Shown in pieces: positions 1-64,000 of a stretch of DNA of 64,000 bases. The stretch lies in NCBI GenBank assembly GCA_963697895.1, contig OY969100.1, forward strand, positions 192,001 to 256,000. The letters are read 5' to 3'. The first letter of the stretch is position 1. Every line of letters begins with the position of its first letter. Under the pieces are notes generated by a model. The model was not told the origin of the DNA, made no database searches, and worked only from the letters and a program-made list of their open reading frames with translations. This stretch comes from an uncultured Methanomicrobiales archaeon. Lineage in GTDB: Archaea; Halobacteriota; Methanomicrobia; Methanomicrobiales; Methanospirillaceae. The translations under genes were made by a program, and so were the position numbers.

Positions 1-1
1 C

Positions 2-52
2 GTGCTCGTGCCGTCCGACCTCGAGATGGTCGAGATCCCCTTCCGGGACTGA
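2..52 (+). CDS. 3' end of a CDS entering the window (possibly ribonuclease Z)
   Basis: Frame 2 reads VLVPSDLEMVEIPFRD* with GC3-rich codons; resembles RNase Z C-termini but is too short to be sure. Confidence 0.35.
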   Translation: MLVPSDLEMVEIPFRD

Positions 53-283
53 TCGCCGGCGCATCCCGGGAGAGCATCCCGGTGAATCATCCTGCGACGC
101 CCCGAATAACTGCAGCACCCCATGATCATGTTCCGGGGAATCACCCTCCGCGGGCATACCGCCGAATAACTGCTGCAGGATACGAACAGGAAGATTAACC
201 CGTCCTTAAAACACAGTACATCACGACAGGATGCGGCCGCTGCAGGGTTCGGGGGCGGTCGCACCCGATACGGAGTTCACTAC

Positions 284-2125
284 ATGGAAAATGATACCAA
301 TACAACCGTTTATCGCCTGGGGCCGAGCTGCGACCTCAACGACGTGGAGCAGGGGAAGATCTATATCGGCCGGGTGCAGGGGTTCGCAAACTTCGGGGCG
401 TTCGTCCAGCTGAACGACCGGGTCAAGGGGCTTGTCCACAAGAGCAACATCCGGACCCAGCTGAAGGAACGGGAGAACGTCCTCGTCAAGGTCCGGATGA
501 TACGGCCGAACGGGAATATCGATCTCGAGGAGGTGCTCATCCCGGTGTACACCACCGAGATGGTGGAGAAGAAGTCCGCTGCGGTCCGGCTCTCGGACCT
601 CCGGAGCAGGATCGGGAGAGTCGTCCGGATCGAGGGAGAGATCGCCCAGATCAAACAGACGAGCGGGCCGACGATCTTCACCCTCGTCGACGAGTCGGGG
701 ACCGAGAATGCGGCTGCGTTCGTGGAGGCAGGGGTCCGGGCGTACCCGGAGGCAGAGCTCGGGGACATCGTCCGGATCTTTGGAGAGGTGATGCAGCGGA
801 ACAACCAGATGCAGGTGGAGGTGGAGAGCCTCTCGATCCTGACCGGCGAGGATGCGGAGCAGGTACGGGACCGGATCGAAAAGGCCCTCGAGATACGGTC
901 CGAACCGGAAGACATCCCCTTCCTGATCGAGAGCGAAACGCTCTCCCGCCTCAGGCCGGAGATGAAAAAGATCGCCCGGATCATCCGGAAGGCGGTCTTC
1001 ACCGCACAGCCGATCATCCTCCGGCATCATGCGGATGCCGACGGCATCTGTTCTGCGGTCGCGATCGAACAGGCGGTCACGTCGCTCATCCGGGAGTCGG
1101 GAGGGGATTATGACGCGGATTATTTTCTCTTCAAGCGGAGCCCCTCGAAGGCGCCCTTCTACGAGATCGAGGACATCACCCGTGACCTTGACTTTTCCTT
1201 AAAAGATCACATCCGTTTCGGCCAGAAAATGCCCCTGATCCTTCTTACCGACAACGGTTCGACCGAGGAGGATCTCCCCGCGTACAAGATGGCCCAGGTC
1301 TACGGACTCCCGATCGTCGTGATCGACCACCACCACCCGGACGAGATCGTGGACCGGTACGTGATCGCCCATGTGAACCCTTATCACGTGGGCGGGGACT
1401 TCGGCCTCACCTCCGGGATGCTCGGGACCGAAGTGGCCCGGATGATCAACCCGGCGATCGGCGATCTGATCCGTCACCTTCCTGCGGTCGCCGGGGTCGG
1501 AGACCGGAGCGAGGCGCCCGAGTGCCCCCGGTACCTCGCGCTCGCGGCGGACCGGTACAGCGAACAGCAGTGCCGGGATATCGCCCTCTCCCTCGACTAC
1601 GAACAGTTCTGGCTCCGGTTCAATGACGGCCGCGAGATAGTGAAGGACATCCTGAACCTGACCGGAAACCCGGAACGTCATACCCGGCTGATCGCGACCC
1701 TCGTCGAGGGGGCCAATGCGGCGATCGAGGACCAGATGAGCGCCAGCCTGCCCCATGTGCGGAAGGAATCCCTGAAAAACGGCGCCCTTTTATTCCTCCT
1801 CGACGTGGAGATCCATGCCCACAAGTTCACCTTTCCACCCCCGGGCAAGACGTCGGGGGAGGTGCACGACCGGCTCTGCAGGGAGAATGCCGGCACCCCG
1901 GTCGTCACGATCGGGTTCGGCCCCGACTTCGCGGTCCTCCGCTCCCGGGGGGTCATGATGAACATCCCCCAGATGGTCCGCGAGCTCCGGGACGAGATCC
2001 CGGGCGGAGGGATCAGTGGCGGTGGTCACCTCGTCGTCGGGAGCATCAAGTTCGTCGAGGGGATGCGGGACGAGGTGCTGCAGGGGCTGATCGCAAAGAT
2101 CTCCCGGGCACCGGCGGGTTCTTAA
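284..2125 (+). CDS. RecJ-like DHH family phosphoesterase/exonuclease with S1 and OB-fold domains
   Basis: 613 aa; S1 motif (FGAFVQL...GLVHKS), OB fold (IKQTSGPTIF), HHADADG, DNG, DHH and GGGH motifs. Confidence 0.9.
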   Translation: MENDTNTTVYRLGPSCDLNDVEQGKIYIGRVQGFANFGAFVQLNDRVKGLVHKSNIRTQLKERENVLVKVRMIRPNGNIDLEEVLIPVYTTEMVEKKSAAVRLSDLRSRIGRVVRIEGEIAQIKQTSGPTIFTLVDESGTENAAAFVEAGVRAYPEAELGDIVRIFGEVMQRNNQMQVEVESLSILTGEDAEQVRDRIEKALEIRSEPEDIPFLIESETLSRLRPEMKKIARIIRKAVFTAQPIILRHHADADGICSAVAIEQAVTSLIRESGGDYDADYFLFKRSPSKAPFYEIEDITRDLDFSLKDHIRFGQKMPLILLTDNGSTEEDLPAYKMAQVYGLPIVVIDHHHPDEIVDRYVIAHVNPYHVGGDFGLTSGMLGTEVARMINPAIGDLIRHLPAVAGVGDRSEAPECPRYLALAADRYSEQQCRDIALSLDYEQFWLRFNDGREIVKDILNLTGNPERHTRLIATLVEGANAAIEDQMSASLPHVRKESLKNGALLFLLDVEIHAHKFTFPPPGKTSGEVHDRLCRENAGTPVVTIGFGPDFAVLRSRGVMMNIPQMVRELRDEIPGGGISGGGHLVVGSIKFVEGMRDEVLQGLIAKISRAPAGS

Positions 2126-2279
2126 AAATCCCCCCGGGGATACTCTCACCCTTGGGAAATTGGTGAATTTTTCCGTCCGATCATCAAAATAGCCGGAAAT
2201 AACGCGCTATGTAAGACAAATATGTTTATATAGCGGCGATTGGATACCAGATCCTCAACATTGCTTGGGTGAAGATCAC

Positions 2280-2531
2280 ATGACAGCAACACGCAGATTA
2301 CGTGATAAATACAACGAGACCCAGCACCGCATAATCCTGTATCTCGATTCAGGCCTGAAGAAGGGAAAGCACTACTTCAAGTCCAAATATATCGCAAAGG
2401 AGCTCGGCCTCTCGGCAAAGGAGGTAGGCACCAATATGGCGATCCTCGCCGAGATATGCCAGGAGCTCGCGATCATCAAGTGGAGCTATTCCAACAGTAC
2501 GACCTGGATGGTGACGCCGAAGGCGGCGTAA
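2280..2531 (+). CDS. Small winged-helix/HTH protein conserved in euryarchaea
   Basis: MTATRRLR...YFKSKYIAKELGLSAKEVG...STTWMV; TATA-like TTTATATA at 2225-2232. Confidence 0.8.
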   Translation: MTATRRLRDKYNETQHRIILYLDSGLKKGKHYFKSKYIAKELGLSAKEVGTNMAILAEICQELAIIKWSYSNSTTWMVTPKAA

Positions 2532-2540
2532 GGAGGGTGC

Positions 2541-2726
2541 ATGGGAGACAAGATCGAGTTCATCTCTACGCTCGAATTCATCGGGAACGTGAATGCGGTG
2601 AAGGACTGCCTCATGTCCCAGGAGAAGACGGAGGATCCGAAGGTCCTCTGGTTCAACATCGATGTGCCGAAGGGTCATGAGCTCAAGCCCGGGGACCGCG
2701 TCCGGGTTACCGTGGAAAAACTGTAG
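2541..2726 (+). CDS. Hypothetical protein, 61 aa
   Basis: AGGAGG directly upstream, host-like codon usage, follows the previous gene by 9 nt. Confidence 0.7.
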   Translation: MGDKIEFISTLEFIGNVNAVKDCLMSQEKTEDPKVLWFNIDVPKGHELKPGDRVRVTVEKL

Positions 2727-3147
2727 GGAATCAATACCCCGTAGACTTTTACGGACCGCAATTCCGGGGATTCGTGCACCGGAGGGGATGGTTTGCCGGG
2801 GATGAAAGAGGCACGAAGGAGATCGGGTTTTATTTCTTCGGATACCGCGTGGGCTTGTCTGCTCACTCGGGAAATGATTCCTCAGGTCCCCTGGTCAGCT
2901 CCCCTTTCTGATATTGCAATAGCGTGCGGTTACCGGTGACCATTACGAGGTTTTTCCCTCTCTGATCCGGTTTCCCACTGAATCCACCTGCAGATAGTGA
3001 CATGGTGCGGGTCTGGGATTCGTGACGTTCATGTTTTGTTCTCCGGTACCTTCCCGATTCTTCATGCGGATGGCACACTCTGAGTGGTTACGAATATTCT
3101 CTGAAAGGAACCCGTTCTCCTTCCCGATCCCCTTGAGCCACTTTCCT

Positions 3148-3807
3148 TCAGGTGTCCGTTGGAGGAGCGTCAAGAATGAGGTCCCCCGCTCCGGATGCGA
3201 TGCAGCCCCGGATCTCAGAAAGACGCCGCTCGTCCCGGTCCAGCTCCTCTCTCATCCGGGTGATCGTGCGGGAGGGTTCCCTTCCCTTCCGGCGGGAAGC
3301 CGGATCTGCCTGTTCCAATAGGAAGATCAGGCGGCGGTTCCCGATCACGCGTCGGGAAAGTTCCCTGTACTCCGTTATTGTCCCGTCCGGGAGACCGGCC
3401 GCGGACGCATCGCGAAGTTCCTCCTCGATCTGCCGGGTTCGTGCGAAAAAGTCCCCGATCGCCCCGAGGAGATCGCGATGGGTGATCGGCTTCTGGAGGA
3501 AGTCTTCGATCCAGCTTCCGTACTCCTCCGCCTCCCCCGGGGTCAGGTCCTTTGCGGTGATCATCATCACCGGGATTGTGGCGGTCCGGGGATCTGCCTT
3601 GATCCGGACGAGGGTCTCCCAGCCGTCCGGCGGTTCCATCATGATGTCGAGGAGGATCAGGTCCGGCCGGATCCCTTTCTCCAGGATATCCAGGCATTCT
3701 CTCCCGCCTGATGCGGATATCGTCCGATAATTGCCTTTTCCGAGCATGGCCGAGAAGATGTCGATGATGAACGGGCTGTCATCGACGATGAGGATCGTGT
3801 ACATCAT
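3148..3807 (-). CDS. Response regulator (receiver domain plus helical C-terminal extension)
   Basis: ILIVDDSP...DLILLDIMM...MITAK...FLQKPI receiver motifs intact. Confidence 0.9.
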   Translation of the reverse strand: MMYTILIVDDSPFIIDIFSAMLGKGNYRTISASGGRECLDILEKGIRPDLILLDIMMEPPDGWETLVRIKADPRTATIPVMMITAKDLTPGEAEEYGSWIEDFLQKPITHRDLLGAIGDFFARTRQIEEELRDASAAGLPDGTITEYRELSRRVIGNRRLIFLLEQADPASRRKGREPSRTITRMREELDRDERRLSEIRGCIASGAGDLILDAPPTDT

Positions 3808-4100
3808 GAACCCCCGGTTCCTGGTTTACCGTCCTGGACGGAAGATCGGGAATCCTGTCTGGGGATTCCCTCCAACCCTCCGGATATGGGACGCAACCAT
3901 CAGATATGCCACCCATCTCTTTATAGCTTGCAGGTTTGCACCCGATCCACCGTGAAGAGCCTCCATGACCCGGCCGGTCCCTGCCCTCCCGGAGGATCCT
4001 CTCAAACCCTGCCCGGTACAGGAAGATCAGGAGACGAAATCCGGATCCGAACCTCCGGTACTTACCTATTATAAGGGATATGGACGAACCGTATAAGAGC

Positions 4101-4174
4101 GGGGCCATAGGGTAGCCTGGCCATCCTAGGAGACTGGGGGTCTTCTGACCCGCGTTCAAATCGCGGTGGCCCCA
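4101..4174 (+). tRNA. tRNA-Pro (anticodon GGG)
   Basis: GGGGCCA/TGGCCCC acceptor stem, anticodon loop CTGGGGG, T-arm CCGCG-TTCAAAT-CGCGG; CCA not encoded. Confidence 0.95.
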
Positions 4175-4209
4175 TTCCATTCATGAGGTCTCCCCCTCCG
4201 GTGCCCGAG

Positions 4210-5064
4210 ATGAAATTTGATACCCGTTGTTTTGACTGCCTGCTCTCCCGAGTCGCCCTCGAGTGCCAGCTCTGCGGGGCGGATCCGCGGCAGAGCGAAG
4301 AGACCCTGCAGGCATGTGCCGCACTCCTCGATACCCTGAAGGCCGGGCCGCTCCTGCACCCGCAGATCGCCAGTGCCATGCACCGGAAGGCGTATGCTCT
4401 CCTCGGAGACCGGGACCCGTTCGCCGCGCTCAAGGAAGCGGGCAACCGGGAGGCGATCGCGGTCTGCCGGCAGGTGCGGCCGATGCTCACCGGATTCCGG
4501 GACTACTGCATCGCGAGCATCATCGGGAATACCTACGACTACGGGGTGAAGTCCCACACGGTGGAGAAGGACTTCCTCGCATTCTTCCGCGAGGCCTTCT
4601 CCGCCGGGCTGGCGATCGACGATACGGCCCGCATACAGAAGAAGATCGCACGGGTTGTTTATTTCACGGATAACTGCGGGGAGATCGTCTTCGACCGGCT
4701 GCTCCTCGAGGATCTCCATCGTCGTGGCTCCCGGATCACCCTGGTCGTCCGGGACGAGCCGATCCTCAACGATGCGACGATGAAGGAGGCACGGGAGCTC
4801 CGGCTCGAACGGTTCGTCGATACCCTTGCAACGACCGGATGCGGCTGCGAGCTCGGGGTACGGCTGGAATGCCTCTCCCCGGAGGTATCCCGTGCCCTTC
4901 GCGACTGCACGCTCGTCATCTCCAAGGGGATGGCGAATTACGAGTCTCTCTCCGAATTTTCGGGTCTGCCCCCGGTCGCCTACCTGATGGCGGTCAAATG
5001 CGACCCGATCGCGGAGGCGGTCGGTGTGCCCCGGGGTTCCCGGATCGCGATGCTGCAGGAATAA
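4210..5064 (+). CDS. Damage-control phosphatase, ARMT1/DUF89 family
   Basis: N-terminal CxxC, DPF..K..N, GNTYD, TDNCGE, PILNDAT and SKGMANYESL motifs. Confidence 0.9.
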   Translation: MKFDTRCFDCLLSRVALECQLCGADPRQSEETLQACAALLDTLKAGPLLHPQIASAMHRKAYALLGDRDPFAALKEAGNREAIAVCRQVRPMLTGFRDYCIASIIGNTYDYGVKSHTVEKDFLAFFREAFSAGLAIDDTARIQKKIARVVYFTDNCGEIVFDRLLLEDLHRRGSRITLVVRDEPILNDATMKEARELRLERFVDTLATTGCGCELGVRLECLSPEVSRALRDCTLVISKGMANYESLSEFSGLPPVAYLMAVKCDPIAEAVGVPRGSRIAMLQE

Positions 5065-5495
5065 ACCAGAGAAGAACCGATCGTTGTGCAGGAATAAATC
5101 AGGGGAGAAACGGATCATTCCTGCAAAAATGAACCAGGGAAGAACCGATCGTTGTGCAGGAATAAATCAGGGGAGAAACGGATCATTCCTGCAAAAATGA
5201 ACCAGGGAAGAACCGATCGTTGTGCAGGAATAAATGGGAAGGAATAGATCGTTCCCGGTTCACGATTCTTCAGGAATGAACCGGGGAAAAACCGATCATT
5301 CCGGATCGCGATGCTGCGGGAATGAACCGGGGAAAAACCGATCTTTCCGGATCGCGTTGCTGCGGGAATGAACAGGGGAAGACCCGATCGTTCCGGATCG
5401 CGTTGCTGCGGGAATGAACCGGGGAAAAACCGATCATTCCGGATCGCGATGCTGCAGGAATGAATCGTTCCCGGTTTACGGCGCTGCAGGAATAA
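5036..5495 (+). repeat. Degenerate tandem array derived from the 3' end of the DUF89 gene
   Basis: 68-bp period (5071, 5139, 5207) then 46-bp period (5301, 5347, 5393, 5439) of CCGGATCGCGWTGCTGCRGGAATRA, which is the gene's last codons plus stop. Confidence 0.9.
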
Positions 5496-5573
5496 CACAA
5501 GGCTTACGGGAGGTGGCGTCCCCGGCAGACGCGCAACCGACCCGAAATCAAATGTTATAAATATCCCCGGGTT

Positions 5574-5591
5574 ATACAAAATAAATTGTAT
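5574..5591. promoter_or_regulatory. Inverted repeat in the AT-rich cbiM promoter, candidate operator
   Basis: ATACAA-N6-TTGTAT between a TATA-like TTATAAATA (~5555-5563) and the cbiM ATG. Confidence 0.4.
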
Positions 5592-5619
5592 TAAAACAAA
5601 ATAAGTTGAGGTATTCAAT

Positions 5620-6312
5620 ATGCACATCATGGAAGGATTCCTGCCGCTCTCCTGGGCGGTTTTCTGGTGGATCATCGCCCTGCCCTGCCTGATATTCGGC
5701 ATCTACCGGCTGAAGAAAGTCCTGGATGCTGACCGCGAGGCGCTCCCGCTCCTCGGGGTGACGGGGGGGTTCATCTTCATCCTCTCCTCCCTGAAACTCC
5801 CGTCGGTCACCGGCAGCAGTTCGCACCCGACGGGGACGGGCCTGACCGCCGTCTGTTTCGGGCCCTGGATCACGACGGTGATCGCGGCGATCGTGCTCCT
5901 TTTCCAGGCCCTCTTTCTCGCCCATGGCGGGCTCTCGACCCTCGGGGCCAATCTCGTCTCGATGGGGATCGCCGGCCCGCTGGTCGGGTGGGGGATCTAC
6001 CGGGCGCTCCGGGATACCCGGGTCAATATGTACCTGACCGTTTTTCTCGCCTGTGCGTTCGCAGACCTGTTCACCTACGTGGTCACCTCGCTGGAACTGG
6101 CGCTCGCATTCCCGGCGGCAGTGGGCGGGGTAGGGAGCTCGTTCCTCCTGTTCATGGGCATCTTTGCGATAACCCAGGTACCCCTGGCGATCGTCGAGGG
6201 GGTCGTCCTCGCCCTGGTCTTCAAGTACATCGTCCAGCTCAAACCCGATATCCTTCTCCGTCTGCACGTCTTTCCGGAGGAGAAGATCCGGTCCGCCCGG
6301 GGGGAGGACTGA
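5620..6312 (+). CDS. cbiM: Cobalt ECF transporter substrate component CbiM
   Basis: Diagnostic MHIMEGFLP N-terminus, SSSHPTGTG, AHGGLSTLGAN. Confidence 0.95.
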   Translation: MHIMEGFLPLSWAVFWWIIALPCLIFGIYRLKKVLDADREALPLLGVTGGFIFILSSLKLPSVTGSSSHPTGTGLTAVCFGPWITTVIAAIVLLFQALFLAHGGLSTLGANLVSMGIAGPLVGWGIYRALRDTRVNMYLTVFLACAFADLFTYVVTSLELALAFPAAVGGVGSSFLLFMGIFAITQVPLAIVEGVVLALVFKYIVQLKPDILLRLHVFPEEKIRSARGED

Positions 6313-6626
6313 TGGCGTTCCGGTTCCGGCTGGAGATCCTTGCGATCGTCGCCGTCCTGGTGTTCGCGGGGATGTTCCTGTACACGAGTTCGATCGCCGG
6401 CAGCGGGGAGTTCTCCGGGTCGGACGATAAAGGGTCGGAGCAGGTCGCGAATATCACGGGAGTACCCGCGGAGGAGGTCCATCCCCTGATCCCGCAGTGG
6501 ATCCCTCCCGGGGCGGAGGTGGAATCCGCCTTGTTTGCGCTCCAGGCGGCGGCAGGCGGGATCATCGTCGGCTGGGTCTTCGGGTACTGGAAAGGTTTGA
6601 AAACGAAGGAGACCAAGAATAAATGA
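6312..6626 (+). CDS. cbiN: Cobalt transport protein CbiN
   Basis: TGATG overlap with cbiM; EFSGSDD...PPGAEVESALFALQAAAG motif. Confidence 0.9.
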   Translation: MAFRFRLEILAIVAVLVFAGMFLYTSSIAGSGEFSGSDDKGSEQVANITGVPAEEVHPLIPQWIPPGAEVESALFALQAAAGGIIVGWVFGYWKGLKTKETKNK

Positions 6627-6636
6627 GATTTCAGCC

Positions 6637-7426
6637 ATGTACGACGAACTCCTCGAGGACATCGCCCAGACGAACGGTCTCCGGGAAGTCAATACATACC
6701 TGAAACTGGCAGCGGGGCTCTGGGGGATCCTCCTCGTCCTCCTCTCTTCCAGTTACATCGCACCCCTTTCGATCGCCCTCCTCTTTACCGGGGCGATCCT
6801 TCTCCTCGCCCGGATAGACGGATGGACGTATGCGAAGCTCTTCATCGTGCCCTTCTGGTTTGCGGTCATGAGTGTCGCCGTCATCATCCTGCTTTCGGGG
6901 GGCAGCACGGTCTACTGGAGCTGGAGCCCGGCATCCTGGCTCTCGTTCTCGCTCACGGCAGAGAGCATCAACCAGGGAATTTTTGTGTTCTGCCGGGTTA
7001 TCGGAGGCATGTCGGCGCTTATCTTTATCGCCCTCACGACCCCGATGACGGATCTATTCGTGGTGATGCGCCGGGCCCGGATCCCGGAAGCCGTGCTGGA
7101 TCTCGCGATGATCATCTACCGGAGCATCTTTTCGATCATGGACCAGCTCGTGCAGACGTACCAGGCCCAGGTGATGCGATCCGGATATACCTCGTTCCGG
7201 GAATCGGTGCAATCCTTTTCTTCCCTCTGCGGCTCAGTATTTATCAGCGAGCTGGGAAGAAGGGGAGGATCTCATCCGGGCGATGGATGCACGCTGTTAC
7301 GCGGGAAAGTTTGCGATACTGGGGGAAAACCGCCCGGTGGAGCGTGTACCCCTCCTCGTGGTGGTGACATTCATCGCGCTGTCGTCCGCCATCGTGATCC
7401 TCACCGGAAATATAAGACTGATGTAG
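6637..7426 (+). CDS. cbiQ: Cobalt ECF transporter T component CbiQ (one-base frameshift at ~7246)
   Basis: CbiQ-like through SVFI; removing A7246 continues ASWEEGEDLIRAMDARCYAG...RLM* ending 12 nt before cbiO. Confidence 0.85.
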
Positions 7427-7438
7427 GGCAGAAATTCC

Positions 7439-8674
7439 ATGAGCAGCATCATCCTCGAGGCACGGGAGATCCGGTATCGCTACCCGCGGGGACCGGAGGC
7501 GCTCCAGGGGATCAGCTTTCATATCCGGAAAGGAGAGAAGATCGCCCTTGTCGGCCCGAACGGGGCCGGAAAATCGACGCTCATGCTGATGTTCAACGGC
7601 ATGATCCGCCCCGATTCCGGGGTCCTCCTCTTCGACAACGCGGAGGTCCGGTACGACAAGGCGTCGCTCCGGATGCTCCGGAAACGGGTCGGGTTCGTCC
7701 TCCAGAACCCGGACCGGCAGATCATCGCGCCGACGGTGTACCAGGACGTCGCATTCGGGCCGACGAACCTCGGGTACACGGGAGAGGAGATCTCCCGTGC
7801 GGTGGCAGGAGCGCTCGGCCAGGTCGGGCTCGGGGGGTTCGAACGGCGTCCCCCGCACCAGCTCTCCGGCGGGGAGAAGAAACGGGTGGCGATCGCCGGG
7901 GTGCTTGCGATGAACCCCGACCTGCTCGTGCTGGACGAACCGACGAGCGGCCTCGACCCTTCCGGGTCGGAGGATATCATGGAACTCCTCGACGAACTCA
8001 ATCACCAGGGAAAGACGATCATCATCGCCACGCACGACATCGAGCTCGCCTATCCCTGGGCCGACCGGGCGATCCTCCTCTTAAAAGGCAGGATCCTCCA
8101 GGAGGACGTCCCGGACGTGGCCTTCGGCAGGCAGGAGTATGTCCGGCTGGCCCGGCTTTCGGTCCCGATCCTCCTCGACCTCTACTTCGAACTCGTAAAA
8201 CGGGGTTTTCCCGTTCCCGAAAGAAAGCCGCGGACGGTCCTCGACATGCTGAACGTGATCGACCGGGCATTTCAGAACCGTCCCTGTTACACCGAGCCCG
8301 GGACGATCAGCGTCATCGATGTCGATTCTTCCCCGGAGGGTCCCCTTCCGGCATGGCTCGCGGCGCATCCGGGGGGGACGGTGGGTGCGATGGGGACCCG
8401 GGCGAAACAGCGTGCCGCGGACCGGGAGGTCGTCCTCGATTTCACCTACGGGGTGATCGACAAGTGTATCCTGAAGGCCCTGCTCGGCGAAGACGCCCTC
8501 ATCCTCACGACGGAGAGCATGGTCCACCGGGTCTTCGACCGGGTCGGGGAGTTTTCGCGGGAGAACGGCCTCTCTATCCCGGTGAAACTTCTCGGCGGAT
8601 CGACGGGGAATGAATCCGCCGAAAATAAGCAGGATCCGGAATCGGCCGATCCGGTCGGGGGTTATCCACATTGA
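7439..8674 (+). CDS. cbiO: Cobalt ECF transporter ATPase CbiO with C-terminal extension
   Basis: Walker A GPNGAGKST, LSGGEKKR signature, LDEPTSGLD Walker B. Confidence 0.92.
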   Translation: MSSIILEAREIRYRYPRGPEALQGISFHIRKGEKIALVGPNGAGKSTLMLMFNGMIRPDSGVLLFDNAEVRYDKASLRMLRKRVGFVLQNPDRQIIAPTVYQDVAFGPTNLGYTGEEISRAVAGALGQVGLGGFERRPPHQLSGGEKKRVAIAGVLAMNPDLLVLDEPTSGLDPSGSEDIMELLDELNHQGKTIIIATHDIELAYPWADRAILLLKGRILQEDVPDVAFGRQEYVRLARLSVPILLDLYFELVKRGFPVPERKPRTVLDMLNVIDRAFQNRPCYTEPGTISVIDVDSSPEGPLPAWLAAHPGGTVGAMGTRAKQRAADREVVLDFTYGVIDKCILKALLGEDALILTTESMVHRVFDRVGEFSRENGLSIPVKLLGGSTGNESAENKQDPESADPVGGYPH

Positions 8675-8706
8675 AATACCGGGAAGTCGATGTACCTGAA
8701 GAGACC

Positions 8707-9245
8707 ATGACGGTGCATTCTGCCGGAGGCGAGACCGCGGACGAGGTGCTGGCGATCGACCTCTGGAAGCTCGGACTGCGGCCGGAGGACCATGTCGTCG
8801 AGATCGGGTGCGGGAGCGGAAAGGTAACGATCGCGCTCGCGAACCGGGTCCGGGCGGTATCCGCGGTAGACCGTAATCCGGATGCGATCCGGGCCGCGAA
8901 GAACCGGAGCGATGAGGCCCGGGTGGGGAATATCACGTTTTTCCCGGAGCATGGCGTGGATTTTCTCGTGCGGCACGACGGGTTCGACTGCGCCTTCATC
9001 GGGGGATCGCACCGGCTGGCGGAGGTCCTGCCGCTCCTTGCGGAACGGGTGGACCGGACGATCGTGGTGAATGCCGTGCTCCTCTCGACCCTCCATACGG
9101 CCATCGCCGGGATGCGGCGGCTCGGCATCTTCCGCGAGGCGATCCAGGTACAGGTAGGGAGAAGCCATCCGATTGCCGGGGACTTCATGTGGAAGCCGAT
9201 CGATCCCGTGTACATCGTCGTGGGGGGGGGAGCGGATGCTCGTAG
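8707..9245 (+). CDS. cbiT: Cobalt-precorrin-6B C15-methyltransferase CbiT (3' end ambiguous because of a G9 run)
   Basis: EIGCGSG SAM motif, AFIGGS, IVVNAV, KPIDPVYIV; likely stop TAG 9243-9245 needs one more G in run 9222-9230. Confidence 0.8.
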
Positions 9246-9841
9246 GACTCGGGCTCGGCCCCGGCGACCCGGAACTCCTTACCCTCCGGGCGGTCAGGCT
9301 GCTCCGGGAGGCCGATCACGTGTACGTCCCCGGCGAGATCGCCCGGAGGCTCGTGGCGCCCTACCGGGATGCACAGGTGCTCGAGTTCCCGATGACCGGG
9401 GACGAGAAATGGATCCGCCGCTGCCTGGAGGGGCATGCGGACCGGATCGCGAAGGAGGCAGAAGCCGGGCTCGTCCTCCTCGCCCTGATCGGGGACCCGA
9501 ACTTCTTTTCCACCTTCACCCGGCTCTGCACCCTGATCCGGGAGCGGTACCCGGGTATCCCGTACGAGACCGTGCCCGGCGTCAGCGCGATCACCGCGTT
9601 CGCATCGGTCGCCGGGCTCTCCCTCTCGGACGGTTTTTCGGTCTCCGACGGGAAGGCGAGCCCCCGGTCCCGGATCATCCTCAAGGTGACCCGTCCTGCC
9701 GAACTGGCGGAAGCGCTCCGGAAAGAAGGATATACCCGGTTTGTCCTGGTCGAACGAATGTACATGGAAGGGATGGCGGTCTACCACGGGGAGCTCCCGG
9801 AGACGAGCCATTACCTGTCCATCCTGTATGCGAGCGAATGA
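9236..9841 (+). CDS. cbiL: Cobalt-precorrin-2 C20-methyltransferase CbiL
   Basis: MLVGLGLGPGDPELLTLRA, GDPNFFSTF, PGVSAI. Confidence 0.9.
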   Translation: MLVGLGLGPGDPELLTLRAVRLLREADHVYVPGEIARRLVAPYRDAQVLEFPMTGDEKWIRRCLEGHADRIAKEAEAGLVLLALIGDPNFFSTFTRLCTLIRERYPGIPYETVPGVSAITAFASVAGLSLSDGFSVSDGKASPRSRIILKVTRPAELAEALRKEGYTRFVLVERMYMEGMAVYHGELPETSHYLSILYASE

Positions 9842-10560
9842 ACATGGAAACGGTCTATTTCGTCGGTGCGGGCCCGGGGGACCCGGACCTGATCACGGTG
9901 AAGGGGCTCTCGCTCCTCACGCAGGCAGACGTCCTCGTCTATGCCGGATCGCTCGTCAACCCGGAGCTCGTGGCAAGATCCCCGGCCGGGGTGAAGCTGA
10001 ACAGCATGGGGATGCAGCTCCCGGAGCTGGTCCGGGTGATGGAGGGGCATGCCCGGGAGGACCGCCGGGTGGTGCGCCTCCATTCCGGGGACCCCTCGCT
10101 GTACGGGGCAATCGTCGAGCAGATTGCCGGCCTCTCCGCACTCGGGGTGCCGGTACGGTGCGTTCCGGGGGTCTCGTCCCTTTTCGGTGCCGCCGCGGCG
10201 TTGCAGACCCAGCTCACCCTCGCGGGGGTCTCCGAGACCCTGATCGTCACGCGGCCGGCGGGGAAGACCCTCGAACACGACCAGATCCGGGAACTCTCCG
10301 GGCTCGGAGCGACCCTCGTCGTCTTCCTCGGCACGGAGCACCTCGGGGAGATCACGGCGAAGCTCGCCTGCCCGCCGGAGACCCCGGCGGCGGTCGTCTA
10401 CCACGCGAGCTGGCCGGACGAGCAGGTCGTCCTCGGGACCGTCGCGGATATCGCGGAGAAGGCCCGGGATGCCGGCATCACCCGTTCGGCCCTCCTGATC
10501 GTCGGCGCCGTGGTCGACCCGCTCCATTCGGGATTCCGGAGGTCGGTTCTCTACTCATGA
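9838..10560 (+). CDS. cbiF: Cobalt-precorrin-4 C11-methyltransferase CbiF
   Basis: VYFVGAGPGDPDLITVKG, YAGSLVN, RLHSGDPSLYGAI, FRRSVLYS; ATGA overlap with cbiL. Confidence 0.92.
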   Translation: MNMETVYFVGAGPGDPDLITVKGLSLLTQADVLVYAGSLVNPELVARSPAGVKLNSMGMQLPELVRVMEGHAREDRRVVRLHSGDPSLYGAIVEQIAGLSALGVPVRCVPGVSSLFGAAAALQTQLTLAGVSETLIVTRPAGKTLEHDQIRELSGLGATLVVFLGTEHLGEITAKLACPPETPAAVVYHASWPDEQVVLGTVADIAEKARDAGITRSALLIVGAVVDPLHSGFRRSVLYS

Positions 10561-11429
10561 CAGGCACGGCGGTCGTCACGTTCCCCCGCACGGGGGGTGA
10601 AGCGGCGCAGATCGCGGAGTACCTCTCCGGGGAGACGGTCCTGTACCGCGAAGGGGTATTCGCAGAGGCCTGGACGGAATACGAAGGGATCGTCGCGCTG
10701 ATGGCGACCGGTATCGTGGTCCGGCAGGTCGCCCCGCTGCTCCGGGACAAATGGAACGATCCCGCGGTCGTCGTCGTCACCCCGGATCTCCGGTACGCGA
10801 TCCCCCTGGTCGGCGGGCACCACGGGGCAAATGAACTCGCCCGCCGGCTCTCCGGCATGGGGATCACCCCGGTGATATCCACCGCAACGGAGGTCCGGGG
10901 ACGCGAGGCGGTGGAACAGGTGGCGGAGCGGACCGGGTGCCGGGTGATCAACCGCGAATCGACCCGGGAGGTCAATGCGGCGGTCCTGGACGGGGACGTG
11001 CCGGTGTACCGTATTCCGGGCCCCGGGATCGTGATCGCCGGCCCGGGGGTCTCGTTTCTCTGCCGGGCGGGGGAGTTTTCTGTGGGCATCGGCTGCAGGA
11101 AGGGGGTCTCCCGGGACGAGGTGATCGGGGCGGTCGGCCGGGCACTCGGCGATGCCGGGATCGCCGCCGGGGAGATCGCGGTCTATGCGACCACCGATAA
11201 GAAGGCCCGCGAACAGGGGCTGATCGACGCCGTAACGGCGCTCTCGGGGAACCTCGTCTTCATCGATCCCGGGGCGATCGGACGTCAGGGGAGCGTGTCT
11301 CCCTCGCGGGCCGCGCTCATCGGGCTGAAAGGAGTGGCGGAGCCCTGCGCGCTCGCCGTATCCCGGAAGGGAGAACTCGTGATGGAAAAGAAGGTGTACG
11401 GGAGGGTGACCGTTGCTATCGCCCGATGA
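10557..11429 (+). CDS. cbiG: Cobalt-precorrin-5A hydrolase CbiG
   Basis: MATGIVVR...DKWNDPAVVV, GGHHGANELA, VGIGCRKG, GVAEPCAL. Confidence 0.92.
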   Translation: MTGTAVVTFPRTGGEAAQIAEYLSGETVLYREGVFAEAWTEYEGIVALMATGIVVRQVAPLLRDKWNDPAVVVVTPDLRYAIPLVGGHHGANELARRLSGMGITPVISTATEVRGREAVEQVAERTGCRVINRESTREVNAAVLDGDVPVYRIPGPGIVIAGPGVSFLCRAGEFSVGIGCRKGVSRDEVIGAVGRALGDAGIAAGEIAVYATTDKKAREQGLIDAVTALSGNLVFIDPGAIGRQGSVSPSRAALIGLKGVAEPCALAVSRKGELVMEKKVYGRVTVAIAR

Positions 11430-12198
11430 TCGCCCGGGAGCCCTCTTCATCGTGGGGATCGGGCCCGGGGACCTCCGGTCCCTGACCGGGCGGGCGTGCG
11501 ATGCGATCGCGGCCTCCGCATATGTCATCGGGAACGATCGGTACCTCCGGTCGATCGAGCCGCTGATCGAAGGGAAAGTGATCATCCGGAGCGGTATGGG
11601 TCAGGAGGTTGCCCGGGCGCGTGAGGCGGTCGATCTCGCCCGGGAGCATGTCGTCTCGATCGTGAGCGGCGGCGATCCCGGGGTGTACGGGATGGCGAGT
11701 ATCGTCCTCGAGGTGATCGAACATTCGGATGCCGATCTCCGGGTGGAGATCGTACCCGGAGTCACGGCGGCGACGGCGGCGGCTGCCCTGGCGGGGTCAC
11801 CCCTCTCGGGAGACTTCGTCGTCATCAGCCTCTCCGACCTCCTCACCCCGTACGAGGAGATCGCCCGGAGGCTCGGATGCGCATTTGCGATGGGGGTGCC
11901 CGTGGTCCTCTATAACCCGAAGAGCCGGGGAAGGCCGCACCACCTCGTCGCCGCATACGCGATCGCCCGCACCCATCTTCCCCCGGGGACCCCGGTCGTG
12001 ATCGTGAGGAACGTATCCCGGGCCGGGGAAGGGGTCTTCGTCACCACCCTCGGGGAGGCGGATGCGGCTGCCGGAGAGGTGGATATGCATACCACGGTCA
12101 TCATCGGGGGAACAGAAAGCAGAATATGGAGGAATAAGGATGAAACAGTCAGAGGGGTCATCACCCCGCGGGGATACCACCGGAAATACGTATATTGA
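11413..12198 (+). CDS. cbiH: Cobalt-precorrin-3B C17-methyltransferase CbiH
   Basis: VGIGPG, VSGGDPGVYGMA, DFVVISLSDLLTP, LYNPKSRGR, TPRGY. Confidence 0.92.
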   Translation: MLSPDDRPGALFIVGIGPGDLRSLTGRACDAIAASAYVIGNDRYLRSIEPLIEGKVIIRSGMGQEVARAREAVDLAREHVVSIVSGGDPGVYGMASIVLEVIEHSDADLRVEIVPGVTAATAAAALAGSPLSGDFVVISLSDLLTPYEEIARRLGCAFAMGVPVVLYNPKSRGRPHHLVAAYAIARTHLPPGTPVVIVRNVSRAGEGVFVTTLGEADAAAGEVDMHTTVIIGGTESRIWRNKDETVRGVITPRGYHRKYVY

Positions 12199-12835
12199 TC
12201 TCGGGGCGGTCACCCCGGAGGCGTACGAGATCTCGGCGGCGAGCCGGAGGCTTGCCCGGAAGGAGATCGGCGACCGGGATTTCGAGGACCGGGTCCGCCA
12301 GCGCTGCGCGGTCGCGGTCGGCGATTTCTCTCTCGCCGATCTCATCCGGTTCCGGGGCGACCCGGTCGCTGCCGCGCTCCGGGCACTCGGCCGCGGGGCA
12401 CCGGTGATCGCCGATATCCGGATGGTGCAGGTGGGGATACAGAAGAAGGGTCACCGGAGCGAGATACGCTGTGCGCTCGATTACGGGAGCGATATTGCCA
12501 CGGAACGGGGGATTACGCGGTCATCCGCGGGTTTTCTCGCGCTGCAGGACGAACTGCCGGGAGCGATCGTCGTCGTCGGCAATGCGCCGACGGCTCTCCT
12601 GACGGTCTGTGCGCTGGTATCTGCCGGGCAGCGCCCGGCCGTGATCATCGGCACCCCGGTCGGGTTCGTCCGTGCGGCGGAGTCGAAGGAGCTCCTCCGC
12701 ACCCTCGATATCCCCTCCGTTTCCACCGAGGGGACCCGGGGCGGGACCCCGGTCGCGGTCGCGGCGATGAACGAGTGCATCACGATCCACGCGGAACAGG
12801 CAGGAGGAGATGGAGGATCCGGTCACCGGGTTTGA
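12140..12835 (+). CDS. cbiC: Cobalt-precorrin-8 methylmutase CbiC
   Basis: GITRSSAG, VGNAPTALL, IGTPVGFVRAAESKE, GTRGGTPVAVA. Confidence 0.92.
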   Translation: MKQSEGSSPRGDTTGNTYIDLGAVTPEAYEISAASRRLARKEIGDRDFEDRVRQRCAVAVGDFSLADLIRFRGDPVAAALRALGRGAPVIADIRMVQVGIQKKGHRSEIRCALDYGSDIATERGITRSSAGFLALQDELPGAIVVVGNAPTALLTVCALVSAGQRPAVIIGTPVGFVRAAESKELLRTLDIPSVSTEGTRGGTPVAVAAMNECITIHAEQAGGDGGSGHRV

Positions 12836-13814
12836 GTACCCGGAGCGCTGGGTGCAGGCCTGCACCACCCCCGCACTGCTCGGGGATGTCGCGCGGGGGC
12901 TCGCGGTACTCACCGCGTCCGGGACCGTGCTCCGGAGAGGGTTCACCACCGGGACGACCGCAGCGGCGGCATGCAAGGCGGCGGTCCTCTCGCTTGGCGG
13001 GACGGCGTACGACTGGGTACCGGTCACGATCCCGGCAGGTCTCACCGTTGATGTGCCGGTATCCGCACGGGAGGGAACGGCTGTCGCCTCGAAATTCGCC
13101 GGGGGCTACCCCGGAGACCTCACCGCCGGGCTCTGTTTTCAGGCCATGGCCCGGCCGGCCGAAGAGATCCGCGTCATCCCGGGGGAGGGGATCGGCCGGT
13201 TCTCCCGGGGCACGCCGCGGTTCAGGAAGGGAGATCCGGCGATCAGTCCTCCCGCACGGGACTGCATCGGGAGATCCGTCCGGGAAGCATGCGACGCATG
13301 CGGCCTTCGCGGCGCAGAGATTACTCTTGTGGTCCCCGGCGGCGCGGAGGTGGGTAGGATGACCCTCAATCCCCGGGTGGGAGTCGTTGGCGGGATCTCG
13401 ATCCTCGGCACGACCGGGCTCGTCGAACCCTGGGACGACCACCTCGGGGAATCGGTCCGGGAACGGGTCGCTTCCGCACCCCGTGTCGTCCTCACCACCG
13501 GGCGGACGGGCCTCCGCTTCGCCCGCCTCCTCTTTCCGGACCACGAACCGATCCTCGCCGGTGCACGCCTGGAAGAGGCGCTCGGTGTCGCCCGGGGGGA
13601 TGTGATCCTCTGCGGTCTTCCCGGGCTTATCCTCCGGTTCTGCGACCCGGAGATCCTTTCCGGGACCGGATGTGTCACGGTCGAGGAGCTCGTCCCGGAC
13701 CCGGTCTTCCCGGAACGGTTCGATCGGGCGGTGATCTCCCTCCACAAAAGATATCCCGGGATCCGGATCGTCTGCGTGGACCGGAGCGGCCGGGTCATCG
13801 GTGATAGCGGATGA
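12810..13814 (+). CDS. cbiD: Cobalt-precorrin-5B C1-methyltransferase CbiD
   Basis: LRRGFTTGTTAAAACKAA, TLNPRVGVVGGISILGTTGLVEP. Confidence 0.93.
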   Translation: MEDPVTGFEYPERWVQACTTPALLGDVARGLAVLTASGTVLRRGFTTGTTAAAACKAAVLSLGGTAYDWVPVTIPAGLTVDVPVSAREGTAVASKFAGGYPGDLTAGLCFQAMARPAEEIRVIPGEGIGRFSRGTPRFRKGDPAISPPARDCIGRSVREACDACGLRGAEITLVVPGGAEVGRMTLNPRVGVVGGISILGTTGLVEPWDDHLGESVRERVASAPRVVLTTGRTGLRFARLLFPDHEPILAGARLEEALGVARGDVILCGLPGLILRFCDPEILSGTGCVTVEELVPDPVFPERFDRAVISLHKRYPGIRIVCVDRSGRVIGDSG

Positions 13815-14389
13815 AGGTCGTCGGGGTGGGCTGCGGACCGGGAATGCTCACCGAGGAGGCGATCCGGGCGATCTCCGCGGCACGGGAGATCTACGGGTCG
13901 CGGCGGGCGATCGTCCTCGCCGGACGGTACATCTCTTCCTCGTCGGCGGTGCATGAACTCGCAGACTTCCGGCACCTCCGCGACCTCCCGGACGATGCGG
14001 TCCTCCTCTCCACGGGTGACCCGATGCTCGCCGGTCTCGGGGGTTCGGGGGATCTCGTGATCCCCGGCATCTCTTCCCTGCAGGTCGCCGCTTCCCGGTT
14101 GCAGATCCCGCTCGCCCGGATCTCGGTCGTTTCGGCGCATGGAAAGGACCATGCGGATGCGATCTGTGCAACGATCGGGGAGCTCTCGCGGGGGCGTGCG
14201 GTCTTCCTTCTCGCAGACCCGGCGTTCGATCTCCGGCTTGCCGCAGCAGCGGTTGCGGCCCGGCGAACGGACACCCGGATCGCCGTCTGTGAACGTCTGG
14301 GATATCCGGACGAACGGGTCTGCGTCGGAACCGCGGCCGCGCCGCCGGAGGTCTGCTCCGATCTCTTCGCGATCCTGATCTGGGAGTGA
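13811..14389 (+). CDS. cbiE: Cobalt-precorrin-7 C5-methyltransferase CbiE
   Basis: MKVVGVGCGPG, LSTGDPMLAGLG, PGISSLQ, ERLGYPDERV. Confidence 0.9.
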   Translation: MKVVGVGCGPGMLTEEAIRAISAAREIYGSRRAIVLAGRYISSSSAVHELADFRHLRDLPDDAVLLSTGDPMLAGLGGSGDLVIPGISSLQVAASRLQIPLARISVVSAHGKDHADAICATIGELSRGRAVFLLADPAFDLRLAAAAVAARRTDTRIAVCERLGYPDERVCVGTAAAPPEVCSDLFAILIWE

Positions 14390-14829
14390 CGGACTCCCCC
14401 TTTCCTGTCCGCCGCCGACCAACTTACCTGATCAGAATGACAATCACGGCCGCTTCTCCGTGTTGTGTCTCACGAACTCCTGTTTTCCCGATATAAACCG
14501 TGAGATGAGGCGGGTTTCATCATTCAGAGAGTCCGGGACATGCCGGCCGGGGGAACAACAACCTGCCTGTCGGGAAGAAGAGATAAAACAAAATGATCGA
14601 TGCATTCGAACGTATTGGACAGATGCTTCATAGCCCGGGCTGAAAAAGAATTGGAGCCTCCGGGGAGTCCGCCCGGAGGTTACTGTTATCCCCCCTCCAC
14701 CAATGTGGATTACGAGAGACCTTGCAGCCTGATCATATGAATGTTTCTATCACCCTGAAACGGGAGGCCGTGGGGGGGGGAGAGGGAATGTACCAGGGAC
14801 CCGGCATAGTGACCTGAATACGGGTCCGA

Positions 14830-15260
14830 TGGGGGGCGATCGTCAGGTTTCCTGCCATTCCGGGCTCGGATTTCCACCGGGTCGGATCAGGCGTTCAGGA
14901 GGAGGGAGGATCAGCATGATCAGCATTACCACGATCGCAAAAGATCGATAGGAGGGACAATCGCCCGGGTTCCTTCCACCAGGTCGGATCAGTCATTCAG
15001 GAAGGCAGGGGAGGAATACCCGCATTATCGGCTCACGGCGAACGATCATAGAGGGGATAATCGTCCGGGTTCCTTCCACAAGGTCGGATCAGTCATTTGG
15101 GAAGGCAGGGGAGGAATACCCGCATTATCGGCTCACGGCGAACGATCATAGAGGGGACAATCGTCCGGGTTCCCGTCATCGCGGGCGGTTTTCCACCGGG
15201 TCAGATCAGGCAAGGAGGTAGGGGAGGAGGATCAGCATGATCAGCATCACCACGATCACC
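14830..15260 (-). repeat. Degenerate ~100-bp tandem array derived from the 3' end of the site-2 protease gene
   Basis: TTCCACM.GGTC.GATCAG recurs at ~14872, 14974, 15074 and 15191; the 14872 copy retains GAGGATCAGCATGATCAGCAT of the coding end. Confidence 0.88.
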
Positions 15261-16495
15261 GAGGAGACGGCGGAGACGACGACCGGGACATACTTTGCCA
15301 GCCCCCGGCGAACGAGCAGCCGGTTCACCCCTTCCTTCATGATATATCCCCCGTCCAGCGGGATCATCGGTATCGCGTTGAAGATCCCGACATTGAGGTT
15401 GATCCAGCCGGACCAGAAGAGGATATGGATGACGCTCCAGAAGAGGGGAAACGGAATGCTGTAGAAAGCGGTCGCCGGGGTGTCTACCGCAAGGAGGCGA
15501 AGGGACTGACCGGCGACGCTCATATCGAAGGGGATGGTGATCAGCCGGAGGAACCCGACGATGGAGAGGCTGTTCGCCACCTCGGCGGAGACCAGCTGAC
15601 CGCTGAAGTAGTATACCCCCATGAACCCGGTGGTGCGGTTTCCGATCTCCTCCGGCCAGGGGGAGAGCGTCAGCGCATAGGTATCGGGGACCCCGCTGGT
15701 TTCGGCCGCGAGGGTGATGTTCTGACCGGGCACGGTCGTGTTGAGGAACGCGGCGACCTGGTCCGGGGTCTGCACCGCGGTCCCGTTCATCGCCGTGATG
15801 ACCGACCAGGGCGGGACCCCCGCCTCGGCGGCGGAATAGTTCGCGTAGACTCCCTGGATCACGGGGGCGTCGGTCGGCACTGCCGCCCCGAAGAGGAGGA
15901 TCATCGCGGTGAAGCAGATCACGCCGAGGACGATGTTGTTCGTAATCCCGGCCCCGAACATCCGGACTTTCGGCGCCGGTTTTGCCTGCTCGAGATCCTC
16001 CTCGTCCGGTTCGACAAAGAACCCGATAGGGATCACCGCGATGATAATCCCTATCGCCCGCACCCGGATCCCCTCTATCCGGGAGAGCACCCCGTGCCCG
16101 AGCTCGTGGACCGCAATGGTAAGGATAAAGGCAAACCAGACTGCAAAGGTGGACGGGACGTACTGGTTGATCCCGGGGATGAGCAGGATGTTCTGGGGTT
16201 CATAGATCCCCGTCGGGGGCGGGTGCACGGCGAGCGTGTACTGGAGCGAAAAGAAGAGGAGCACGGTGATGGAGACCGAGATCACGGCGACCATGATCAC
16301 GCCGAACGTGGCGTATATCCGGAGGAACGGGCCGAGGCGGTCGAACGCGTCCAGGAATCCTACGGTTTTGCTCCTGATCGCCATAATCGGACCGTAAAAC
16401 CCGATATGGTCGGGGAGTATCTTCTTCCGCCAGATGAAGAGGGCGATGATCGCATACGCGAGGATAAAAAGAATGACGATCAGGAGCCAGTTCAT
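15206..16495 (-). CDS. Site-2 protease (M50 intramembrane metalloprotease) with PDZ domain
   Basis: HELGH zinc motif, GAGITNN, NAIPMIPLDGG, several TM segments. Confidence 0.92.
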   Translation of the reverse strand: MNWLLIVILFILAYAIIALFIWRKKILPDHIGFYGPIMAIRSKTVGFLDAFDRLGPFLRIYATFGVIMVAVISVSITVLLFFSLQYTLAVHPPPTGIYEPQNILLIPGINQYVPSTFAVWFAFILTIAVHELGHGVLSRIEGIRVRAIGIIIAVIPIGFFVEPDEEDLEQAKPAPKVRMFGAGITNNIVLGVICFTAMILLFGAAVPTDAPVIQGVYANYSAAEAGVPPWSVITAMNGTAVQTPDQVAAFLNTTVPGQNITLAAETSGVPDTYALTLSPWPEEIGNRTTGFMGVYYFSGQLVSAEVANSLSIVGFLRLITIPFDMSVAGQSLRLLAVDTPATAFYSIPFPLFWSVIHILFWSGWINLNVGIFNAIPMIPLDGGYIMKEGVNRLLVRRGLAKYVPVVVSAVSSVIVVMLIMLILLPYLLA

Positions 16496-16560
16496 TTCTA
16501 ACAGGTTATCGTTCCGAACCCATAAAACACATCGACGTTAACCCGAAGGAGGACGGTTTT

Positions 16561-17205
16561 TCAGGGTTCGAAATCGAAGATGCTCGTCTGTTCCAGCCGT
16601 TCGCGGAGGGCCCGGACGGTCTCCCAGCTCCACCGGGCGCAGAGGGGGGGCCGTCCCCGGGAGCGCATCTCTCCTTCCAGGAACGCGATCGTCACGTCAT
16701 CCGACGGGTACCCGCTCCCGACCGGACCGTACTGCTCCGCAAGCCGGGCGACCTCCCGGTCACGGGTGACTTTTGCCACGATGCTCGCCGCCATCACCAC
16801 CGGATAGGTCTCGTCCGCATGGTGCCGTGCCACCACCCGGCAGGGGAAACCGAGCCTCCCCCTGACCTGCCTCCCGTGACGCGGGGCAACAACGTCGCAG
16901 GCATCGACGTAGGCGACCGACGGGCGGATCCCCGCGATCACCCGTGCGTGTGCATCCACGAGGAGGACGTTCATCGTCATCCTCCTCCTCCGCTCGTCGA
17001 TCTCCCCGGGAGGGATGACGAGGACGGTGCTCGGGAATCTCGCGGTGATCTCCTCGTAGAGGAGCTCCCGCCGGGGGGGCGCCAGCTGCTTCGAGTCCTT
17101 CAGCCCGAGCGGGAGCAGCTCGCCCGGGTCTCCGCAGCCGACGGCGGCAACGACCATCGGGCCGAGGACCGCTCCCTTTCCGGCCTCGTCCACACCGCAG
17201 AACAC
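16561..17205 (-). CDS. rnhB: Ribonuclease HII
   Basis: GVDEAGKGAVLGPMVV, LKDSK, AASIVAKVTRD, GSGYPSD, C-terminal PIP box QTSIFDF. Confidence 0.95.
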   Translation of the reverse strand: MFCGVDEAGKGAVLGPMVVAAVGCGDPGELLPLGLKDSKQLAPPRRELLYEEITARFPSTVLVIPPGEIDERRRRMTMNVLLVDAHARVIAGIRPSVAYVDACDVVAPRHGRQVRGRLGFPCRVVARHHADETYPVVMAASIVAKVTRDREVARLAEQYGPVGSGYPSDDVTIAFLEGEMRSRGRPPLCARWSWETVRALRERLEQTSIFDFEP

Positions 17206-17226
17206 ACCATTCCGGTTTGATCTGCA

Positions 17227-17644
17227 GATATTTCAAGGATGGTACCGGGACAGTGCCGGGGATATTTCAAGGATGGTACCGGGACAGCGCCGGGGATATT
17301 TCAAGGATGGTACCGGGACAGCGCCGGGGATATTTCAAGGATGGTACCGGGACAGCGCCCGGGGATATTTCAAGGATGGTACCGGGACAGCGCCCGGGGA
17401 TATTTCAAGGATGGTACCGGGACAGCGCCCGGGGATATTTCAAGGATGGTACCGGGACAGCGCCCGGGGATATTTCAAGGATGGTACCGGGACAGCGCCC
17501 GGGGATATTTCAAGGACGGTACCGGGACAGTGCCGGGGATATTTCAAGAAGGGTACCGGGACAGCGCCCGGGGATATTTCAAGAAGGGTACCGGGACAGC
17601 GCCCGGGGATATTTCAAGGATGGTACCGGGACAGTGCCGGGGAT
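17227..17644. repeat. Tandem repeat (VNTR), 12 copies of 34-35 bp
   Basis: Unit GATATTTCAAGGATGGTACCGGGACAGCGCC(C)GGG, near-identical copies, no spacers. Confidence 0.97.
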
Positions 17645-17709
17645 GTGCCGAAAAAAAGGAGCGAAAAGAACGGGTTCCCGGTTTTTTTTTTGCAGCCGGT
17701 CCCCGCAAC

Positions 17710-18906
17710 CTATTTGATTTTGCCCATCAGTTTTGCGAGTTCGACGAGGAGAGAGGGGTTATGCCGGATCAGTTCCTTGATCAGGTTGAACGTGGAGAAC
17801 TCCTGCAGGTTGATCCGGGAGATCGAATGGGCGAGCGCGTTCAGCTTCTCGTCCGAGAGGCCGATGAAGTACTCCTTGATGTGCCAGTTCCGCGCGATCG
17901 TCTTTCCCATGGGGGACACCCGCCACCGGGCATCGTAGGGCAGGAGCCCTTCACACGAACATTCATCGTTCGCTATCGCTTCGCACGCGACCTCTGCCGC
18001 GAGCCTTCCCGTGAACATCGCATTATAGATCCCGCCGCCGGTGATCGGGTCGACCACGCGGGCCGCATCCCCGACGATCATGAGCCCGTCGCCGACCGTG
18101 CAGGGGAGCGGACGGCAGACCGAAACGCCGCCGACGATGCATTCGATCGTCTTTCCTTCCGGGAAATGCGCCTGCACGAACCGGTCCAGGTAGTCCTTTG
18201 CCCGGTGGCCGGTCCCGCTCTTCCTCCCGGAGATCCCGATCCCGACGTTCGCGGTCCGGTCTCCCTTCGGGAAGACCCAGACATATCCCTCGGGCGCGAT
18301 ATGGTTACCGAGATAAAACACCGTCGTGTGCGGGTCGATATCGATATCCGTCATGAGATACTGTGCCGAACTCATGATCTCCCTGATCGGGACCGTCGTA
18401 TCGAATCCCGACCAGCGGGCGAACTTGGACTCCACCCCGTCCGCCGCGATCACGACATCGGCATCGACCCGGGAACTGGTCCCGCAACAGTCGAGAAAGG
18501 CGCCTTTCACCGCTCCGTTCTCGATCACCGGGCAGGTTGCACGGGTCTTCACCGCGATGTCGGAGCCCATCTCCGCCGCCTGCCAGACGAGCTCCCGGTC
18601 GAAGACCTTCCGGTCGAGGATATAGCCTACCTTGCCGCCGGCATGCCGGGACTCGAGGATCATGGACGTGCCGTCGGGCGAGACGAGCTCCGCCCGTTTC
18701 ATATCCGCGGAGATCCAGCGCGGGTCAGGGTCGATGAACTCGGCGAGCGCCTCCTTCCCGATCCCTTCCGCACACCGGACCGGGGTGCCTATCGCGGCCC
18801 GCTTCTCCACGAGGCAGACGGAGAGCCCCTTCTCTGCCGCGGTGCGTGCCGCGATCGCCCCGCCCGGGCCTCCCCCGATGACGAGCACATCATACCGATC
18901 CTTCAT
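17710..18906 (-). CDS. Digeranylgeranylglycerophospholipid reductase (geranylgeranyl reductase family)
   Basis: GGGPGG Rossmann motif, [33 protein letters not shown]. Confidence 0.92.
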
Positions 18907-19072
18907 GCACAACCTCCAGCGCCCCGAGGGGGCAGACCTTTGCACAGATGCCACAGCTGGTGCAGTTTTCCTCCACCTCCAGGTAGGCGTCGATCAGCTC
19001 GAGCGCCCCTTCCGGACAGACCGACACGCAGCACCCGCAGTAGCCACAGATATCCCGGTGAACCCGTAACAT
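18890..19072 (-). CDS. 2x[4Fe-4S] ferredoxin
   Basis: [12 protein letters not shown] and [12 protein letters not shown]; overlaps the reductase start. Confidence 0.93.
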
Positions 19073-19155
19073 TCCTGATCCTGTTGGAGAGGTATTCCCA
19101 TAATCCTTTCTTTGGTTCCCACCGGCCCCGGGAAGGGAATTCCCGGATGTCCGGT

Positions 19156-20275
19156 TCAGAAAAAAGAGAACGAGCCGTACCGCCCTCCGCCGCCGGGGGA
19201 GAGCGCCACCCGCCCGTCCCGGAGGGATGCGATCGCCCCGCCCGCCTCCGGGTCGCAGGCGATAATCTCGTCCAGGGGGGCTTCGGTGAGGACCGCGATC
19301 TCGTTCCCGAACCGGGCAATCAGACGGTCGTACCGGACCCGGACGCGCTTCGCCCCGGGGGAGGAAACCCCGGAGACGCGTGCGACGATCTCTGCGAGGG
19401 GGATCACGCGGATATACGGCGGACGGGAACCCGGGTCCCCGGCAGAGAGCTCCCGGGCCCTATCGGCGACCCCTTTTTTGATGAGCCCGCGATCCGCCGG
19501 GCAGCGCCACCCGAGGCTTGCCGCTTCCTCGTGCGAGTACTGCCGGAAACACCGCACGCAGGCCGTGCGGTTGTATTTCCCCTCTTCGGGGAAGAGACCG
19601 GCATTCATCAGGATTCGGCCGGCGCGGATGCTCTCCAGCACGCCCGCCGGCGTCCTCCGGTCGACCGCGATCCGCGTCCATTCCCGCCCCAGCCGGAAGG
19701 GTTCCGGGCTGTGTGCGTCCGAGTTCGAAAGGAAAGGGACCCCGGAGAGCCCGGGGATGCCGGCACCATAGACTGCTGTCGGCAGAGAGGCCGAGCTCGA
19801 GGAAGTCGATCGGTTCATCCCCGTAAGAGCCGGCGACGTGGTCGAACGCCGCATAGAGGGAGGTCCAGGGGGTGAACGCATGGGCCGGCCCGATAAGTCC
19901 CCCGCATGCATGCGCAGCGGCCGCAATCTCCCTGCCGGAAAGCCGCACCCGCGGCCGCCCTCCGGTCCCGATGTCGCGGCTTGCCGGTGCAAGGATCCGG
20001 GCGAGGTCCGCGAATCCGGGAAAGTCGCTCATCAGGATCAGGTGATGGACCCGGTCGCGGTCCTCCACTTCTGCCGAAGGAACGATGAGGATGCCGGCAT
20101 CGTTATCGAGGAACGGTTCCCAAACCTCCCGCCAGGCGGCAAGGAGTGCATCGCCGCTCCCGAGAACAGAGAGCCCCTTACTCGTGCAGGCAGCGATCAG
20201 GTTCTCCGGCCGCATCGACCGGGATGAACCGATGGAAAACGGGGAGTGGATATGGAGATCGGCATCTGCATACAT
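19156..20275 (-). CDS. EndoQ-like PHP-domain endonuclease (one-base frameshift at ~19771)
   Basis: ADLHIHSPFS, GPAHAFTPW, ELGLSAD then NSDAHS, LGRE, EGKYNRTACxxC, CP..G.IKKGV, PGGGGRYG in the next frame. Confidence 0.85.
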
Positions 20276-20276
20276 T

Positions 20277-21032
20277 TCAGACGAAGTACCGGAGTTCCTC
20301 GTCCCGGGAGACCCGTTCCCCCTCGATCAGGTGCTGGATCACCTGCTCCATCTCGGTCCCCCGCTGCTGGAGCCGGGTCGGATCCACCGTGATGCCGAGG
20401 AGGGTGGAGAGAACCCGGAGCAGGCTTGCGGCACTGAGGGGATCGACGAGGTACCCCGAGGTCTCCCCCATCAGGCAGATCCCGTCCATGCCCCGTTCCA
20501 CCCCGAGGCCGAGCAGGAGGCCGGCTGCACCGACGATGCCGCCGCCGGGTTCTCCCCGGTCAAAGACGGCGCCCGCCGCCTCGACCTCCGGACGGAGCTC
20601 CGGCCGGTTGACCGCCCCGAGCACCCGTGGCTCGTCGACCAGGTGGCCGACCCCGTACCCGCCGAGCGTATAGATCCGTTTCACGCCGCATGACGAAGCG
20701 ATCGAGAGGTAGCGGTCGGCAAGATGGTAGTGCCCTTCATGCGTTCCGCTCTGGTGATCGCCGACGAGAAAGAGGATACTCAGGTCCTCCCCCGCATAAT
20801 GGTACAGCTCGTTGTTCGCGAGCCTGACGGTCCCGCTCTCATCGATGATCACCTGCGGGGGAAAATAGACTGCATGAATCTCGGCGACCTTCCGTGCGCC
20901 GAGCTCCTCGATCAGGTGCTCCGCAACGAGCTTCCCGACGTACCCGATCCCGGGCAGCCCCTCGATCAGGATCGATGCCCGGATCTCCTCTTCCGCGATT
21001 CCCGGTGAGAACTGGACCGTGATCTCTTTCAT
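20277..21032 (-). CDS. Proteasome assembly chaperone family protein (PAC2/PbaB-like)
   Basis: IEGLPGIGYVGKL, FPPQV, IYTLGGYGVG, CLMGETSGYLVDP; usual position after nop10. Confidence 0.9.
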   Translation of the reverse strand: MKEITVQFSPGIAEEEIRASILIEGLPGIGYVGKLVAEHLIEELGARKVAEIHAVYFPPQVIIDESGTVRLANNELYHYAGEDLSILFLVGDHQSGTHEGHYHLADRYLSIASSCGVKRIYTLGGYGVGHLVDEPRVLGAVNRPELRPEVEAAGAVFDRGEPGGGIVGAAGLLLGLGVERGMDGICLMGETSGYLVDPLSAASLLRVLSTLLGITVDPTRLQQRGTEMEQVIQHLIEGERVSRDEELRYFV

Positions 21033-21285
21033 CGGCACCCGTCCCTCCGGTATTTTCCGCAGGGATCCTGCGGGGAGAACTGGACCGTGATCTCTTTCAT
21101 CGGCACTCGCCTGACCGGTATTTTCCATAGGGATCCTGCAGGGAAAAATGGACCGTGATCTCTTTCATCGGCACTCGCCTGACCGGTATTTTCCGTAGGG
21201 ATCCTGCGGGAAAAAAATGGACCGTGATCTCTTTCATCGGCATTCGTTCCTCCGGTATTTTCCATAGGGATCCTGCGGGGAGAAC
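21002..21285 (-). repeat. Four 68-69-bp copies of the nop10 stop / PAC2 start junction
   Basis: TGCCGATGAAAGAGATCACGGTCCA with ATG at 21237, 21168, 21100 and 21032. Confidence 0.95.
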
Positions 21286-21386
21286 CGCGCCGGATGGGGA
21301 GTGCCGGTCGGCTCCCCGCAGGCAGGGCAGACGGGCTGTAAGGTATAGGTACCGTCTGCGGGGCAGCGCCGGATCCTGCCCTTCAT
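21234..21386 (-). CDS. nop10: H/ACA RNP protein Nop10 (50 aa, absent from the ORF track)
   Basis: MKGRIRRCPADGTYTLQPVCPACGEPTGTPHPARFSPQDPYGKYRRNECR*; overlaps the eIF2-alpha stop. Confidence 0.95.
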   Translation of the reverse strand: MKGRIRRCPADGTYTLQPVCPACGEPTGTPHPARFSPQDPYGKYRRNECR

Positions 21387-22171
21387 ACCGCCTTTCCGGA
21401 CTTGGGTTTCTTGATGAACCTGCCTTCGCCGCCGGCCCGTTCAACGACGGCGATCGCAGATCCCGCAGCCTTTTCTATCGCTTTTTCCGCCTTCTTGTAG
21501 TCCGGTGCCGTCACCTTGATCCGGTAGGCCGGAGCCCCGAGATAGGTGAGTTCGATATCCACGTCCGGGATCTTCGGTTCCGCACTCCGGAGCGCCCGGC
21601 GGATGATATTGACCCCCTCAGGCTTGGTGGAGAGGAGGATGATATTGCCCGATACCGTCACGCGGGGGACCTTCACGTTCTCCCGGGCGACGGTTGCGAG
21701 CGCCTCCCGGACTTTCCGGTCGAGGCCCGTCTTCTCGAGCACCTCGTCCCCGTTCACGACGATATCTTCAAAAACAGAATAGAGGTCCCCGTATTGCTTA
21801 TAGAGCGCCGATTCGATCGCCCCGGCCTCTACGCCGGATGCCTCGGCCGCAAACCCGATCCATTTCTTCGATTTGGCCTCGTTCTTCCACTCCCGGATCT
21901 TTTCACGCCGCTGGTGTTCGTTGACATCCTTGAGCGAGAGGTCGATGTGGCCGCGGGAGGTGTCCACGTGGAGCACCTTGCAGACGACCTTCTGCCCTTC
22001 CCGGATATGGTCCCGGATGTACTTGATCCAGCCGGTCGCGATCTCGGAGATCGGGATGAGTCCCTCGCGGTCTTCGTACTCGTCAAGACTCACGAACGCG
22101 ACAAAGTCCCGTACATTCCTGACCGTGCAGACGACCAGTTCCCCTTCCGTCGGCCATTCCCTCTCGTTCAT
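21383..22171 (-). CDS. eif2a: Translation initiation factor 2 subunit alpha
   Basis: WPTEGELVV S1 domain, GWIKYIRD, GHIDLSLK, YLGAPAYRI. Confidence 0.96.
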   Translation of the reverse strand: MNEREWPTEGELVVCTVRNVRDFVAFVSLDEYEDREGLIPISEIATGWIKYIRDHIREGQKVVCKVLHVDTSRGHIDLSLKDVNEHQRREKIREWKNEAKSKKWIGFAAEASGVEAGAIESALYKQYGDLYSVFEDIVVNGDEVLEKTGLDRKVREALATVARENVKVPRVTVSGNIILLSTKPEGVNIIRRALRSAEPKIPDVDIELTYLGAPAYRIKVTAPDYKKAEKAIEKAAGSAIAVVERAGGEGRFIKKPKSGKAV

Positions 22172-22178
22172 CCGGCGA

Positions 22179-22367
22179 TCACTCGAACGTGGCCAGGATC
22201 TCGGCCTTTATAACGGCTTTTCCCCCGGTGGGTTCCGAAAGGACCTTTCCGCAGACGACGCAGACCACCGGGGTGCTGGCCTTCTCAAAGACGATCTGTT
22301 CGTTCTCGCAGTCCGGGCATTTCACCCGGAAAAACCTGCTCCGGTTCTCTCTCTGTAGTTGTACCAT
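22179..22367 (-). CDS. rps27e: 30S ribosomal protein S27e
   Basis: [18 protein letters not shown]...CVVCG...PTGGKA. Confidence 0.96.
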
Positions 22368-22373
22368 TCCCCT

Positions 22374-22652
22374 TCACTCCGTCAGTTCGAATTTTGCAAT
22401 CCGGAATCCGCTTCTCAGGTGTGCCTTTTTGCAGACGCTGCAGCGGTACCGCACATTGATCTTCTTCGTCGGTTTGTCTCCGCCGGGTACTTTGGAGAAC
22501 TTCCCCATATTGCCCACGCTTCCCCTGCGTGCCTTCTGCCGGTCGATCCAGTGAAGTCCGTTGGTCTTGGCCTTCTTCACCTTCTCCACCTCATGCAGCT
22601 GGTGATTCCTGCAGAACGGGCAGTATGTCCTGAATTTTGCTGGCATTTTCAT
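22374..22652 (-). CDS. rpl44e: 50S ribosomal protein L44e
   Basis: RTYCPFC..H...DKPTKK..RYRCSVC. Confidence 0.96.
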
Positions 22653-22908
22653 GAAATTGGCCTCTGTATTTCTATAACAAATATCAGTATTATTTGAAGA
22701 GATTCATATATAAGAGTGTGGGATTACTCAACGTTCCGGAAAAATCCGGCCCGTACTGCGGGATCATGCGGGACAGGAGGTTGCCGGATAGTTTTTCGGG
22801 ATGTACGCCCCCGGTCCGGAGCCTCATTTTCCGGGAAAGCACCGATCTCTCCCGGATTGAAGGGAACCGGTCCCGGTCTCTTCGCATCTGCGGGGATCAG
22901 GCCGCATA

Positions 22909-23532
22909 TCAGGTATGGGGGAGATCGCCCGGGCTTTCCACGGAGAGGACGATCTTCCGGTCGCAGAGGACCGCGGCATTCCGTTCGGGGAGCGTCACGA
23001 TATCCTCTTTCTCGAGCGCATATATCCTTCCGTCCACTCCCATGAACGGTTCCATCGTCTCGAGCGCCCGGACCAGCACGTAGGGCGGCGAGAGCGGTCC
23101 GGCCTCCCCGGGGGGTGCCTCCCCCTCGGCGGCTTCCATCTGGCCCGGGATCGGTCCGGTCCCGGAACCGGTGAGGAAGCACCGGCATTCTGCGATCCCC
23201 AGGGTGATCTGGTCGAACATCGTCCGCTCGGCCGGGAGCATCCGCTTCAGCTCGTCGCGGTCGATGTACAGGCCGTCCTCCTGGCTGGTGGCGAGGGCGA
23301 GGATCTTCGCGGTGCGGGCACGGAACAATTCGGCCACAATCTCCCGGAGGCTCCCCACCTCCTCGATGAGGAGACGGGTCTCTTCGGAGAAGGGGTCCTG
23401 CTGGGCATAGACCTCCGTGGTGAGACGCTCGATCTCCATCCGGGCCTTTTCGAAGAGGTCGGCGGGCAGGGAGAGGAGCCTTCCGCTCTCCCGCTCGGTG
23501 AGGAGGAGGGTGTGGAGCTCTTCCAGCTGCAT
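22909..23532 (-). CDS. GINS15 (Gins51)-like replication protein
   Basis: ERESGRL, R..KI..LA, C-terminal FMGVDGRIYALEKEDIVTLPERNA B-domain; immediately downstream of priS. Confidence 0.75.
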   Translation of the reverse strand: MQLEELHTLLLTERESGRLLSLPADLFEKARMEIERLTTEVYAQQDPFSEETRLLIEEVGSLREIVAELFRARTAKILALATSQEDGLYIDRDELKRMLPAERTMFDQITLGIAECRCFLTGSGTGPIPGQMEAAEGEAPPGEAGPLSPPYVLVRALETMEPFMGVDGRIYALEKEDIVTLPERNAAVLCDRKIVLSVESPGDLPHT

Positions 23533-23534
23533 CT

Positions 23535-24683
23535 TCAGGCACCTCCCGCGATCTCGGCGATCCCCCGGCAGCAGAGGAAGACCGCGAGTGCCTCGGGGAC
23601 GGTTGCCTCCCCCTTCGGGAGCGTATGCTGCTCCCCGAGGAGCGTCATCGAGACCGGCAGCGAACAGGCGACCGTCACCGGGCGGGTTCCGAAGATCACT
23701 GCGTCGACGAGGGGATCGAAATCGGGAAGGTCCCGGAGCGGCACCCGGGTTACCCGGAGACCGCTCCCGCCGTGCAGGGAGGTGGGCATCCGGATCAGCC
23801 GCCGGGTATCGGTGGTGACCGGTTCGTCGGCGAGCGCCGCCTTCTCCCGGAGCCTCTGCCGGAACTCCCCGTCCTTCTCCTCCTGCAGCGCGGCAAGGAT
23901 CGCCCACGTCGTCCGGTCTTCCCGCTTTCCGAAGGAACCGCGCCCGAGTTTCTCCGCGAGCTCCGCTCTTCCCCGGTAAAACCGTTCCGCAGATGTTTTC
24001 CCCACGCCCTCAAGCGACATGAGCCGTTCCACCGCCTCTTCTTCTGTCCGGCCGTCGAGCCACGAAAGGTACTCGAGCAGTGCTGCTATATAGCGCTGCT
24101 GCCACCCGCGGGGTGAAGGTGAGGGGGCCGGGAGCAGGAGCTGCGGGTCGATCCCGATCCCGCAGACATAGTCGATCAGCTCCCTCCGTTCCGCGCTCGA
24201 CAATCCCCGCACCGCGAGATCCCGGATATGGACATGATACCCCCGTCCGCCGGAGAAGACCACGTCCAGGTGCTGCCGGTCGAACCCGAGCTCCCCGGTG
24301 AGCATCTCCACGAGCTTCTCCGTCTCGACCTTTACCCGGGCGAGCATCTGCTCGTAGGGGCCCCGCACGATATGGTCCGCATCGAGGTCGAAGACGAGGT
24401 CCGCACCTGCCCATCCCTTCCCGTCCATCGTCCCGGCACCCGGCGTCGCGTAATACGCGACCGAGTAGTACGCATGTGCGGGGGCCATGGCCCGCAGGTA
24501 CTCCAGGAGTTCTGTCCGGCCGGGAAATCCCAGGTGCCGGCGCATCCGGATCTCCGGGTAATCGGGGTCGAAGAAGACGAATCCCCACTCCCGCTGGTCT
24601 GCTGACGGGGGAGGGACCAGTTGCTCCCCGGAGTAATATTCACCGAACCGCTGCCGCAAAAATTCAAGGGTGGCCGCCTTCAT
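23535..24683 (-). CDS. priS: DNA primase small (catalytic) subunit
   Basis: QREWGF, ADLVFDLDAD, FSGGRGYHVH, DEPVTTDTRRLIRMPTSLHG. Confidence 0.95.
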   Translation of the reverse strand: MKAATLEFLRQRFGEYYSGEQLVPPPSADQREWGFVFFDPDYPEIRMRRHLGFPGRTELLEYLRAMAPAHAYYSVAYYATPGAGTMDGKGWAGADLVFDLDADHIVRGPYEQMLARVKVETEKLVEMLTGELGFDRQHLDVVFSGGRGYHVHIRDLAVRGLSSAERRELIDYVCGIGIDPQLLLPAPSPSPRGWQQRYIAALLEYLSWLDGRTEEEAVERLMSLEGVGKTSAERFYRGRAELAEKLGRGSFGKREDRTTWAILAALQEEKDGEFRQRLREKAALADEPVTTDTRRLIRMPTSLHGGSGLRVTRVPLRDLPDFDPLVDAVIFGTRPVTVACSLPVSMTLLGEQHTLPKGEATVPEALAVFLCCRGIAEIAGGA

Positions 24684-25000
24684 CCCCGCTCCTGATCAGG
24701 TATGGACCCTTCCCGTGATATCCGTGTCTCCGGTACCAGGGCCGCACCCCGATCCCGGATCAGGTGCGGACTCTTCCCGTGATATCCGTGTCTCCGGCGT
24801 CAGGGCCGCACTCCGCTCCCGGATCGGACTAGCCCCTCGGGGTGGTACCCGCGTCTCTGGTATCCGGCCGCCTCATCGCCGCTCCCGGATCGGACTGGCC
24901 CCTCGGGGTGGTACCCGCCGCCTCATCCCTGCTCCCGGATCAGGTACGGGCCCTCGCGGTGATATCCGTGTCTCCGGTACCAGGGCCGCACCCCGATCCC
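24680..25000 (-). repeat. Degenerate tandem array derived from the elp3 3' end; the distal copy supplies the priS ATG
   Basis: GTGATATCCGTGTCTCCGG at ~24715, 24779 and 24959 (gene); two shorter GCCCCTCGGGGTGGTACCCG variants at ~24832 and 24898. Confidence 0.9.
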
Positions 25001-26491
25001 GCTCATCACCGCGATGCGCCGGTACCCGGCCGCCCACGCCGCCTCTTCCGCGGCGGCGAGGAGCCGGTCGCCGAACCTCCGGTGCTGCCGCTGTTCCGGG
25101 TCGGGCGACCGTCCGATCGGGACCATGCTCCCGTAGACGTGGAGCTCCCGGATGAGCGCGGCATCCTTCGTCTCCTCCCGCCACCGGTCACCGCCGGTCC
25201 GGAGCCGGGCAAACCCGATCAGGGAGTCGCCGGAGACCGCGGAGATGAAATGCTCCTCCCCCCCGCAGCAGGAGTACCGTTCTTCCGTCATTTCAGCCGC
25301 TGCCTCGGACGGGAGGCGCCCGATCTCCCGGCACCGGATGCACCGGCACCGCCCGCCCTGATCCTCCAGCCGGTCCCGGGCGAGCTGGCGGAAGTTGCTG
25401 TGCCGCGAACCGGCGACGATCAGCTTTGCCGGGATGTCCCGCTGGATCCGCTGGAGCCGGACATACGGGGGGAGCAGGGACTTTCCGTATGCACAGAGGT
25501 CGATCAGGAGATCCTCATCGTAGGGGGCATACGCCCCCTCCTGCCAGAGCGCCTCGATCTCCGATCCCGGCGTGACCAGGGTCGGGTAGATCTTCAGGAA
25601 GTCGGGGCGGAACCGGTCGTCCGAGAAGAGCCCCTCGAAGAGGTGGCGGTCGTCCGCGATCGTGCTCCCGGGGAGGTTCGGCATCACATGGAACCCGACC
25701 TTGAGCCCGGCGTCCCGGAGGAGCCGGTTTGCGTTCACGGTGTCCGCAACGGTGCAGCCCCGCCGGTTGAAGGCGAGGATCCGGTCGTCGATCTGCTGCA
25801 CCCCGAGCTCGACCTTGGTGACCCCGAGGCTGAGCATACGGTCGATCTCCGGCTGCCGGCACCAGTCGGGGCGGGTCTCGAACGTCATCGCGACGCAGCG
25901 GACCGGTGCGGTCTCGTTTCTCGCAAAGACCTCCTCTCTGGTTGGGGAACCGCCGGTCGGGACCTTCCCGTATTCGTTCATCGCCCGGATGCACGCGGTC
26001 ACGAACCCCTCCTGGTATTCCCAGGGACGGGCGGTCATCGTCCCGCCCATCACGATCAGCTCCGCCTTATCCACCGCATGCCCGAGGGCCTCGAACTGTC
26101 CGAGCCGGGCCTGTACCTGTGTATACGGGTCGTAGTCGTGCTCCCGTGCCCGGAGGGCGGCGGGTTCCTCCCCGGTATAGCTCTGCGGCGACTGGAACGG
26201 GTGATCGGGCCCCCCGGGGCAGGGGAGGCATTTCCCGTGGGGGCAGGGGGCCGGGGAGGTCATCACGGCGATCGGGGCGACCCCCGAGAGCGTCCGCCCG
26301 GGCTTGACCAGGAGGAGTCGCCGGAGTTTTTTCCTGTCCTCCGGCGACGCGGCGGCAAGGAGGAGCGAGTTCCGGGGAACCACCGGGAGGGAGTACTTCC
26401 GTGAAACAACCAGTTTTATCCGGTGAATATCCGGGTTCGGCTCAGAAAAGCACAGGGATATGATCTCCCTGCAGACGTCGCGTTCATCCAT
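24923..26491 (-). CDS. elp3: tRNA uridine(34) acetyltransferase Elp3 (radical SAM + GNAT)
   Basis: RTLSGVAP, CPHGKCLPCPGG, QSYTGEEP, ETRPD, LKIYPTLV, RIQRDIP, RELHVYG. Confidence 0.96.
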   Translation of the reverse strand: MDERDVCREIISLCFSEPNPDIHRIKLVVSRKYSLPVVPRNSLLLAAASPEDRKKLRRLLLVKPGRTLSGVAPIAVMTSPAPCPHGKCLPCPGGPDHPFQSPQSYTGEEPAALRAREHDYDPYTQVQARLGQFEALGHAVDKAELIVMGGTMTARPWEYQEGFVTACIRAMNEYGKVPTGGSPTREEVFARNETAPVRCVAMTFETRPDWCRQPEIDRMLSLGVTKVELGVQQIDDRILAFNRRGCTVADTVNANRLLRDAGLKVGFHVMPNLPGSTIADDRHLFEGLFSDDRFRPDFLKIYPTLVTPGSEIEALWQEGAYAPYDEDLLIDLCAYGKSLLPPYVRLQRIQRDIPAKLIVAGSRHSNFRQLARDRLEDQGGRCRCIRCREIGRLPSEAAAEMTEERYSCCGGEEHFISAVSGDSLIGFARLRTGGDRWREETKDAALIRELHVYGSMVPIGRSPDPEQRQHRRFGDRLLAAAEEAAWAAGYRRIAVMSGIGVRPWYRRHGYHREGPYLIREQG

Positions 26492-26501
26492 GAAGGAGAT
26501 G

Positions 26502-26768
26502 TTAGTGTTCCACCGCCACCCGTCCGGAACCGACCTCGGGGGAGTACTCAACCATGAGCGGGCGCTGTGCCCTGATATGGCTGACAATTTCGTCGCCGAG
26601 CGTCAGAATCGCGTCTTTGTGGCATTTTTTGTTTTTGTGAATATGAACAGGAGAGATTTCAAGTGCTGAATACCGTTTTGTCTCGATTTCATCACCGGTG
26701 ATGGATTCATGGTATTTTTTGATGTGAATCATCAACATGTGTAAATGAAGCAATTCTTCCTTTTGCAC
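26502..26768 (-). CDS. UPF0058 family protein
   Basis: KEELLHLH...Y.ALEISPVHIHKNK..HK.AI..LG. Confidence 0.88.
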   Translation of the reverse strand: MQKEELLHLHMLMIHIKKYHESITGDEIETKRYSALEISPVHIHKNKKCHKDAILTLGDEIVSHIRAQRPLMVEYSPEVGSGRVAVEH

Positions 26769-26818
26769 GCTATCACCTAACCTCAAAAATTACTTTTTCC
26801 CTGACCAGATATAGCTTA

Positions 26819-27706
26819 TTGGTGATCTTTATATCCGATATCGGGAGGGTAACAGGCGCCCTGGCGGGGCTTGCGATCGGCGATGCGATGGGTGCGCCCT
26901 TCGAGGGGTACCCGGCTCCGGCCCGGAGAATCACGGATCTTTCCGGGGGAGGCCCGCGGCTGCGTGCACCCGGCCGGTTCACCGACGACACCCTCCAGGC
27001 GCTGGCGGTTGCGGAGTCTCTCTCCCGCTGCCGCGGGTTTCATGCCGGAGACATGGCAGAACGGCTCCTCGCCGGGTACCTGCGGTGCCCGGAGTTCTAC
27101 GGCCCGACCTCCGGCCTCGCCCTCGACCTGATCTCGCGGGGCGTCCCCCCGGAAGAGGCGGCACGGATCGCCCACCGGATGAACAACGGCAGCAGGAGCA
27201 ACGGCAGCGTGATGCGGGGATTCCCCATCGGGATATACTACGCGGGACCGGAGGTGGCCGTCGTGAGCTCCTGTGCCTCCCGCCTGACCCACTACGACCC
27301 GCTCCCCGGCGCCTGCTCCGCCTGGCTGAACGGGATGGTCTCGGCACTCTGCCGGGGGGCGTCCCGCGAGGAGGCATTTGCCCGTGCTCTCCGGGGGTGC
27401 CGGGACGCGGAGGTCGCCGGGTACCTCGGCGGGTACCACCGGTACGACCCAGAGGCGGGACTGGACGCCCTCCTCTGCAGCCACGCGGCGCTCTCGGTTT
27501 TCATGGAGAACAGAAATTTCGCCGACGCAGTGATCGCCGCCGTGAACATGGGCGGTGACACGGACACTGTCGGGGCATGCACGGGAGCACTTGCCGGTGC
27601 ATGCTACGGGATCGGGGCGATCCCCCGGGACTGGCTCTCTCATCTCCAGGATGCGGACACGGTGATCGGGACGGCGGTACGGCTCTGGACGGTTTCTCAG
27701 GATTAG
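26819..27706 (+). CDS. ADP-ribosylglycohydrolase family protein
   Basis: GLAIGDAMGAPFEG, FTDDT, SNGSVMR, LTH, GGDTDTVGA. Confidence 0.92.
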   Translation: MVIFISDIGRVTGALAGLAIGDAMGAPFEGYPAPARRITDLSGGGPRLRAPGRFTDDTLQALAVAESLSRCRGFHAGDMAERLLAGYLRCPEFYGPTSGLALDLISRGVPPEEAARIAHRMNNGSRSNGSVMRGFPIGIYYAGPEVAVVSSCASRLTHYDPLPGACSAWLNGMVSALCRGASREEAFARALRGCRDAEVAGYLGGYHRYDPEAGLDALLCSHAALSVFMENRNFADAVIAAVNMGGDTDTVGACTGALAGACYGIGAIPRDWLSHLQDADTVIGTAVRLWTVSQD

Positions 27707-27787
27707 GCCGGGGTCCCTTTCCTGACCCGGTTCAACTGTTCGTTCAGAACGCTTCGCCGGCTTTCTGTTTTCCTGTCCGGTCGTTCA

Positions 27788-27925
27788 GATCCATCCGGTG
27801 CTCTCCGTTCACCGGACTTCGGTTTCCTTCAGAGGGGACAGTGCCTGTCCGGATATCCCGATCCATCCGGTGCTCTCCGCTCATCGAAAACCCGGTCTCC
27901 TTCCGGGAGGGGACAGTGCCTGTCC
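27788..27925. repeat. Two-copy ~72-bp tandem duplication
   Basis: GATCCATCCGGTGCTCTCCG at 27788 and 27860; both units end GAGGGGACAGTGCCTGTCC. Confidence 0.8.
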
Positions 27926-28336
27926 CCTCCCCGGCCCACCCCTCCGCAAGGGATAACCTCCCGCACCGTTCGATAAGATCCTATTTTAGAATAACAATAG
28001 CGAAATCGATCGCTGCGTTTTCGTTCCTTCCCTTTCTATCGCATAGAGAGGTGAGTCACCGGATGGGAATTCAATCCCTCTCCTTCAAGAGATACCCTAT
28101 CGAGCCGTTCGATGAGATTGTTTTTTAATTATTCTCCTCTGTATATGCGGTCTAGATGTACCCCTATCCCGCCATAGGGAGGGTCTGTAGGGAGGGGATT
28201 GGAAATCCCCGCCCTTACCGGTTCGAAGTCGATCGGGAAATGAAGATGGAATGAGATCTGATGCTGAAAAAAAGATAAAAAAAAATGCCCGGAAAAGGAT
28301 TTGGAAATCCTCCGGAGATCGAAGATGAAAAAGTGA

Positions 28337-28783
28337 TCAGAAAGACATCAGCTCGACGAGGGTGAGTTGCTTCCCCCGTTCGCAGGCGTCCGGAGAGGTG
28401 CCGAGGACCTCGAGCACCGTGTATTTCTCCCCCTCGACGATCCCCTCCGGGTGGCAGAGCAGGTAGGACTCGCACTCCTCCCGGTTGCAGACGAATTCGT
28501 ACTGGATCCGGGTATTTTTTATCGCCTTTTCGGAACCGATCAGGGCGGCGATCGGGGACTCCACCACTTCCACCGCACAGGTCCCGTTCAGGTGCACGAG
28601 GCAGTCGTGCCGTGCCGGCCGGATGCCGACGATCCGGTACCGTTTCCCCGACTGGAGGTTGTTGCATGCCTTCCGGACCTTGCACGACCCGCAGTCATCG
28701 AGCTCCCCTTCATAGATGAACTCCAGTCCCTGCTTTGCCAGTTCCATCCCGATCAGGGTTACCTTCGGTTTTGTCTGCGCCAT
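28337..28783 (-). CDS. UPF0179 family protein
   Basis: VTLIG..LA..G.EFIY, CxxC....C, GKRYRIV, Cys-rich C-terminus. Confidence 0.88.
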   Translation of the reverse strand: MAQTKPKVTLIGMELAKQGLEFIYEGELDDCGSCKVRKACNNLQSGKRYRIVGIRPARHDCLVHLNGTCAVEVVESPIAALIGSEKAIKNTRIQYEFVCNREECESYLLCHPEGIVEGEKYTVLEVLGTSPDACERGKQLTLVELMSF

Positions 28784-28791
28784 GGTTCTTC

Positions 28792-29871
28792 TCACTCCTG
28801 GTAGAGCATCTTCACGAGGTGCTCTGCCGATTCCCGCGTGAGCCCCATATCGAGTATGGTGAGACGCTCAGGGCGAATAGTCTTTGCCGTCATGAGCGCG
28901 TCCGCGACGGTGTCGTCCGGGATGCCGAGCTCCTGCGGCGTAACAGGGGCTCCGATAGTCCGGAGCGCCCCGCGAATCGCCCGCCAGTCGCCCCCGTGGA
29001 GGTACATGCAGATGATCGTCCCGATCCCGCAGGCCTCGCCATGGAGCGCCTTCCCCGGGCATAACCGCTCGAGGGCGTGCCCGAACTTATGCTCCCCGCC
29101 GCTCCCCGGACGGGAGGAACCGGCGATGCTCATCGCCACCCCGGAAGATACCAGGGCATTGGTGACGAACCGGGCGCTCTCCTCGTGATGGGGTTTAATC
29201 CCCGTGGCGTTGTTCATGACGAGCTCCGCGGTCATCCGGGAGAGGGAGACGGCATACTCGCTCACCCGTTCCCCGGTCAGCCGGTGCGAGAGGTCCCAGT
29301 CGAGGACAGCGGTATAGTTGGAGAGAACGTCGGCACAGCCCGCGGCGAGGAGCCGGTGGGGTGCGGCCGCGATGATCGCGGTGTCGGCGACGATCGCGAT
29401 CGGCGGGGCCGCCTGGAGGGAGCTGGCGCCGCCCTCCATCGGCACGGACGCCCGGGAAGAGGCGATCCCGTCATGGGATGCGGCCGTCGGCACGCTGATG
29501 AACGGGTGGTCGAGGTTGTAGGAGACGATCTTCGCCGTATCGATCACCCGGCCGCCGCCGACCCCGACGAGGAAATCGACCCCGGCGGCCGCCTCTTCCG
29601 CCTCGCGGATGATCGCCGGGCTGATCACCGGGGCGATGAACGAGCGGACCTCGTGGTCCTTCGAGAGGAGGTCGATCACCTGTTCCCCGGCAAACCCGAG
29701 CGTATGCGACCCGGTTATGACGAGGACCGACCGCCCCATGCAGAGGTCGTGGGCGACGTCCGGCAGGTTCGGGAGGGCGTCGTGCCCGATGATCACGGTC
29801 CGCGGGAGCTGTAACCACCGCGATTTATCGATGATCTTCTCTTTCAGAACATTTATGCCATCGCCGCTCAT
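28792..29871 (-). CDS. egsA: sn-glycerol-1-phosphate dehydrogenase
   Basis: GVGGGRVIDTAK, SVPTAASHDGIAS, SSRPGSGGEHKF.H, ALHGE. Confidence 0.95.
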   Translation of the reverse strand: MSGDGINVLKEKIIDKSRWLQLPRTVIIGHDALPNLPDVAHDLCMGRSVLVITGSHTLGFAGEQVIDLLSKDHEVRSFIAPVISPAIIREAEEAAAGVDFLVGVGGGRVIDTAKIVSYNLDHPFISVPTAASHDGIASSRASVPMEGGASSLQAAPPIAIVADTAIIAAAPHRLLAAGCADVLSNYTAVLDWDLSHRLTGERVSEYAVSLSRMTAELVMNNATGIKPHHEESARFVTNALVSSGVAMSIAGSSRPGSGGEHKFGHALERLCPGKALHGEACGIGTIICMYLHGGDWRAIRGALRTIGAPVTPQELGIPDDTVADALMTAKTIRPERLTILDMGLTRESAEHLVKMLYQE

Positions 29872-29882
29872 TAAACTCAGGA

Positions 29883-30725
29883 GTGATTAGGGAATTCATA
29901 TACAAATACTACATCGATCCGATACGCTACGGCCAGGCCTATACGATCGTCGATACCCTGACTTACGCGATCATTCTCATCATCGCCCTCTACGGGATCT
30001 ACCGGTTCCTCCGGTCCGTCGGGATCCCGGTGGACCGGCGGTTCGTCCTCGCGACCCTCCCGTACGTGGTGCTCGGCGGACTCGCCCGGGTCGTCCAGGA
30101 CACGGGGATGATCCAGTCGGATATCCAGTTCCTCCTTGTCACCCCGCTCATCTACATCCTCCTCTTCATCATCACCGTCATAGCCCTCTTCTTCTCGGTG
30201 CTCCTCCAGAAATACGGGATTATTAAGGATTACATCCCCCTCTACGCCCTCATCGGGATCGGCGGGTGTATCCTCACCGCAGGGGTGCTCGTGAGCTACG
30301 GCCTTTCGCACCAGATCGTACCGGCGGTCGTGGGGATCATCATCGGGCTTGCGCTGGTCGCGTCCGGGCTGACCTACGGCGCGATGCGGTACCTGCTCCG
30401 GTGGAAGTATGCCGCGGATCCTCTCTATATCGCCCTGATCTTCGGCCAGATGCTCGACGCGAGCGCCACGTACTACGGCATCGACCTCCACCCGCTCGTC
30501 TACGTGGAGCAGCATGTCGTGGGCTCCGGCCTGATCGCGCTGACCGGCACGGCCTTCGTGATGTACCCGCTGAAGCTCCTCGTCCTCTTCCCGGGCATCT
30601 ACATCCTCGAGCGGTTCCGGAACGAGGGGTCATCCGATCTCTGGCACCTGATCCTTCTCGCGATGATCACCGTCGGGCTTGCGCCCGGGGTGCGGGACAT
30701 GGTGCGGATGATGCTCTATGTCTGA
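29883..30725 (+). CDS. DUF63 family membrane protein
   Basis: Y.IVDTLTYA, LVTPLIY, QMLDASAT, YVEQHV, GLAPGVRD. Confidence 0.88.
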   Translation: MIREFIYKYYIDPIRYGQAYTIVDTLTYAIILIIALYGIYRFLRSVGIPVDRRFVLATLPYVVLGGLARVVQDTGMIQSDIQFLLVTPLIYILLFIITVIALFFSVLLQKYGIIKDYIPLYALIGIGGCILTAGVLVSYGLSHQIVPAVVGIIIGLALVASGLTYGAMRYLLRWKYAADPLYIALIFGQMLDASATYYGIDLHPLVYVEQHVVGSGLIALTGTAFVMYPLKLLVLFPGIYILERFRNEGSSDLWHLILLAMITVGLAPGVRDMVRMMLYV

Positions 30726-30775
30726 ACCGGGTGCCCGCGGTATGAACGGTCCGCGGTTCGCGGGAGTGATGCGCT

Positions 30776-31357
30776 ATGTATGACCAGGGTGCGGCTGATC
30801 GGCGGTTTCCGATCGCGGTCTTAAACATCGCGATCCTCTTCGGGGCCGCCCTTGTCGCCGGTGTCCTGATCGCGATGGAGAACCCGGACTTCGGTACGAT
30901 GCTCCTCGACCTCTTCAGGGAGACGATCATGGGCGGGCTCGAGGATGCGGCCCCGCCGGTCCTCGCCGTCGGGATCTTTTTGAACAACCTGCAGGCATGC
31001 ATCCTCCTCTTCCTCGGGGGTGCATCCTTCGGTATCCTGACGGTCATCATCCTCGGGAGCAACGGGGTGATCATCGGGGCGATCATGGAGGTCGTCCAGC
31101 AGGAGAAGGGGACGCTCTTTGTCGCCGCCGCGATCCTCCCCCACGGGGTCTTCGAGATCCCGGCGTTCATCATCTCCGGGGCCCTGGGGTTCATGCTCGC
31201 CGGATCCCTCTGGCGGGAGTGGCAGGGGAAGGAGGACGCGGCCCGGGAAGCTGCACGCTCTGCCCGGCTTTTCATCACCGTTGTCGTCCCCATTGTCGCG
31301 GCCGCGGCTGTTATAGAGGCATTTATCACACCGGAGATCATACATCTGGTGTCATAA
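30776..31357 (+). CDS. SpoIIM family membrane protein
   Basis: IFLNN, NG..IG, ILPHGVFEIPA, AA.IEAFITP. Confidence 0.88.
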   Translation: MYDQGAADRRFPIAVLNIAILFGAALVAGVLIAMENPDFGTMLLDLFRETIMGGLEDAAPPVLAVGIFLNNLQACILLFLGGASFGILTVIILGSNGVIIGAIMEVVQQEKGTLFVAAAILPHGVFEIPAFIISGALGFMLAGSLWREWQGKEDAAREAARSARLFITVVVPIVAAAAVIEAFITPEIIHLVS

Positions 31358-31372
31358 GGAGAACCGGGCCGG

Positions 31373-32806
31373 ATGGAGGAAGAACAGGGCGCATTGCCGC
31401 CGAAATCGGATTTTAGCGCGTGGTACAACGAACTGCTCTGGCGTGCGGAGATCATGGATGTCCGGTACCCGGTCAAGGGGCTCTACGTCTGGTTCCCGTT
31501 CGGGTTTGCGCTGCGGAAAGCGGTGTACGGCCGGCTCCGCGAGCTGATGGACCGGGAGCACCAGGAGGCGCTCTTCCCCCTCCTGATCCCGGAGCACGAG
31601 TTCATGAAGGAGGCGGAGCACATCAAGGGGTTCGAGGACGAGGTCTACTGGGTGACCCGCGGCGGGAATACCCCCCTCGATGTCCCGCTCGCCCTCCGGC
31701 CGACGAGCGAATGCGCGATCTACCCGATGTACGCCCTGTGGGTCCGGTCGCACGCCGATCTCCCCCTGAAGATCTACCAGGTCGTGAACACGTTCCGGTA
31801 CGAGACGAAGCATACCCGCCCCCTCATCCGGCTCCGCGAGATCACCTCCTTCAAGGAGGCCCACACGGTCCATGCGACCTGGGCGGAGGCGGAGGCGCAG
31901 GTCGCGACGGCGCTCTCCCTCTACGCCGAGTTCTACGAGAGCCTCTGCATCCCGGTCATCGTCTGCCGGCGGCCCGACTGGGACAAGTTCCCGGGGGCGG
32001 ACTACACGATGGCGGTCGACACGATCATGCCGGACGGGAAGACGCTCCAGATCGGCACGGCCCACCACCTCGGGGACCACTTCTCGCGGACGTTCGATAT
32101 CCGGTTCGAGGACGCAGAAGGGGAGCAGCAGCTCGTCTTCCAGACCTGCTACGGCATCTCCGAACGCTCGATCGCCGCCCTGATCAGCCTCCACGGGGAC
32201 GACCGCGGGCTCATCCTGCCGCCGGCGGTCGCACCGGTCCAGGTGACGATCGTCCCGATCCCGATCGGGAAGCGGAAGGACGAGGTTCATGATGCGGCCG
32301 CAGCGATCGCGGACACGCTGACCGCGGCGGGGTTCCGGGTGAAGCTGGACCTCCGGGACCTCCGGCCCGGGGCAAAGTACTATTACGGGGAGATGCGGGG
32401 GATTCCCCTCCGGCTCGAGATCGGCCCCCGCGACCTGGACGCCGGACAGGTGACCGCGGTGACCCGTACGGGGACGCGGTCGGTGATCGCCCGGGAGAAG
32501 CTGGTGGAGGGGGTCCACCGCCTCCTCGATTCGGTCCGGGCCGATCTCCGCTCCCGGGCCGGGTCGCTCGTGCAGGCACACCTCCGGCAGGTATCGTCGC
32601 TCGAGGATGCGATCGATGCGGTCGCGAACGGGGCGGCCCTCGTCGGGTGGTGCGGCGACCGGGAATGTGCGATCACGGTCGAAGGGGCGACGGGCGGGAG
32701 CATCCTCGGAACGGACGTCCATTCGGAGTTCGTGACCGGGGAAGCCGGCCACTGCCTGATCTGCGGGAAACCCGGGATCACGACGCTTGTCGGGCGGGCG
32801 TATTAG
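31373..32806 (+). CDS. proS: Proline--tRNA ligase (archaeal/eukaryotic type)
   Basis: [41 protein letters not shown]-terminal GRAY. Confidence 0.97.
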
Positions 32807-32959
32807 CCGGGGAGGCGGAAAAATATCCGGGGAAGCGGGCCGCCCGGAGAGGACAGGCCCATGAATGTCAGGCGAACGAAACTCCTGGCTCGTCAAACAG
32901 AGGGTAAAGGAAAAAACACCAAAGGGGTTTCCCTCCGGTGTCACTTTTTTTGGGTGGTA

Positions 32960-33412
32960 TCAGCAGTCGGGGCAGCGATAGGAGACCGTGAGGCCCGGGG
33001 AGTTCAGGTCGCCCGACACGTTCTTTTTTCCGCCCCGGAAGAAGAGCCGCCCGCACCCGGCGCAGGTCTTCGGCCGGACCCGGTCGAGGACTTTTCTCCG
33101 TGCCTCGAGCTCGAAGTGGGTATCGACCCCTTCGCCGGGCTGTCCCATGCAGGAGTCCTCGTACGTGGAGATCAGTTCCATGATCCGGAGCGGGCTCACC
33201 CCGAGTGCGTCGAACCGCTTAAAGACGAAGTAGTTGAAGACCAGCCATGAGAAGTCGCACCGCTCGACGAGCTCCTCGACGTCCTGGCAGGACTCCTCGA
33301 AGTCCTCCAGCGTGCAGCCGCAGAGGGGACATCGCCCTCTGACCAGCTCGTCGAGATAAACCTCTGCCCGGCAGCCCGGACAGGTCGTGTGGGGGGAAAG
33401 CATCCGTGTCAT
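32960..33412 (-). CDS. Hypothetical protein with four CxxC pairs (zinc-ribbon-like)
   Basis: CPGC, CPLC, CAGC, CPDC; host-like codon usage. Confidence 0.7.
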   Translation of the reverse strand: MTRMLSPHTTCPGCRAEVYLDELVRGRCPLCGCTLEDFEESCQDVEELVERCDFSWLVFNYFVFKRFDALGVSPLRIMELISTYEDSCMGQPGEGVDTHFELEARRKVLDRVRPKTCAGCGRLFFRGGKKNVSGDLNSPGLTVSYRCPDC

Positions 33413-33721
33413 TCTGGACCTCTCATCGATACGGGAGCACCGGGAGGAAGATGGTGAAAATCATGCGTTTTCTCTGCATGGCAGGGTGTGGCCGTCATGA
33501 TACAGAAAATTCTCCCGGTGCGGTCTTCCGCACCAGCGGTAAACTGTCTCTTCTATAGGCGCCGGCACTACTTAAACTTGTTCGAAGTGCCATGATAATC
33601 CGTGCCAACCGCCGAATGGAGCATATAAAATGGTTTTTATACCGGGAGAGCTGCACGAGTGGACAGGTCCTCCGGAACGTGAGGGGGAGAAGGATCATTG
33701 GAGGAGCTCCAGGCCGTTCCG

Positions 33722-33870
33722 GCCACGGAAAGGTGGCATCATGTGGCCATACATGATGAAGAGGGGTTCCGCCACGGGAAAAGAGGCATCATGGCGCTGT
33801 ATTTGATGAAGAGGGGTTGCGTTACGGGAAAAGAGGCCTCACGTTGCCGTACATAATGAGGAGGGGTTTC
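33722..33870. repeat. Three diverged 49-50-bp tandem copies
   Basis: Units start 33722, 33771 and 33821; each ends ATGARGAGGGGTT. Confidence 0.8.
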
Positions 33871-34008
33871 CCGGCTCCAGCGGAAAACGGCTCCGAGAGG
33901 ATCATATCCGGGAGGGGTATCGGAGCTTTCCGGTCCGGGAAAAACTGCGCCGGAAATTGCACGGGATCCGGCATCCGGATGGATATGCACGAAAAGATAA
34001 TTCCCCGT

Positions 34009-35253
34009 TCACCGCTTCATGATCCCGAAGACCTCGGAGAAGCAGCGGATCGCCTCGTCCCGGTTGCCGTTCCTGAGCTGGGACATTCCCCGTAAAAGGA
34101 GGGCATTGATATCCTTCACGTCGATGTTGAACGCCTTCCGGAAGCAGCGGACGGAGTCGTCGTACTCCCCGAGCATGAAGTGGCAGTTGCTCATCACCAC
34201 CCAGGCATCCGCGTGCCGGGGCTTGCACGCGAGCGCCTGCTGCATGCACCCGATCGCCTCGCGGTGCTCTCCCCGCTTGTACCGGGCGTACCCTTCCCAG
34301 TACCGGACCCGCGGCCCGCCGTCGCCGAGCGCATGCACGCGGGAGAAGCAGTAGAGGGCGTACTCGTATTCTTCGAGGAGGCAGAGCGCGATCCCCTTGT
34401 TCACCCAGGCGGAGACGAACGAGGGGGAGATCCGGATCACCCGGTCATAACAGGCGATCTCGTCCCGGTAGCGCCCGAGCTTCCCGAGGGCGTACCCCTG
34501 GTTGATCCAGGCGCTGATGAAATGCGGCCGGAGCTCGATCGCGATCGCACAGCACTGGGCCTCCTCCTCGTACATCCCGAGCATCCCGAGCGCATGCCCC
34601 TTCCCGTTCCAGGCGGCGGCAGATGCGGGATCGATCCGGAGCGCCTCCTCGCAGGAGCGGAGCTTCCCCGCGAAGTCTCCCATCCGGCCCATCGCGAACC
34701 CGCGGTTGATCCAGGCCCTGACGTTCCGGGGTTCGAGGGCGAGCGCCTGATCGCAGCAGGCGACTTCTTCATCGTACCGCCCGAGCTTCCCGAGCGCAAA
34801 ACTCTTCCCGACGAGCGCGACGACAGAGTCCGGCTGGAGATCGAGGGCCCGGTCAAAACAGCGGAGGGCCGCCTCGTGTTCGCCGTGGCGGGACCGGCGG
34901 ATCCCTTCCCGGCAGAACCGGTCCACCTCGCGGGAGATCTTGTCGCGGGCCGATCCAACCGGCTCTTCATGAACCGTTTCCCGTGACGAACCCGTGCCGG
35001 CCGGCTCCTCATAGGGTTTTTCCGGAGGAGAACCCGCCCTCTTTCCTTCCGGGGCCTGTTCTGCCCCCGGTGACTGTTCCGGTTCCATCACCGTGGCCTG
35101 TCCCGGTGATCCTTCCGCAGTCCTTTCCGGTTCCTGGTCCTGCCCTAAGGATCTCTCCCGGTTCTCTCCGGAAATCCTCTCCGATGCCTGGATCCGGGTA
35201 TGCCCGCCCCGGTCTACCCGGAAGACCTTTTCCGGCCCGTCTTCGTCTTCCAT
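34009..35253 (-). CDS. Tetratricopeptide repeat protein with disordered acidic N-terminus
   Basis: Repeated 34-aa AWxNxG.ALG.LGRY.EE..C.D.AL units. Confidence 0.88.
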   Translation of the reverse strand: MEDEDGPEKVFRVDRGGHTRIQASERISGENRERSLGQDQEPERTAEGSPGQATVMEPEQSPGAEQAPEGKRAGSPPEKPYEEPAGTGSSRETVHEEPVGSARDKISREVDRFCREGIRRSRHGEHEAALRCFDRALDLQPDSVVALVGKSFALGKLGRYDEEVACCDQALALEPRNVRAWINRGFAMGRMGDFAGKLRSCEEALRIDPASAAAWNGKGHALGMLGMYEEEAQCCAIAIELRPHFISAWINQGYALGKLGRYRDEIACYDRVIRISPSFVSAWVNKGIALCLLEEYEYALYCFSRVHALGDGGPRVRYWEGYARYKRGEHREAIGCMQQALACKPRHADAWVVMSNCHFMLGEYDDSVRCFRKAFNIDVKDINALLLRGMSQLRNGNRDEAIRCFSEVFGIMKR

Positions 35254-35411
35254 GTCCCCTGAAAGGAACACTGCGCTGCAGGCATTTATAGTTGACCGTT
35301 TATTCTCCCCTCCGTTCGCGGAATCCGGTGCGAACCGTGTTCCGGCCGGCCGGAGGGGCGATCCCTTCCGGAGAGGAGAAAGTTCATTCTTCCCGGCACC
35401 GATCTCTGCAC

Positions 35412-36209
35412 ATGGACGAGCAGACGATGCCCTGTGCCTGCACCATCGCCGGCTCCGATGCAAGCGGAGGAGCCGGGATCCAGGCGGACCTGAAGACCTT
35501 CTCGGCCCTCCACGTCTGGGGGCTCTCCGTGATCACCGCGATCACGGCGCAGAACCCGCGGGCGGTGACCGGCATCTGGCCGAGCACCCCGGATGCGGTT
35601 GCGGCGCAGCTCGCCGCCCTCCTCGACGAGTTCACGATCGGCGCGTGCAAGACCGGGATGCTCGGGGACGGGGAGGTGATCCGGGTCGTCGCGGAACAGC
35701 TCCCGCCGGAGATCCCCCTCGTCGTCGACCCGGTGATGGTCTCCACCTCGGGGAGCACCCTGCTTCCCGAGGGGGCGGTCCGGACGCTTGCCCGCACCCT
35801 GATCCCCCGGGCGACGATCGTCACCCCGAACCTCGCGGAGGCAGCGGTCCTCGCCGGGATGCCGCCGATCACCTCGCTCTCCGGGATGCAGCGGGCCGGG
35901 GAGCGGATCCTCGCGCTCGGTCCGGCATTCGTTGTCGTGAAGGGAGGACACTTCGGCGGGGAGGAGGACTCGGTCGACCTCCTCCTCGGGCAGGGGAAGG
36001 AATGGGTACTCGAAGGAGTGCGGTACCCCTACGAGGTGCACGGTTCCGGGTGCTGCTTCGCCGCGGCGATCACCGCGTACATGGCACGCGGCGAGTCGGT
36101 TCCGGACGCGTGTTCGCATGCAAAGGAGTTCATCGACCGGGCCCTCCGGCTCGCGGCCCGGACCCGGAGCGGCTGTGCGATGGTGCAGCCGACCGGGAAC
36201 CACCGGTGA
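35412..36209 (+). CDS. thiD: Hydroxymethylpyrimidine/phosphomethylpyrimidine kinase
   Basis: TIAGSDASGGAGIQADLKT, KTGML, DPVM, TPNL.EA, VKGGH, HGSGC. Confidence 0.95.
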   Translation: MDEQTMPCACTIAGSDASGGAGIQADLKTFSALHVWGLSVITAITAQNPRAVTGIWPSTPDAVAAQLAALLDEFTIGACKTGMLGDGEVIRVVAEQLPPEIPLVVDPVMVSTSGSTLLPEGAVRTLARTLIPRATIVTPNLAEAAVLAGMPPITSLSGMQRAGERILALGPAFVVVKGGHFGGEEDSVDLLLGQGKEWVLEGVRYPYEVHGSGCCFAAAITAYMARGESVPDACSHAKEFIDRALRLAARTRSGCAMVQPTGNHR

Positions 36210-36478
36210 ACCACCCGGTCGATCGTCTCCCGATCTCTTACTTACAATGATAGTACAACCGCCCGGAACGAACATTGATCGGCAGGGATTGCCGATCTGA
36301 AATACAATCTATATTAGTTATCCCGGAGATATGTTCTCCAACGGGGATCAGTATACCGGAAATGACCTGCACGGGCCAGAGATCGGGATCAGGGCGGCTT
36401 TCGCGAGACTGTTTCCGCCGGCGACCGCACACACAGCACCGGTGCGCTGCCGGTCCTCCGGACCAGGAGCGCTGAACC

Positions 36479-38305
36479 GTGGAGGAAACCAATCAGAACC
36501 ACCGTCCGTTCTCGAAAGGGATCATCAAGTCGATGGGTCTGGTCTTCGGGGATATCGGGACCAGCCCGATCTATACCCTGACGGTGATCTTCCTCCTCGT
36601 CCCCCCCACGCCCGGCAACCTGGTCGGTATCGTCAGCCTGATCGTCTGGACCCTCATCATCCTCGTCACCGTCCAGTACGTCTGGCTGGCGATGCAGCTC
36701 GGGCTGAAAGGGGAGGGCGGCACGATCGTGCTCCGGGAGATCCTCATCCCGCTGCTCAAGACCGGCCGCGTCGCCGGGTTCATCTCCCTCCTCTCGATCA
36801 TCGGTATCGCGCTCCTCATCGGCGACGGGGTGATCACCCCGGCGATCAGCATCCTCTCCGCGGTGGAAGGGTTCCGGCTGATCCCGGGTGCGGAGGATAT
36901 CGCCCAGATCGCGCTCGTCTGGATCGCCGCGTTCATCACGATCGGGCTCTTCGCCATCCAGCGGAGGGGGACGGAACGGGTCGCGTGGGCGTTCGGGCCG
37001 ATCATGGTCCTCTGGTTCGTCGCACTCTCGGTTTCGGGGGTCCTTGCGATCTTCCAGGCGCCGGCGATCCTCCTGGCGATCAACCCGTTGAACGGCCTCA
37101 CCTTCTTCCTGACCCACGGGATCGCCGCCTTCTTTGTCCTTTCGCAGGTGATCCTCTGCGCGACCGGCGGCGAGGCGCTCTTCGCCGACATGGGCCACCT
37201 CGGCCGGGAACCGATCCGGCGGGCATGGTTCTTCGTCTTCATCGCGCTCTCCGTAAACTACCTCGGGCAGGGTGCGTTCCTCCTCGCAAACCCGGGCGCG
37301 AAGAACGTCCTCTTCGAGATGATCTACACCCAGTCCCCGCTCCTCTACATCCCGTTCCTCGCCCTCTCGATCGCGGCGACGGTCATCGCCTCGCAGGCGA
37401 TGATCTCGGGGGTCTTCTCGATCGCGTACCAGGGGGTCACCACCCGGATCTTCCCGCTCCTGAAGATCGATTACACCTCCGCGGAGCTCCGCTCCCAGAT
37501 CTACATCGACTCGGTGAACTGGTTTTTGATGTTCGCCGTCCTCCTCGTCCTCTTCATCTTCCAGGCATCGGTCCACCTGGCCGCGGCGTACGGCCTCGCG
37601 GTGATGGGCACGATGACGATCACGGGGATCATGGTCTCGATGATCTTCTTCAAGCGCAACCAGTACATCCGGATGCTGATCGCGATCGCGGTCACCGCCG
37701 CCGACTTCATCTACCTCTTCTCGGCGACCTTCAAGATCCCGGCCGGCGGGTACTGGAGCCTGATCATCGCCTCGGTCCCCTTCGCGATCATCATGATCTA
37801 CATCTACGGCCAGCGCCGCCTCTTCGCGGCCCTCCACCCGATGGACATCGCGGACTTCCTCAAAGGTTTCGTGAATATCTACGAGAGGCTCGAGAAGATC
37901 AAGGGGACGGCGATCTTCTTTGCCCGGGACGTCCACCACGTCCCCGCGTACATCGCCCACACGATCTTCAAGGACAACATCCTCTACGAGAAGAACGTGA
38001 TCATCACGATCAAGGTCCTCGACAGCCCCTTCGGGATCTCCTGGTGGTTCGAGCCCGACCTCGCCCCGGGCCTCCAGCTCTTCGTCGTCCAGTACGGCTA
38101 CATGGAGCGGATAAACCTGAAGGAGATCATCGAGTCCGCGAAGATCGGCGAGAAGACGATCTTCTACGGGATGGAGGAGATCGTCACCGACAACGTCGTC
38201 TGGAAGATCTTCTCGGCGATCAAACGGTTGTCACCCTCGTTCGTCCAGTACTACAGACTCCCGGCGGACAAGGTGCACGGGGTTGTCTCACGGGTCGAGA
38301 TGTGA
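36479..38305 (+). CDS. kup: KUP/HAK/KT family potassium transporter
   Basis: GLVFGDIGTSPIY, GEGG, GDGVITPAISILSAVEG, TGGEALFADMGH, QIYI, AAYGLAV. Confidence 0.95.
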   Translation: MEETNQNHRPFSKGIIKSMGLVFGDIGTSPIYTLTVIFLLVPPTPGNLVGIVSLIVWTLIILVTVQYVWLAMQLGLKGEGGTIVLREILIPLLKTGRVAGFISLLSIIGIALLIGDGVITPAISILSAVEGFRLIPGAEDIAQIALVWIAAFITIGLFAIQRRGTERVAWAFGPIMVLWFVALSVSGVLAIFQAPAILLAINPLNGLTFFLTHGIAAFFVLSQVILCATGGEALFADMGHLGREPIRRAWFFVFIALSVNYLGQGAFLLANPGAKNVLFEMIYTQSPLLYIPFLALSIAATVIASQAMISGVFSIAYQGVTTRIFPLLKIDYTSAELRSQIYIDSVNWFLMFAVLLVLFIFQASVHLAAAYGLAVMGTMTITGIMVSMIFFKRNQYIRMLIAIAVTAADFIYLFSATFKIPAGGYWSLIIASVPFAIIMIYIYGQRRLFAALHPMDIADFLKGFVNIYERLEKIKGTAIFFARDVHHVPAYIAHTIFKDNILYEKNVIITIKVLDSPFGISWWFEPDLAPGLQLFVVQYGYMERINLKEIIESAKIGEKTIFYGMEEIVTDNVVWKIFSAIKRLSPSFVQYYRLPADKVHGVVSRVEM

Positions 38306-38974
38306 TCCCTTTTTCTTGATCTCGCGGACCATTACCATAACCATCCGGTTAAATTAACCTCATGGATTCCGCGCAGTATATGCCGGAGGCGATCTCTTTC
38401 GTCGGGTGGTGGATTTCTCTGGTAATCAGGTGGTCGGAAGATATTTTTCGCGATCCATTCGCGTCGCTCTTCATTCCGGGGCTCACGGATGTCATGACCG
38501 ACAGGTTTATTTCACATGATCGGGTGGAAATGCAATCGGGGCGTAATTAACGCACGAATATTCGATCCGATGAACATTCACCGGACCAATGCAGCTGAGC
38601 TTATATACACCGAAAAGATATTGAAATTCATACCGTGGTATCTCGTCACGCGGGTATCGCGGGAAGACAATCAAGGTGGCGTTATGATCTGAAATTGTTT
38701 GTGACGAGGCAGTATTGCCGGTTATGATACTGCTGACCGAATACGGGTAACGGTTGATCGACCGCCGGTCGCGGGCCTTCACCGATGAAGAACTATTCTC
38801 ATCATTCCTGTCTAGATCCATCTCTGAAATAAATCCAATTTTGCCCCCGTTCATCGATCCGATGAATAATCGTTGAGCTAATAAGTAAGACTTATATCAC
38901 CAAAAGGATATTAAAATCCATACAGTGTTATGCCCGATCCCCGGGCATTGCTGGAAACAATCAAGGTGTGAAGT

Positions 38975-39382
38975 ATGAGAACTTTTCAAAATGATGAGGC
39001 AGTATCACCCGTTATCGGTGTGATCCTGATGGTCGCAATCACCGTCATCCTCGCGGCGGTCATTGCAGCGTTCGTGTTCGGAATGGCTGGGTCGACGTCG
39101 GCCACAAAGAATGTGGGAATGACTGTATCTCCTGATGGAACTACAGGAATTAGTATCCTTTGGCAAGGTGGGAGTGACATTAACAGTCTCACTAAGATTG
39201 TAACCACAAATGATGGTCCTACTACTCCTACTACAACTACAACAGATCTATCCGGAACCAATTCTGTTGCTACAGGTGATGTTACCCTTATTGCTTGTGG
39301 GGATGTAACAGGTGGGCGAGTGATAGTCACTGGTACATTTACTGACGGTGCAAGTCAAGTCCTCTTCGACAAGAGATTCTAA
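38975..39382 (+). CDS. Archaeal type IV pilin (class III signal peptide)
   Basis: NDEA-VSPVIGVILMVAITVILAAVIAAFVFGM; T-run terminator at ~39390. Confidence 0.93.
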   Translation: MRTFQNDEAVSPVIGVILMVAITVILAAVIAAFVFGMAGSTSATKNVGMTVSPDGTTGISILWQGGSDINSLTKIVTTNDGPTTPTTTTTDLSGTNSVATGDVTLIACGDVTGGRVIVTGTFTDGASQVLFDKRF

Positions 39383-39444
39383 TCTTAACTTTTTTTTTAA
39401 AAAATAGAGAACAAATAATACAAACAAACGCAAAAGGCCTTACT

Positions 39445-40206
39445 ATGGCACGATTGAAGTTTCTCATTGTATCATTACTTATACTTGCAATTATTTCAGC
39501 CGGTTGTATTGCCCCACCAAAGAGTTCAAACACCTCCATTACGGGATCATCGGGCTCAACGATAGGAGGATCATCCGGAGCCAAAACCAATACTACAAGA
39601 ACAAATACATCGCCGCAACCAGGTCCCATTCCCAATACGACGTGGGGAAATGCATCGCTCCATCTTAGTTCATCCCCTATGGGTGCCGACGCGTACGTTA
39701 ACGATTACTATGTCGGGCTCACCCCGATGACGATTAATAACCTATCGGGTGGAATAAAATATAATGTATCCTTCCGCTTGCAGGGATACGGACGGTACAA
39801 CGGCACGGTTACGGCAAAAAATGGGACAACAGTTGATTTTACCGGAACGCTCCCCGAAGCCAAACCAATAATAGATATCCTTGTCACGAACGCTTCTTCG
39901 CAAAGGGTCGCTGGCGTCTGTATTTATACCTGCACTGGGACAGTAACGAACAGCGGGTATGCGACCGCCCGGTTTTTGAATGTATCCTTGGAATTTACCC
40001 CTCAGGATACAAAGGCATATGCCAAGAAAGTCACCTGGACGTACATCGATACCCTGCTGCCCGGTACCGCAGCAGGCTTTGACTTTTACATAGCGGTCCC
40101 GTGTGATGGGAACTATAAGGGACAGATCAAATATGATGGAATTTATGTAACGGGTTCGGACCAGCTCAGAATTGATAAAAAGATCAGCGGGACTGTCAAG
40201 ATATAA
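39445..40206 (+). CDS. PEGA domain-containing lipoprotein
   Basis: Lipobox SAGC, S/T/G-rich linker, SSSPMGADAYVND.YVG.TP..I...Y.V...LQGY, many NxS/T sequons. Confidence 0.82.
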   Translation: MARLKFLIVSLLILAIISAGCIAPPKSSNTSITGSSGSTIGGSSGAKTNTTRTNTSPQPGPIPNTTWGNASLHLSSSPMGADAYVNDYYVGLTPMTINNLSGGIKYNVSFRLQGYGRYNGTVTAKNGTTVDFTGTLPEAKPIIDILVTNASSQRVAGVCIYTCTGTVTNSGYATARFLNVSLEFTPQDTKAYAKKVTWTYIDTLLPGTAAGFDFYIAVPCDGNYKGQIKYDGIYVTGSDQLRIDKKISGTVKI

Positions 40207-40449
40207 CGGGGAAAATCGTAATACAATCACAATCATATCGTTCAATCTTTTTTTTGATCATTCTTCGAATTCGACTGAGCATGTTGAATCTTGGACATGT
40301 CCCTTCCTGAGCAAGGGGAGGAGCGGATGGATAAGGGTACAGAAAAGTGCATATGAAATTGCCTTACCGGTCTCCGGGAACAGGAACGTGATTCAGGAAG
40401 CACTGGCAACGTCGTCCGGATAAACCGGACGCTCCTGCGGGAAAAACAA

Positions 40450-41350
40450 AAAGAATAGATCACATTTTTAAACAAAATTCTGAAGTTCCCATGGGAACAG
40501 GTTTGGAACAGGTTGGGTCCTTCACTGGGAACAGATCGAATACGGTTTAAAACGATTGAATGAGTAATCGGTACATTATAAAAGATAATAATAATATAGA
40601 ATACTATGAAGTTCCCAAAAAACAGAGAGCGCAGTAAACACTGTTAACACATCTGCGAACTTTCAATTTTCTTATTCCTGTTCCCCTCCCACGTGCGTTC
40701 CGGGAAATTGGGAACACCTGTTGGAAAAACTTGCAGATTATCTATAAAATGATGAATGGATTTCTTATTGTAGATATTTACCTGTTCCCAGATCTGTTCC
40801 CAATCAGTTCCCAGCTGGGAACAGGTGGAACAGGTTAAGGAACGCGAATAGATTTCGACACGTCCCCCCGTAACAGCATTTGATAAAGAGGCGCCGGCAT
40901 TTTCGTTTGAATGTCCGGCGGGAAACTCCCTGTGGGAGAACCAAAAAGATAGCATAAGTTTGATGTGATCCCATCTTTTTCCCATCGTTTCCCAGTGGGA
41001 AAGGGTTGGGAAACGATCTGGGAAACGATAATTTTCGATCTATGCAGTTATTTTCTCAATAACTCCCTGATCTATAAAGTTCAGGTTTTCGTTTTCCCAT
41101 TTTTCGCATTTTCAGGAAACGCAGACACAAGATGATGGAGGATCAAAAAATAAATTTGGAAAAAAATGTTAACAGTGTTTACCGCGCTCTCACACTTTTG
41201 GGAAAACTAATTGTTATATATTTATTATTTCTATTTTAATCATCCGGATTTCTTATTGGAACATTATTTAACCCATTTGATTGTTTCCCAATTGCTTTCC
41301 CAATCGTATCCCAGGTGGGAAAACTGGGAAACGATTGATCTATTTTCTGC
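40450..41350. repeat. Diverged ~900-bp inverted duplication made of two iteron-rich, AT-rich modules (origin-like)
   Basis: Core GAGAGCGCRGTAAACACTGTTAACA at 40625-40649 (+) and 41167-41191 (-); ~12 GGAACA-type repeats in the left arm, ~12 GGGAAA-type in the right arm. Confidence 0.85.
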
Positions 41351-41564
41351 GGTACTTACTGCACTCGTACCCTCTTTGTGGAAATTCAAGGGAAATTCTT
41401 GTAAAAATATCTCCACCCCCGGGCGCTGGCGATTTATCTTGATCCCGGTCGATGAATCGTCACCAGCGGTTAGGAGCATATCTTGTCAGATGAAAGGGGC
41501 TTTTCATCTCCCGACGGACAACAAACCCCAACCTGTTAATAGAAAAAAGGATTACCAGAACCCC

Positions 41565-41825
41565 ATGGGTTTTCCCCCCACCGCGGATCAGTTCCGGGCC
41601 CTCTTCCGGAAGAAATCGATCGCCGAACTCGAGAAGAATGTCTCGACGACCCATGCCCTGAAACGGGTCCTCGGGACGTGGGAGCTGATCTTCCTCGGGA
41701 TCGGTGCGGTGGTCGGCACCGGCATCTTCGTCATCACCGGGATCGCGGCGGCCGATTACGCCGGTCCCGGGGTGGTCCTCTCGTTCGTGATCCCGGGGAC
41801 CGCCGCGATCTTTGCCGCAGCGTGA
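41565..41825 (+). pseudogene. Truncated 5' copy (86 aa) of the APC amino acid permease at 48003
   Basis: 41516-41819 aligns without gaps to 47954-48257, then stops after TM2. Confidence 0.9.
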
Positions 41826-42004
41826 GGGCATAACGACAATTCGTTCTCTCTTTTTATCCAAACAACAATTCATGACTAAACTGAAGAATAATTCCGGTCC
41901 GGACGGTGACAACATCTATAAAGCCGTGAATCGGGAGTAACTATCAGGGAGAAAAGGTTTATGGCACTCTTCAGAGGTAAAAAAATCCGAATTGAGGTTA
42001 AAAC

Positions 42005-45000
42005 ATGAAAATACAAGCAATAGTTTTACTGATTATCATATCCAGCCTTTTTTTCGCCGGGATAGTATCAGCCGGACAGGAAACGGGAACCCTCTTTGTC
42101 TGGGGGGATAACAGCTTCGGGCAGTGTACGAACGTCCCGGCGGGGAACGACTTCACTGCTGCCGCCGCAGGCAGGTACCATACCGTTGCCCTGCGGGAGA
42201 ACGGGAGCATCGTGGCATGGGGCGACAATATGTACGACCAGTGCAATGCCCCGGCGGGGAATGAATATACCGCCATCGCCGCAGGCGGTATGAACAGCAT
42301 GGCACTCCGGCAGAACGGGACCCTCGTGGTCTGGGGGGATAACTCGTCAGGTCAAAGCAAGATTCCGGCAGAGAACGATTTTAAAGCCATCGCCGTCGGA
42401 GGATCCGAGTTCTGTGTGGCATTGAGGAACAACGGGAGCATCGTGGCATGGGGCAACAACGGATATGGCCAGTGCAATGTCCCGGCAGGGAACAATTTTA
42501 CGGCCATCAGCGCCGGGACCGACTTCGCCATGGCCCTGCGGCAGGATGGCAGCATCGCTGCGTGGGGTCTCAACCAGTTCGGCCAGTGCAGCGTCCCATC
42601 GGAGAAAGATTTTTCAGCCGTCTCGGCAGGGTGGAGTTCCGCCCTTGCCTTACGAACCAATGGCACGGTCATCGGCTGGGGGATGAACAATGCAAACCAG
42701 GGTACTCCGCCTCCGGGGAACGGGTACCGCCAGATCGCCACCGGGGACCAGTTCTCCGGTGCCCTCTGGCAGAACAACAGCATCGTTACCTGGGGCGCGA
42801 ACTGGAATGGCCTGGACCAGCCCCCACTGGGAGATAACTATTCTTCGCTGAGTGCAGGCCAGGCCCACGCAGTGGCCCTGCATTCGCCACTCTGGGTAAA
42901 TGCTTCTGTTTCAGGAGGTCACGGTACCGCCGACCCCCCGAATCAAACCGCGATATTCCTTTCGGGAGTAAATGTGACGTTCACCCCCGATCCCGGGTAT
43001 TATATCTCATCGATCACCGACAACGGGGTGGACCAGGAGGTTGAAAACCCCTATTCCATCTCCGGCATCCGGGGCGACCATCAGGTCGTGGTCTTTTTCG
43101 CAGCGATCCCCTCTGAATATTCCGTGAATGCGGCGGCGATCGGTGGCCACGGTACTGTTGCTCCCTCCCAGCAGACGGTCGGCATCTACGAGAACGCGAC
43201 CATCAACCTCAATCCGGACCCGGGATATAGTATCGGGGCGATCTTCGATAACGGGATATCGCAGCAGGTCCAGGACCCGTACATCATCAACGATGTAGAA
43301 ACCACCCATGATGTCGTGGTGATCTTCATCACCCATCTGCCTGGCAGCCTCAGTGCCTGGGGATATAATGACCAGGGATCATGCGATGTCCCGGCAGGGG
43401 ATAACTACACTGCCATTGCCTCCGGCTGGGGGAGCAGCCTGGCCGAAAGAAACGGGACGCTTATCGACTGGGGCGATAACCAGGACGGCCAGCATGATGT
43501 CCCGGCGGGAGACGACTACCTGGCACTTTCCAGCGGTTATTTCCATAACCTGGCGTTGCAGCAGGACGGGAGCATCGCTGCCTGGGGAAACAACCAGTAC
43601 GGCCAGTGCAATGTCCCGGCCGGTATCACGTATGCCGCGGTCAGCGCCGGGGGGTGGCACAGCCTGGCGATCGCGACGAACGGCAGTATCGTGGCATGGG
43701 GAGAGTCAACGGGAGAGGCCCCGGCAGGGAATGACTATATGGCGATCGCTTCAGGGTGGTATCACAACCTGGCCCTGCGCCAGGATGGAAGCGTCGTGGC
43801 ATGGGGAAATAACGTTGCCGGCCAGTGTAATGTCCCGGCAGGGAACGACTATGTCGCGGTAAGCGGTGGGGGATATCACAGCCTGGCGCTGCGGCAGAAC
43901 GGGAGCATCGTGGCATGGGGGGACAACCAGTATGGCCAGTGCAACGTCCCGGCAGGGAACGATTATGTCGCGGTAAGCGGTGGGGGGTATTTCAGCCTGG
44001 CGTTGCGGCAGAACGGGAGCATCGTGGCATGGGGGGCGAACGATTCCGGCGAATGCGATGCCCCGGATGGGACCTTTTCCACTATCGCAGGCGGCTATGA
44101 GCACAGCCTGGCCATTGCAACGGGGTCCGGTGCTCCAGTCGCGGGCTTCTCTGCCACCCCAACGAGTGGAATATCCCCCCTCCAGGTGCAGTTCAATGAT
44201 ACCTCTACCGGTACGCCTCCCCTGTCGTATCGATGGAATTTTGGTGACGGGACCCCGAATGTCACCGTGCAGAATCCCGTGCATACGTACACGACAGGAT
44301 CCAATCAGACCTTCACCGCGGTGCTGACCGTTGAAAACAGTTTTGGGACTGATAGTAACGGGTATGAGATCCAGGTCAATAGTTCCGAAACATCTACCGA
44401 TTATTGGGCTCCGTGGGTAACAAAGACCAATACCACTTCCGCAACGATCAACTGGCTGGGTGGAAGCAATGAATCGGGCGTAATAGACTATGCGGCTTCG
44501 AGTTATTACAACCAGTATAAAAAATTTGATAAAACGGTAGCAGTCCAGGCCATGAACGCCTATCAGCAGGTTCTCCTGACCGACCTTGAACCAGATACAT
44601 CGTATACCTACCGGGTAAGGCCTTCAGGTAATGAGGACGTATTTGGCAACCGCAGGTTCCAGACCTTTCCGGTCAGCGGTCCGTTTACCTTCATTGTGAT
44701 CTCTGATTCACATGCCGATGATTATCGGTTCAAATACGTTGCAGATGCACTCAAAAACGAACAGGGGGCGCTTTTTATCCTTCATGGCGGGGACTTTGCC
44801 AATAATGACAACGCATCGGAATGGACAGACTTTTTTGACTATGGTGACGGGATGCTGGCGAATTATTCAATCTTTACCAGTATTGGAAACCATGAATATC
44901 ATAACATCAGTAATAATTCATCTACGGATGCATATGAGTACCGCAACGCGTTTGAGTACCCCCTGAACTATTCCTTTGACTGTGCCGGAATCCGGTTCGT

Positions 45001-47695
45001 TGTCCTTGATTCTCCGGACCCGGAGAACACCGATGACCAGAATCCGACCCTCGCCCATTCAGAGCGCCAGGTATCCTGGCTGAAAGACCAGCTGGATAAC
45101 AATATGTCCGGGACCTTTGTCCTGGATCATCATCCCGTCTGGACCTATGGCCGTGTCTCTTCGGAATCGGCCCTCCAGCCCTGGGAGACACTGTTTCATA
45201 AATACCCCATCAGTGCAGATTTCGCCGGCCATATCCACAGTTACCAGCGGTTCTCGGTGAATGGCATCCCCTATTTTATCGTTGCCAATGGCGGAGGTAA
45301 GTTTATCAACCTTTCTGACGGCAAACCGTTCCCGCCCTCGTACGTATACAACGCGACAAAGGAACTGGGATATCTCAAGGTCATGGTGGACCCGGCGAAT
45401 AATACGGCTACGGCGAACGAGTACTTTGTAGCCTCGGTCCCGGATTTTGATTCAAAAACGGGGACTGTTATCAGCCCGCCTCTTCTTGCCGACACCATTA
45501 CGTTTCCCCTGAGGACCAACACCCCGGACCCCGGGGGTATCCCGATCACGGCCCCCGCGGTGATCAGCAGCCCGGGACGATACCGGCTCATGAACGATCT
45601 CTCCAACTCCACCGCAGACACGGCCATCCGGATCACGGCATCGGACGTGTTCCTCAACGGGGACGGCCATACGCTCGATGGAGTATTGAAAATAAACGCT
45701 AACGGGGTCCTGGCAGGAGATGGGTCCGGGGGACGGGAAAATATCACCGTCACCAACCTTACCGTCACCGGGTGGGGGAACGGCATGCAGATACAGGGGG
45801 TGACCGAAGCCACGCTCCGGAACGACCGGATGACCGGCAACCAGGCAGGGATCACCCTTGACGGGTCCCCTCAGGGCACGGTTTCGAACTGCACCGTGAT
45901 CGACAACATCCCGCTGGAAGACCAGGGAGTATTCTTCGGCGGGAACGGGATCTATATCACGGATTCTCCCGGTACCTGCATCCTTGATTCGACCGTCAGC
46001 CACAACGGGTGGGGCGAGGCACTTCCCTCCGTCGGTGGCTTTGGAGTATTATCCCTGAACAACACCGGCCTTCTCATCTCCGGCTGCAGCATCGATGAAA
46101 ATGTCAACACCGGCATCTGGAGCCAGAACTCGAAGGATCCGATGGTGATGGGGAGCGAGTTCCTTCACAACGGGGGCAACGGCGGGATCTTCATGACGGC
46201 CCTGGCCACAGACCCGGTGATAAACTCCACCATCGCGGACAACTCCATTTCAGAGAGCGGGTATGGGATATGGCTTGTGGGGAACGACCACCGGGTCAGG
46301 AACAACACGGTGAGCAGTTGCGGATTTGGAATACTTATCGAAAACAGCCGGAATGCGACCCTGACCTGGAACGTGATGCTGAACAATACGATGAATTTCG
46401 GTGTGGATGGTCTTGTCACGGAACAGTTCTACCATCAGGTCGATACCACCAATACCGTCGACGGCCGCCCGATCTACTACCTCGTCAACCGGTCCGGTGT
46501 GGTTGTCGATAGTGCCACCCGGGCGGGAACGGTTTACGGGATCTCATGCCCCGATCTCACCATCAGGGACCTCGCCATCGGGAACAACGAGAACGGGATA
46601 TTCCTGCTCCAATCTGCCCGGGCGGTCATCACGAACGTGACCGCGACGGGGAACAGTAACGGGTTTGCAATCCAGGAGAGCGATGGCGCCCGGATCGAAA
46701 CGTGTACCGCCCGGGCGAATGCCGTCAACGGGTTCCTGGTACAGGATTCAGAAGGGGTGCGAATCACCGGCTCGGGCGCCGCCGAAACCCTGGGCGGATT
46801 AGATGTGGGGACAGGAATATCCGTCGAAAAATGCCAGGACATTCTCCTTTCCCAGGTGAACGCGAGCGAGAACAACTTTGCCGGGATAGAACTGAAAGAT
46901 ACCGACCGTGCATCGCTGGTGGACGTGACCGCCGATGCGAACGGGGCCGTCGGGATGATCCTCGGGGGAGATTCAGTCCAGGTCACCGGCTGCGACATTC
47001 GCGACAACCAGGGTCCCGGGATCGGCATGCTGGATTCCCGCAACTTCACTATCTGGAACAACTTCTTCTCGAATGAGGTGAATGTCGACCTCTCGCAGGG
47101 GTCTGTGACCGCTTCTTCCTGGAACACCACGAAGACCGCCGGCACCAACATCGTCGGCGGCCCGTACCTCGGAGGGAACTACTGGGCATCGCCGGACGGC
47201 ACCGGGTTCTCGCAGACCCATGCGGACCGCGGGGACGGGTTCTGCAATACATCATATCGTATTGACACAAAGAACACCGACTTCCTCCCGCTTCACCTGC
47301 ATGAGTCTCCGGTCGCCGGGATGAGCGGCTGGATCTCCTCCGGTTCGGACTATGGTCCCTCTTACGTGCCGGGCATCCGGGTCCGGGTTGCACGGAGCGC
47401 AGATGAACTCTCGATCCCTGGGAAGTACTGGGAGGCGGTGACGAATGACCAGGGGATCTATACCCTCACCGGCCTGCCTTCCGGGGTCCCCCTGTACGGA
47501 GCGGCCCTCTCCCCGGTGAACCGGCCGGATACGTACTATGAGCGGCCAGTCCAGTACCAGGTCAATGCCGGCCGCCTTATCACCTGTGTGAACCGGACCA
47601 GTACCCCCCTGATCCCGCCGCTTGTACCGGGCGCCCGGGCACCGGTGAACTGGGTCCTCACCCGGAACCCCGGTAACCAGGGATTCTTACTCTAA
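42005..47695 (+). CDS. Secreted multidomain protein: RCC1/BLIP-II repeats, PKD, purple-acid-phosphatase-like metallophosphoesterase, NosD/beta-helix
   Basis: Signal peptide; GSIVAWGDN.YGQCNVP repeats; YRWNFGDG; SDSH, HGGDF, GNHE, HHP, GHIH; NTVDGRPIYYL and GGPYLGGNYW. Confidence 0.88.
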   Translation: MKIQAIVLLIIISSLFFAGIVSAGQETGTLFVWGDNSFGQCTNVPAGNDFTAAAAGRYHTVALRENGSIVAWGDNMYDQCNAPAGNEYTAIAAGGMNSMALRQNGTLVVWGDNSSGQSKIPAENDFKAIAVGGSEFCVALRNNGSIVAWGNNGYGQCNVPAGNNFTAISAGTDFAMALRQDGSIAAWGLNQFGQCSVPSEKDFSAVSAGWSSALALRTNGTVIGWGMNNANQGTPPPGNGYRQIATGDQFSGALWQNNSIVTWGANWNGLDQPPLGDNYSSLSAGQAHAVALHSPLWVNASVSGGHGTADPPNQTAIFLSGVNVTFTPDPGYYISSITDNGVDQEVENPYSISGIRGDHQVVVFFAAIPSEYSVNAAAIGGHGTVAPSQQTVGIYENATINLNPDPGYSIGAIFDNGISQQVQDPYIINDVETTHDVVVIFITHLPGSLSAWGYNDQGSCDVPAGDNYTAIASGWGSSLAERNGTLIDWGDNQDGQHDVPAGDDYLALSSGYFHNLALQQDGSIAAWGNNQYGQCNVPAGITYAAVSAGGWHSLAIATNGSIVAWGESTGEAPAGNDYMAIASGWYHNLALRQDGSVVAWGNNVAGQCNVPAGNDYVAVSGGGYHSLALRQNGSIVAWGDNQYGQCNVPAGNDYVAVSGGGYFSLALRQNGSIVAWGANDSGECDAPDGTFSTIAGGYEHSLAIATGSGAPVAGFSATPTSGISPLQVQFNDTSTGTPPLSYRWNFGDGTPNVTVQNPVHTYTTGSNQTFTAVLTVENSFGTDSNGYEIQVNSSETSTDYWAPWVTKTNTTSATINWLGGSNESGVIDYAASSYYNQYKKFDKTVAVQAMNAYQQVLLTDLEPDTSYTYRVRPSGNEDVFGNRRFQTFPVSGPFTFIVISDSHADDYRFKYVADALKNEQGALFILHGGDFANNDNASEWTDFFDYGDGMLANYSIFTSIGNHEYHNISNNSSTDAYEYRNAFEYPLNYSFDCAGIRFVVLDSPDPENTDDQNPTLAHSERQVSWLKDQLDNNMSGTFVLDHHPVWTYGRVSSESALQPWETLFHKYPISADFAGHIHSYQRFSVNGIPYFIVANGGGKFINLSDGKPFPPSYVYNATKELGYLKVMVDPANNTATANEYFVASVPDFDSKTGTVISPPLLADTITFPLRTNTPDPGGIPITAPAVISSPGRYRLMNDLSNSTADTAIRITASDVFLNGDGHTLDGVLKINANGVLAGDGSGGRENITVTNLTVTGWGNGMQIQGVTEATLRNDRMTGNQAGITLDGSPQGTVSNCTVIDNIPLEDQGVFFGGNGIYITDSPGTCILDSTVSHNGWGEALPSVGGFGVLSLNNTGLLISGCSIDENVNTGIWSQNSKDPMVMGSEFLHNGGNGGIFMTALATDPVINSTIADNSISESGYGIWLVGNDHRVRNNTVSSCGFGILIENSRNATLTWNVMLNNTMNFGVDGLVTEQFYHQVDTTNTVDGRPIYYLVNRSGVVVDSATRAGTVYGISCPDLTIRDLAIGNNENGIFLLQSARAVITNVTATGNSNGFAIQESDGARIETCTARANAVNGFLVQDSEGVRITGSGAAETLGGLDVGTGISVEKCQDILLSQVNASENNFAGIELKDTDRASLVDVTADANGAVGMILGGDSVQVTGCDIRDNQGPGIGMLDSRNFTIWNNFFSNEVNVDLSQGSVTASSWNTTKTAGTNIVGGPYLGGNYWASPDGTGFSQTHADRGDGFCNTSYRIDTKNTDFLPLHLHESPVAGMSGWISSGSDYGPSYVPGIRVRVARSADELSIPGKYWEAVTNDQGIYTLTGLPSGVPLYGAALSPVNRPDTYYERPVQYQVNAGRLITCVNRTSTPLIPPLVPGARAPVNWVLTRNPGNQGFLL

Positions 47696-48002
47696 TCCTT
47701 TTTCGGAGAATTTTTCGTCAATTCCTGTCCTATCTCCGCCTCCGGAAGACGTGTGCCGGGATCAAGGAAAAGATCACATGCTGGTGGACCTCACCCGGAA
47801 CTCCATCTCCGGGATTTCTCAGGGAAAATTATGACAGAGGAAGTCATCCGATGAGTCCGTTCTGGGTTTTTTTGATCCCGATCACCGAAATCATCTCCCG
47901 TGTATGTCTGCGACCGCATTCTTTTGTGAAATGGGAAACCATGTCAGACGTAAGGACGACAAACCCCAACCTGTTAATAGAAAAAAGGATTACCAGAACC
48001 CC

Positions 48003-49433
48003 ATGGGTTTTCCCCCCACCGCGGACCAGGTCCGTTCGTTGTTCCGGAAGAAATCGATCGCCGAGCTCGAACAGAATATCTCGACGACCCATGCCCTGAA
48101 ACGGGTCCTCGGGACGTGGGAGCTGATCTTCCTCGGCATCGGTGCGGTGGTCGGCACCGGCATCTTCGTCATCACCGGGATCGCAGCGGCGGATTACGCC
48201 GGACCCGGGGTGGTCCTTTCTTTCGTGATCGCGGGGACCGCCGCGATCTTTGCCGCACTCTGCTACGCGGAGTTCGCGGCGATGGTCCCGATCGCGGGGA
48301 GTGCCTATACCTACAGTTATGCCTCGCTCGGGGAGATATGGGCATGGATCATCGGCTGGGACCTGATCCTCGAGTACACGGTCGCGGTTGCCGCGGTCGC
48401 GATCGGGTGGTCGGGGTATATCGCCGTTTTCTTCGCCGAGGCAGGGTTTCCCCTGCCTCCCGCGCTCATAAACCCATACGGCACCGCGGGAGGGATCGTC
48501 AACCTCCCCGCGATCCTGATCATCGCCCTGATCACCGGGCTCCTCATCCTCGGGGTGCAGGAGAGCACCCGGGTGAACAACGTGATCGTCCTGATCAAGC
48601 TCTCCGTGCTCGCCGTCTTCCTGTTCATCGGCTTCGGGCATATCAATCCGGCGAACTGGAACCCGTTCCTCCCGTTCGGCCTGAGCGGGGTGGTCGCCGG
48701 GGCAGCGATCGTCTTCTTCGCGTACATCGGGTTCGACGCGGTCTCGACGGCGGCCGAGGAGGTCCGCGACCCGCAGAAGCGGCTTCCGGTCGGGATCATC
48801 TTCTCGCTCCTCATCTCCACCGCCCTGTACATCGCGGTGGCCGCCGTCCTCACCCTCATCGTCCCGTACACGAGCCTCGGGGAGACGGCGGCACCGGTCG
48901 CGTACGCCCTCACCCAGATCGGGGTGACCTGGGGGGCGGCCCTGGTCTCGGTCGGGGCGATCGCCGGGATCACCTCGGTCATCCTCGTGCTCCTGTACGG
49001 GCAGTCACGGATCTTCTTTGCGATGGCGAGGGACGGGCTCCTGCCTGCGGTCTTCGCCCGGGTGCACCCGGTCCTCCGGACACCGGTCCTCGTCAGCCTC
49101 CTCCTCGGCGTGGTCACCGCGGTACTCGCGAGTCTCCTTTCCCTCGAGTCGATCGCCGAGCTCGTGAACATCGGCACCCTCGCCGCCTTCATCATCGTCT
49201 CCGCCGGGGTGATCGCCCTCCGGAGGTCGCACCCGGAGATCCCGCGGCCCTTCCGGTGCCCGCTGGTCCCGCTCGTGCCGCTGCTCGCCATCGGGTTCTG
49301 CGGGTACCTTGCCTGGGTTCTCCCCGCGATCACCCACCTGCGGTTCGTGGTCTGGCTCCTGATCGGGCTCGTGATCTACTTCCTCTACGGCCGGTACCGC
49401 AGTACCGAAGGAAAAATGCGAACGCAACCGTGA
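48003..49433 (+). CDS. APC family amino acid permease (cationic amino acid transporter-like)
   Basis: LKRVLG, GAVVGTGIFV, LCYAEFA, AGSAYTY, FAYIGFDAVSTAAEE, RPFRCP. Confidence 0.94.
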   Translation: MGFPPTADQVRSLFRKKSIAELEQNISTTHALKRVLGTWELIFLGIGAVVGTGIFVITGIAAADYAGPGVVLSFVIAGTAAIFAALCYAEFAAMVPIAGSAYTYSYASLGEIWAWIIGWDLILEYTVAVAAVAIGWSGYIAVFFAEAGFPLPPALINPYGTAGGIVNLPAILIIALITGLLILGVQESTRVNNVIVLIKLSVLAVFLFIGFGHINPANWNPFLPFGLSGVVAGAAIVFFAYIGFDAVSTAAEEVRDPQKRLPVGIIFSLLISTALYIAVAAVLTLIVPYTSLGETAAPVAYALTQIGVTWGAALVSVGAIAGITSVILVLLYGQSRIFFAMARDGLLPAVFARVHPVLRTPVLVSLLLGVVTAVLASLLSLESIAELVNIGTLAAFIIVSAGVIALRRSHPEIPRPFRCPLVPLVPLLAIGFCGYLAWVLPAITHLRFVVWLLIGLVIYFLYGRYRSTEGKMRTQP

Positions 49434-49476
49434 GGAGACGCTGACCGGGTATCCCGATGAGGAAGCTCACGGGGAA

Positions 49477-49650
49477 GAACAGACCGGCAGAGACGATGAA
49501 CGAGGATGAACGGGCCCGTAGAGAACGATGTAAGGGATGAATGGACCGGAAAATAGCCGATGCAGGGCATGAATAAGAAAATTCCATGGAAGAATAACAG
49601 ACCGGTAAGAAGACGATGCAGGGTATGAACGGACCCGGTAAGGGAATGAA
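49477..49650. repeat. Degenerate ~31-bp tandem array (about five copies)
   Basis: GAAC.GACCGG...GACGATG...GG.AT units at ~49477, 49508, 49539, 49595 and 49627. Confidence 0.7.
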
Positions 49651-49676
49651 CGTTTGATAAAAACAGAGGAGAGTGT

Positions 49677-49901
49677 TCAGGCGGGAAGCTCCGCCCCGCT
49701 CTCGAAGAACTTCATCGCCCCCGGCGCATGCTTCTTCAGTTCGGCGAAGAAGTACCGGGTAAATTTCGGATCGGAATCGGCAATCGAGCCGCTCACCGTC
49801 CGGATGAGCCAGTTCGGCAACTCGGGGTCTTCATCGAGGCTGTTCTTGATCACCACGATCGTCTCGTCGACATCGACATTCTTCTTCCATCGGTATGGCA
49901 T
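49677..49901 (-). CDS. Hypothetical protein, 74 aa
   Basis: GC3-rich codons, GAAGGTGTG upstream, TATA-like CTTATAT ~40 nt upstream. Confidence 0.75.
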   Translation of the reverse strand: MPYRWKKNVDVDETIVVIKNSLDEDPELPNWLIRTVSGSIADSDPKFTRYFFAELKKHAPGAMKFFESGAELPA

Positions 49902-50740
49902 TTTTCACACCTTCCGTCGACGACTCTGGTCCCCGGGATATAAGAAGGTATCGGAACCCGGATCAACCGGGAACTGTTCTTTCGAAAAACTCCGGCGGGA
50001 TATTGGTGATGAAATACCTGTTTCCCGCGGATCTTCGGTCTCCGTACAACCCGGCCTCGTGACGGGAGGCCGAACAGCGGGGGGACCTGGTTTTCCACAA
50101 ATATGTTCCTATATAACTTTTCCTCAGGAATGCCGGTAAAAGGGTCCGGCCTCTGTCGTCAATGATTGACCCGCGGGGTACGATCGTCCCACCCGGGAGA
50201 GGGACAAACTTAAGGATCCTCGGACCGACCCGTCCTTCACTCATAGTTCACTATGAGGAATAACCCAAGAGGTGATGCCACGCAACAAAAAAACAGAAGG
50301 CCCCTATGGGGAGCCGTGGTGAAAAACCGCTCGGTCGGCATCTGCCGTCCCGGCAACACCCGTCCCCTCCCGTACTCTGTCACCGATACCGCACATGGAC
50401 ATAGAATATATCGGCAACCTCTCCGTGTTCGCGTGGTCTTTCGACAACCACGGACAGATCCCGGAAGACATACGGTTTCATCCCGTGAATGCCAGCCAAT
50501 GCCATAGTCCTCCTACATACCATGCTGCAATAAAAATAAAACAATTATTTTCGGCAATCACGGGGCTCCGATCGGATTTTTTTCCCGGGAAGATACTTTT
50601 TTTACAAGGGATCGCCGACCCCGGAAGCTGATCAGATTTTTCCCTGAAGGAATGAGTGAATGGGATCGTCGACGGATTCAATTTTCCTATAAAAACCGAG
50701 ATGTATTTGAATAATCAAAAAGAGATCTATTCAAATATCC

Positions 50741-51523
50741 ATGAAAAAAATCCTCCTCGTTCTCTCCATAATCGGCCTGGTCCTTCTCTGCGGGTGCCTG
50801 AGTACATCGCAGCAGCCCCCGGCGACAAATACTACCCCGCAGGCAACCGCATCCCCGGCGGAGACCGTCGCGGCCACGAATACCACCCCGTCCGCCACTC
50901 CCAGCCCACCGGCACAATTCACCGACGAGATGGTCAAGCGGCACTTCCTGAATATCGCGTTCGGCAGGGACAACGCGTACATCGAGAAGCTCACCGTCGA
51001 CCCGGACAACCCGGTGGACTTTTCCTTAAACGGGCAGGCGAGTGCGGACGACGTGGCGACGATCAAGGCCTTTGCAGCCGATTACAATAAAACGACGAAC
51101 ACGCGGACATTCTCGCGCGAACCCATCCGGACCGACCAGAAGGGGATCTATCTCGGGTACTTCCCGGACGTGTACCTGAAATCCTTAAGCGAGGCGAATA
51201 TCATCCACAAGGAGGTGGATCCCGAGACCGACCGGATCCTCTTCATGGTTACCTACTCCCCGGAGAGCGGGGACCACCTGTACGTGAACTCGGACCTGAC
51301 GGGGGATATCCGGACCCACATGACCATGCGAGCCCTCTTCTATTACCTCGGGTTCCCCGGGCAGACCTACGACTACCCGGACAGCTTCTTTTACGCGAAC
51401 AGTTTCAGCAACGATATCCTGACGCCACTCGACAAGGCCGCGATCAACGTGATGTACGACGCCCGGATATACCGGGGAATGACGTTCCAGAGCGCGAAGA
51501 ACGTGCTCCTCATGAACCCCTGA
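50741..51523 (+). CDS. Lipoprotein of unknown function (DUF2927-like C-terminus)
   Basis: Lipobox LCGC, P/T/A-rich linker, LGFPG.T..YPDSFFY...LTPLDKAAI..MY. Confidence 0.75.
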   Translation: MKKILLVLSIIGLVLLCGCLSTSQQPPATNTTPQATASPAETVAATNTTPSATPSPPAQFTDEMVKRHFLNIAFGRDNAYIEKLTVDPDNPVDFSLNGQASADDVATIKAFAADYNKTTNTRTFSREPIRTDQKGIYLGYFPDVYLKSLSEANIIHKEVDPETDRILFMVTYSPESGDHLYVNSDLTGDIRTHMTMRALFYYLGFPGQTYDYPDSFFYANSFSNDILTPLDKAAINVMYDARIYRGMTFQSAKNVLLMNP

Positions 51524-52145
51524 TTTTTCACTGGACAGGGAGACATCCCGGATAACCCCGGAACCGGGGTATTTTTTTCCTCAATCCCTATCCGGAACGG
51601 TTCGCCTCCACGCGGGGAGATACCATCCAGATACCCCTGAATTGGGCGTATTTTCCCCAAAAACCCGATCTGAAACGGAGTCAGGGGGATACGTCTGAAC
51701 ACACCCGGGACAACAGTTGTTTTAAAGGGGTATATTATGAAAAGAGCCGATTTAATCCCGGTAAAGAGGTGCTTAATAGCCCGGAATCCTTCAGGGATGT
51801 GGGAGGGAGGTGTTACCGGTTGACCTATGAGCAGATCGGGCAGGGATACCGCGGGGGAACGGGCGATTTATCGGCTGATTCAGGGGAAAATTGAAGATTA
51901 ATCAACAGTTCCTTCGATTCCGATCAGGCCCGGGCGGGTTCCTTGATCTCGACCGGATACGGGCATAGTGGTCTTCTCCGGCTCGGGTCCGGCCGATGGA
52001 TATTCGTTTCCTTCCCGGTAGAGGATCACATCCGGCTCCGAAGGTGTGAAAGCAGACACAATTTTCGAAAAGATCTCCGGTAACAGGGGAAGAATTATCA
52101 TAAGAATCAAAGCAATGAATGATTAATCAATCGGAGGATAGTACC

Positions 52146-52406
52146 ATGATTGTGGAATATATTCAGGCCGCTCTCGCCCGGGCCAGATACGAGATCATCG
52201 ATGACGATGAACCCTATTACGGTGAGGTGCCTGAACTTCCGGGTGTCTTTGCCACCGGTAAGACACTCGAAGAATGCCGGAAAAATCTGGCAGAAGTTAT
52301 CGACGGCTGGATTATCATTCACCTGAAGCGGGGGATACCCATCCCGAAACTGGGTGAATATGGTATTGAAGAAGTAACCGGGCTTGATACGGGTGCCAGG
52401 GCATAA
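52146..52406 (+). CDS. hicB: HicB family antitoxin
   Basis: YYGEVPELPGVFATGKTLEECRKNL.EVIDGW...GIPIP. Confidence 0.9.
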   Translation: MIVEYIQAALARARYEIIDDDEPYYGEVPELPGVFATGKTLEECRKNLAEVIDGWIIIHLKRGIPIPKLGEYGIEEVTGLDTGARA

Positions 52407-52623
52407 ATTATCCCCTGTTTCCTGGAAAGAGCTCGTTCTCCGACTTCAGAAATGTGGATTTGACGGACCGTTCCAGGGAGGAAAACATCCCTACATGATC
52501 AAAGAGTCTCTTGTCCTTACGGTGCCGAACCCACATCGGAAACAGATCAGTCCCGATCTTCTGTCGAGAATGCTTCGACAGGCCGGGATCACGCGTGAGG
52601 AATGGCTACAGTTCGAAGATTGA
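52384..52623 (+). CDS. hicA: HicA family toxin (start may be GTG 52393)
   Basis: SWKELV.RL...GF.GP.QGGKHPYM...LTVPNPH...I...LL.RMLRQAGI. Confidence 0.9.
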   Translation: MIRVPGHKLSPVSWKELVLRLQKCGFDGPFQGGKHPYMIKESLVLTVPNPHRKQISPDLLSRMLRQAGITREEWLQFED

Positions 52624-52767
52624 TGAAGATTGTTTTGTACCTGCGTCTTATCTTTATTTTTTTGAAAAAAATTCCTCCTGTTTCGTCTTAGAAAAAAAAT
52701 CTTCACCATTCGTTCCCGGAAAAATTTTCACGCATATTTTTTAAAAATAAAATATTTCGTCACCGGC

Positions 52768-53661
52768 TCACGGGACCGGCGTCGTCGATTCGCCCTTCAA
52801 CGTCCCCGGGTTGTCCATGACCACCCAGTACCCGTTAAACGGCATCATGACCTGCGAGGCCCCGCCCCGCGGGTATACCCACCCGGGCTGGTCCAGCGCC
52901 GGGCTGATCCCGATCACGTACCCGATGCCGCCGTTCGTCCCGTCCCGGATGCTCGCGAGCGCCTCTTCGACCGGCGTGTCGGGGAACGTCCCCTCAGTGA
53001 ACTCCGGTGCCGGCCCGATCAGGCTCATCCCGGCCGGAAGATCCCGTTCGGGCGGACCGGATGCGAAGGGGGACGGGAAGAAGTTCGCCGTCACCGGTGC
53101 GGATCCGACCACGTCCACGTAGAACGCCTCGAGCGGCATGAGCGGGTCCTCGTCCCCGACGACGAACCAGCCGGACTCGTTGTACTTCAGGATCATGCCG
53201 ATCTCTGCCCGGTCTTCCGGGGTGAAGATCGACGGGATCGTGTCAGACCAGTTATCGAGGAGGACCGGGGTGGAGAGGATATTCCACCCGCCCTGCAGCT
53301 CCCGGGTGAAGTGCGGGAGCGGGGTCAGGTTCGCATAGAGGTCGACCGTCTCGTCCTTCGCCGGGTATTGGGTGATATCGGCGGTGAAGGGGACATAGCC
53401 TGCTTTTCGCACCGTGAATGTCTGGAACGGCGTCGCGGTGACGTAGACCTGCACGTCGAGGTACCCGCCGCTCGTCACTCCTTCCTGTATATCGTCGAGG
53501 AAGACCGTCGCACCGTCCGCGTCGGAATGAACGCGGTAGTACCCCTGGTCACCCCCGATCAGGGGGAACGTGTCGTTCGTGTCATCATCCGCCCCGGTCA
53601 CCAGCGGAATGGCAATCGCGATGATCAGGAACGCAACAAGAAACCTGGTTGGTATTTGCAT
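52768..53661 (-). CDS. Secreted PEGA-like surface protein
   Basis: Signal peptide, IGGDQGYYRVHS..DGATVFLD, VYVTATP, LQGGWNILSTP, PFNGYWV. Confidence 0.8.
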   Translation of the reverse strand: MQIPTRFLVAFLIIAIAIPLVTGADDDTNDTFPLIGGDQGYYRVHSDADGATVFLDDIQEGVTSGGYLDVQVYVTATPFQTFTVRKAGYVPFTADITQYPAKDETVDLYANLTPLPHFTRELQGGWNILSTPVLLDNWSDTIPSIFTPEDRAEIGMILKYNESGWFVVGDEDPLMPLEAFYVDVVGSAPVTANFFPSPFASGPPERDLPAGMSLIGPAPEFTEGTFPDTPVEEALASIRDGTNGGIGYVIGISPALDQPGWVYPRGGASQVMMPFNGYWVVMDNPGTLKGESTTPVP

Positions 53662-53788
53662 ATGGTATCACAAAGCCCTGTTTTTGTATACGGGAGGATT
53701 TCCGGTTATGTATATAAAATCCTTTTGGAGAAACAACTGGTTATAGGGGCGCACTGCGAGGTTCGACCCTCCAGGTTTCGCCAAGTCC

Positions 53789-54045
53789 GGAAAGGAAGGT
53801 GAAAAACGGGATCCCATTTTCGGATAAAAATAATGATTCATTCACGGATAAAATGGAAAGGACGGTGGAAAACAGGATCCCCATTTTCGGATAACAATAA
53901 TGATTCTTTCACGGATAAAACGGAAAGGACGGTGGAAAACAGGATCTCTTTTCGGATAACAATAATGATTCATTCACGGATAAAACGGAAAGGACGGTGA
54001 AAAACGGGATCCGCATTTTCGGATAACAATAATGATTCTTTCACG
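53789..54045. repeat. Four 65-67-bp tandem copies, AT-rich
   Basis: Units start 53789, 53855, 53922 and 53987; shared TTTTCGGATAAMAATAATGATTCWTTCACG. Confidence 0.93.
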
Positions 54046-54069
54046 AACCGGAGCATGAAAATTAAAAAT

Positions 54070-54477
54070 TCAGTACTCGTCCTCCGGCTTGGACATCACG
54101 ACATCCTCGACCTCCGGGGTAACGAGCCAGAGCGCCCTCCGGACCTTCTCCTGGATCGCGGGGTCTCCGGTATCGGCTATCTCGTCGAGCCGGGCGATCA
54201 GTTCCTCCTGGATCAGCGCCTCCTCCTCGCCGGCCGAAGCGACCGCGATCAGGACATCGAGAGCCGATTCGACGATCCGGGGATTCCCGTCCGAGAGAAG
54301 GTCGATGAGGCTCGCGATCCCGTTCTGGTTGATCAGTTCGTGCGGGCTCCAGTCCTCGTCCCAGGTGCTCTCCACCAGTGTCTCCAGCGCTGCGTCCCGC
54401 ACGCTCTCGTCGGGGTCGGAGAGCCTGCATACCATATCCCGCATTATTTCACGGGTATTTCGGAGATCTTCTGCCAT
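54070..54477 (-). CDS. HEAT/armadillo repeat protein
   Basis: LSDPDESVRDAALETL, LIDLLSDGNPRIVESAL, IQEKVRRALW. Confidence 0.82.
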   Translation of the reverse strand: MAEDLRNTREIMRDMVCRLSDPDESVRDAALETLVESTWDEDWSPHELINQNGIASLIDLLSDGNPRIVESALDVLIAVASAGEEEALIQEELIARLDEIADTGDPAIQEKVRRALWLVTPEVEDVVMSKPEDEY

Positions 54478-54889
54478 TATTCCTCCAGCCCGGAGATTCC
54501 AAAAGGAGGAGCCCGGGCTGAACCTGAAATGAACATGACGGTCATCGGCAAAAAAACCTTCGTGGTCTTACTCCGGTTCCGCCCGGTACCCCGCCCCCTC
54601 CTCCGCCACGAGAAAGACGCACCGGCAGTACCCGGCATTCCCATAGGCTCCGCTCCTCCGTCTCTCCGGTCAGGAGCGAACCGCACCCCGGGCAGGGGAG
54701 GAGGGGATCCGGGGACATGGGAGATCCTCTCTCCCCGGGAAGAGAAAGAGCTCCGGTGCACGGGATGAAAGTGGCTCCACACTAAGTGCTTTATAACCTC
54801 GCGACAAGTGATAGACAGAAGAAACCATTGCATAGCGCCTGCTCTCGCATCCTTTCCGGAGCCGGCCGTCATGGGAATGAGGATACGAT

Positions 54890-56284
54890 ATGGAAACACG
54901 TACATTTGATGATTTAGGCCTTTCCGCCCCGGTGAAGAAGGCCGTCGCCGAGCTCGGGTTCGAAGAGCCGACCCCGATCCAGTCGCTCGCGATACCGATA
55001 ATCATGGCCGGAAAAGACGTCATCGGCCAGGCACATACGGGTACGGGGAAGACCGCGGCATTCGGGATCCCGATCATCGAGCGGGTGGACCCCCGGGACC
55101 GCCGGGTGCAGGCGGTCGTGCTCAGCCCGACCCGGGAGCTCGCGATCCAGATCTCGGAGGAGCTGACGAAGCTCGCGAAGGACCGGAAGGGGCTCACCAT
55201 CCTGCCGGTCTACGGCGGCCAGCCGATCGAACGGCAGCTGGCGGCGCTCCGGTCCGGAGTCACCGTGATCATCGCGACACCGGGACGGCTCCTCGACCAT
55301 ATCAAGCGGCGGTCCGTCTCCCTCGAACGGGTGCGGATGGTCGTCCTGGACGAGGCGGACGAGATGCTCGACATGGGTTTCCGGGACGATATCGAGCCGA
55401 TCCTCAGGCAGATCCCGAAACCCCGCCAGACCGTGATGTTCTCCGCGACGATCCCGCCCGAGATCCTCTCCCTCGCCGGGAAGTTCCTCGTCGACCCCGA
55501 GACCGTTCGGGTCGTGCACCGGGAGCTGACGGTGCCGGGGATCGAGCAGTCCTATTTCGAGGTGCGGGAATCGATGAAGGTGGAGGTCCTCACCCGGTTG
55601 ATCGACCTCCACAACCCCCGGCTCACCCTCGTCTTCTGCAATACGAAGCGGCGGGTCGACGAGCTCGTGAACCACCTCCAGGCACGGGGATACCCGGCGG
55701 AACGGCTCCACGGCGACCTGAACCAGGCGCAGCGGGAACGGGTGATGGCATCGTTCCGGACCGGGGCGACCGACATCCTCGTCGCGACCGATGTCGCCGC
55801 ACGCGGGATCGACGTGGAGGAGATCTCGATCGTCGTGAACTACGACGTGCCCCAGGACCCCGAGTACTACATCCACCGGATCGGCCGGACGGGCCGTGCC
55901 GGCAAGACCGGCCGCTCGTTCACCTTCGTCTCGGGAAAGGACATCTGGAAGCTCCGGGACATCCAGCGGTACGCGAAGATCCGGATCGCCCAGGCCCCGA
56001 TCCCGACCGCCGAGGAGCTCGCGGGCAAACGGGTCGCCCAACAGCTCGCAAAGGCGCGGGCGCTGATCGAACGCGGGGAACAGGTCTCGTACATCCCGTA
56101 CATCGAGGAGTTCATCGGGGAGGAGTTCACCTCCCTCGACCTCGCGGCAGCCCTCGTCCGGATGCAGCTCGGGGAGAAGAAGGTCGAGGCCGAGGCACCC
56201 GAAGAGCGGAGCACCTCGCCGGCCCGGCGCTATCCCGGTCCGTCCCGTCCCCGCGGGCCGAAACGGCAGAATGGGCGCTATTAA
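54890..56284 (+). CDS. DEAD-box RNA helicase
   Basis: Q motif PTPIQ, GTGKT, PTRELA, TPGR, DEAD, SAT, ARGID, HRIGRTGRAG. Confidence 0.96.
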   Translation: METRTFDDLGLSAPVKKAVAELGFEEPTPIQSLAIPIIMAGKDVIGQAHTGTGKTAAFGIPIIERVDPRDRRVQAVVLSPTRELAIQISEELTKLAKDRKGLTILPVYGGQPIERQLAALRSGVTVIIATPGRLLDHIKRRSVSLERVRMVVLDEADEMLDMGFRDDIEPILRQIPKPRQTVMFSATIPPEILSLAGKFLVDPETVRVVHRELTVPGIEQSYFEVRESMKVEVLTRLIDLHNPRLTLVFCNTKRRVDELVNHLQARGYPAERLHGDLNQAQRERVMASFRTGATDILVATDVAARGIDVEEISIVVNYDVPQDPEYYIHRIGRTGRAGKTGRSFTFVSGKDIWKLRDIQRYAKIRIAQAPIPTAEELAGKRVAQQLAKARALIERGEQVSYIPYIEEFIGEEFTSLDLAAALVRMQLGEKKVEAEAPEERSTSPARRYPGPSRPRGPKRQNGRY

Positions 56285-56359
56285 TCTCAATAATTATTTA
56301 ATGCTTGCCTATCCACATAATAATCGTAATTTCCCCATAAAACCTCCGGGGTGGCATGC

Positions 56360-58034
56360 ATGATCACGGTTCTCCTCGTTCACGACAATTCCGATCTCCT
56401 CGAGACCACCCGGCTGTACCTGGAAAAGATGGGAGAGGTGCGGGTGGACACGGTGAACTCCACCAAGCACGCGGCCGAGGTGCTGAAGAACCGGAGCTAC
56501 GACATCATCGTCTCCTATTACCAGATCCCGGAGGTGAACGGGATCGAGTTCCTCGCCGATATGAGCGGGGTCGAGCTCCTCACGTACCTGAAGATGCAGG
56601 GGCTCTCCACCCCGTTCATCCTCTACTCGCGCCGGGACCGGGACCGGGTGGTGATCGAGGACCTCAACTACGCGGCCGAGGTGATCGTGCCGCAGACGGG
56701 GAGGCCCGGCCCCCTCGCGGAACTCCGCGATGTGGTCAAGCAGGCGGTCCTCCGGAAGCGGGCTGAGCGGGACCTCACCCTCCGCTGCGACATGCTCTCC
56801 CGGATCCTCTCCGCCTCCCCCCTCTGGATCTGCCAGGTGCAGAACCAGGCGCTCACGTTCGTGAGCGGGCCGATGGCCCGGTCGCTCGGGTACGACGAAG
56901 CCTCACTCGCGGGGAAGCAGATCGCCCTCCTCTTCCCGGAGAAGAAGGAGTACGAGCGTGCCTGGCGGGAGCAGGCCCTCCGGGTGGACGACCAGGGCTG
57001 GGGCCACGCGGATGCGGTCCTCGTCCGGAAGGACGGGACCCCCTGCCACTGCCACCTCCGGGTGCACCGGGCAGACCCGTCCGACCTCTCCCGGGGGGAG
57101 ATCGTGGTATTCGAGGACGTTTCAGGGCGAAAATCAGTCGAAGACGCCCTGAAGGAGAGCGAACTCCGGTACCGCGAGCTCGATGCAGGCGACGACGAGC
57201 CTCGTGCTGAAGATGGACACGACCGGGGTGATCACCTTCGTCAACAAGGCGGTACAGGCATTCTTCGGGTATTCCGGCCCCGAGCTCGTCGGGAAGAATA
57301 TCGTCGGGACCCTGATCCCGGCCCGCTCCCGGGTCTCCCACGACGTGACGGCGCTCGTGAACGACCTCGGCCTGAGCGGGGGCGGGTCCGCTATCCGGAT
57401 CAACGAGATGGCCCTCCGGAGCGGGGACCCGGTCTGGGTCGCCTGGACAAACCAGGCGATCCGTGACGAGGAGGGGCATATCACCGGGATCCTCTGCGTC
57501 GGAAACGACATCACCGACCACGAGAGCCATGACAAGGTCCGGATCAGCACCGCGATGTGGAAGGACCGGGTGATCGGGAATACCGATGTCCGGGAGGAGG
57601 TCTTCGATGCGGTCTTCCATATCTGCGTCGAGATCGCGAAAGAAGGGCGGGAAGGAAAGCAGGTCGGCACCGCGTTTGTCATCGGCGACACGGAAAACGT
57701 CCTCTCCAAGTCCAAGCAGCTGATCCTGAACCCCTTCGAAGGGCACCGGTGCGAGGACCGGATGATCACGAACCACGAACTGCGGGAGAACATCAAGGAG
57801 CTCGCCCAGCTCGACGGCGCATTCGTCGTCAGGGGAGACGGCCTGATCGAGGCGGCCGCCCGGTACATCACGATCGACACGAGTGCGGTCGGGATCCCCC
57901 GGGGGCTCGGGACCCGGCATTCCTCGGTCGCCGGCATCACCCAGGTGACGAAGGCGATCGGGATCGTCGTCTCCCAGAGCGGGGGAAAGATCTCGATCTT
58001 CCGGGACGGGCAACTCGTACAGGAGATCTCCTGA
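56360..58034 (+). CDS. Receiver-like + PAS + PAS + diadenylate cyclase (DisA_N/DAC) protein, one-base frameshift at ~57182
   Basis: REC-like N-terminus, PAS (RKDGTP...VFEDVS), linker ALKESELRYREL joins MQATTSLVLKMD PAS; DAC motifs EGREGK.VGT, LDGAF, GLGTRH, VSQSGG. Confidence 0.85.
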
Positions 58035-58137
58035 TCCCCTTAAATACGGCGAATCCGCGTTGATTGCATCCGCATATATATATACTATTCTATCAAATAT
58101 TTCTCCGCAGAATTAAACCCCTGCATGAGCAAACAAG

Positions 58138-58308
58138 ATGTATGAGAAAAAGAGTTATGGTGCGCCGAAGTCATACGGCCCCCGAGAAATGACAAAGACT
58201 GTCTGTTCAGACTGCGGAAAGGAATGCGAGGTACCGTTCAAGCCAACGGAGGGAAGACCGGTATATTGCCAGGAATGCCTTCCTAAACACAGGAAGCCCC
58301 GCTACTAA
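58138..58308 (+). CDS. CxxC-x17-CxxC zinc-ribbon protein (56 aa, absent from the ORF track)
   Basis: MYEKKSYGAPKSYGPREMTKTVCSDCGKECEVPFKPTEGRPVYCQECLPKHRKPRY*. Confidence 0.92.
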   Translation: MYEKKSYGAPKSYGPREMTKTVCSDCGKECEVPFKPTEGRPVYCQECLPKHRKPRY

Positions 58309-58310
58309 AC

Positions 58311-58320
58311 TTTTTTTTTT
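58311..58320 (+). terminator. Oligo-T archaeal intrinsic terminator
   Basis: T10 two bases after the stop of the CxxC-x17-CxxC gene. Confidence 0.7.
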
Positions 58321-58344
58321 GCGATCCGTCCGGTCGCGTTTCAT

Positions 58345-58509
58345 TCACCATCGCTTCAGGCTTACGGTCTTCTCATCACGCCTCTCAGCCACAACCGCGA
58401 GGTCGTGTAAGTCCTCCTGGATCTTCCCGTACTCCTCGAGCGAGAGGATGACCGCGACCCGCTGCCCCTTCTCATCGACCACATACCGCCCGACTGCGTC
58501 CATATTCAT
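58345..58509 (-). CDS. Antitoxin-like small protein (54 aa), possibly C-terminally truncated
   Basis: MNMDAVGRYVVDEKGQRVAVILSLEEYGKIQEDLHDLAVVAERRDEKTVSLKRW*; resembles Phd/RelB-type antitoxins found upstream of RelE/ParE toxins. Confidence 0.7.
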   Translation of the reverse strand: MNMDAVGRYVVDEKGQRVAVILSLEEYGKIQEDLHDLAVVAERRDEKTVSLKRW

Positions 58510-58733
58510 ACCGTATTACATCAGAGGATCTGCACCTATTATCTCCTTTTCCTCCGGGCAATTCCCCCTGTACTGCAGATGCCTTCGTGGTGGTATCATT
58601 CAAAAAGGTTACACCGAATCATTTGCTTCACGAACTCTGCATTTTGCAGGACGGTCGCACCGGCTGTGGTCTGAGGCAATCCCGGCATCTGAACAGCAAC
58701 ATTCTTTTCAGCCTGCGTCCCGATCGTACAGGT

Positions 58734-60023
58734 GTGACGGGGAACGCACCGGTTCCAGCCGGCCTGAAGAGGCAGCTCGGCCTGACGACGGTCACCCTCT
58801 CCGGGATCGGGATCATCCTCGGTGCCGGCATCTATGTCCTCATCGGCACGGCGGCGGGTGATGCCGGGAATGCGGTCTGGCTCTCGTTTCTCATCTCGGC
58901 CGTGATCGCGCTCTGCACCGCCCTGAGCTATGCCGAGCTCTCCTCGATGTTTCCCCGGGCAGCCGCAGAATACGACTATACCACCCATTCGCTCGGCAGG
59001 ACAGTCGCGTTCGTGATCGGCTGGCTCATCATCTTCTCCGGCATGGTAGGTGCCGCAACGGTCGCACTTGGGTTTGGCGGGTACCTGCATGCACTCGCCG
59101 GTATACCCCCCATTGCCGGTGCCCTGCTCATCCTGATTCTTCTCTCCCTTATCCTGTTTGCCGGGATTCGCGAGAGCGCCGGTTTGGCGGTTGTATTCAC
59201 CCTGATCGAAGCGGGGGGGCTGATCGGGGTGATCGTCGCGGGGATCCCGTATCTCGGGACGGTCGACTACCTCGGGATGCCCTTCGGTATCGGCGGGGTG
59301 CTCTCCGGTGCGGCGCTCGTCTTCTTTGCCTTCCTCGGGTTCGAGGAGATGGTCAAGTTCTCGGAGGAGACCCGCGACCCGGAACGGACCGTTCCCCGTG
59401 CCCTCCTCATCGCCCTCGCCGCATCCACGCTCATATACATCCTCGTCGCGATCGCGGCGGTGAGCACGGTCGGCTGGGAAGCGCTGAGCACCTCGGACGC
59501 CCCGTTCTCCCTCGTCGCATCGGTTGCCTGGGGAGTGAACGGTGCCGTTGCCCTCTCGGTCATCGCCCTGTTCGCGACCGCAAACACCGTGCTCCTCATG
59601 CTCTATGCCACGAGCCGGATCACCTACGGTATGGCCCGATCGGGGGCGCTTCCGTCGGTCTTCTCCCGGGTGAACCTCGCCCGGCAGACCCCCTGGGCGG
59701 CGCTGATCGTCTCCGCGATCGGCGCAGCGATCTTCCTCTTCGCCGGGGATATCGGGTTCGTGGCGGGAGTGACCAACTTCACCGTCTTTGTCACCTTCAT
59801 CGTGGTCAACCTCACCGTGCTGATCCTCCGGTACCGCGACCCGCTCCGGCCCCGCCCCTTCCGGTCTCCGGTATCGATCGGGGGGGTGGCCGTCTTTCCT
59901 CTCATCGGCCTCCTCTCCTGCTTCTTCCTCATCACGGAGCTGGAGCCGCTCGTCATCCTGACCGGTTCCCTCATCGGGGCCGCCGGGGTGGTGATCGCGG
60001 TGGCGGTGAAGAACCGGGGATGA
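58734..60023 (+). CDS. APC family amino acid permease
   Basis: LKRQLG, GIILGAGIYVL, LSYAELSSMFP, FAFLGFE, EETRDPERTVPRA, RPFR. Confidence 0.92.
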   Translation: MTGNAPVPAGLKRQLGLTTVTLSGIGIILGAGIYVLIGTAAGDAGNAVWLSFLISAVIALCTALSYAELSSMFPRAAAEYDYTTHSLGRTVAFVIGWLIIFSGMVGAATVALGFGGYLHALAGIPPIAGALLILILLSLILFAGIRESAGLAVVFTLIEAGGLIGVIVAGIPYLGTVDYLGMPFGIGGVLSGAALVFFAFLGFEEMVKFSEETRDPERTVPRALLIALAASTLIYILVAIAAVSTVGWEALSTSDAPFSLVASVAWGVNGAVALSVIALFATANTVLLMLYATSRITYGMARSGALPSVFSRVNLARQTPWAALIVSAIGAAIFLFAGDIGFVAGVTNFTVFVTFIVVNLTVLILRYRDPLRPRPFRSPVSIGGVAVFPLIGLLSCFFLITELEPLVILTGSLIGAAGVVIAVAVKNRG

Positions 60024-60200
60024 GATCGGCTGTTCCATCCCGGATCGCCATAATCGCGGCATTCCTCCCGGACGGCCGGGTGCCGGGGAAGACCTGAAAA
60101 AAAGTGATCACCCGTTTCCCCCCCGGAATAAACTATATGCCTATATATATGAGCAAAAAGTAGATAGAGGCATATAGAATTCCCGGAGATCATCGGCCGC

Positions 60201-61223
60201 ATGGATATCAGGAAAGTGCAGGTAACCGGCGGGTCGTCGTTCGTCATCACGCTCCCCAAGGACTGGGCGGAATCGATGCACATCAAGAAGAACGATCCGC
60301 TCGGCGTGTATGTTCAGTCGGACGGCACGCTGCTCATCACCCGGAGCATAACAGAGAGCCAGGTGCAGCGGGTGAAGAAGATCGATATCACGGCGATCAC
60401 GGATCCCCAGTACCTGTTCCGGCTGCTGATCGGGGCATACATCGCGGGATACTCGGTGATCCAGATCGCCGGAAAGGGACGGTTCCCGACATTCGTCCAC
60501 ACGGTCGTCCGGGACTTTGCGCAGATGACGATCGGGTTCGAGGTGATGGAGGAGAGCGAGAGCGGGGTGCTGTTAAAGGATCTCCTCAACCCGATGGAGA
60601 TGCCGCTCGAGAACTCGGTGAAACGGATGTATGTGATCGTGAAAAACATGTTTGCCGATGCGATCACCGCACTCGAGACCCGTAATATCCCCCTCGCGCA
60701 GGATGTCATCGCCCGGGACAACGACGTCGACCGGTTGCACTGGCTCATCGAACGCCAGGCCAATATCGTCCTGAAGAATCCCGCGATCTCGCGAAAGATC
60801 GGGGTCAAGATCGGGGAGGTGGTGAACACCTCGGCGATCTGCCGGATCATCGAGCGGATCGGGGATCACGCGGTTCGTGAAGCAGAAAATGCCATCCGGA
60901 TCATCGAGTATCTTCCCGACAAGCAATCCCTGGATACCGGGATCATCGGGAAGATACAGGCGGCGAGTAAGCTGTCGCTCGCCCTCTTCGACCGGAGCAT
61001 CGTCTCGTTCTTCAAGGCGGATATCCGTGGATCCAACCGCAATATCGAGTCGGTCGGGGAACTGGAACGCAGCTGCGAGGAGATCAATACGCTCGCCCGT
61101 ACCCAGGATATCGAGATCGCCATCGCGCTCCGGAACATGGCAGAAAGCATCCGGCGTGCCGGAGAATATTCGGGCGATATCTCGGAGAACGTGATCAACT
61201 ACCTCGTGGAAGAGAAGATATAG
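60201..61223 (+). CDS. phoU: Phosphate uptake regulator, AbrB-PhoU archaeal type
   Basis: RKVQVTGGSSFVITLPKDWA AbrB domain, RDNDVDRL, IERIGDHA, SIRRAGEY. Confidence 0.92.
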   Translation: MDIRKVQVTGGSSFVITLPKDWAESMHIKKNDPLGVYVQSDGTLLITRSITESQVQRVKKIDITAITDPQYLFRLLIGAYIAGYSVIQIAGKGRFPTFVHTVVRDFAQMTIGFEVMEESESGVLLKDLLNPMEMPLENSVKRMYVIVKNMFADAITALETRNIPLAQDVIARDNDVDRLHWLIERQANIVLKNPAISRKIGVKIGEVVNTSAICRIIERIGDHAVREAENAIRIIEYLPDKQSLDTGIIGKIQAASKLSLALFDRSIVSFFKADIRGSNRNIESVGELERSCEEINTLARTQDIEIAIALRNMAESIRRAGEYSGDISENVINYLVEEKI

Positions 61224-61740
61224 CGCCTGCCAGTACGCCAACCGGCAGAATATCCGGGGATATCCCGAGAACAGGATCACTTAGCTCGGGGAAGAGAAGA
61301 TATAGCCCTGCCGGATACACGCAGGCAGAAATATTTCAGCTATATCCCGGAGAACGTTTCCAACCATCCCCGGGAAAGAAGGAAGAGGGCCTGCCTGTAC
61401 GCCAACCGGCAGAATATTTCGGCGATATTTCGGAGAACGGCATCACCTACCTCGGGGAAGAGAAGATATACCGGACGCCCACCGGCAGGATACCCCGGGC
61501 GATATCCCGGAGAACAGGATCGCCTACCTCGTGGAAGAGAAGATATACCGGAAGCCCACCGGCAGAATACCCGGGTGATATCCCGGAGAACAGGATCGCC
61601 TACCTTGTGGAAGAGAAGATATACCCTGCCGGATACCCGTAGGCAGAACTATTTCAGCTATATCCCGGAGAACGTGTCCAACTATCCCCGGGAGAGAAGA
61701 AAGAGCGCCTGCTGCCCGGACGCCCACTGGCAGAATGCTC
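61160..61740 (+). repeat. Degenerate ~76-85-bp tandem array derived from the phoU 3' end (gene copy plus six echoes)
   Basis: Units start ~61160, 61243, 61323, 61407, 61483, 61560 and 61641; motif GATATCCCGGAGAAC...TACCTCGTGGAAGAGAAGATATA. Confidence 0.92.
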
Positions 61741-61790
61741 CAACACAACGTATATGAGCGGCCTGCACCATACCCACGGGTAGTGATTTC

Positions 61791-62183
61791 GTGGCAGAAG
61801 CAACGCTGGTGGAGCTGACCGACCAGACCTGGGAGATGGCGGTTGAAAAATCGGAGAAACCGGTCATGGTGATGTTTTATACCCCGACCTGCCCGTACTG
61901 CCGGAGCATGGAGCCGTACTTCATTCAGTATGCGGCCGAATATGCCGGGGTTGTCGTCTTTGCCCGGATCAATATCGAGGCGAATCTCTGGACGGCGGAC
62001 CGGTACGCGGTGAGGGGCACGCCGACCTTCAAGTTCTTCTGCAGCGGCAAACCCGTATCGGAACTGGTGGGCGCCGTGTACCCCGCGCTGCTCAAGCGGC
62101 TGGTCGATGAAGGAGTGGCGAGCGGGAAGGAATGCGTCCGGAACCGGACCGAGATCAGCTACGACATCACCGGTTACGGATGA
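61791..62183 (+). CDS. Thioredoxin family protein
   Basis: PVMVMFYTPTCPYC, YAVRGTPTFKFF. Confidence 0.9.
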   Translation: MAEATLVELTDQTWEMAVEKSEKPVMVMFYTPTCPYCRSMEPYFIQYAAEYAGVVVFARINIEANLWTADRYAVRGTPTFKFFCSGKPVSELVGAVYPALLKRLVDEGVASGKECVRNRTEISYDITGYG

Positions 62184-62491
62184 CCGGTGAGCAGAAGAAG
62201 ATCATTCGGCAGCCGGACCCACCTGCAAGTTGAGAGGGTGCTCCATCTCCTACCGGTCACGGAGAAGGGTGGGTGCATAACGAGGAGTTCCGGTTAGCGG
62301 TCCCGGTGCATGAAGCTCCCAGGCATGGGGGACCGCCGGTCGGTTTATGTATGGAACGGGTCGCCCGCAAAGACCCGGAGCACACGTTTCCGGATCTCCT
62401 CCTCCGGCAGGGTGAGACAAGCGCATTCGCACCTGTCCCTGATCGTATCCCCGATGAGGCCCTTCAGGTGTACCATAATGGATCCTTCATT

Positions 62492-62830
62492 CTATCTCCT
62501 CTTCTTACTCTGCCGGATCATCTCTGCGAAGAACCCGATTGCCCCACCTGCGATCATCCCATAAAACGGACACAACACCAGTACAATGAAGAAATCGCTC
62601 ACTGCAATTCCTGGAAAAACCGCATCGAGCAGGCGATACGTCCCCAGGCTGGCAAAGAAGGGGACCGAGAATAATGCGAACCCGACAGGGGCGACCGCCT
62701 GGTACCAGGCTGCAGGCTCTGTATAGCCCGGGATTATATCGGGCTGGGGAAGCACCACGAACAATAGGAATACATCCGCGAGAACACCCCACATCAGCCC
62801 GAACAAAATGCCCGAACGGAAATAACTCAT
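62492..62830 (-). CDS. Hypothetical membrane protein
   Basis: 112 aa, three hydrophobic segments, basic C-terminus. Confidence 0.6.
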   Translation of the reverse strand: MSYFRSGILFGLMWGVLADVFLLFVVLPQPDIIPGYTEPAAWYQAVAPVGFALFSVPFFASLGTYRLLDAVFPGIAVSDFFIVLVLCPFYGMIAGGAIGFFAEMIRQSKKRR

Positions 62831-62961
62831 ATTTTCTTCGCCAGCCCCTGAAAGGATGCGTGAACCCTGAGCGGAAAAATGGTGTGCCGGTTTCGAGGCC
62901 CCCTCACCTAAACGACTCCCTTCCTATCCTGAACACTTTCTCCATGAATTCACGGTATCCA

Positions 62962-63384
62962 TCAGGAAACCCCGAGCATTTCCCTCGCGAACTTTTGGGC
63001 GTTCTCCAGGTCCTCCGTGTCGGGATGACCCCGGTTCGTGAAGAGAAATTTCCCCCTGCAATGATAACTCCCGAGGATCGCAGCGCCTTTCTTCGTGAGG
63101 TCTTCCGCCATAGCATCGATCATTTTCTTTGCTCCTTTGGGACCCCCTGACGTGCCGAAGAGCGCCAACCTGCGTCCGGAAAAGTCGTTCGATGAGATGA
63201 ATTTCACCATGGCCTCACCGGGCTTTCCGCCGTAGGTCCCGCTCCCCAAAAACAGGGTCTTCACTTCGCCGGGCAGCGGGGCCCCAAGATCTCCCACAGC
63301 GACGCCGAGCTCCCCCGCGATGGCATCCGCCAGTTTCCTTGTATTCCCGCCCCGTGAATCAACCAGTACTACGATGTCGGTCAT
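62962..63384 (-). CDS. Flavodoxin family protein
   Basis: SRGGNTRKLADAIA, FLGSGTYG, ALFGTSG, GHPD.EDL.NA.KFA. Confidence 0.9.
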   Translation of the reverse strand: MTDIVVLVDSRGGNTRKLADAIAGELGVAVGDLGAPLPGEVKTLFLGSGTYGGKPGEAMVKFISSNDFSGRRLALFGTSGGPKGAKKMIDAMAEDLTKKGAAILGSYHCRGKFLFTNRGHPDTEDLENAQKFAREMLGVS

Positions 63385-63446
63385 ACATGCACATGTATAC
63401 AGACGGGGTAATAAGTGGATCCGACATCGGCCCCATCCCGCCGGGA

Positions 63447-63776
63447 TCAGGCGTGGATCATCGTCAGCATCATCTTGAACCGGGTCTTTGCCGCGACCGC
63501 ATGGGGGATATTCGCCGGCATGATGATCAGCTGCCCGCCGGTGAGTGATGAATTCTCTCCGGCGATCGCAACCTCCGCCTCGCCTTCAAGCACCATGAGG
63601 ATCGCATCGTAGGGAGCCGTGTGCTCGGAGAGCCCCTCCCCTTCGTCGAATGCAAAGAGCGTGATGGTGCCTGCATCTTTATAGACGAGCATCCTGCTGA
63701 CGACGGAACCCTCCTGGTATGCGATCAGGGATGCGGGGTCGAGCACCCGCCCGGAGAGATCTTCCGGGGGAGCCAT
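63447..63776 (-). CDS. Cupin domain protein
   Basis: YQEGSVVSR, TLFAFDEGEGLSEHTAP, MPANIPHAV. Confidence 0.9.
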   Translation of the reverse strand: MAPPEDLSGRVLDPASLIAYQEGSVVSRMLVYKDAGTITLFAFDEGEGLSEHTAPYDAILMVLEGEAEVAIAGENSSLTGGQLIIMPANIPHAVAAKTRFKMMLTMIHA

Positions 63777-64000
63777 CAGGATCGGGCTCCGGTGGTCCTG
63801 TCCCGTGTGCGAATTCCAGCCATACAGGGAATCTGGCGCGGGACTATATATCGGTTGGGAAGATCCATCCCGTACTCTGGGATCTGGTCTCCACGGACAG
63901 GGAGAAGTGTTTTCCAAACCCTCATCCGAAACGATATCGCCACCATCCGGATGGGGGGGACCCGTCGATGCTCACGTTCATCGGGAAGATCCCGACCGCG

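Follow-up and report, generated by a model that had tools for sequence, protein, structure and literature searches.

Tandem copies of gene ends in a Methanomicrobiales chromosome are probably locus-specific minisatellites

Five unrelated genes in a 64,000-nucleotide stretch of a Methanomicrobiales chromosome (hereafter the window) are followed by diverged tandem copies of their own last codons and stop. These arrays, and others of the same kind elsewhere in the genome, are probably slippage-type minisatellites, each specific to its locus and filtered by selection, with no special mechanism acting at gene ends. The idea of a dedicated mechanism for gene-end echoes is tempting but probably wrong, and the same minisatellite explanation is worth trying first wherever such echoes appear.

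All five gene-end arrays were recovered by Tandem Repeats Finder (TRF) and are as the original prediction had described them. The arrays and the genes that they adjoin are:

4201..5064, + strand: ARMT1-like (DUF89) phosphatase gene; its last codons and stop make up the first repeat unit (Pfam PF01937, 3-310 of 311; sequence read)
5036..5495, + strand: DUF89 echo array, 68-nt units, then 46-nt units, then a final partial copy (TRF)
14830..15205, - strand: S2P echo array, about four units of about 100 nt, with the longest gene-end copy in the distal unit (TRF and reading)
15206..16495, - strand: site-2 protease (S2P; peptidase M50) gene (Pfam PF02163)
20277..21032, - strand: PAC2-family gene, with its true start inside the last repeat unit (Pfam PF09754; ORF reading)
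21003..21285, - strand: nop10 array, 68 nt x 4.1 (TRF and reading)
21234..21386, - strand: nop10, 50 codons, its start overlapping the aIF2-alpha stop in ATGA (translation; Pfam PF04135)
23535..24683, - strand: DNA primase small subunit (PriS) gene, parted from elp3 by the array (Pfam PF01896)
24684..24968, - strand: elp3 compound array of 64-nt and 50-nt units, occupying the 239-nt spacer (TRF and reading)
24923..26491, - strand: elp3 (radical SAM/GNAT) gene (Pfam PF16199, PF23613, PF04055, PF00583)
60201..61223, + strand: AbrB/MazE-PhoU domain gene (Pfam PF01895, PF04014)
61159..61740, + strand: phoU echo array, 76-82-nt units, about 6.4 copies (TRF and reading)

Direct reading of the DNA revealed that the first unit of each array holds its own gene's last codons and stop. 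The host genes are undamaged, with near full-length Pfam domain matches that confirm the gene names, and one position has to be corrected: the stretch 21002-21285, previously given as nop10, is the array, and translation places the gene itself at 21234-21386. The description of a unit as a coding end plus some 3' flank does not fit the nop10 and elp3 arrays: their units also carry the first ~20 nt of the next gene (PAC2 and PriS, respectively) and thus copy a gene-gene junction. In the nop10 unit, the last ~45 nt of nop10 meet the first ~23 nt of the PAC2 gene at ATGA, and the unit boundary lies at GTTCTC(C/A)CCG, a candidate microhomology common to both genes; a 78-codon ORF (21029-21265) crosses the array and terminates in the ATGA of the PAC2 start. 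Likewise, the elp3 units copy the elp3 end, the ATGA, and the first codons of the primase gene, and were resolved by TRF into 24694-24825 (64 nt x 2.1) and 24858-24968 (50 nt x 2.2). For DUF89, TRF reported 5053-5235 (68 nt x 2.7) and 5247-5464 (46 nt x 4.7), and six copies match the last 24 nt of the gene at 19-23/24. The S2P array was called at 14954-15173 (100 nt x 2.2), with more diverged copies recognizable by eye to ~14830, and the phoU array at 61159-61673 (82 nt x 6.4); here, the stop is lost (TAG to TAC) in three of the four copies found. As predicted, copies diverge chiefly by substitution and fall into subtypes (TRF, sequence reading). Fractional copy numbers (2.1, 2.2, 4.1; TRF) suggest a partial end unit in many arrays. 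Units in the five gene-end arrays abut without spacers, and a CRISPR array was rejected for this reason, as there are no unique spacers between identical repeats.

Further arrays in the window, called by TRF and without an assigned strand, are non-genic:

17227..17644: 35 nt x 12 array, same type as the gene-end arrays, between the RNase HII and geranylgeranyl reductase genes
33716..33868: 50 nt x 3.1 array
53788..54045: 67 nt x 3.9 array

Genome-wide, TRF returned 91 arrays with a period of at least 20, 40 of them inside genes and 51 outside. The period was divisible by three in 39 of the 40 arrays inside coding sequences, compared to 21 of the 51 outside, and the 49 non-coding arrays classified by spacer type comprised 6 in divergent, 10 in convergent, and 33 in tandem spacers. 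The divergent-promoter spacers are without any gene end, and arrays also span start codons (7 observed versus 8.1 expected under full tolerance). This distribution favours what had been proposed as the null explanation, a general slippage tendency in which harmless duplications survive, over the locus-independent process acting at gene ends that had been put forward; for the latter, a weak excess of stop-spanning arrays is left. Copies within non-coding arrays are 72-100% alike (TRF percent matches), and a custom lag-identity extension gained nothing beyond the TRF limits. An all-against-all comparison of the 51 non-coding units revealed no meaningful similarity between loci, none of the 51 has a copy elsewhere in the genome, and the five gene-end units are mutually unrelated, as had been stated. 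A dispersed intergenic repeat of the MIRU or REP type was rejected, since no unit family is common to many loci among the 51 units compared. Among 4-mers, GATC shows the strongest over-representation genome-wide (2.65-fold) and reaches 13.0 per kb in the units (26/51 with a site) versus 7.2 per kb in spacer DNA; as the units are only mildly richer than spacer DNA, it is not convincing as a cause of the arrays.

The process that would generate such arrays is blind to genes. The first step would be a head-to-tail duplication of a stretch of 20-140 nt, for which slipped-strand mispairing, or template switching from one short direct repeat to another, is the most likely cause; later slippage or unequal recombination would expand, contract, and reshuffle the copies. 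Any duplication disrupting a frame or a promoter would be purged by selection, leaving those that lie in spacers, in frame within genes, or across a stop codon. For a duplication spanning a stop, the first copy would keep the gene whole, and later copies would be untranslated junk. After a duplication across a compact ATGA junction, the first unit would still complete the upstream gene and the last unit the downstream gene, which would explain the nop10 and elp3 arrays. The inner copies may be later amplifications of a mutated unit, and for this reason the outermost copy would be the most gene-like. By eye, the distal copy is indeed closest in sequence to the gene in the S2P and elp3 arrays, as claimed previously, and the same applies to the nop10 array (21/24 versus 18/24 matches). 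Microhomology slippage where transcription terminates had been one of the mechanisms suggested; slippage is still likely, though without a link to the termination of transcription.

The arrays are derived: relatives show overlapping genes at the nop10 and elp3 junctions, and orthologue ends without an echo. Nop10 and PAC2 genes overlap by 4-19 nt in 23/23 relatives' loci, where the source genome has 201 nt of repeats, and Elp3 and PriS genes overlap by 4 nt in 10/10 loci, where it has 239 nt of repeats. No echo at a threshold of at least 21/30 was found at the orthologue ends of 80 S2P, 23 Nop10, and 10 Elp3 genes, and no arrays were detected at the orthologous loci of relatives. The DUF89, S2P, and 35-mer arrays differ in copy number or presence in related-strain contigs from four public runs, these contigs being short-read assemblies in which near-identical units may be collapsed. 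At the DUF89 array, contigs jump from 5062 to 5385 or carry extra copies, for example by going back 167 within 5301-5467. A 15-kb contig from a strain ~94% identical has 104 other letters replacing 434 nt at the S2P array. As for the 35-nt x 12 array (17227..17644), contigs of four runs either skip it or carry other sequence in its place. When the S2P protein was used to scan metagenomes, the relatives recovered were all of 52-64% identity.

The echo copies show no coding constraint. No codon position is favoured by the mismatches (51/49/63, out of 287 sites per position; P = 0.35), and only 25 of 41 copies still have the stop. The inclusion of the stop in the copies would suit scars of repeated mobile-element integration and excision that regenerate a 3' end, or a store of C-terminal variants for gene conversion, both of which had been suggested. 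Still, mismatches show no bias among codon positions, frames and stops decay, each copy directly follows the previous one without intervening foreign DNA, and no integrase, reverse transcriptase, or transposase family was detected among the 48 window proteins scanned. We therefore reject attachment-site scars of integrative elements and regard scars or a C-terminus store as the least probable account of the arrays. A function as non-coding elements, be it 3'-UTR or regulatory RNAs, as the original prediction had offered, or arrays of protein-binding sites, is very unlikely: nothing speaks directly in its favour, Rfam covariance models gave no match in the window at the gathering score, no motif is common to units of different loci, and the arrays vary between strains and were undetected at orthologous loci. 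Folding energies of the 51 units resembled those of control spacer DNA in two tests (mean z of -0.17 versus -0.43, P = 0.21; -0.44 versus -0.26, P = 0.55), and a hairpin or structured-RNA idea was rejected on these grounds.

A process directed at gene 3' ends, e.g., slippage or break repair at sites of transcription termination or of encounters between transcription and replication, would favour duplication across stops, and the gene-end pattern does exceed chance when measured against a permuted control. Comparison of CDS 3' ends with the 400 nt downstream confirmed that 15 of 1650 genes, versus 0 of 1650 in the permuted control, have their last 30 nt repeated there at a level of at least 21/30, and the 15 genes with an echo of the 3' end compare with 4 with an echo of the 5' end. 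Furthermore, a distant relative (L053/L090) carries an unrelated 46-nt array abutting the 3' end of its DUF89 gene. Measured against spacer geometry, the signal is weak and model-dependent. Random placement in the same spacers predicts 9-13.5 stop-spanning arrays, and 15-18 of 46-49 were observed, a 1.3- to 1.7-fold excess (P = 0.004-0.10) that varies with gene set, period choice, and 5' tolerance; gene calls were home-made, and some gene ends outside the window may be wrong given the frameshift-like gene splits in the assembly. A cruder genome-uniform model expects only 5.6-6.9 of 51, but this model is inflated by uncalled genes. The excess shrinks once array extents are corrected, and mild constraint on promoter-proximal spacer could yield it. 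The result comes close to an absence of stop-spanning enrichment over random duplication filtered for ORF integrity, which had been named as the outcome that would speak against a gene-end process, with the weak excess remaining. Coding sequence tends to make up a low share of the unit (KS P = 0.034), a skew that pure uniform placement does not predict. However, in tandem spacers the non-spanning arrays are not shifted towards the 3' side (read from the array table), and together with the arrays in genes, divergent-promoter spacers, and across start codons, and the orthologue ends lacking an echo, this makes a 3'-end process unlikely.

That the arrays are artefacts of an error-prone assembly is hardly credible. 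The assembly, a single 2.09-Mb contig, has a marker completeness of only 93.85%, and frameshift-like splits affect 38 of 227 tested genes relative to related genomes (with some redundancy from overlapping frames). Nevertheless, substitutions account for most differences between copies, which fall into subtypes, and contigs from the four other public runs either contain array sequence in a different number of copies or are interrupted there. Regarding repair genes, MutS is present and split by one frameshift near residue 171-176; given the number of such splits, an assembly error and a real loss are equally likely here. NucS_C was not found in the source genome, and among 30 relatives it matched only 4 at E <= 0.001.

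The minisatellite reading leaves one feature to be accounted for. Within the first ~300 kb, the density of non-coding arrays is 7-8 times that of the rest of the genome and of two related complete genomes; this stretch holds 25 of the 51 non-coding arrays and is also the domain of highest GC3. This concentration calls for more than a genome-wide tendency to slippage. We tentatively consider that the ~300-kb domain could mark a different replication, repair, or recombination regime that would have rewired compact and translationally coupled junctions between essential genes (nop10|PAC2, elp3|primase), for example through frequent recombination leading to GC-biased conversion and unequal exchange. 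A link to an origin was rejected, as Cdc6_C matches lie at 1.709 and 2.074 Mb, outside the domain. The GC skew of the genome is weak. Either way, this is an archaeal chromosome with strongly regional minisatellite formation that tracks synonymous GC content.

Bacterial minisatellites or VNTR loci arise by replication slippage. The arrays resemble them in their head-to-tail, locus-specific units of tens of bases, in strain differences in copy number, and in being tolerated only where the frame is unbroken; in contrast, no phenotype or phase variation is implied here, and the density is unusually regional. Passages of two surveys describe prokaryotic tandem and close direct repeats as more frequent immediately after stops and before starts than within genes, which is read there as greater spacer permissiveness (PMC12418385, PMC4060949); unlike the present data, those passages describe neither stop-containing units nor a chromosomal hot domain. 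A close parallel may be drawn to the tandem repeats of Borgs, extrachromosomal elements of Methanoperedens (Schoelmerich et al. 2023, PMC9879509). According to that study, units are unique, all in-ORF units are divisible by three versus 14-38% of the intergenic ones, and partial repeats flank the arrays, with first units within gene ends. Of these traits, an own unit per locus, in-frame units within ORFs, and a first unit in a gene end recur here, as does the absence or difference of arrays in close relatives, and partial end units are suggested. By the same account, Borg repeats are perfect copies, adenine-rich, and carried on a giant extrachromosomal element, being nearly absent from the host chromosome, whereas the arrays described here are 72-100% alike and GC-rich and lie on a methanogen chromosome, in the midst of housekeeping genes and with a concentration in one 300-kb domain. 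Mycobacterial interspersed repetitive units (MIRUs), as outlined in PMC12548453, resemble the nop10 array in lying between operon genes and in a repeat ORF that ends 4 nt into the downstream start (ATGA); they form one dispersed, apparently mobile family, whereas here each unit copies its own locus and 0/51 recur. The elp3 array differs from MIRUs in that no coupled ORF is kept. Both the nop10 and elp3 loci are clean examples of a short duplication that parts two overlapping, co-translated genes with neither of them damaged.

The genome of the source archaeon (G000) is a single contig of 2.09 Mb, in which the window corresponds to G000:C1:192001-256000. According to the original prediction, five genes of the window are each followed by "echoes", i.e., tandem copies of their own last codons and stop. 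Tandem Repeats Finder (TRF) recovered all five arrays in the window at the predicted positions, and direct reading of the DNA located the last codons and stop of the gene within the first unit in 5/5 arrays. The genes themselves gave near full-length Pfam domain matches (ARMT1/DUF89, peptidase M50, Nop10, Elp3, and AbrB-PhoU protein). The coordinates of the nop10 gene proper are as follows:

Window 21234-21386: nop10, gene proper

We then compared the last 30 nt of every CDS in G000, based on home-made gene calls, with the downstream 400 nt at a threshold of at least 21/30. A 3'-end echo was found for 15/1650 genes, compared to 0/1650 in a permuted control and 2/1428 in each of two inward-facing controls, so the gene-end echoes are real and beyond chance, and the predicted arrays are confirmed. 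In the 5'-end counterpart, where the first 30 nt were compared with 400 nt of upstream sequence, the count was 4/1650.

The echo copies were further inspected for traces of use. In 41 copies covering the last 24 nt of a gene, codon positions 1, 2, and 3 carried 51, 49, and 63 mismatches (287 sites each, P 0.35), and the stop was kept at the homologous place in 25/41 copies. Four copies of the PhoU gene end were found, three of them with TAC in place of TAG, and the distal elp3 copy carries a frameshift. No Rfam family matched in the window, the units folded no better than control spacer DNA, and integrase, transposase, and reverse transcriptase families were absent among the 48 window proteins scanned.

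Two explanations given in the original prediction were weighed: a locus-independent process acting at gene ends, its main inference, and the null explanation that slippage occurs genome-wide and only duplications leaving ORFs intact survive. TRF identified 91 merged arrays with a period of at least 20 in G000, and the period is divisible by three in 39/40 arrays inside CDS vs. 21/51 outside. An excess at stop codons was assessed by a null model in which the founding duplication is placed randomly in or around the spacer now holding the array, and the expected 3'-end spanners are counted. With collapsed spacer lengths, 18 of 49 arrays span a stop, vs. 10.8-12.1 expected; when the gene-score cut-off (three values), the period choice (two), and the 5'-end tolerance (three) were varied, 15-18 were observed vs. 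9.1-13.3 expected (P 0.004-0.10). Using the true extents of the five window arrays, 12.2-13.5 were expected vs. 18/48 (P 0.017-0.05). A genome-uniform model gave 5.6-6.9 of 51, which is too low because uncalled genes were counted as spacer. Start-spanning arrays numbered 7 vs. 8.1 expected under full tolerance. Taken together, the excess at stops (15-18 stop-spanners vs. 9.1-13.5 expected) is weak at most and model-dependent, and it could arise from no more than mild constraint on the promoter-proximal spacer. The unit's coding share varies between 0.01 and 0.94, with a skew towards low values (KS P 0.034). The arrays lie in 6 divergent-promoter, 10 convergent, and 33 tandem spacers (n = 49 with both flanking genes called). 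The null explanation, slippage combined with selection for ORF integrity, is favored, and a process specific to gene ends is unsupported.

The nop10 and elp3 arrays differ from the predicted composition of coding end plus 3' flank, as their units also include the start of the next gene. The 68-nt nop10 unit consists of the last ~45 nt of nop10, an ATGA joint, and the first ~23 nt of a PAC2-family gene, whose real start sits within the final unit; the elp3 units likewise combine the elp3 end, ATGA, and the opening codons of the primase small-subunit (PriS) gene. A short motif common to the nop10 and PAC2 genes, GTTCTC(C/A)CCG, marks the nop10 unit boundary. Family-level relatives, as sampled by metagenome contigs, have a 4-nt overlap of Elp3 with PriS in 10/10 loci and a 4-19-nt overlap of Nop10 with PAC2 in 23/23, vs. 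spacers of 239 nt (elp3|PriS) and 201 nt (nop10|PAC2) in G000 that are wholly repeat sequence. Both arrays are thus derived insertions built out of local sequence. The distal nop10 copy is closer to the gene end (21/24) than the inner copies (18/24), which are mutually identical. The first and last units would be descendants of the original pair and the inner ones later amplified copies of one mutated unit, which would explain why the outermost copy is nearest to the gene in sequence. Upstream, the aIF2-alpha stop and nop10 start overlap in ATGA (window 21383-21386), as in 19/19 relatives' loci; this junction is still compact in G000, and the next one downstream (nop10|PAC2) is expanded.

We complemented these data by comparing 20 kb of the window with contigs from four public runs of four separate studies. 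On a 15-kb contig with ~94% identity, 104 different letters replace the 434-nt region of the S2P (site-2 protease) array, most of the DUF89 array is missing, and 347 nt are missing from the non-genic 35-nt x 12 array (window 17227..17644), where near-identical units may have collapsed in these short-read contigs. In two further runs, 66 letters stand in place of the latter array. A second contig from the same run as the 15-kb one steps back 167 nt within the 46-nt DUF89 units and therefore holds more copies. Among the longest contig pieces listed, none bridged the nop10 array, and pieces start or stop beside it in all four runs. The proposed comparison of orthologous loci thus revealed differences in array presence and copy number between strain contigs, and in relatives no echo at the ends of 80 S2P, 23 Nop10, and 10 Elp3 orthologues; for DUF89, 1/56 ends had one, that of L053. 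At this locus of a distant relative (L053:2150-2400, L090:7150-7328), a 46-nt array adjoins the DUF89 3' end; its units each bear a short perfect hairpin with variable stem, the last 30 nt of the gene are echoed at 21/30, and no similarity to the G000 DUF89 unit is evident by eye. At the family level, 830 kb of window-syntenic loci contained 25 arrays (3.0 per 100 kb); the window itself is denser, with 18 merged arrays, or 28 per 100 kb.

An all-against-all comparison of the 51 non-coding units revealed no meaningful likeness across loci, except for one marginal 17-nt match between two loci and a 13-nt match between two elp3 sub-arrays, and none of the 51 had copies elsewhere in G000. Nearly the same syndrome is found in the Borg tandem repeats, which are reported to have unique units, partial repeats flanking the arrays, rapid turnover, and units divisible by three in all in-ORF vs. 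14-38% of intergenic cases (PMC9879509). However, the Borg repeats are described as perfect, A-rich, and extrachromosomal (PMC9879509). MIRUs share -4 coupling with the nop10 array but are a dispersed family, unlike the locus-specific units of G000 (PMC12548453). Surveys report tandem and close direct repeats as enriched in prokaryotic spacers (PMC12418385, PMC4060949). By title and abstract, the matches listed for Methanomicrobiales and intergenic tandem repeats contained nothing on such arrays.

The part worth following up is a regional burst, for which the literature searched offered no match. Of the 51 non-coding arrays, 25 fall within the first 300 kb of G000, a region with a 14% share of the genome (binomial P 4e-9) and a 19% share of the spacer DNA (binomial P 1e-6). 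By one crude classifier, this amounts to 8.3 non-coding arrays per 100 kb vs. 1.0 in the remainder, and to 1.25 in 400-kb samples from each of two related complete genomes. Mean GC3 is 0.77 in the first 300 kb vs. 0.66 elsewhere, and over 50-kb bins array count correlates with GC3 (Spearman 0.61, P 2e-5), also with the first 300 kb left out (0.42, P 0.01). GC3 domains comprise 0-300 kb (~0.73-0.83), 0.9-1.4 Mb (0.68-0.78), and 1.8-1.9 Mb (0.71-0.72), with ~0.57-0.68 in the remaining bins. Recombination-linked GC bias with unequal exchange is our guess at the source of this pattern.

Further features of the genome caught our interest. Among tetranucleotides, GATC shows the strongest over-representation (2.65 times expectation, ~10 per kb), and CTAG is almost missing (0.045 times). 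Among 227 long ORFs of two relatives with an orthologue-like G000 match, 38 align in two adjacent frames, although overlapping frames make some of these matches redundant. MutS, with its split near residue 171-176, is one such case, and a PAS-diadenylate cyclase gene in the window (~57182) is another. This reflects either many indel errors in the assembly or many broken genes. Window 40450-41350 is an AT-rich spacer in which several clusters of converging short repeats, the sole such cluster region in G000, alternate with AT-rich stretches: three CTGTTCCCA followed by two inverted TGGGAACAG-like copies (40780-40845), and TTTCCCA/TGGGAAAC sets at 40965-41030, recurring at 41280-41345. In layout it is similar to an origin- or iteron-like protein-binding region; no Cdc6 gene lies nearby. 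A 111-codon ORF without Pfam match (window 41490-41825) precedes a 1896-residue RCC1/beta-helix/PKD protein, and its end resembles, by eye, an amino-acid permease N-terminus. The large protein is followed by a complete amino-acid permease gene (window 47904-49433), and a permease gene may have been split by insertion of the gene for the 1896-residue protein.
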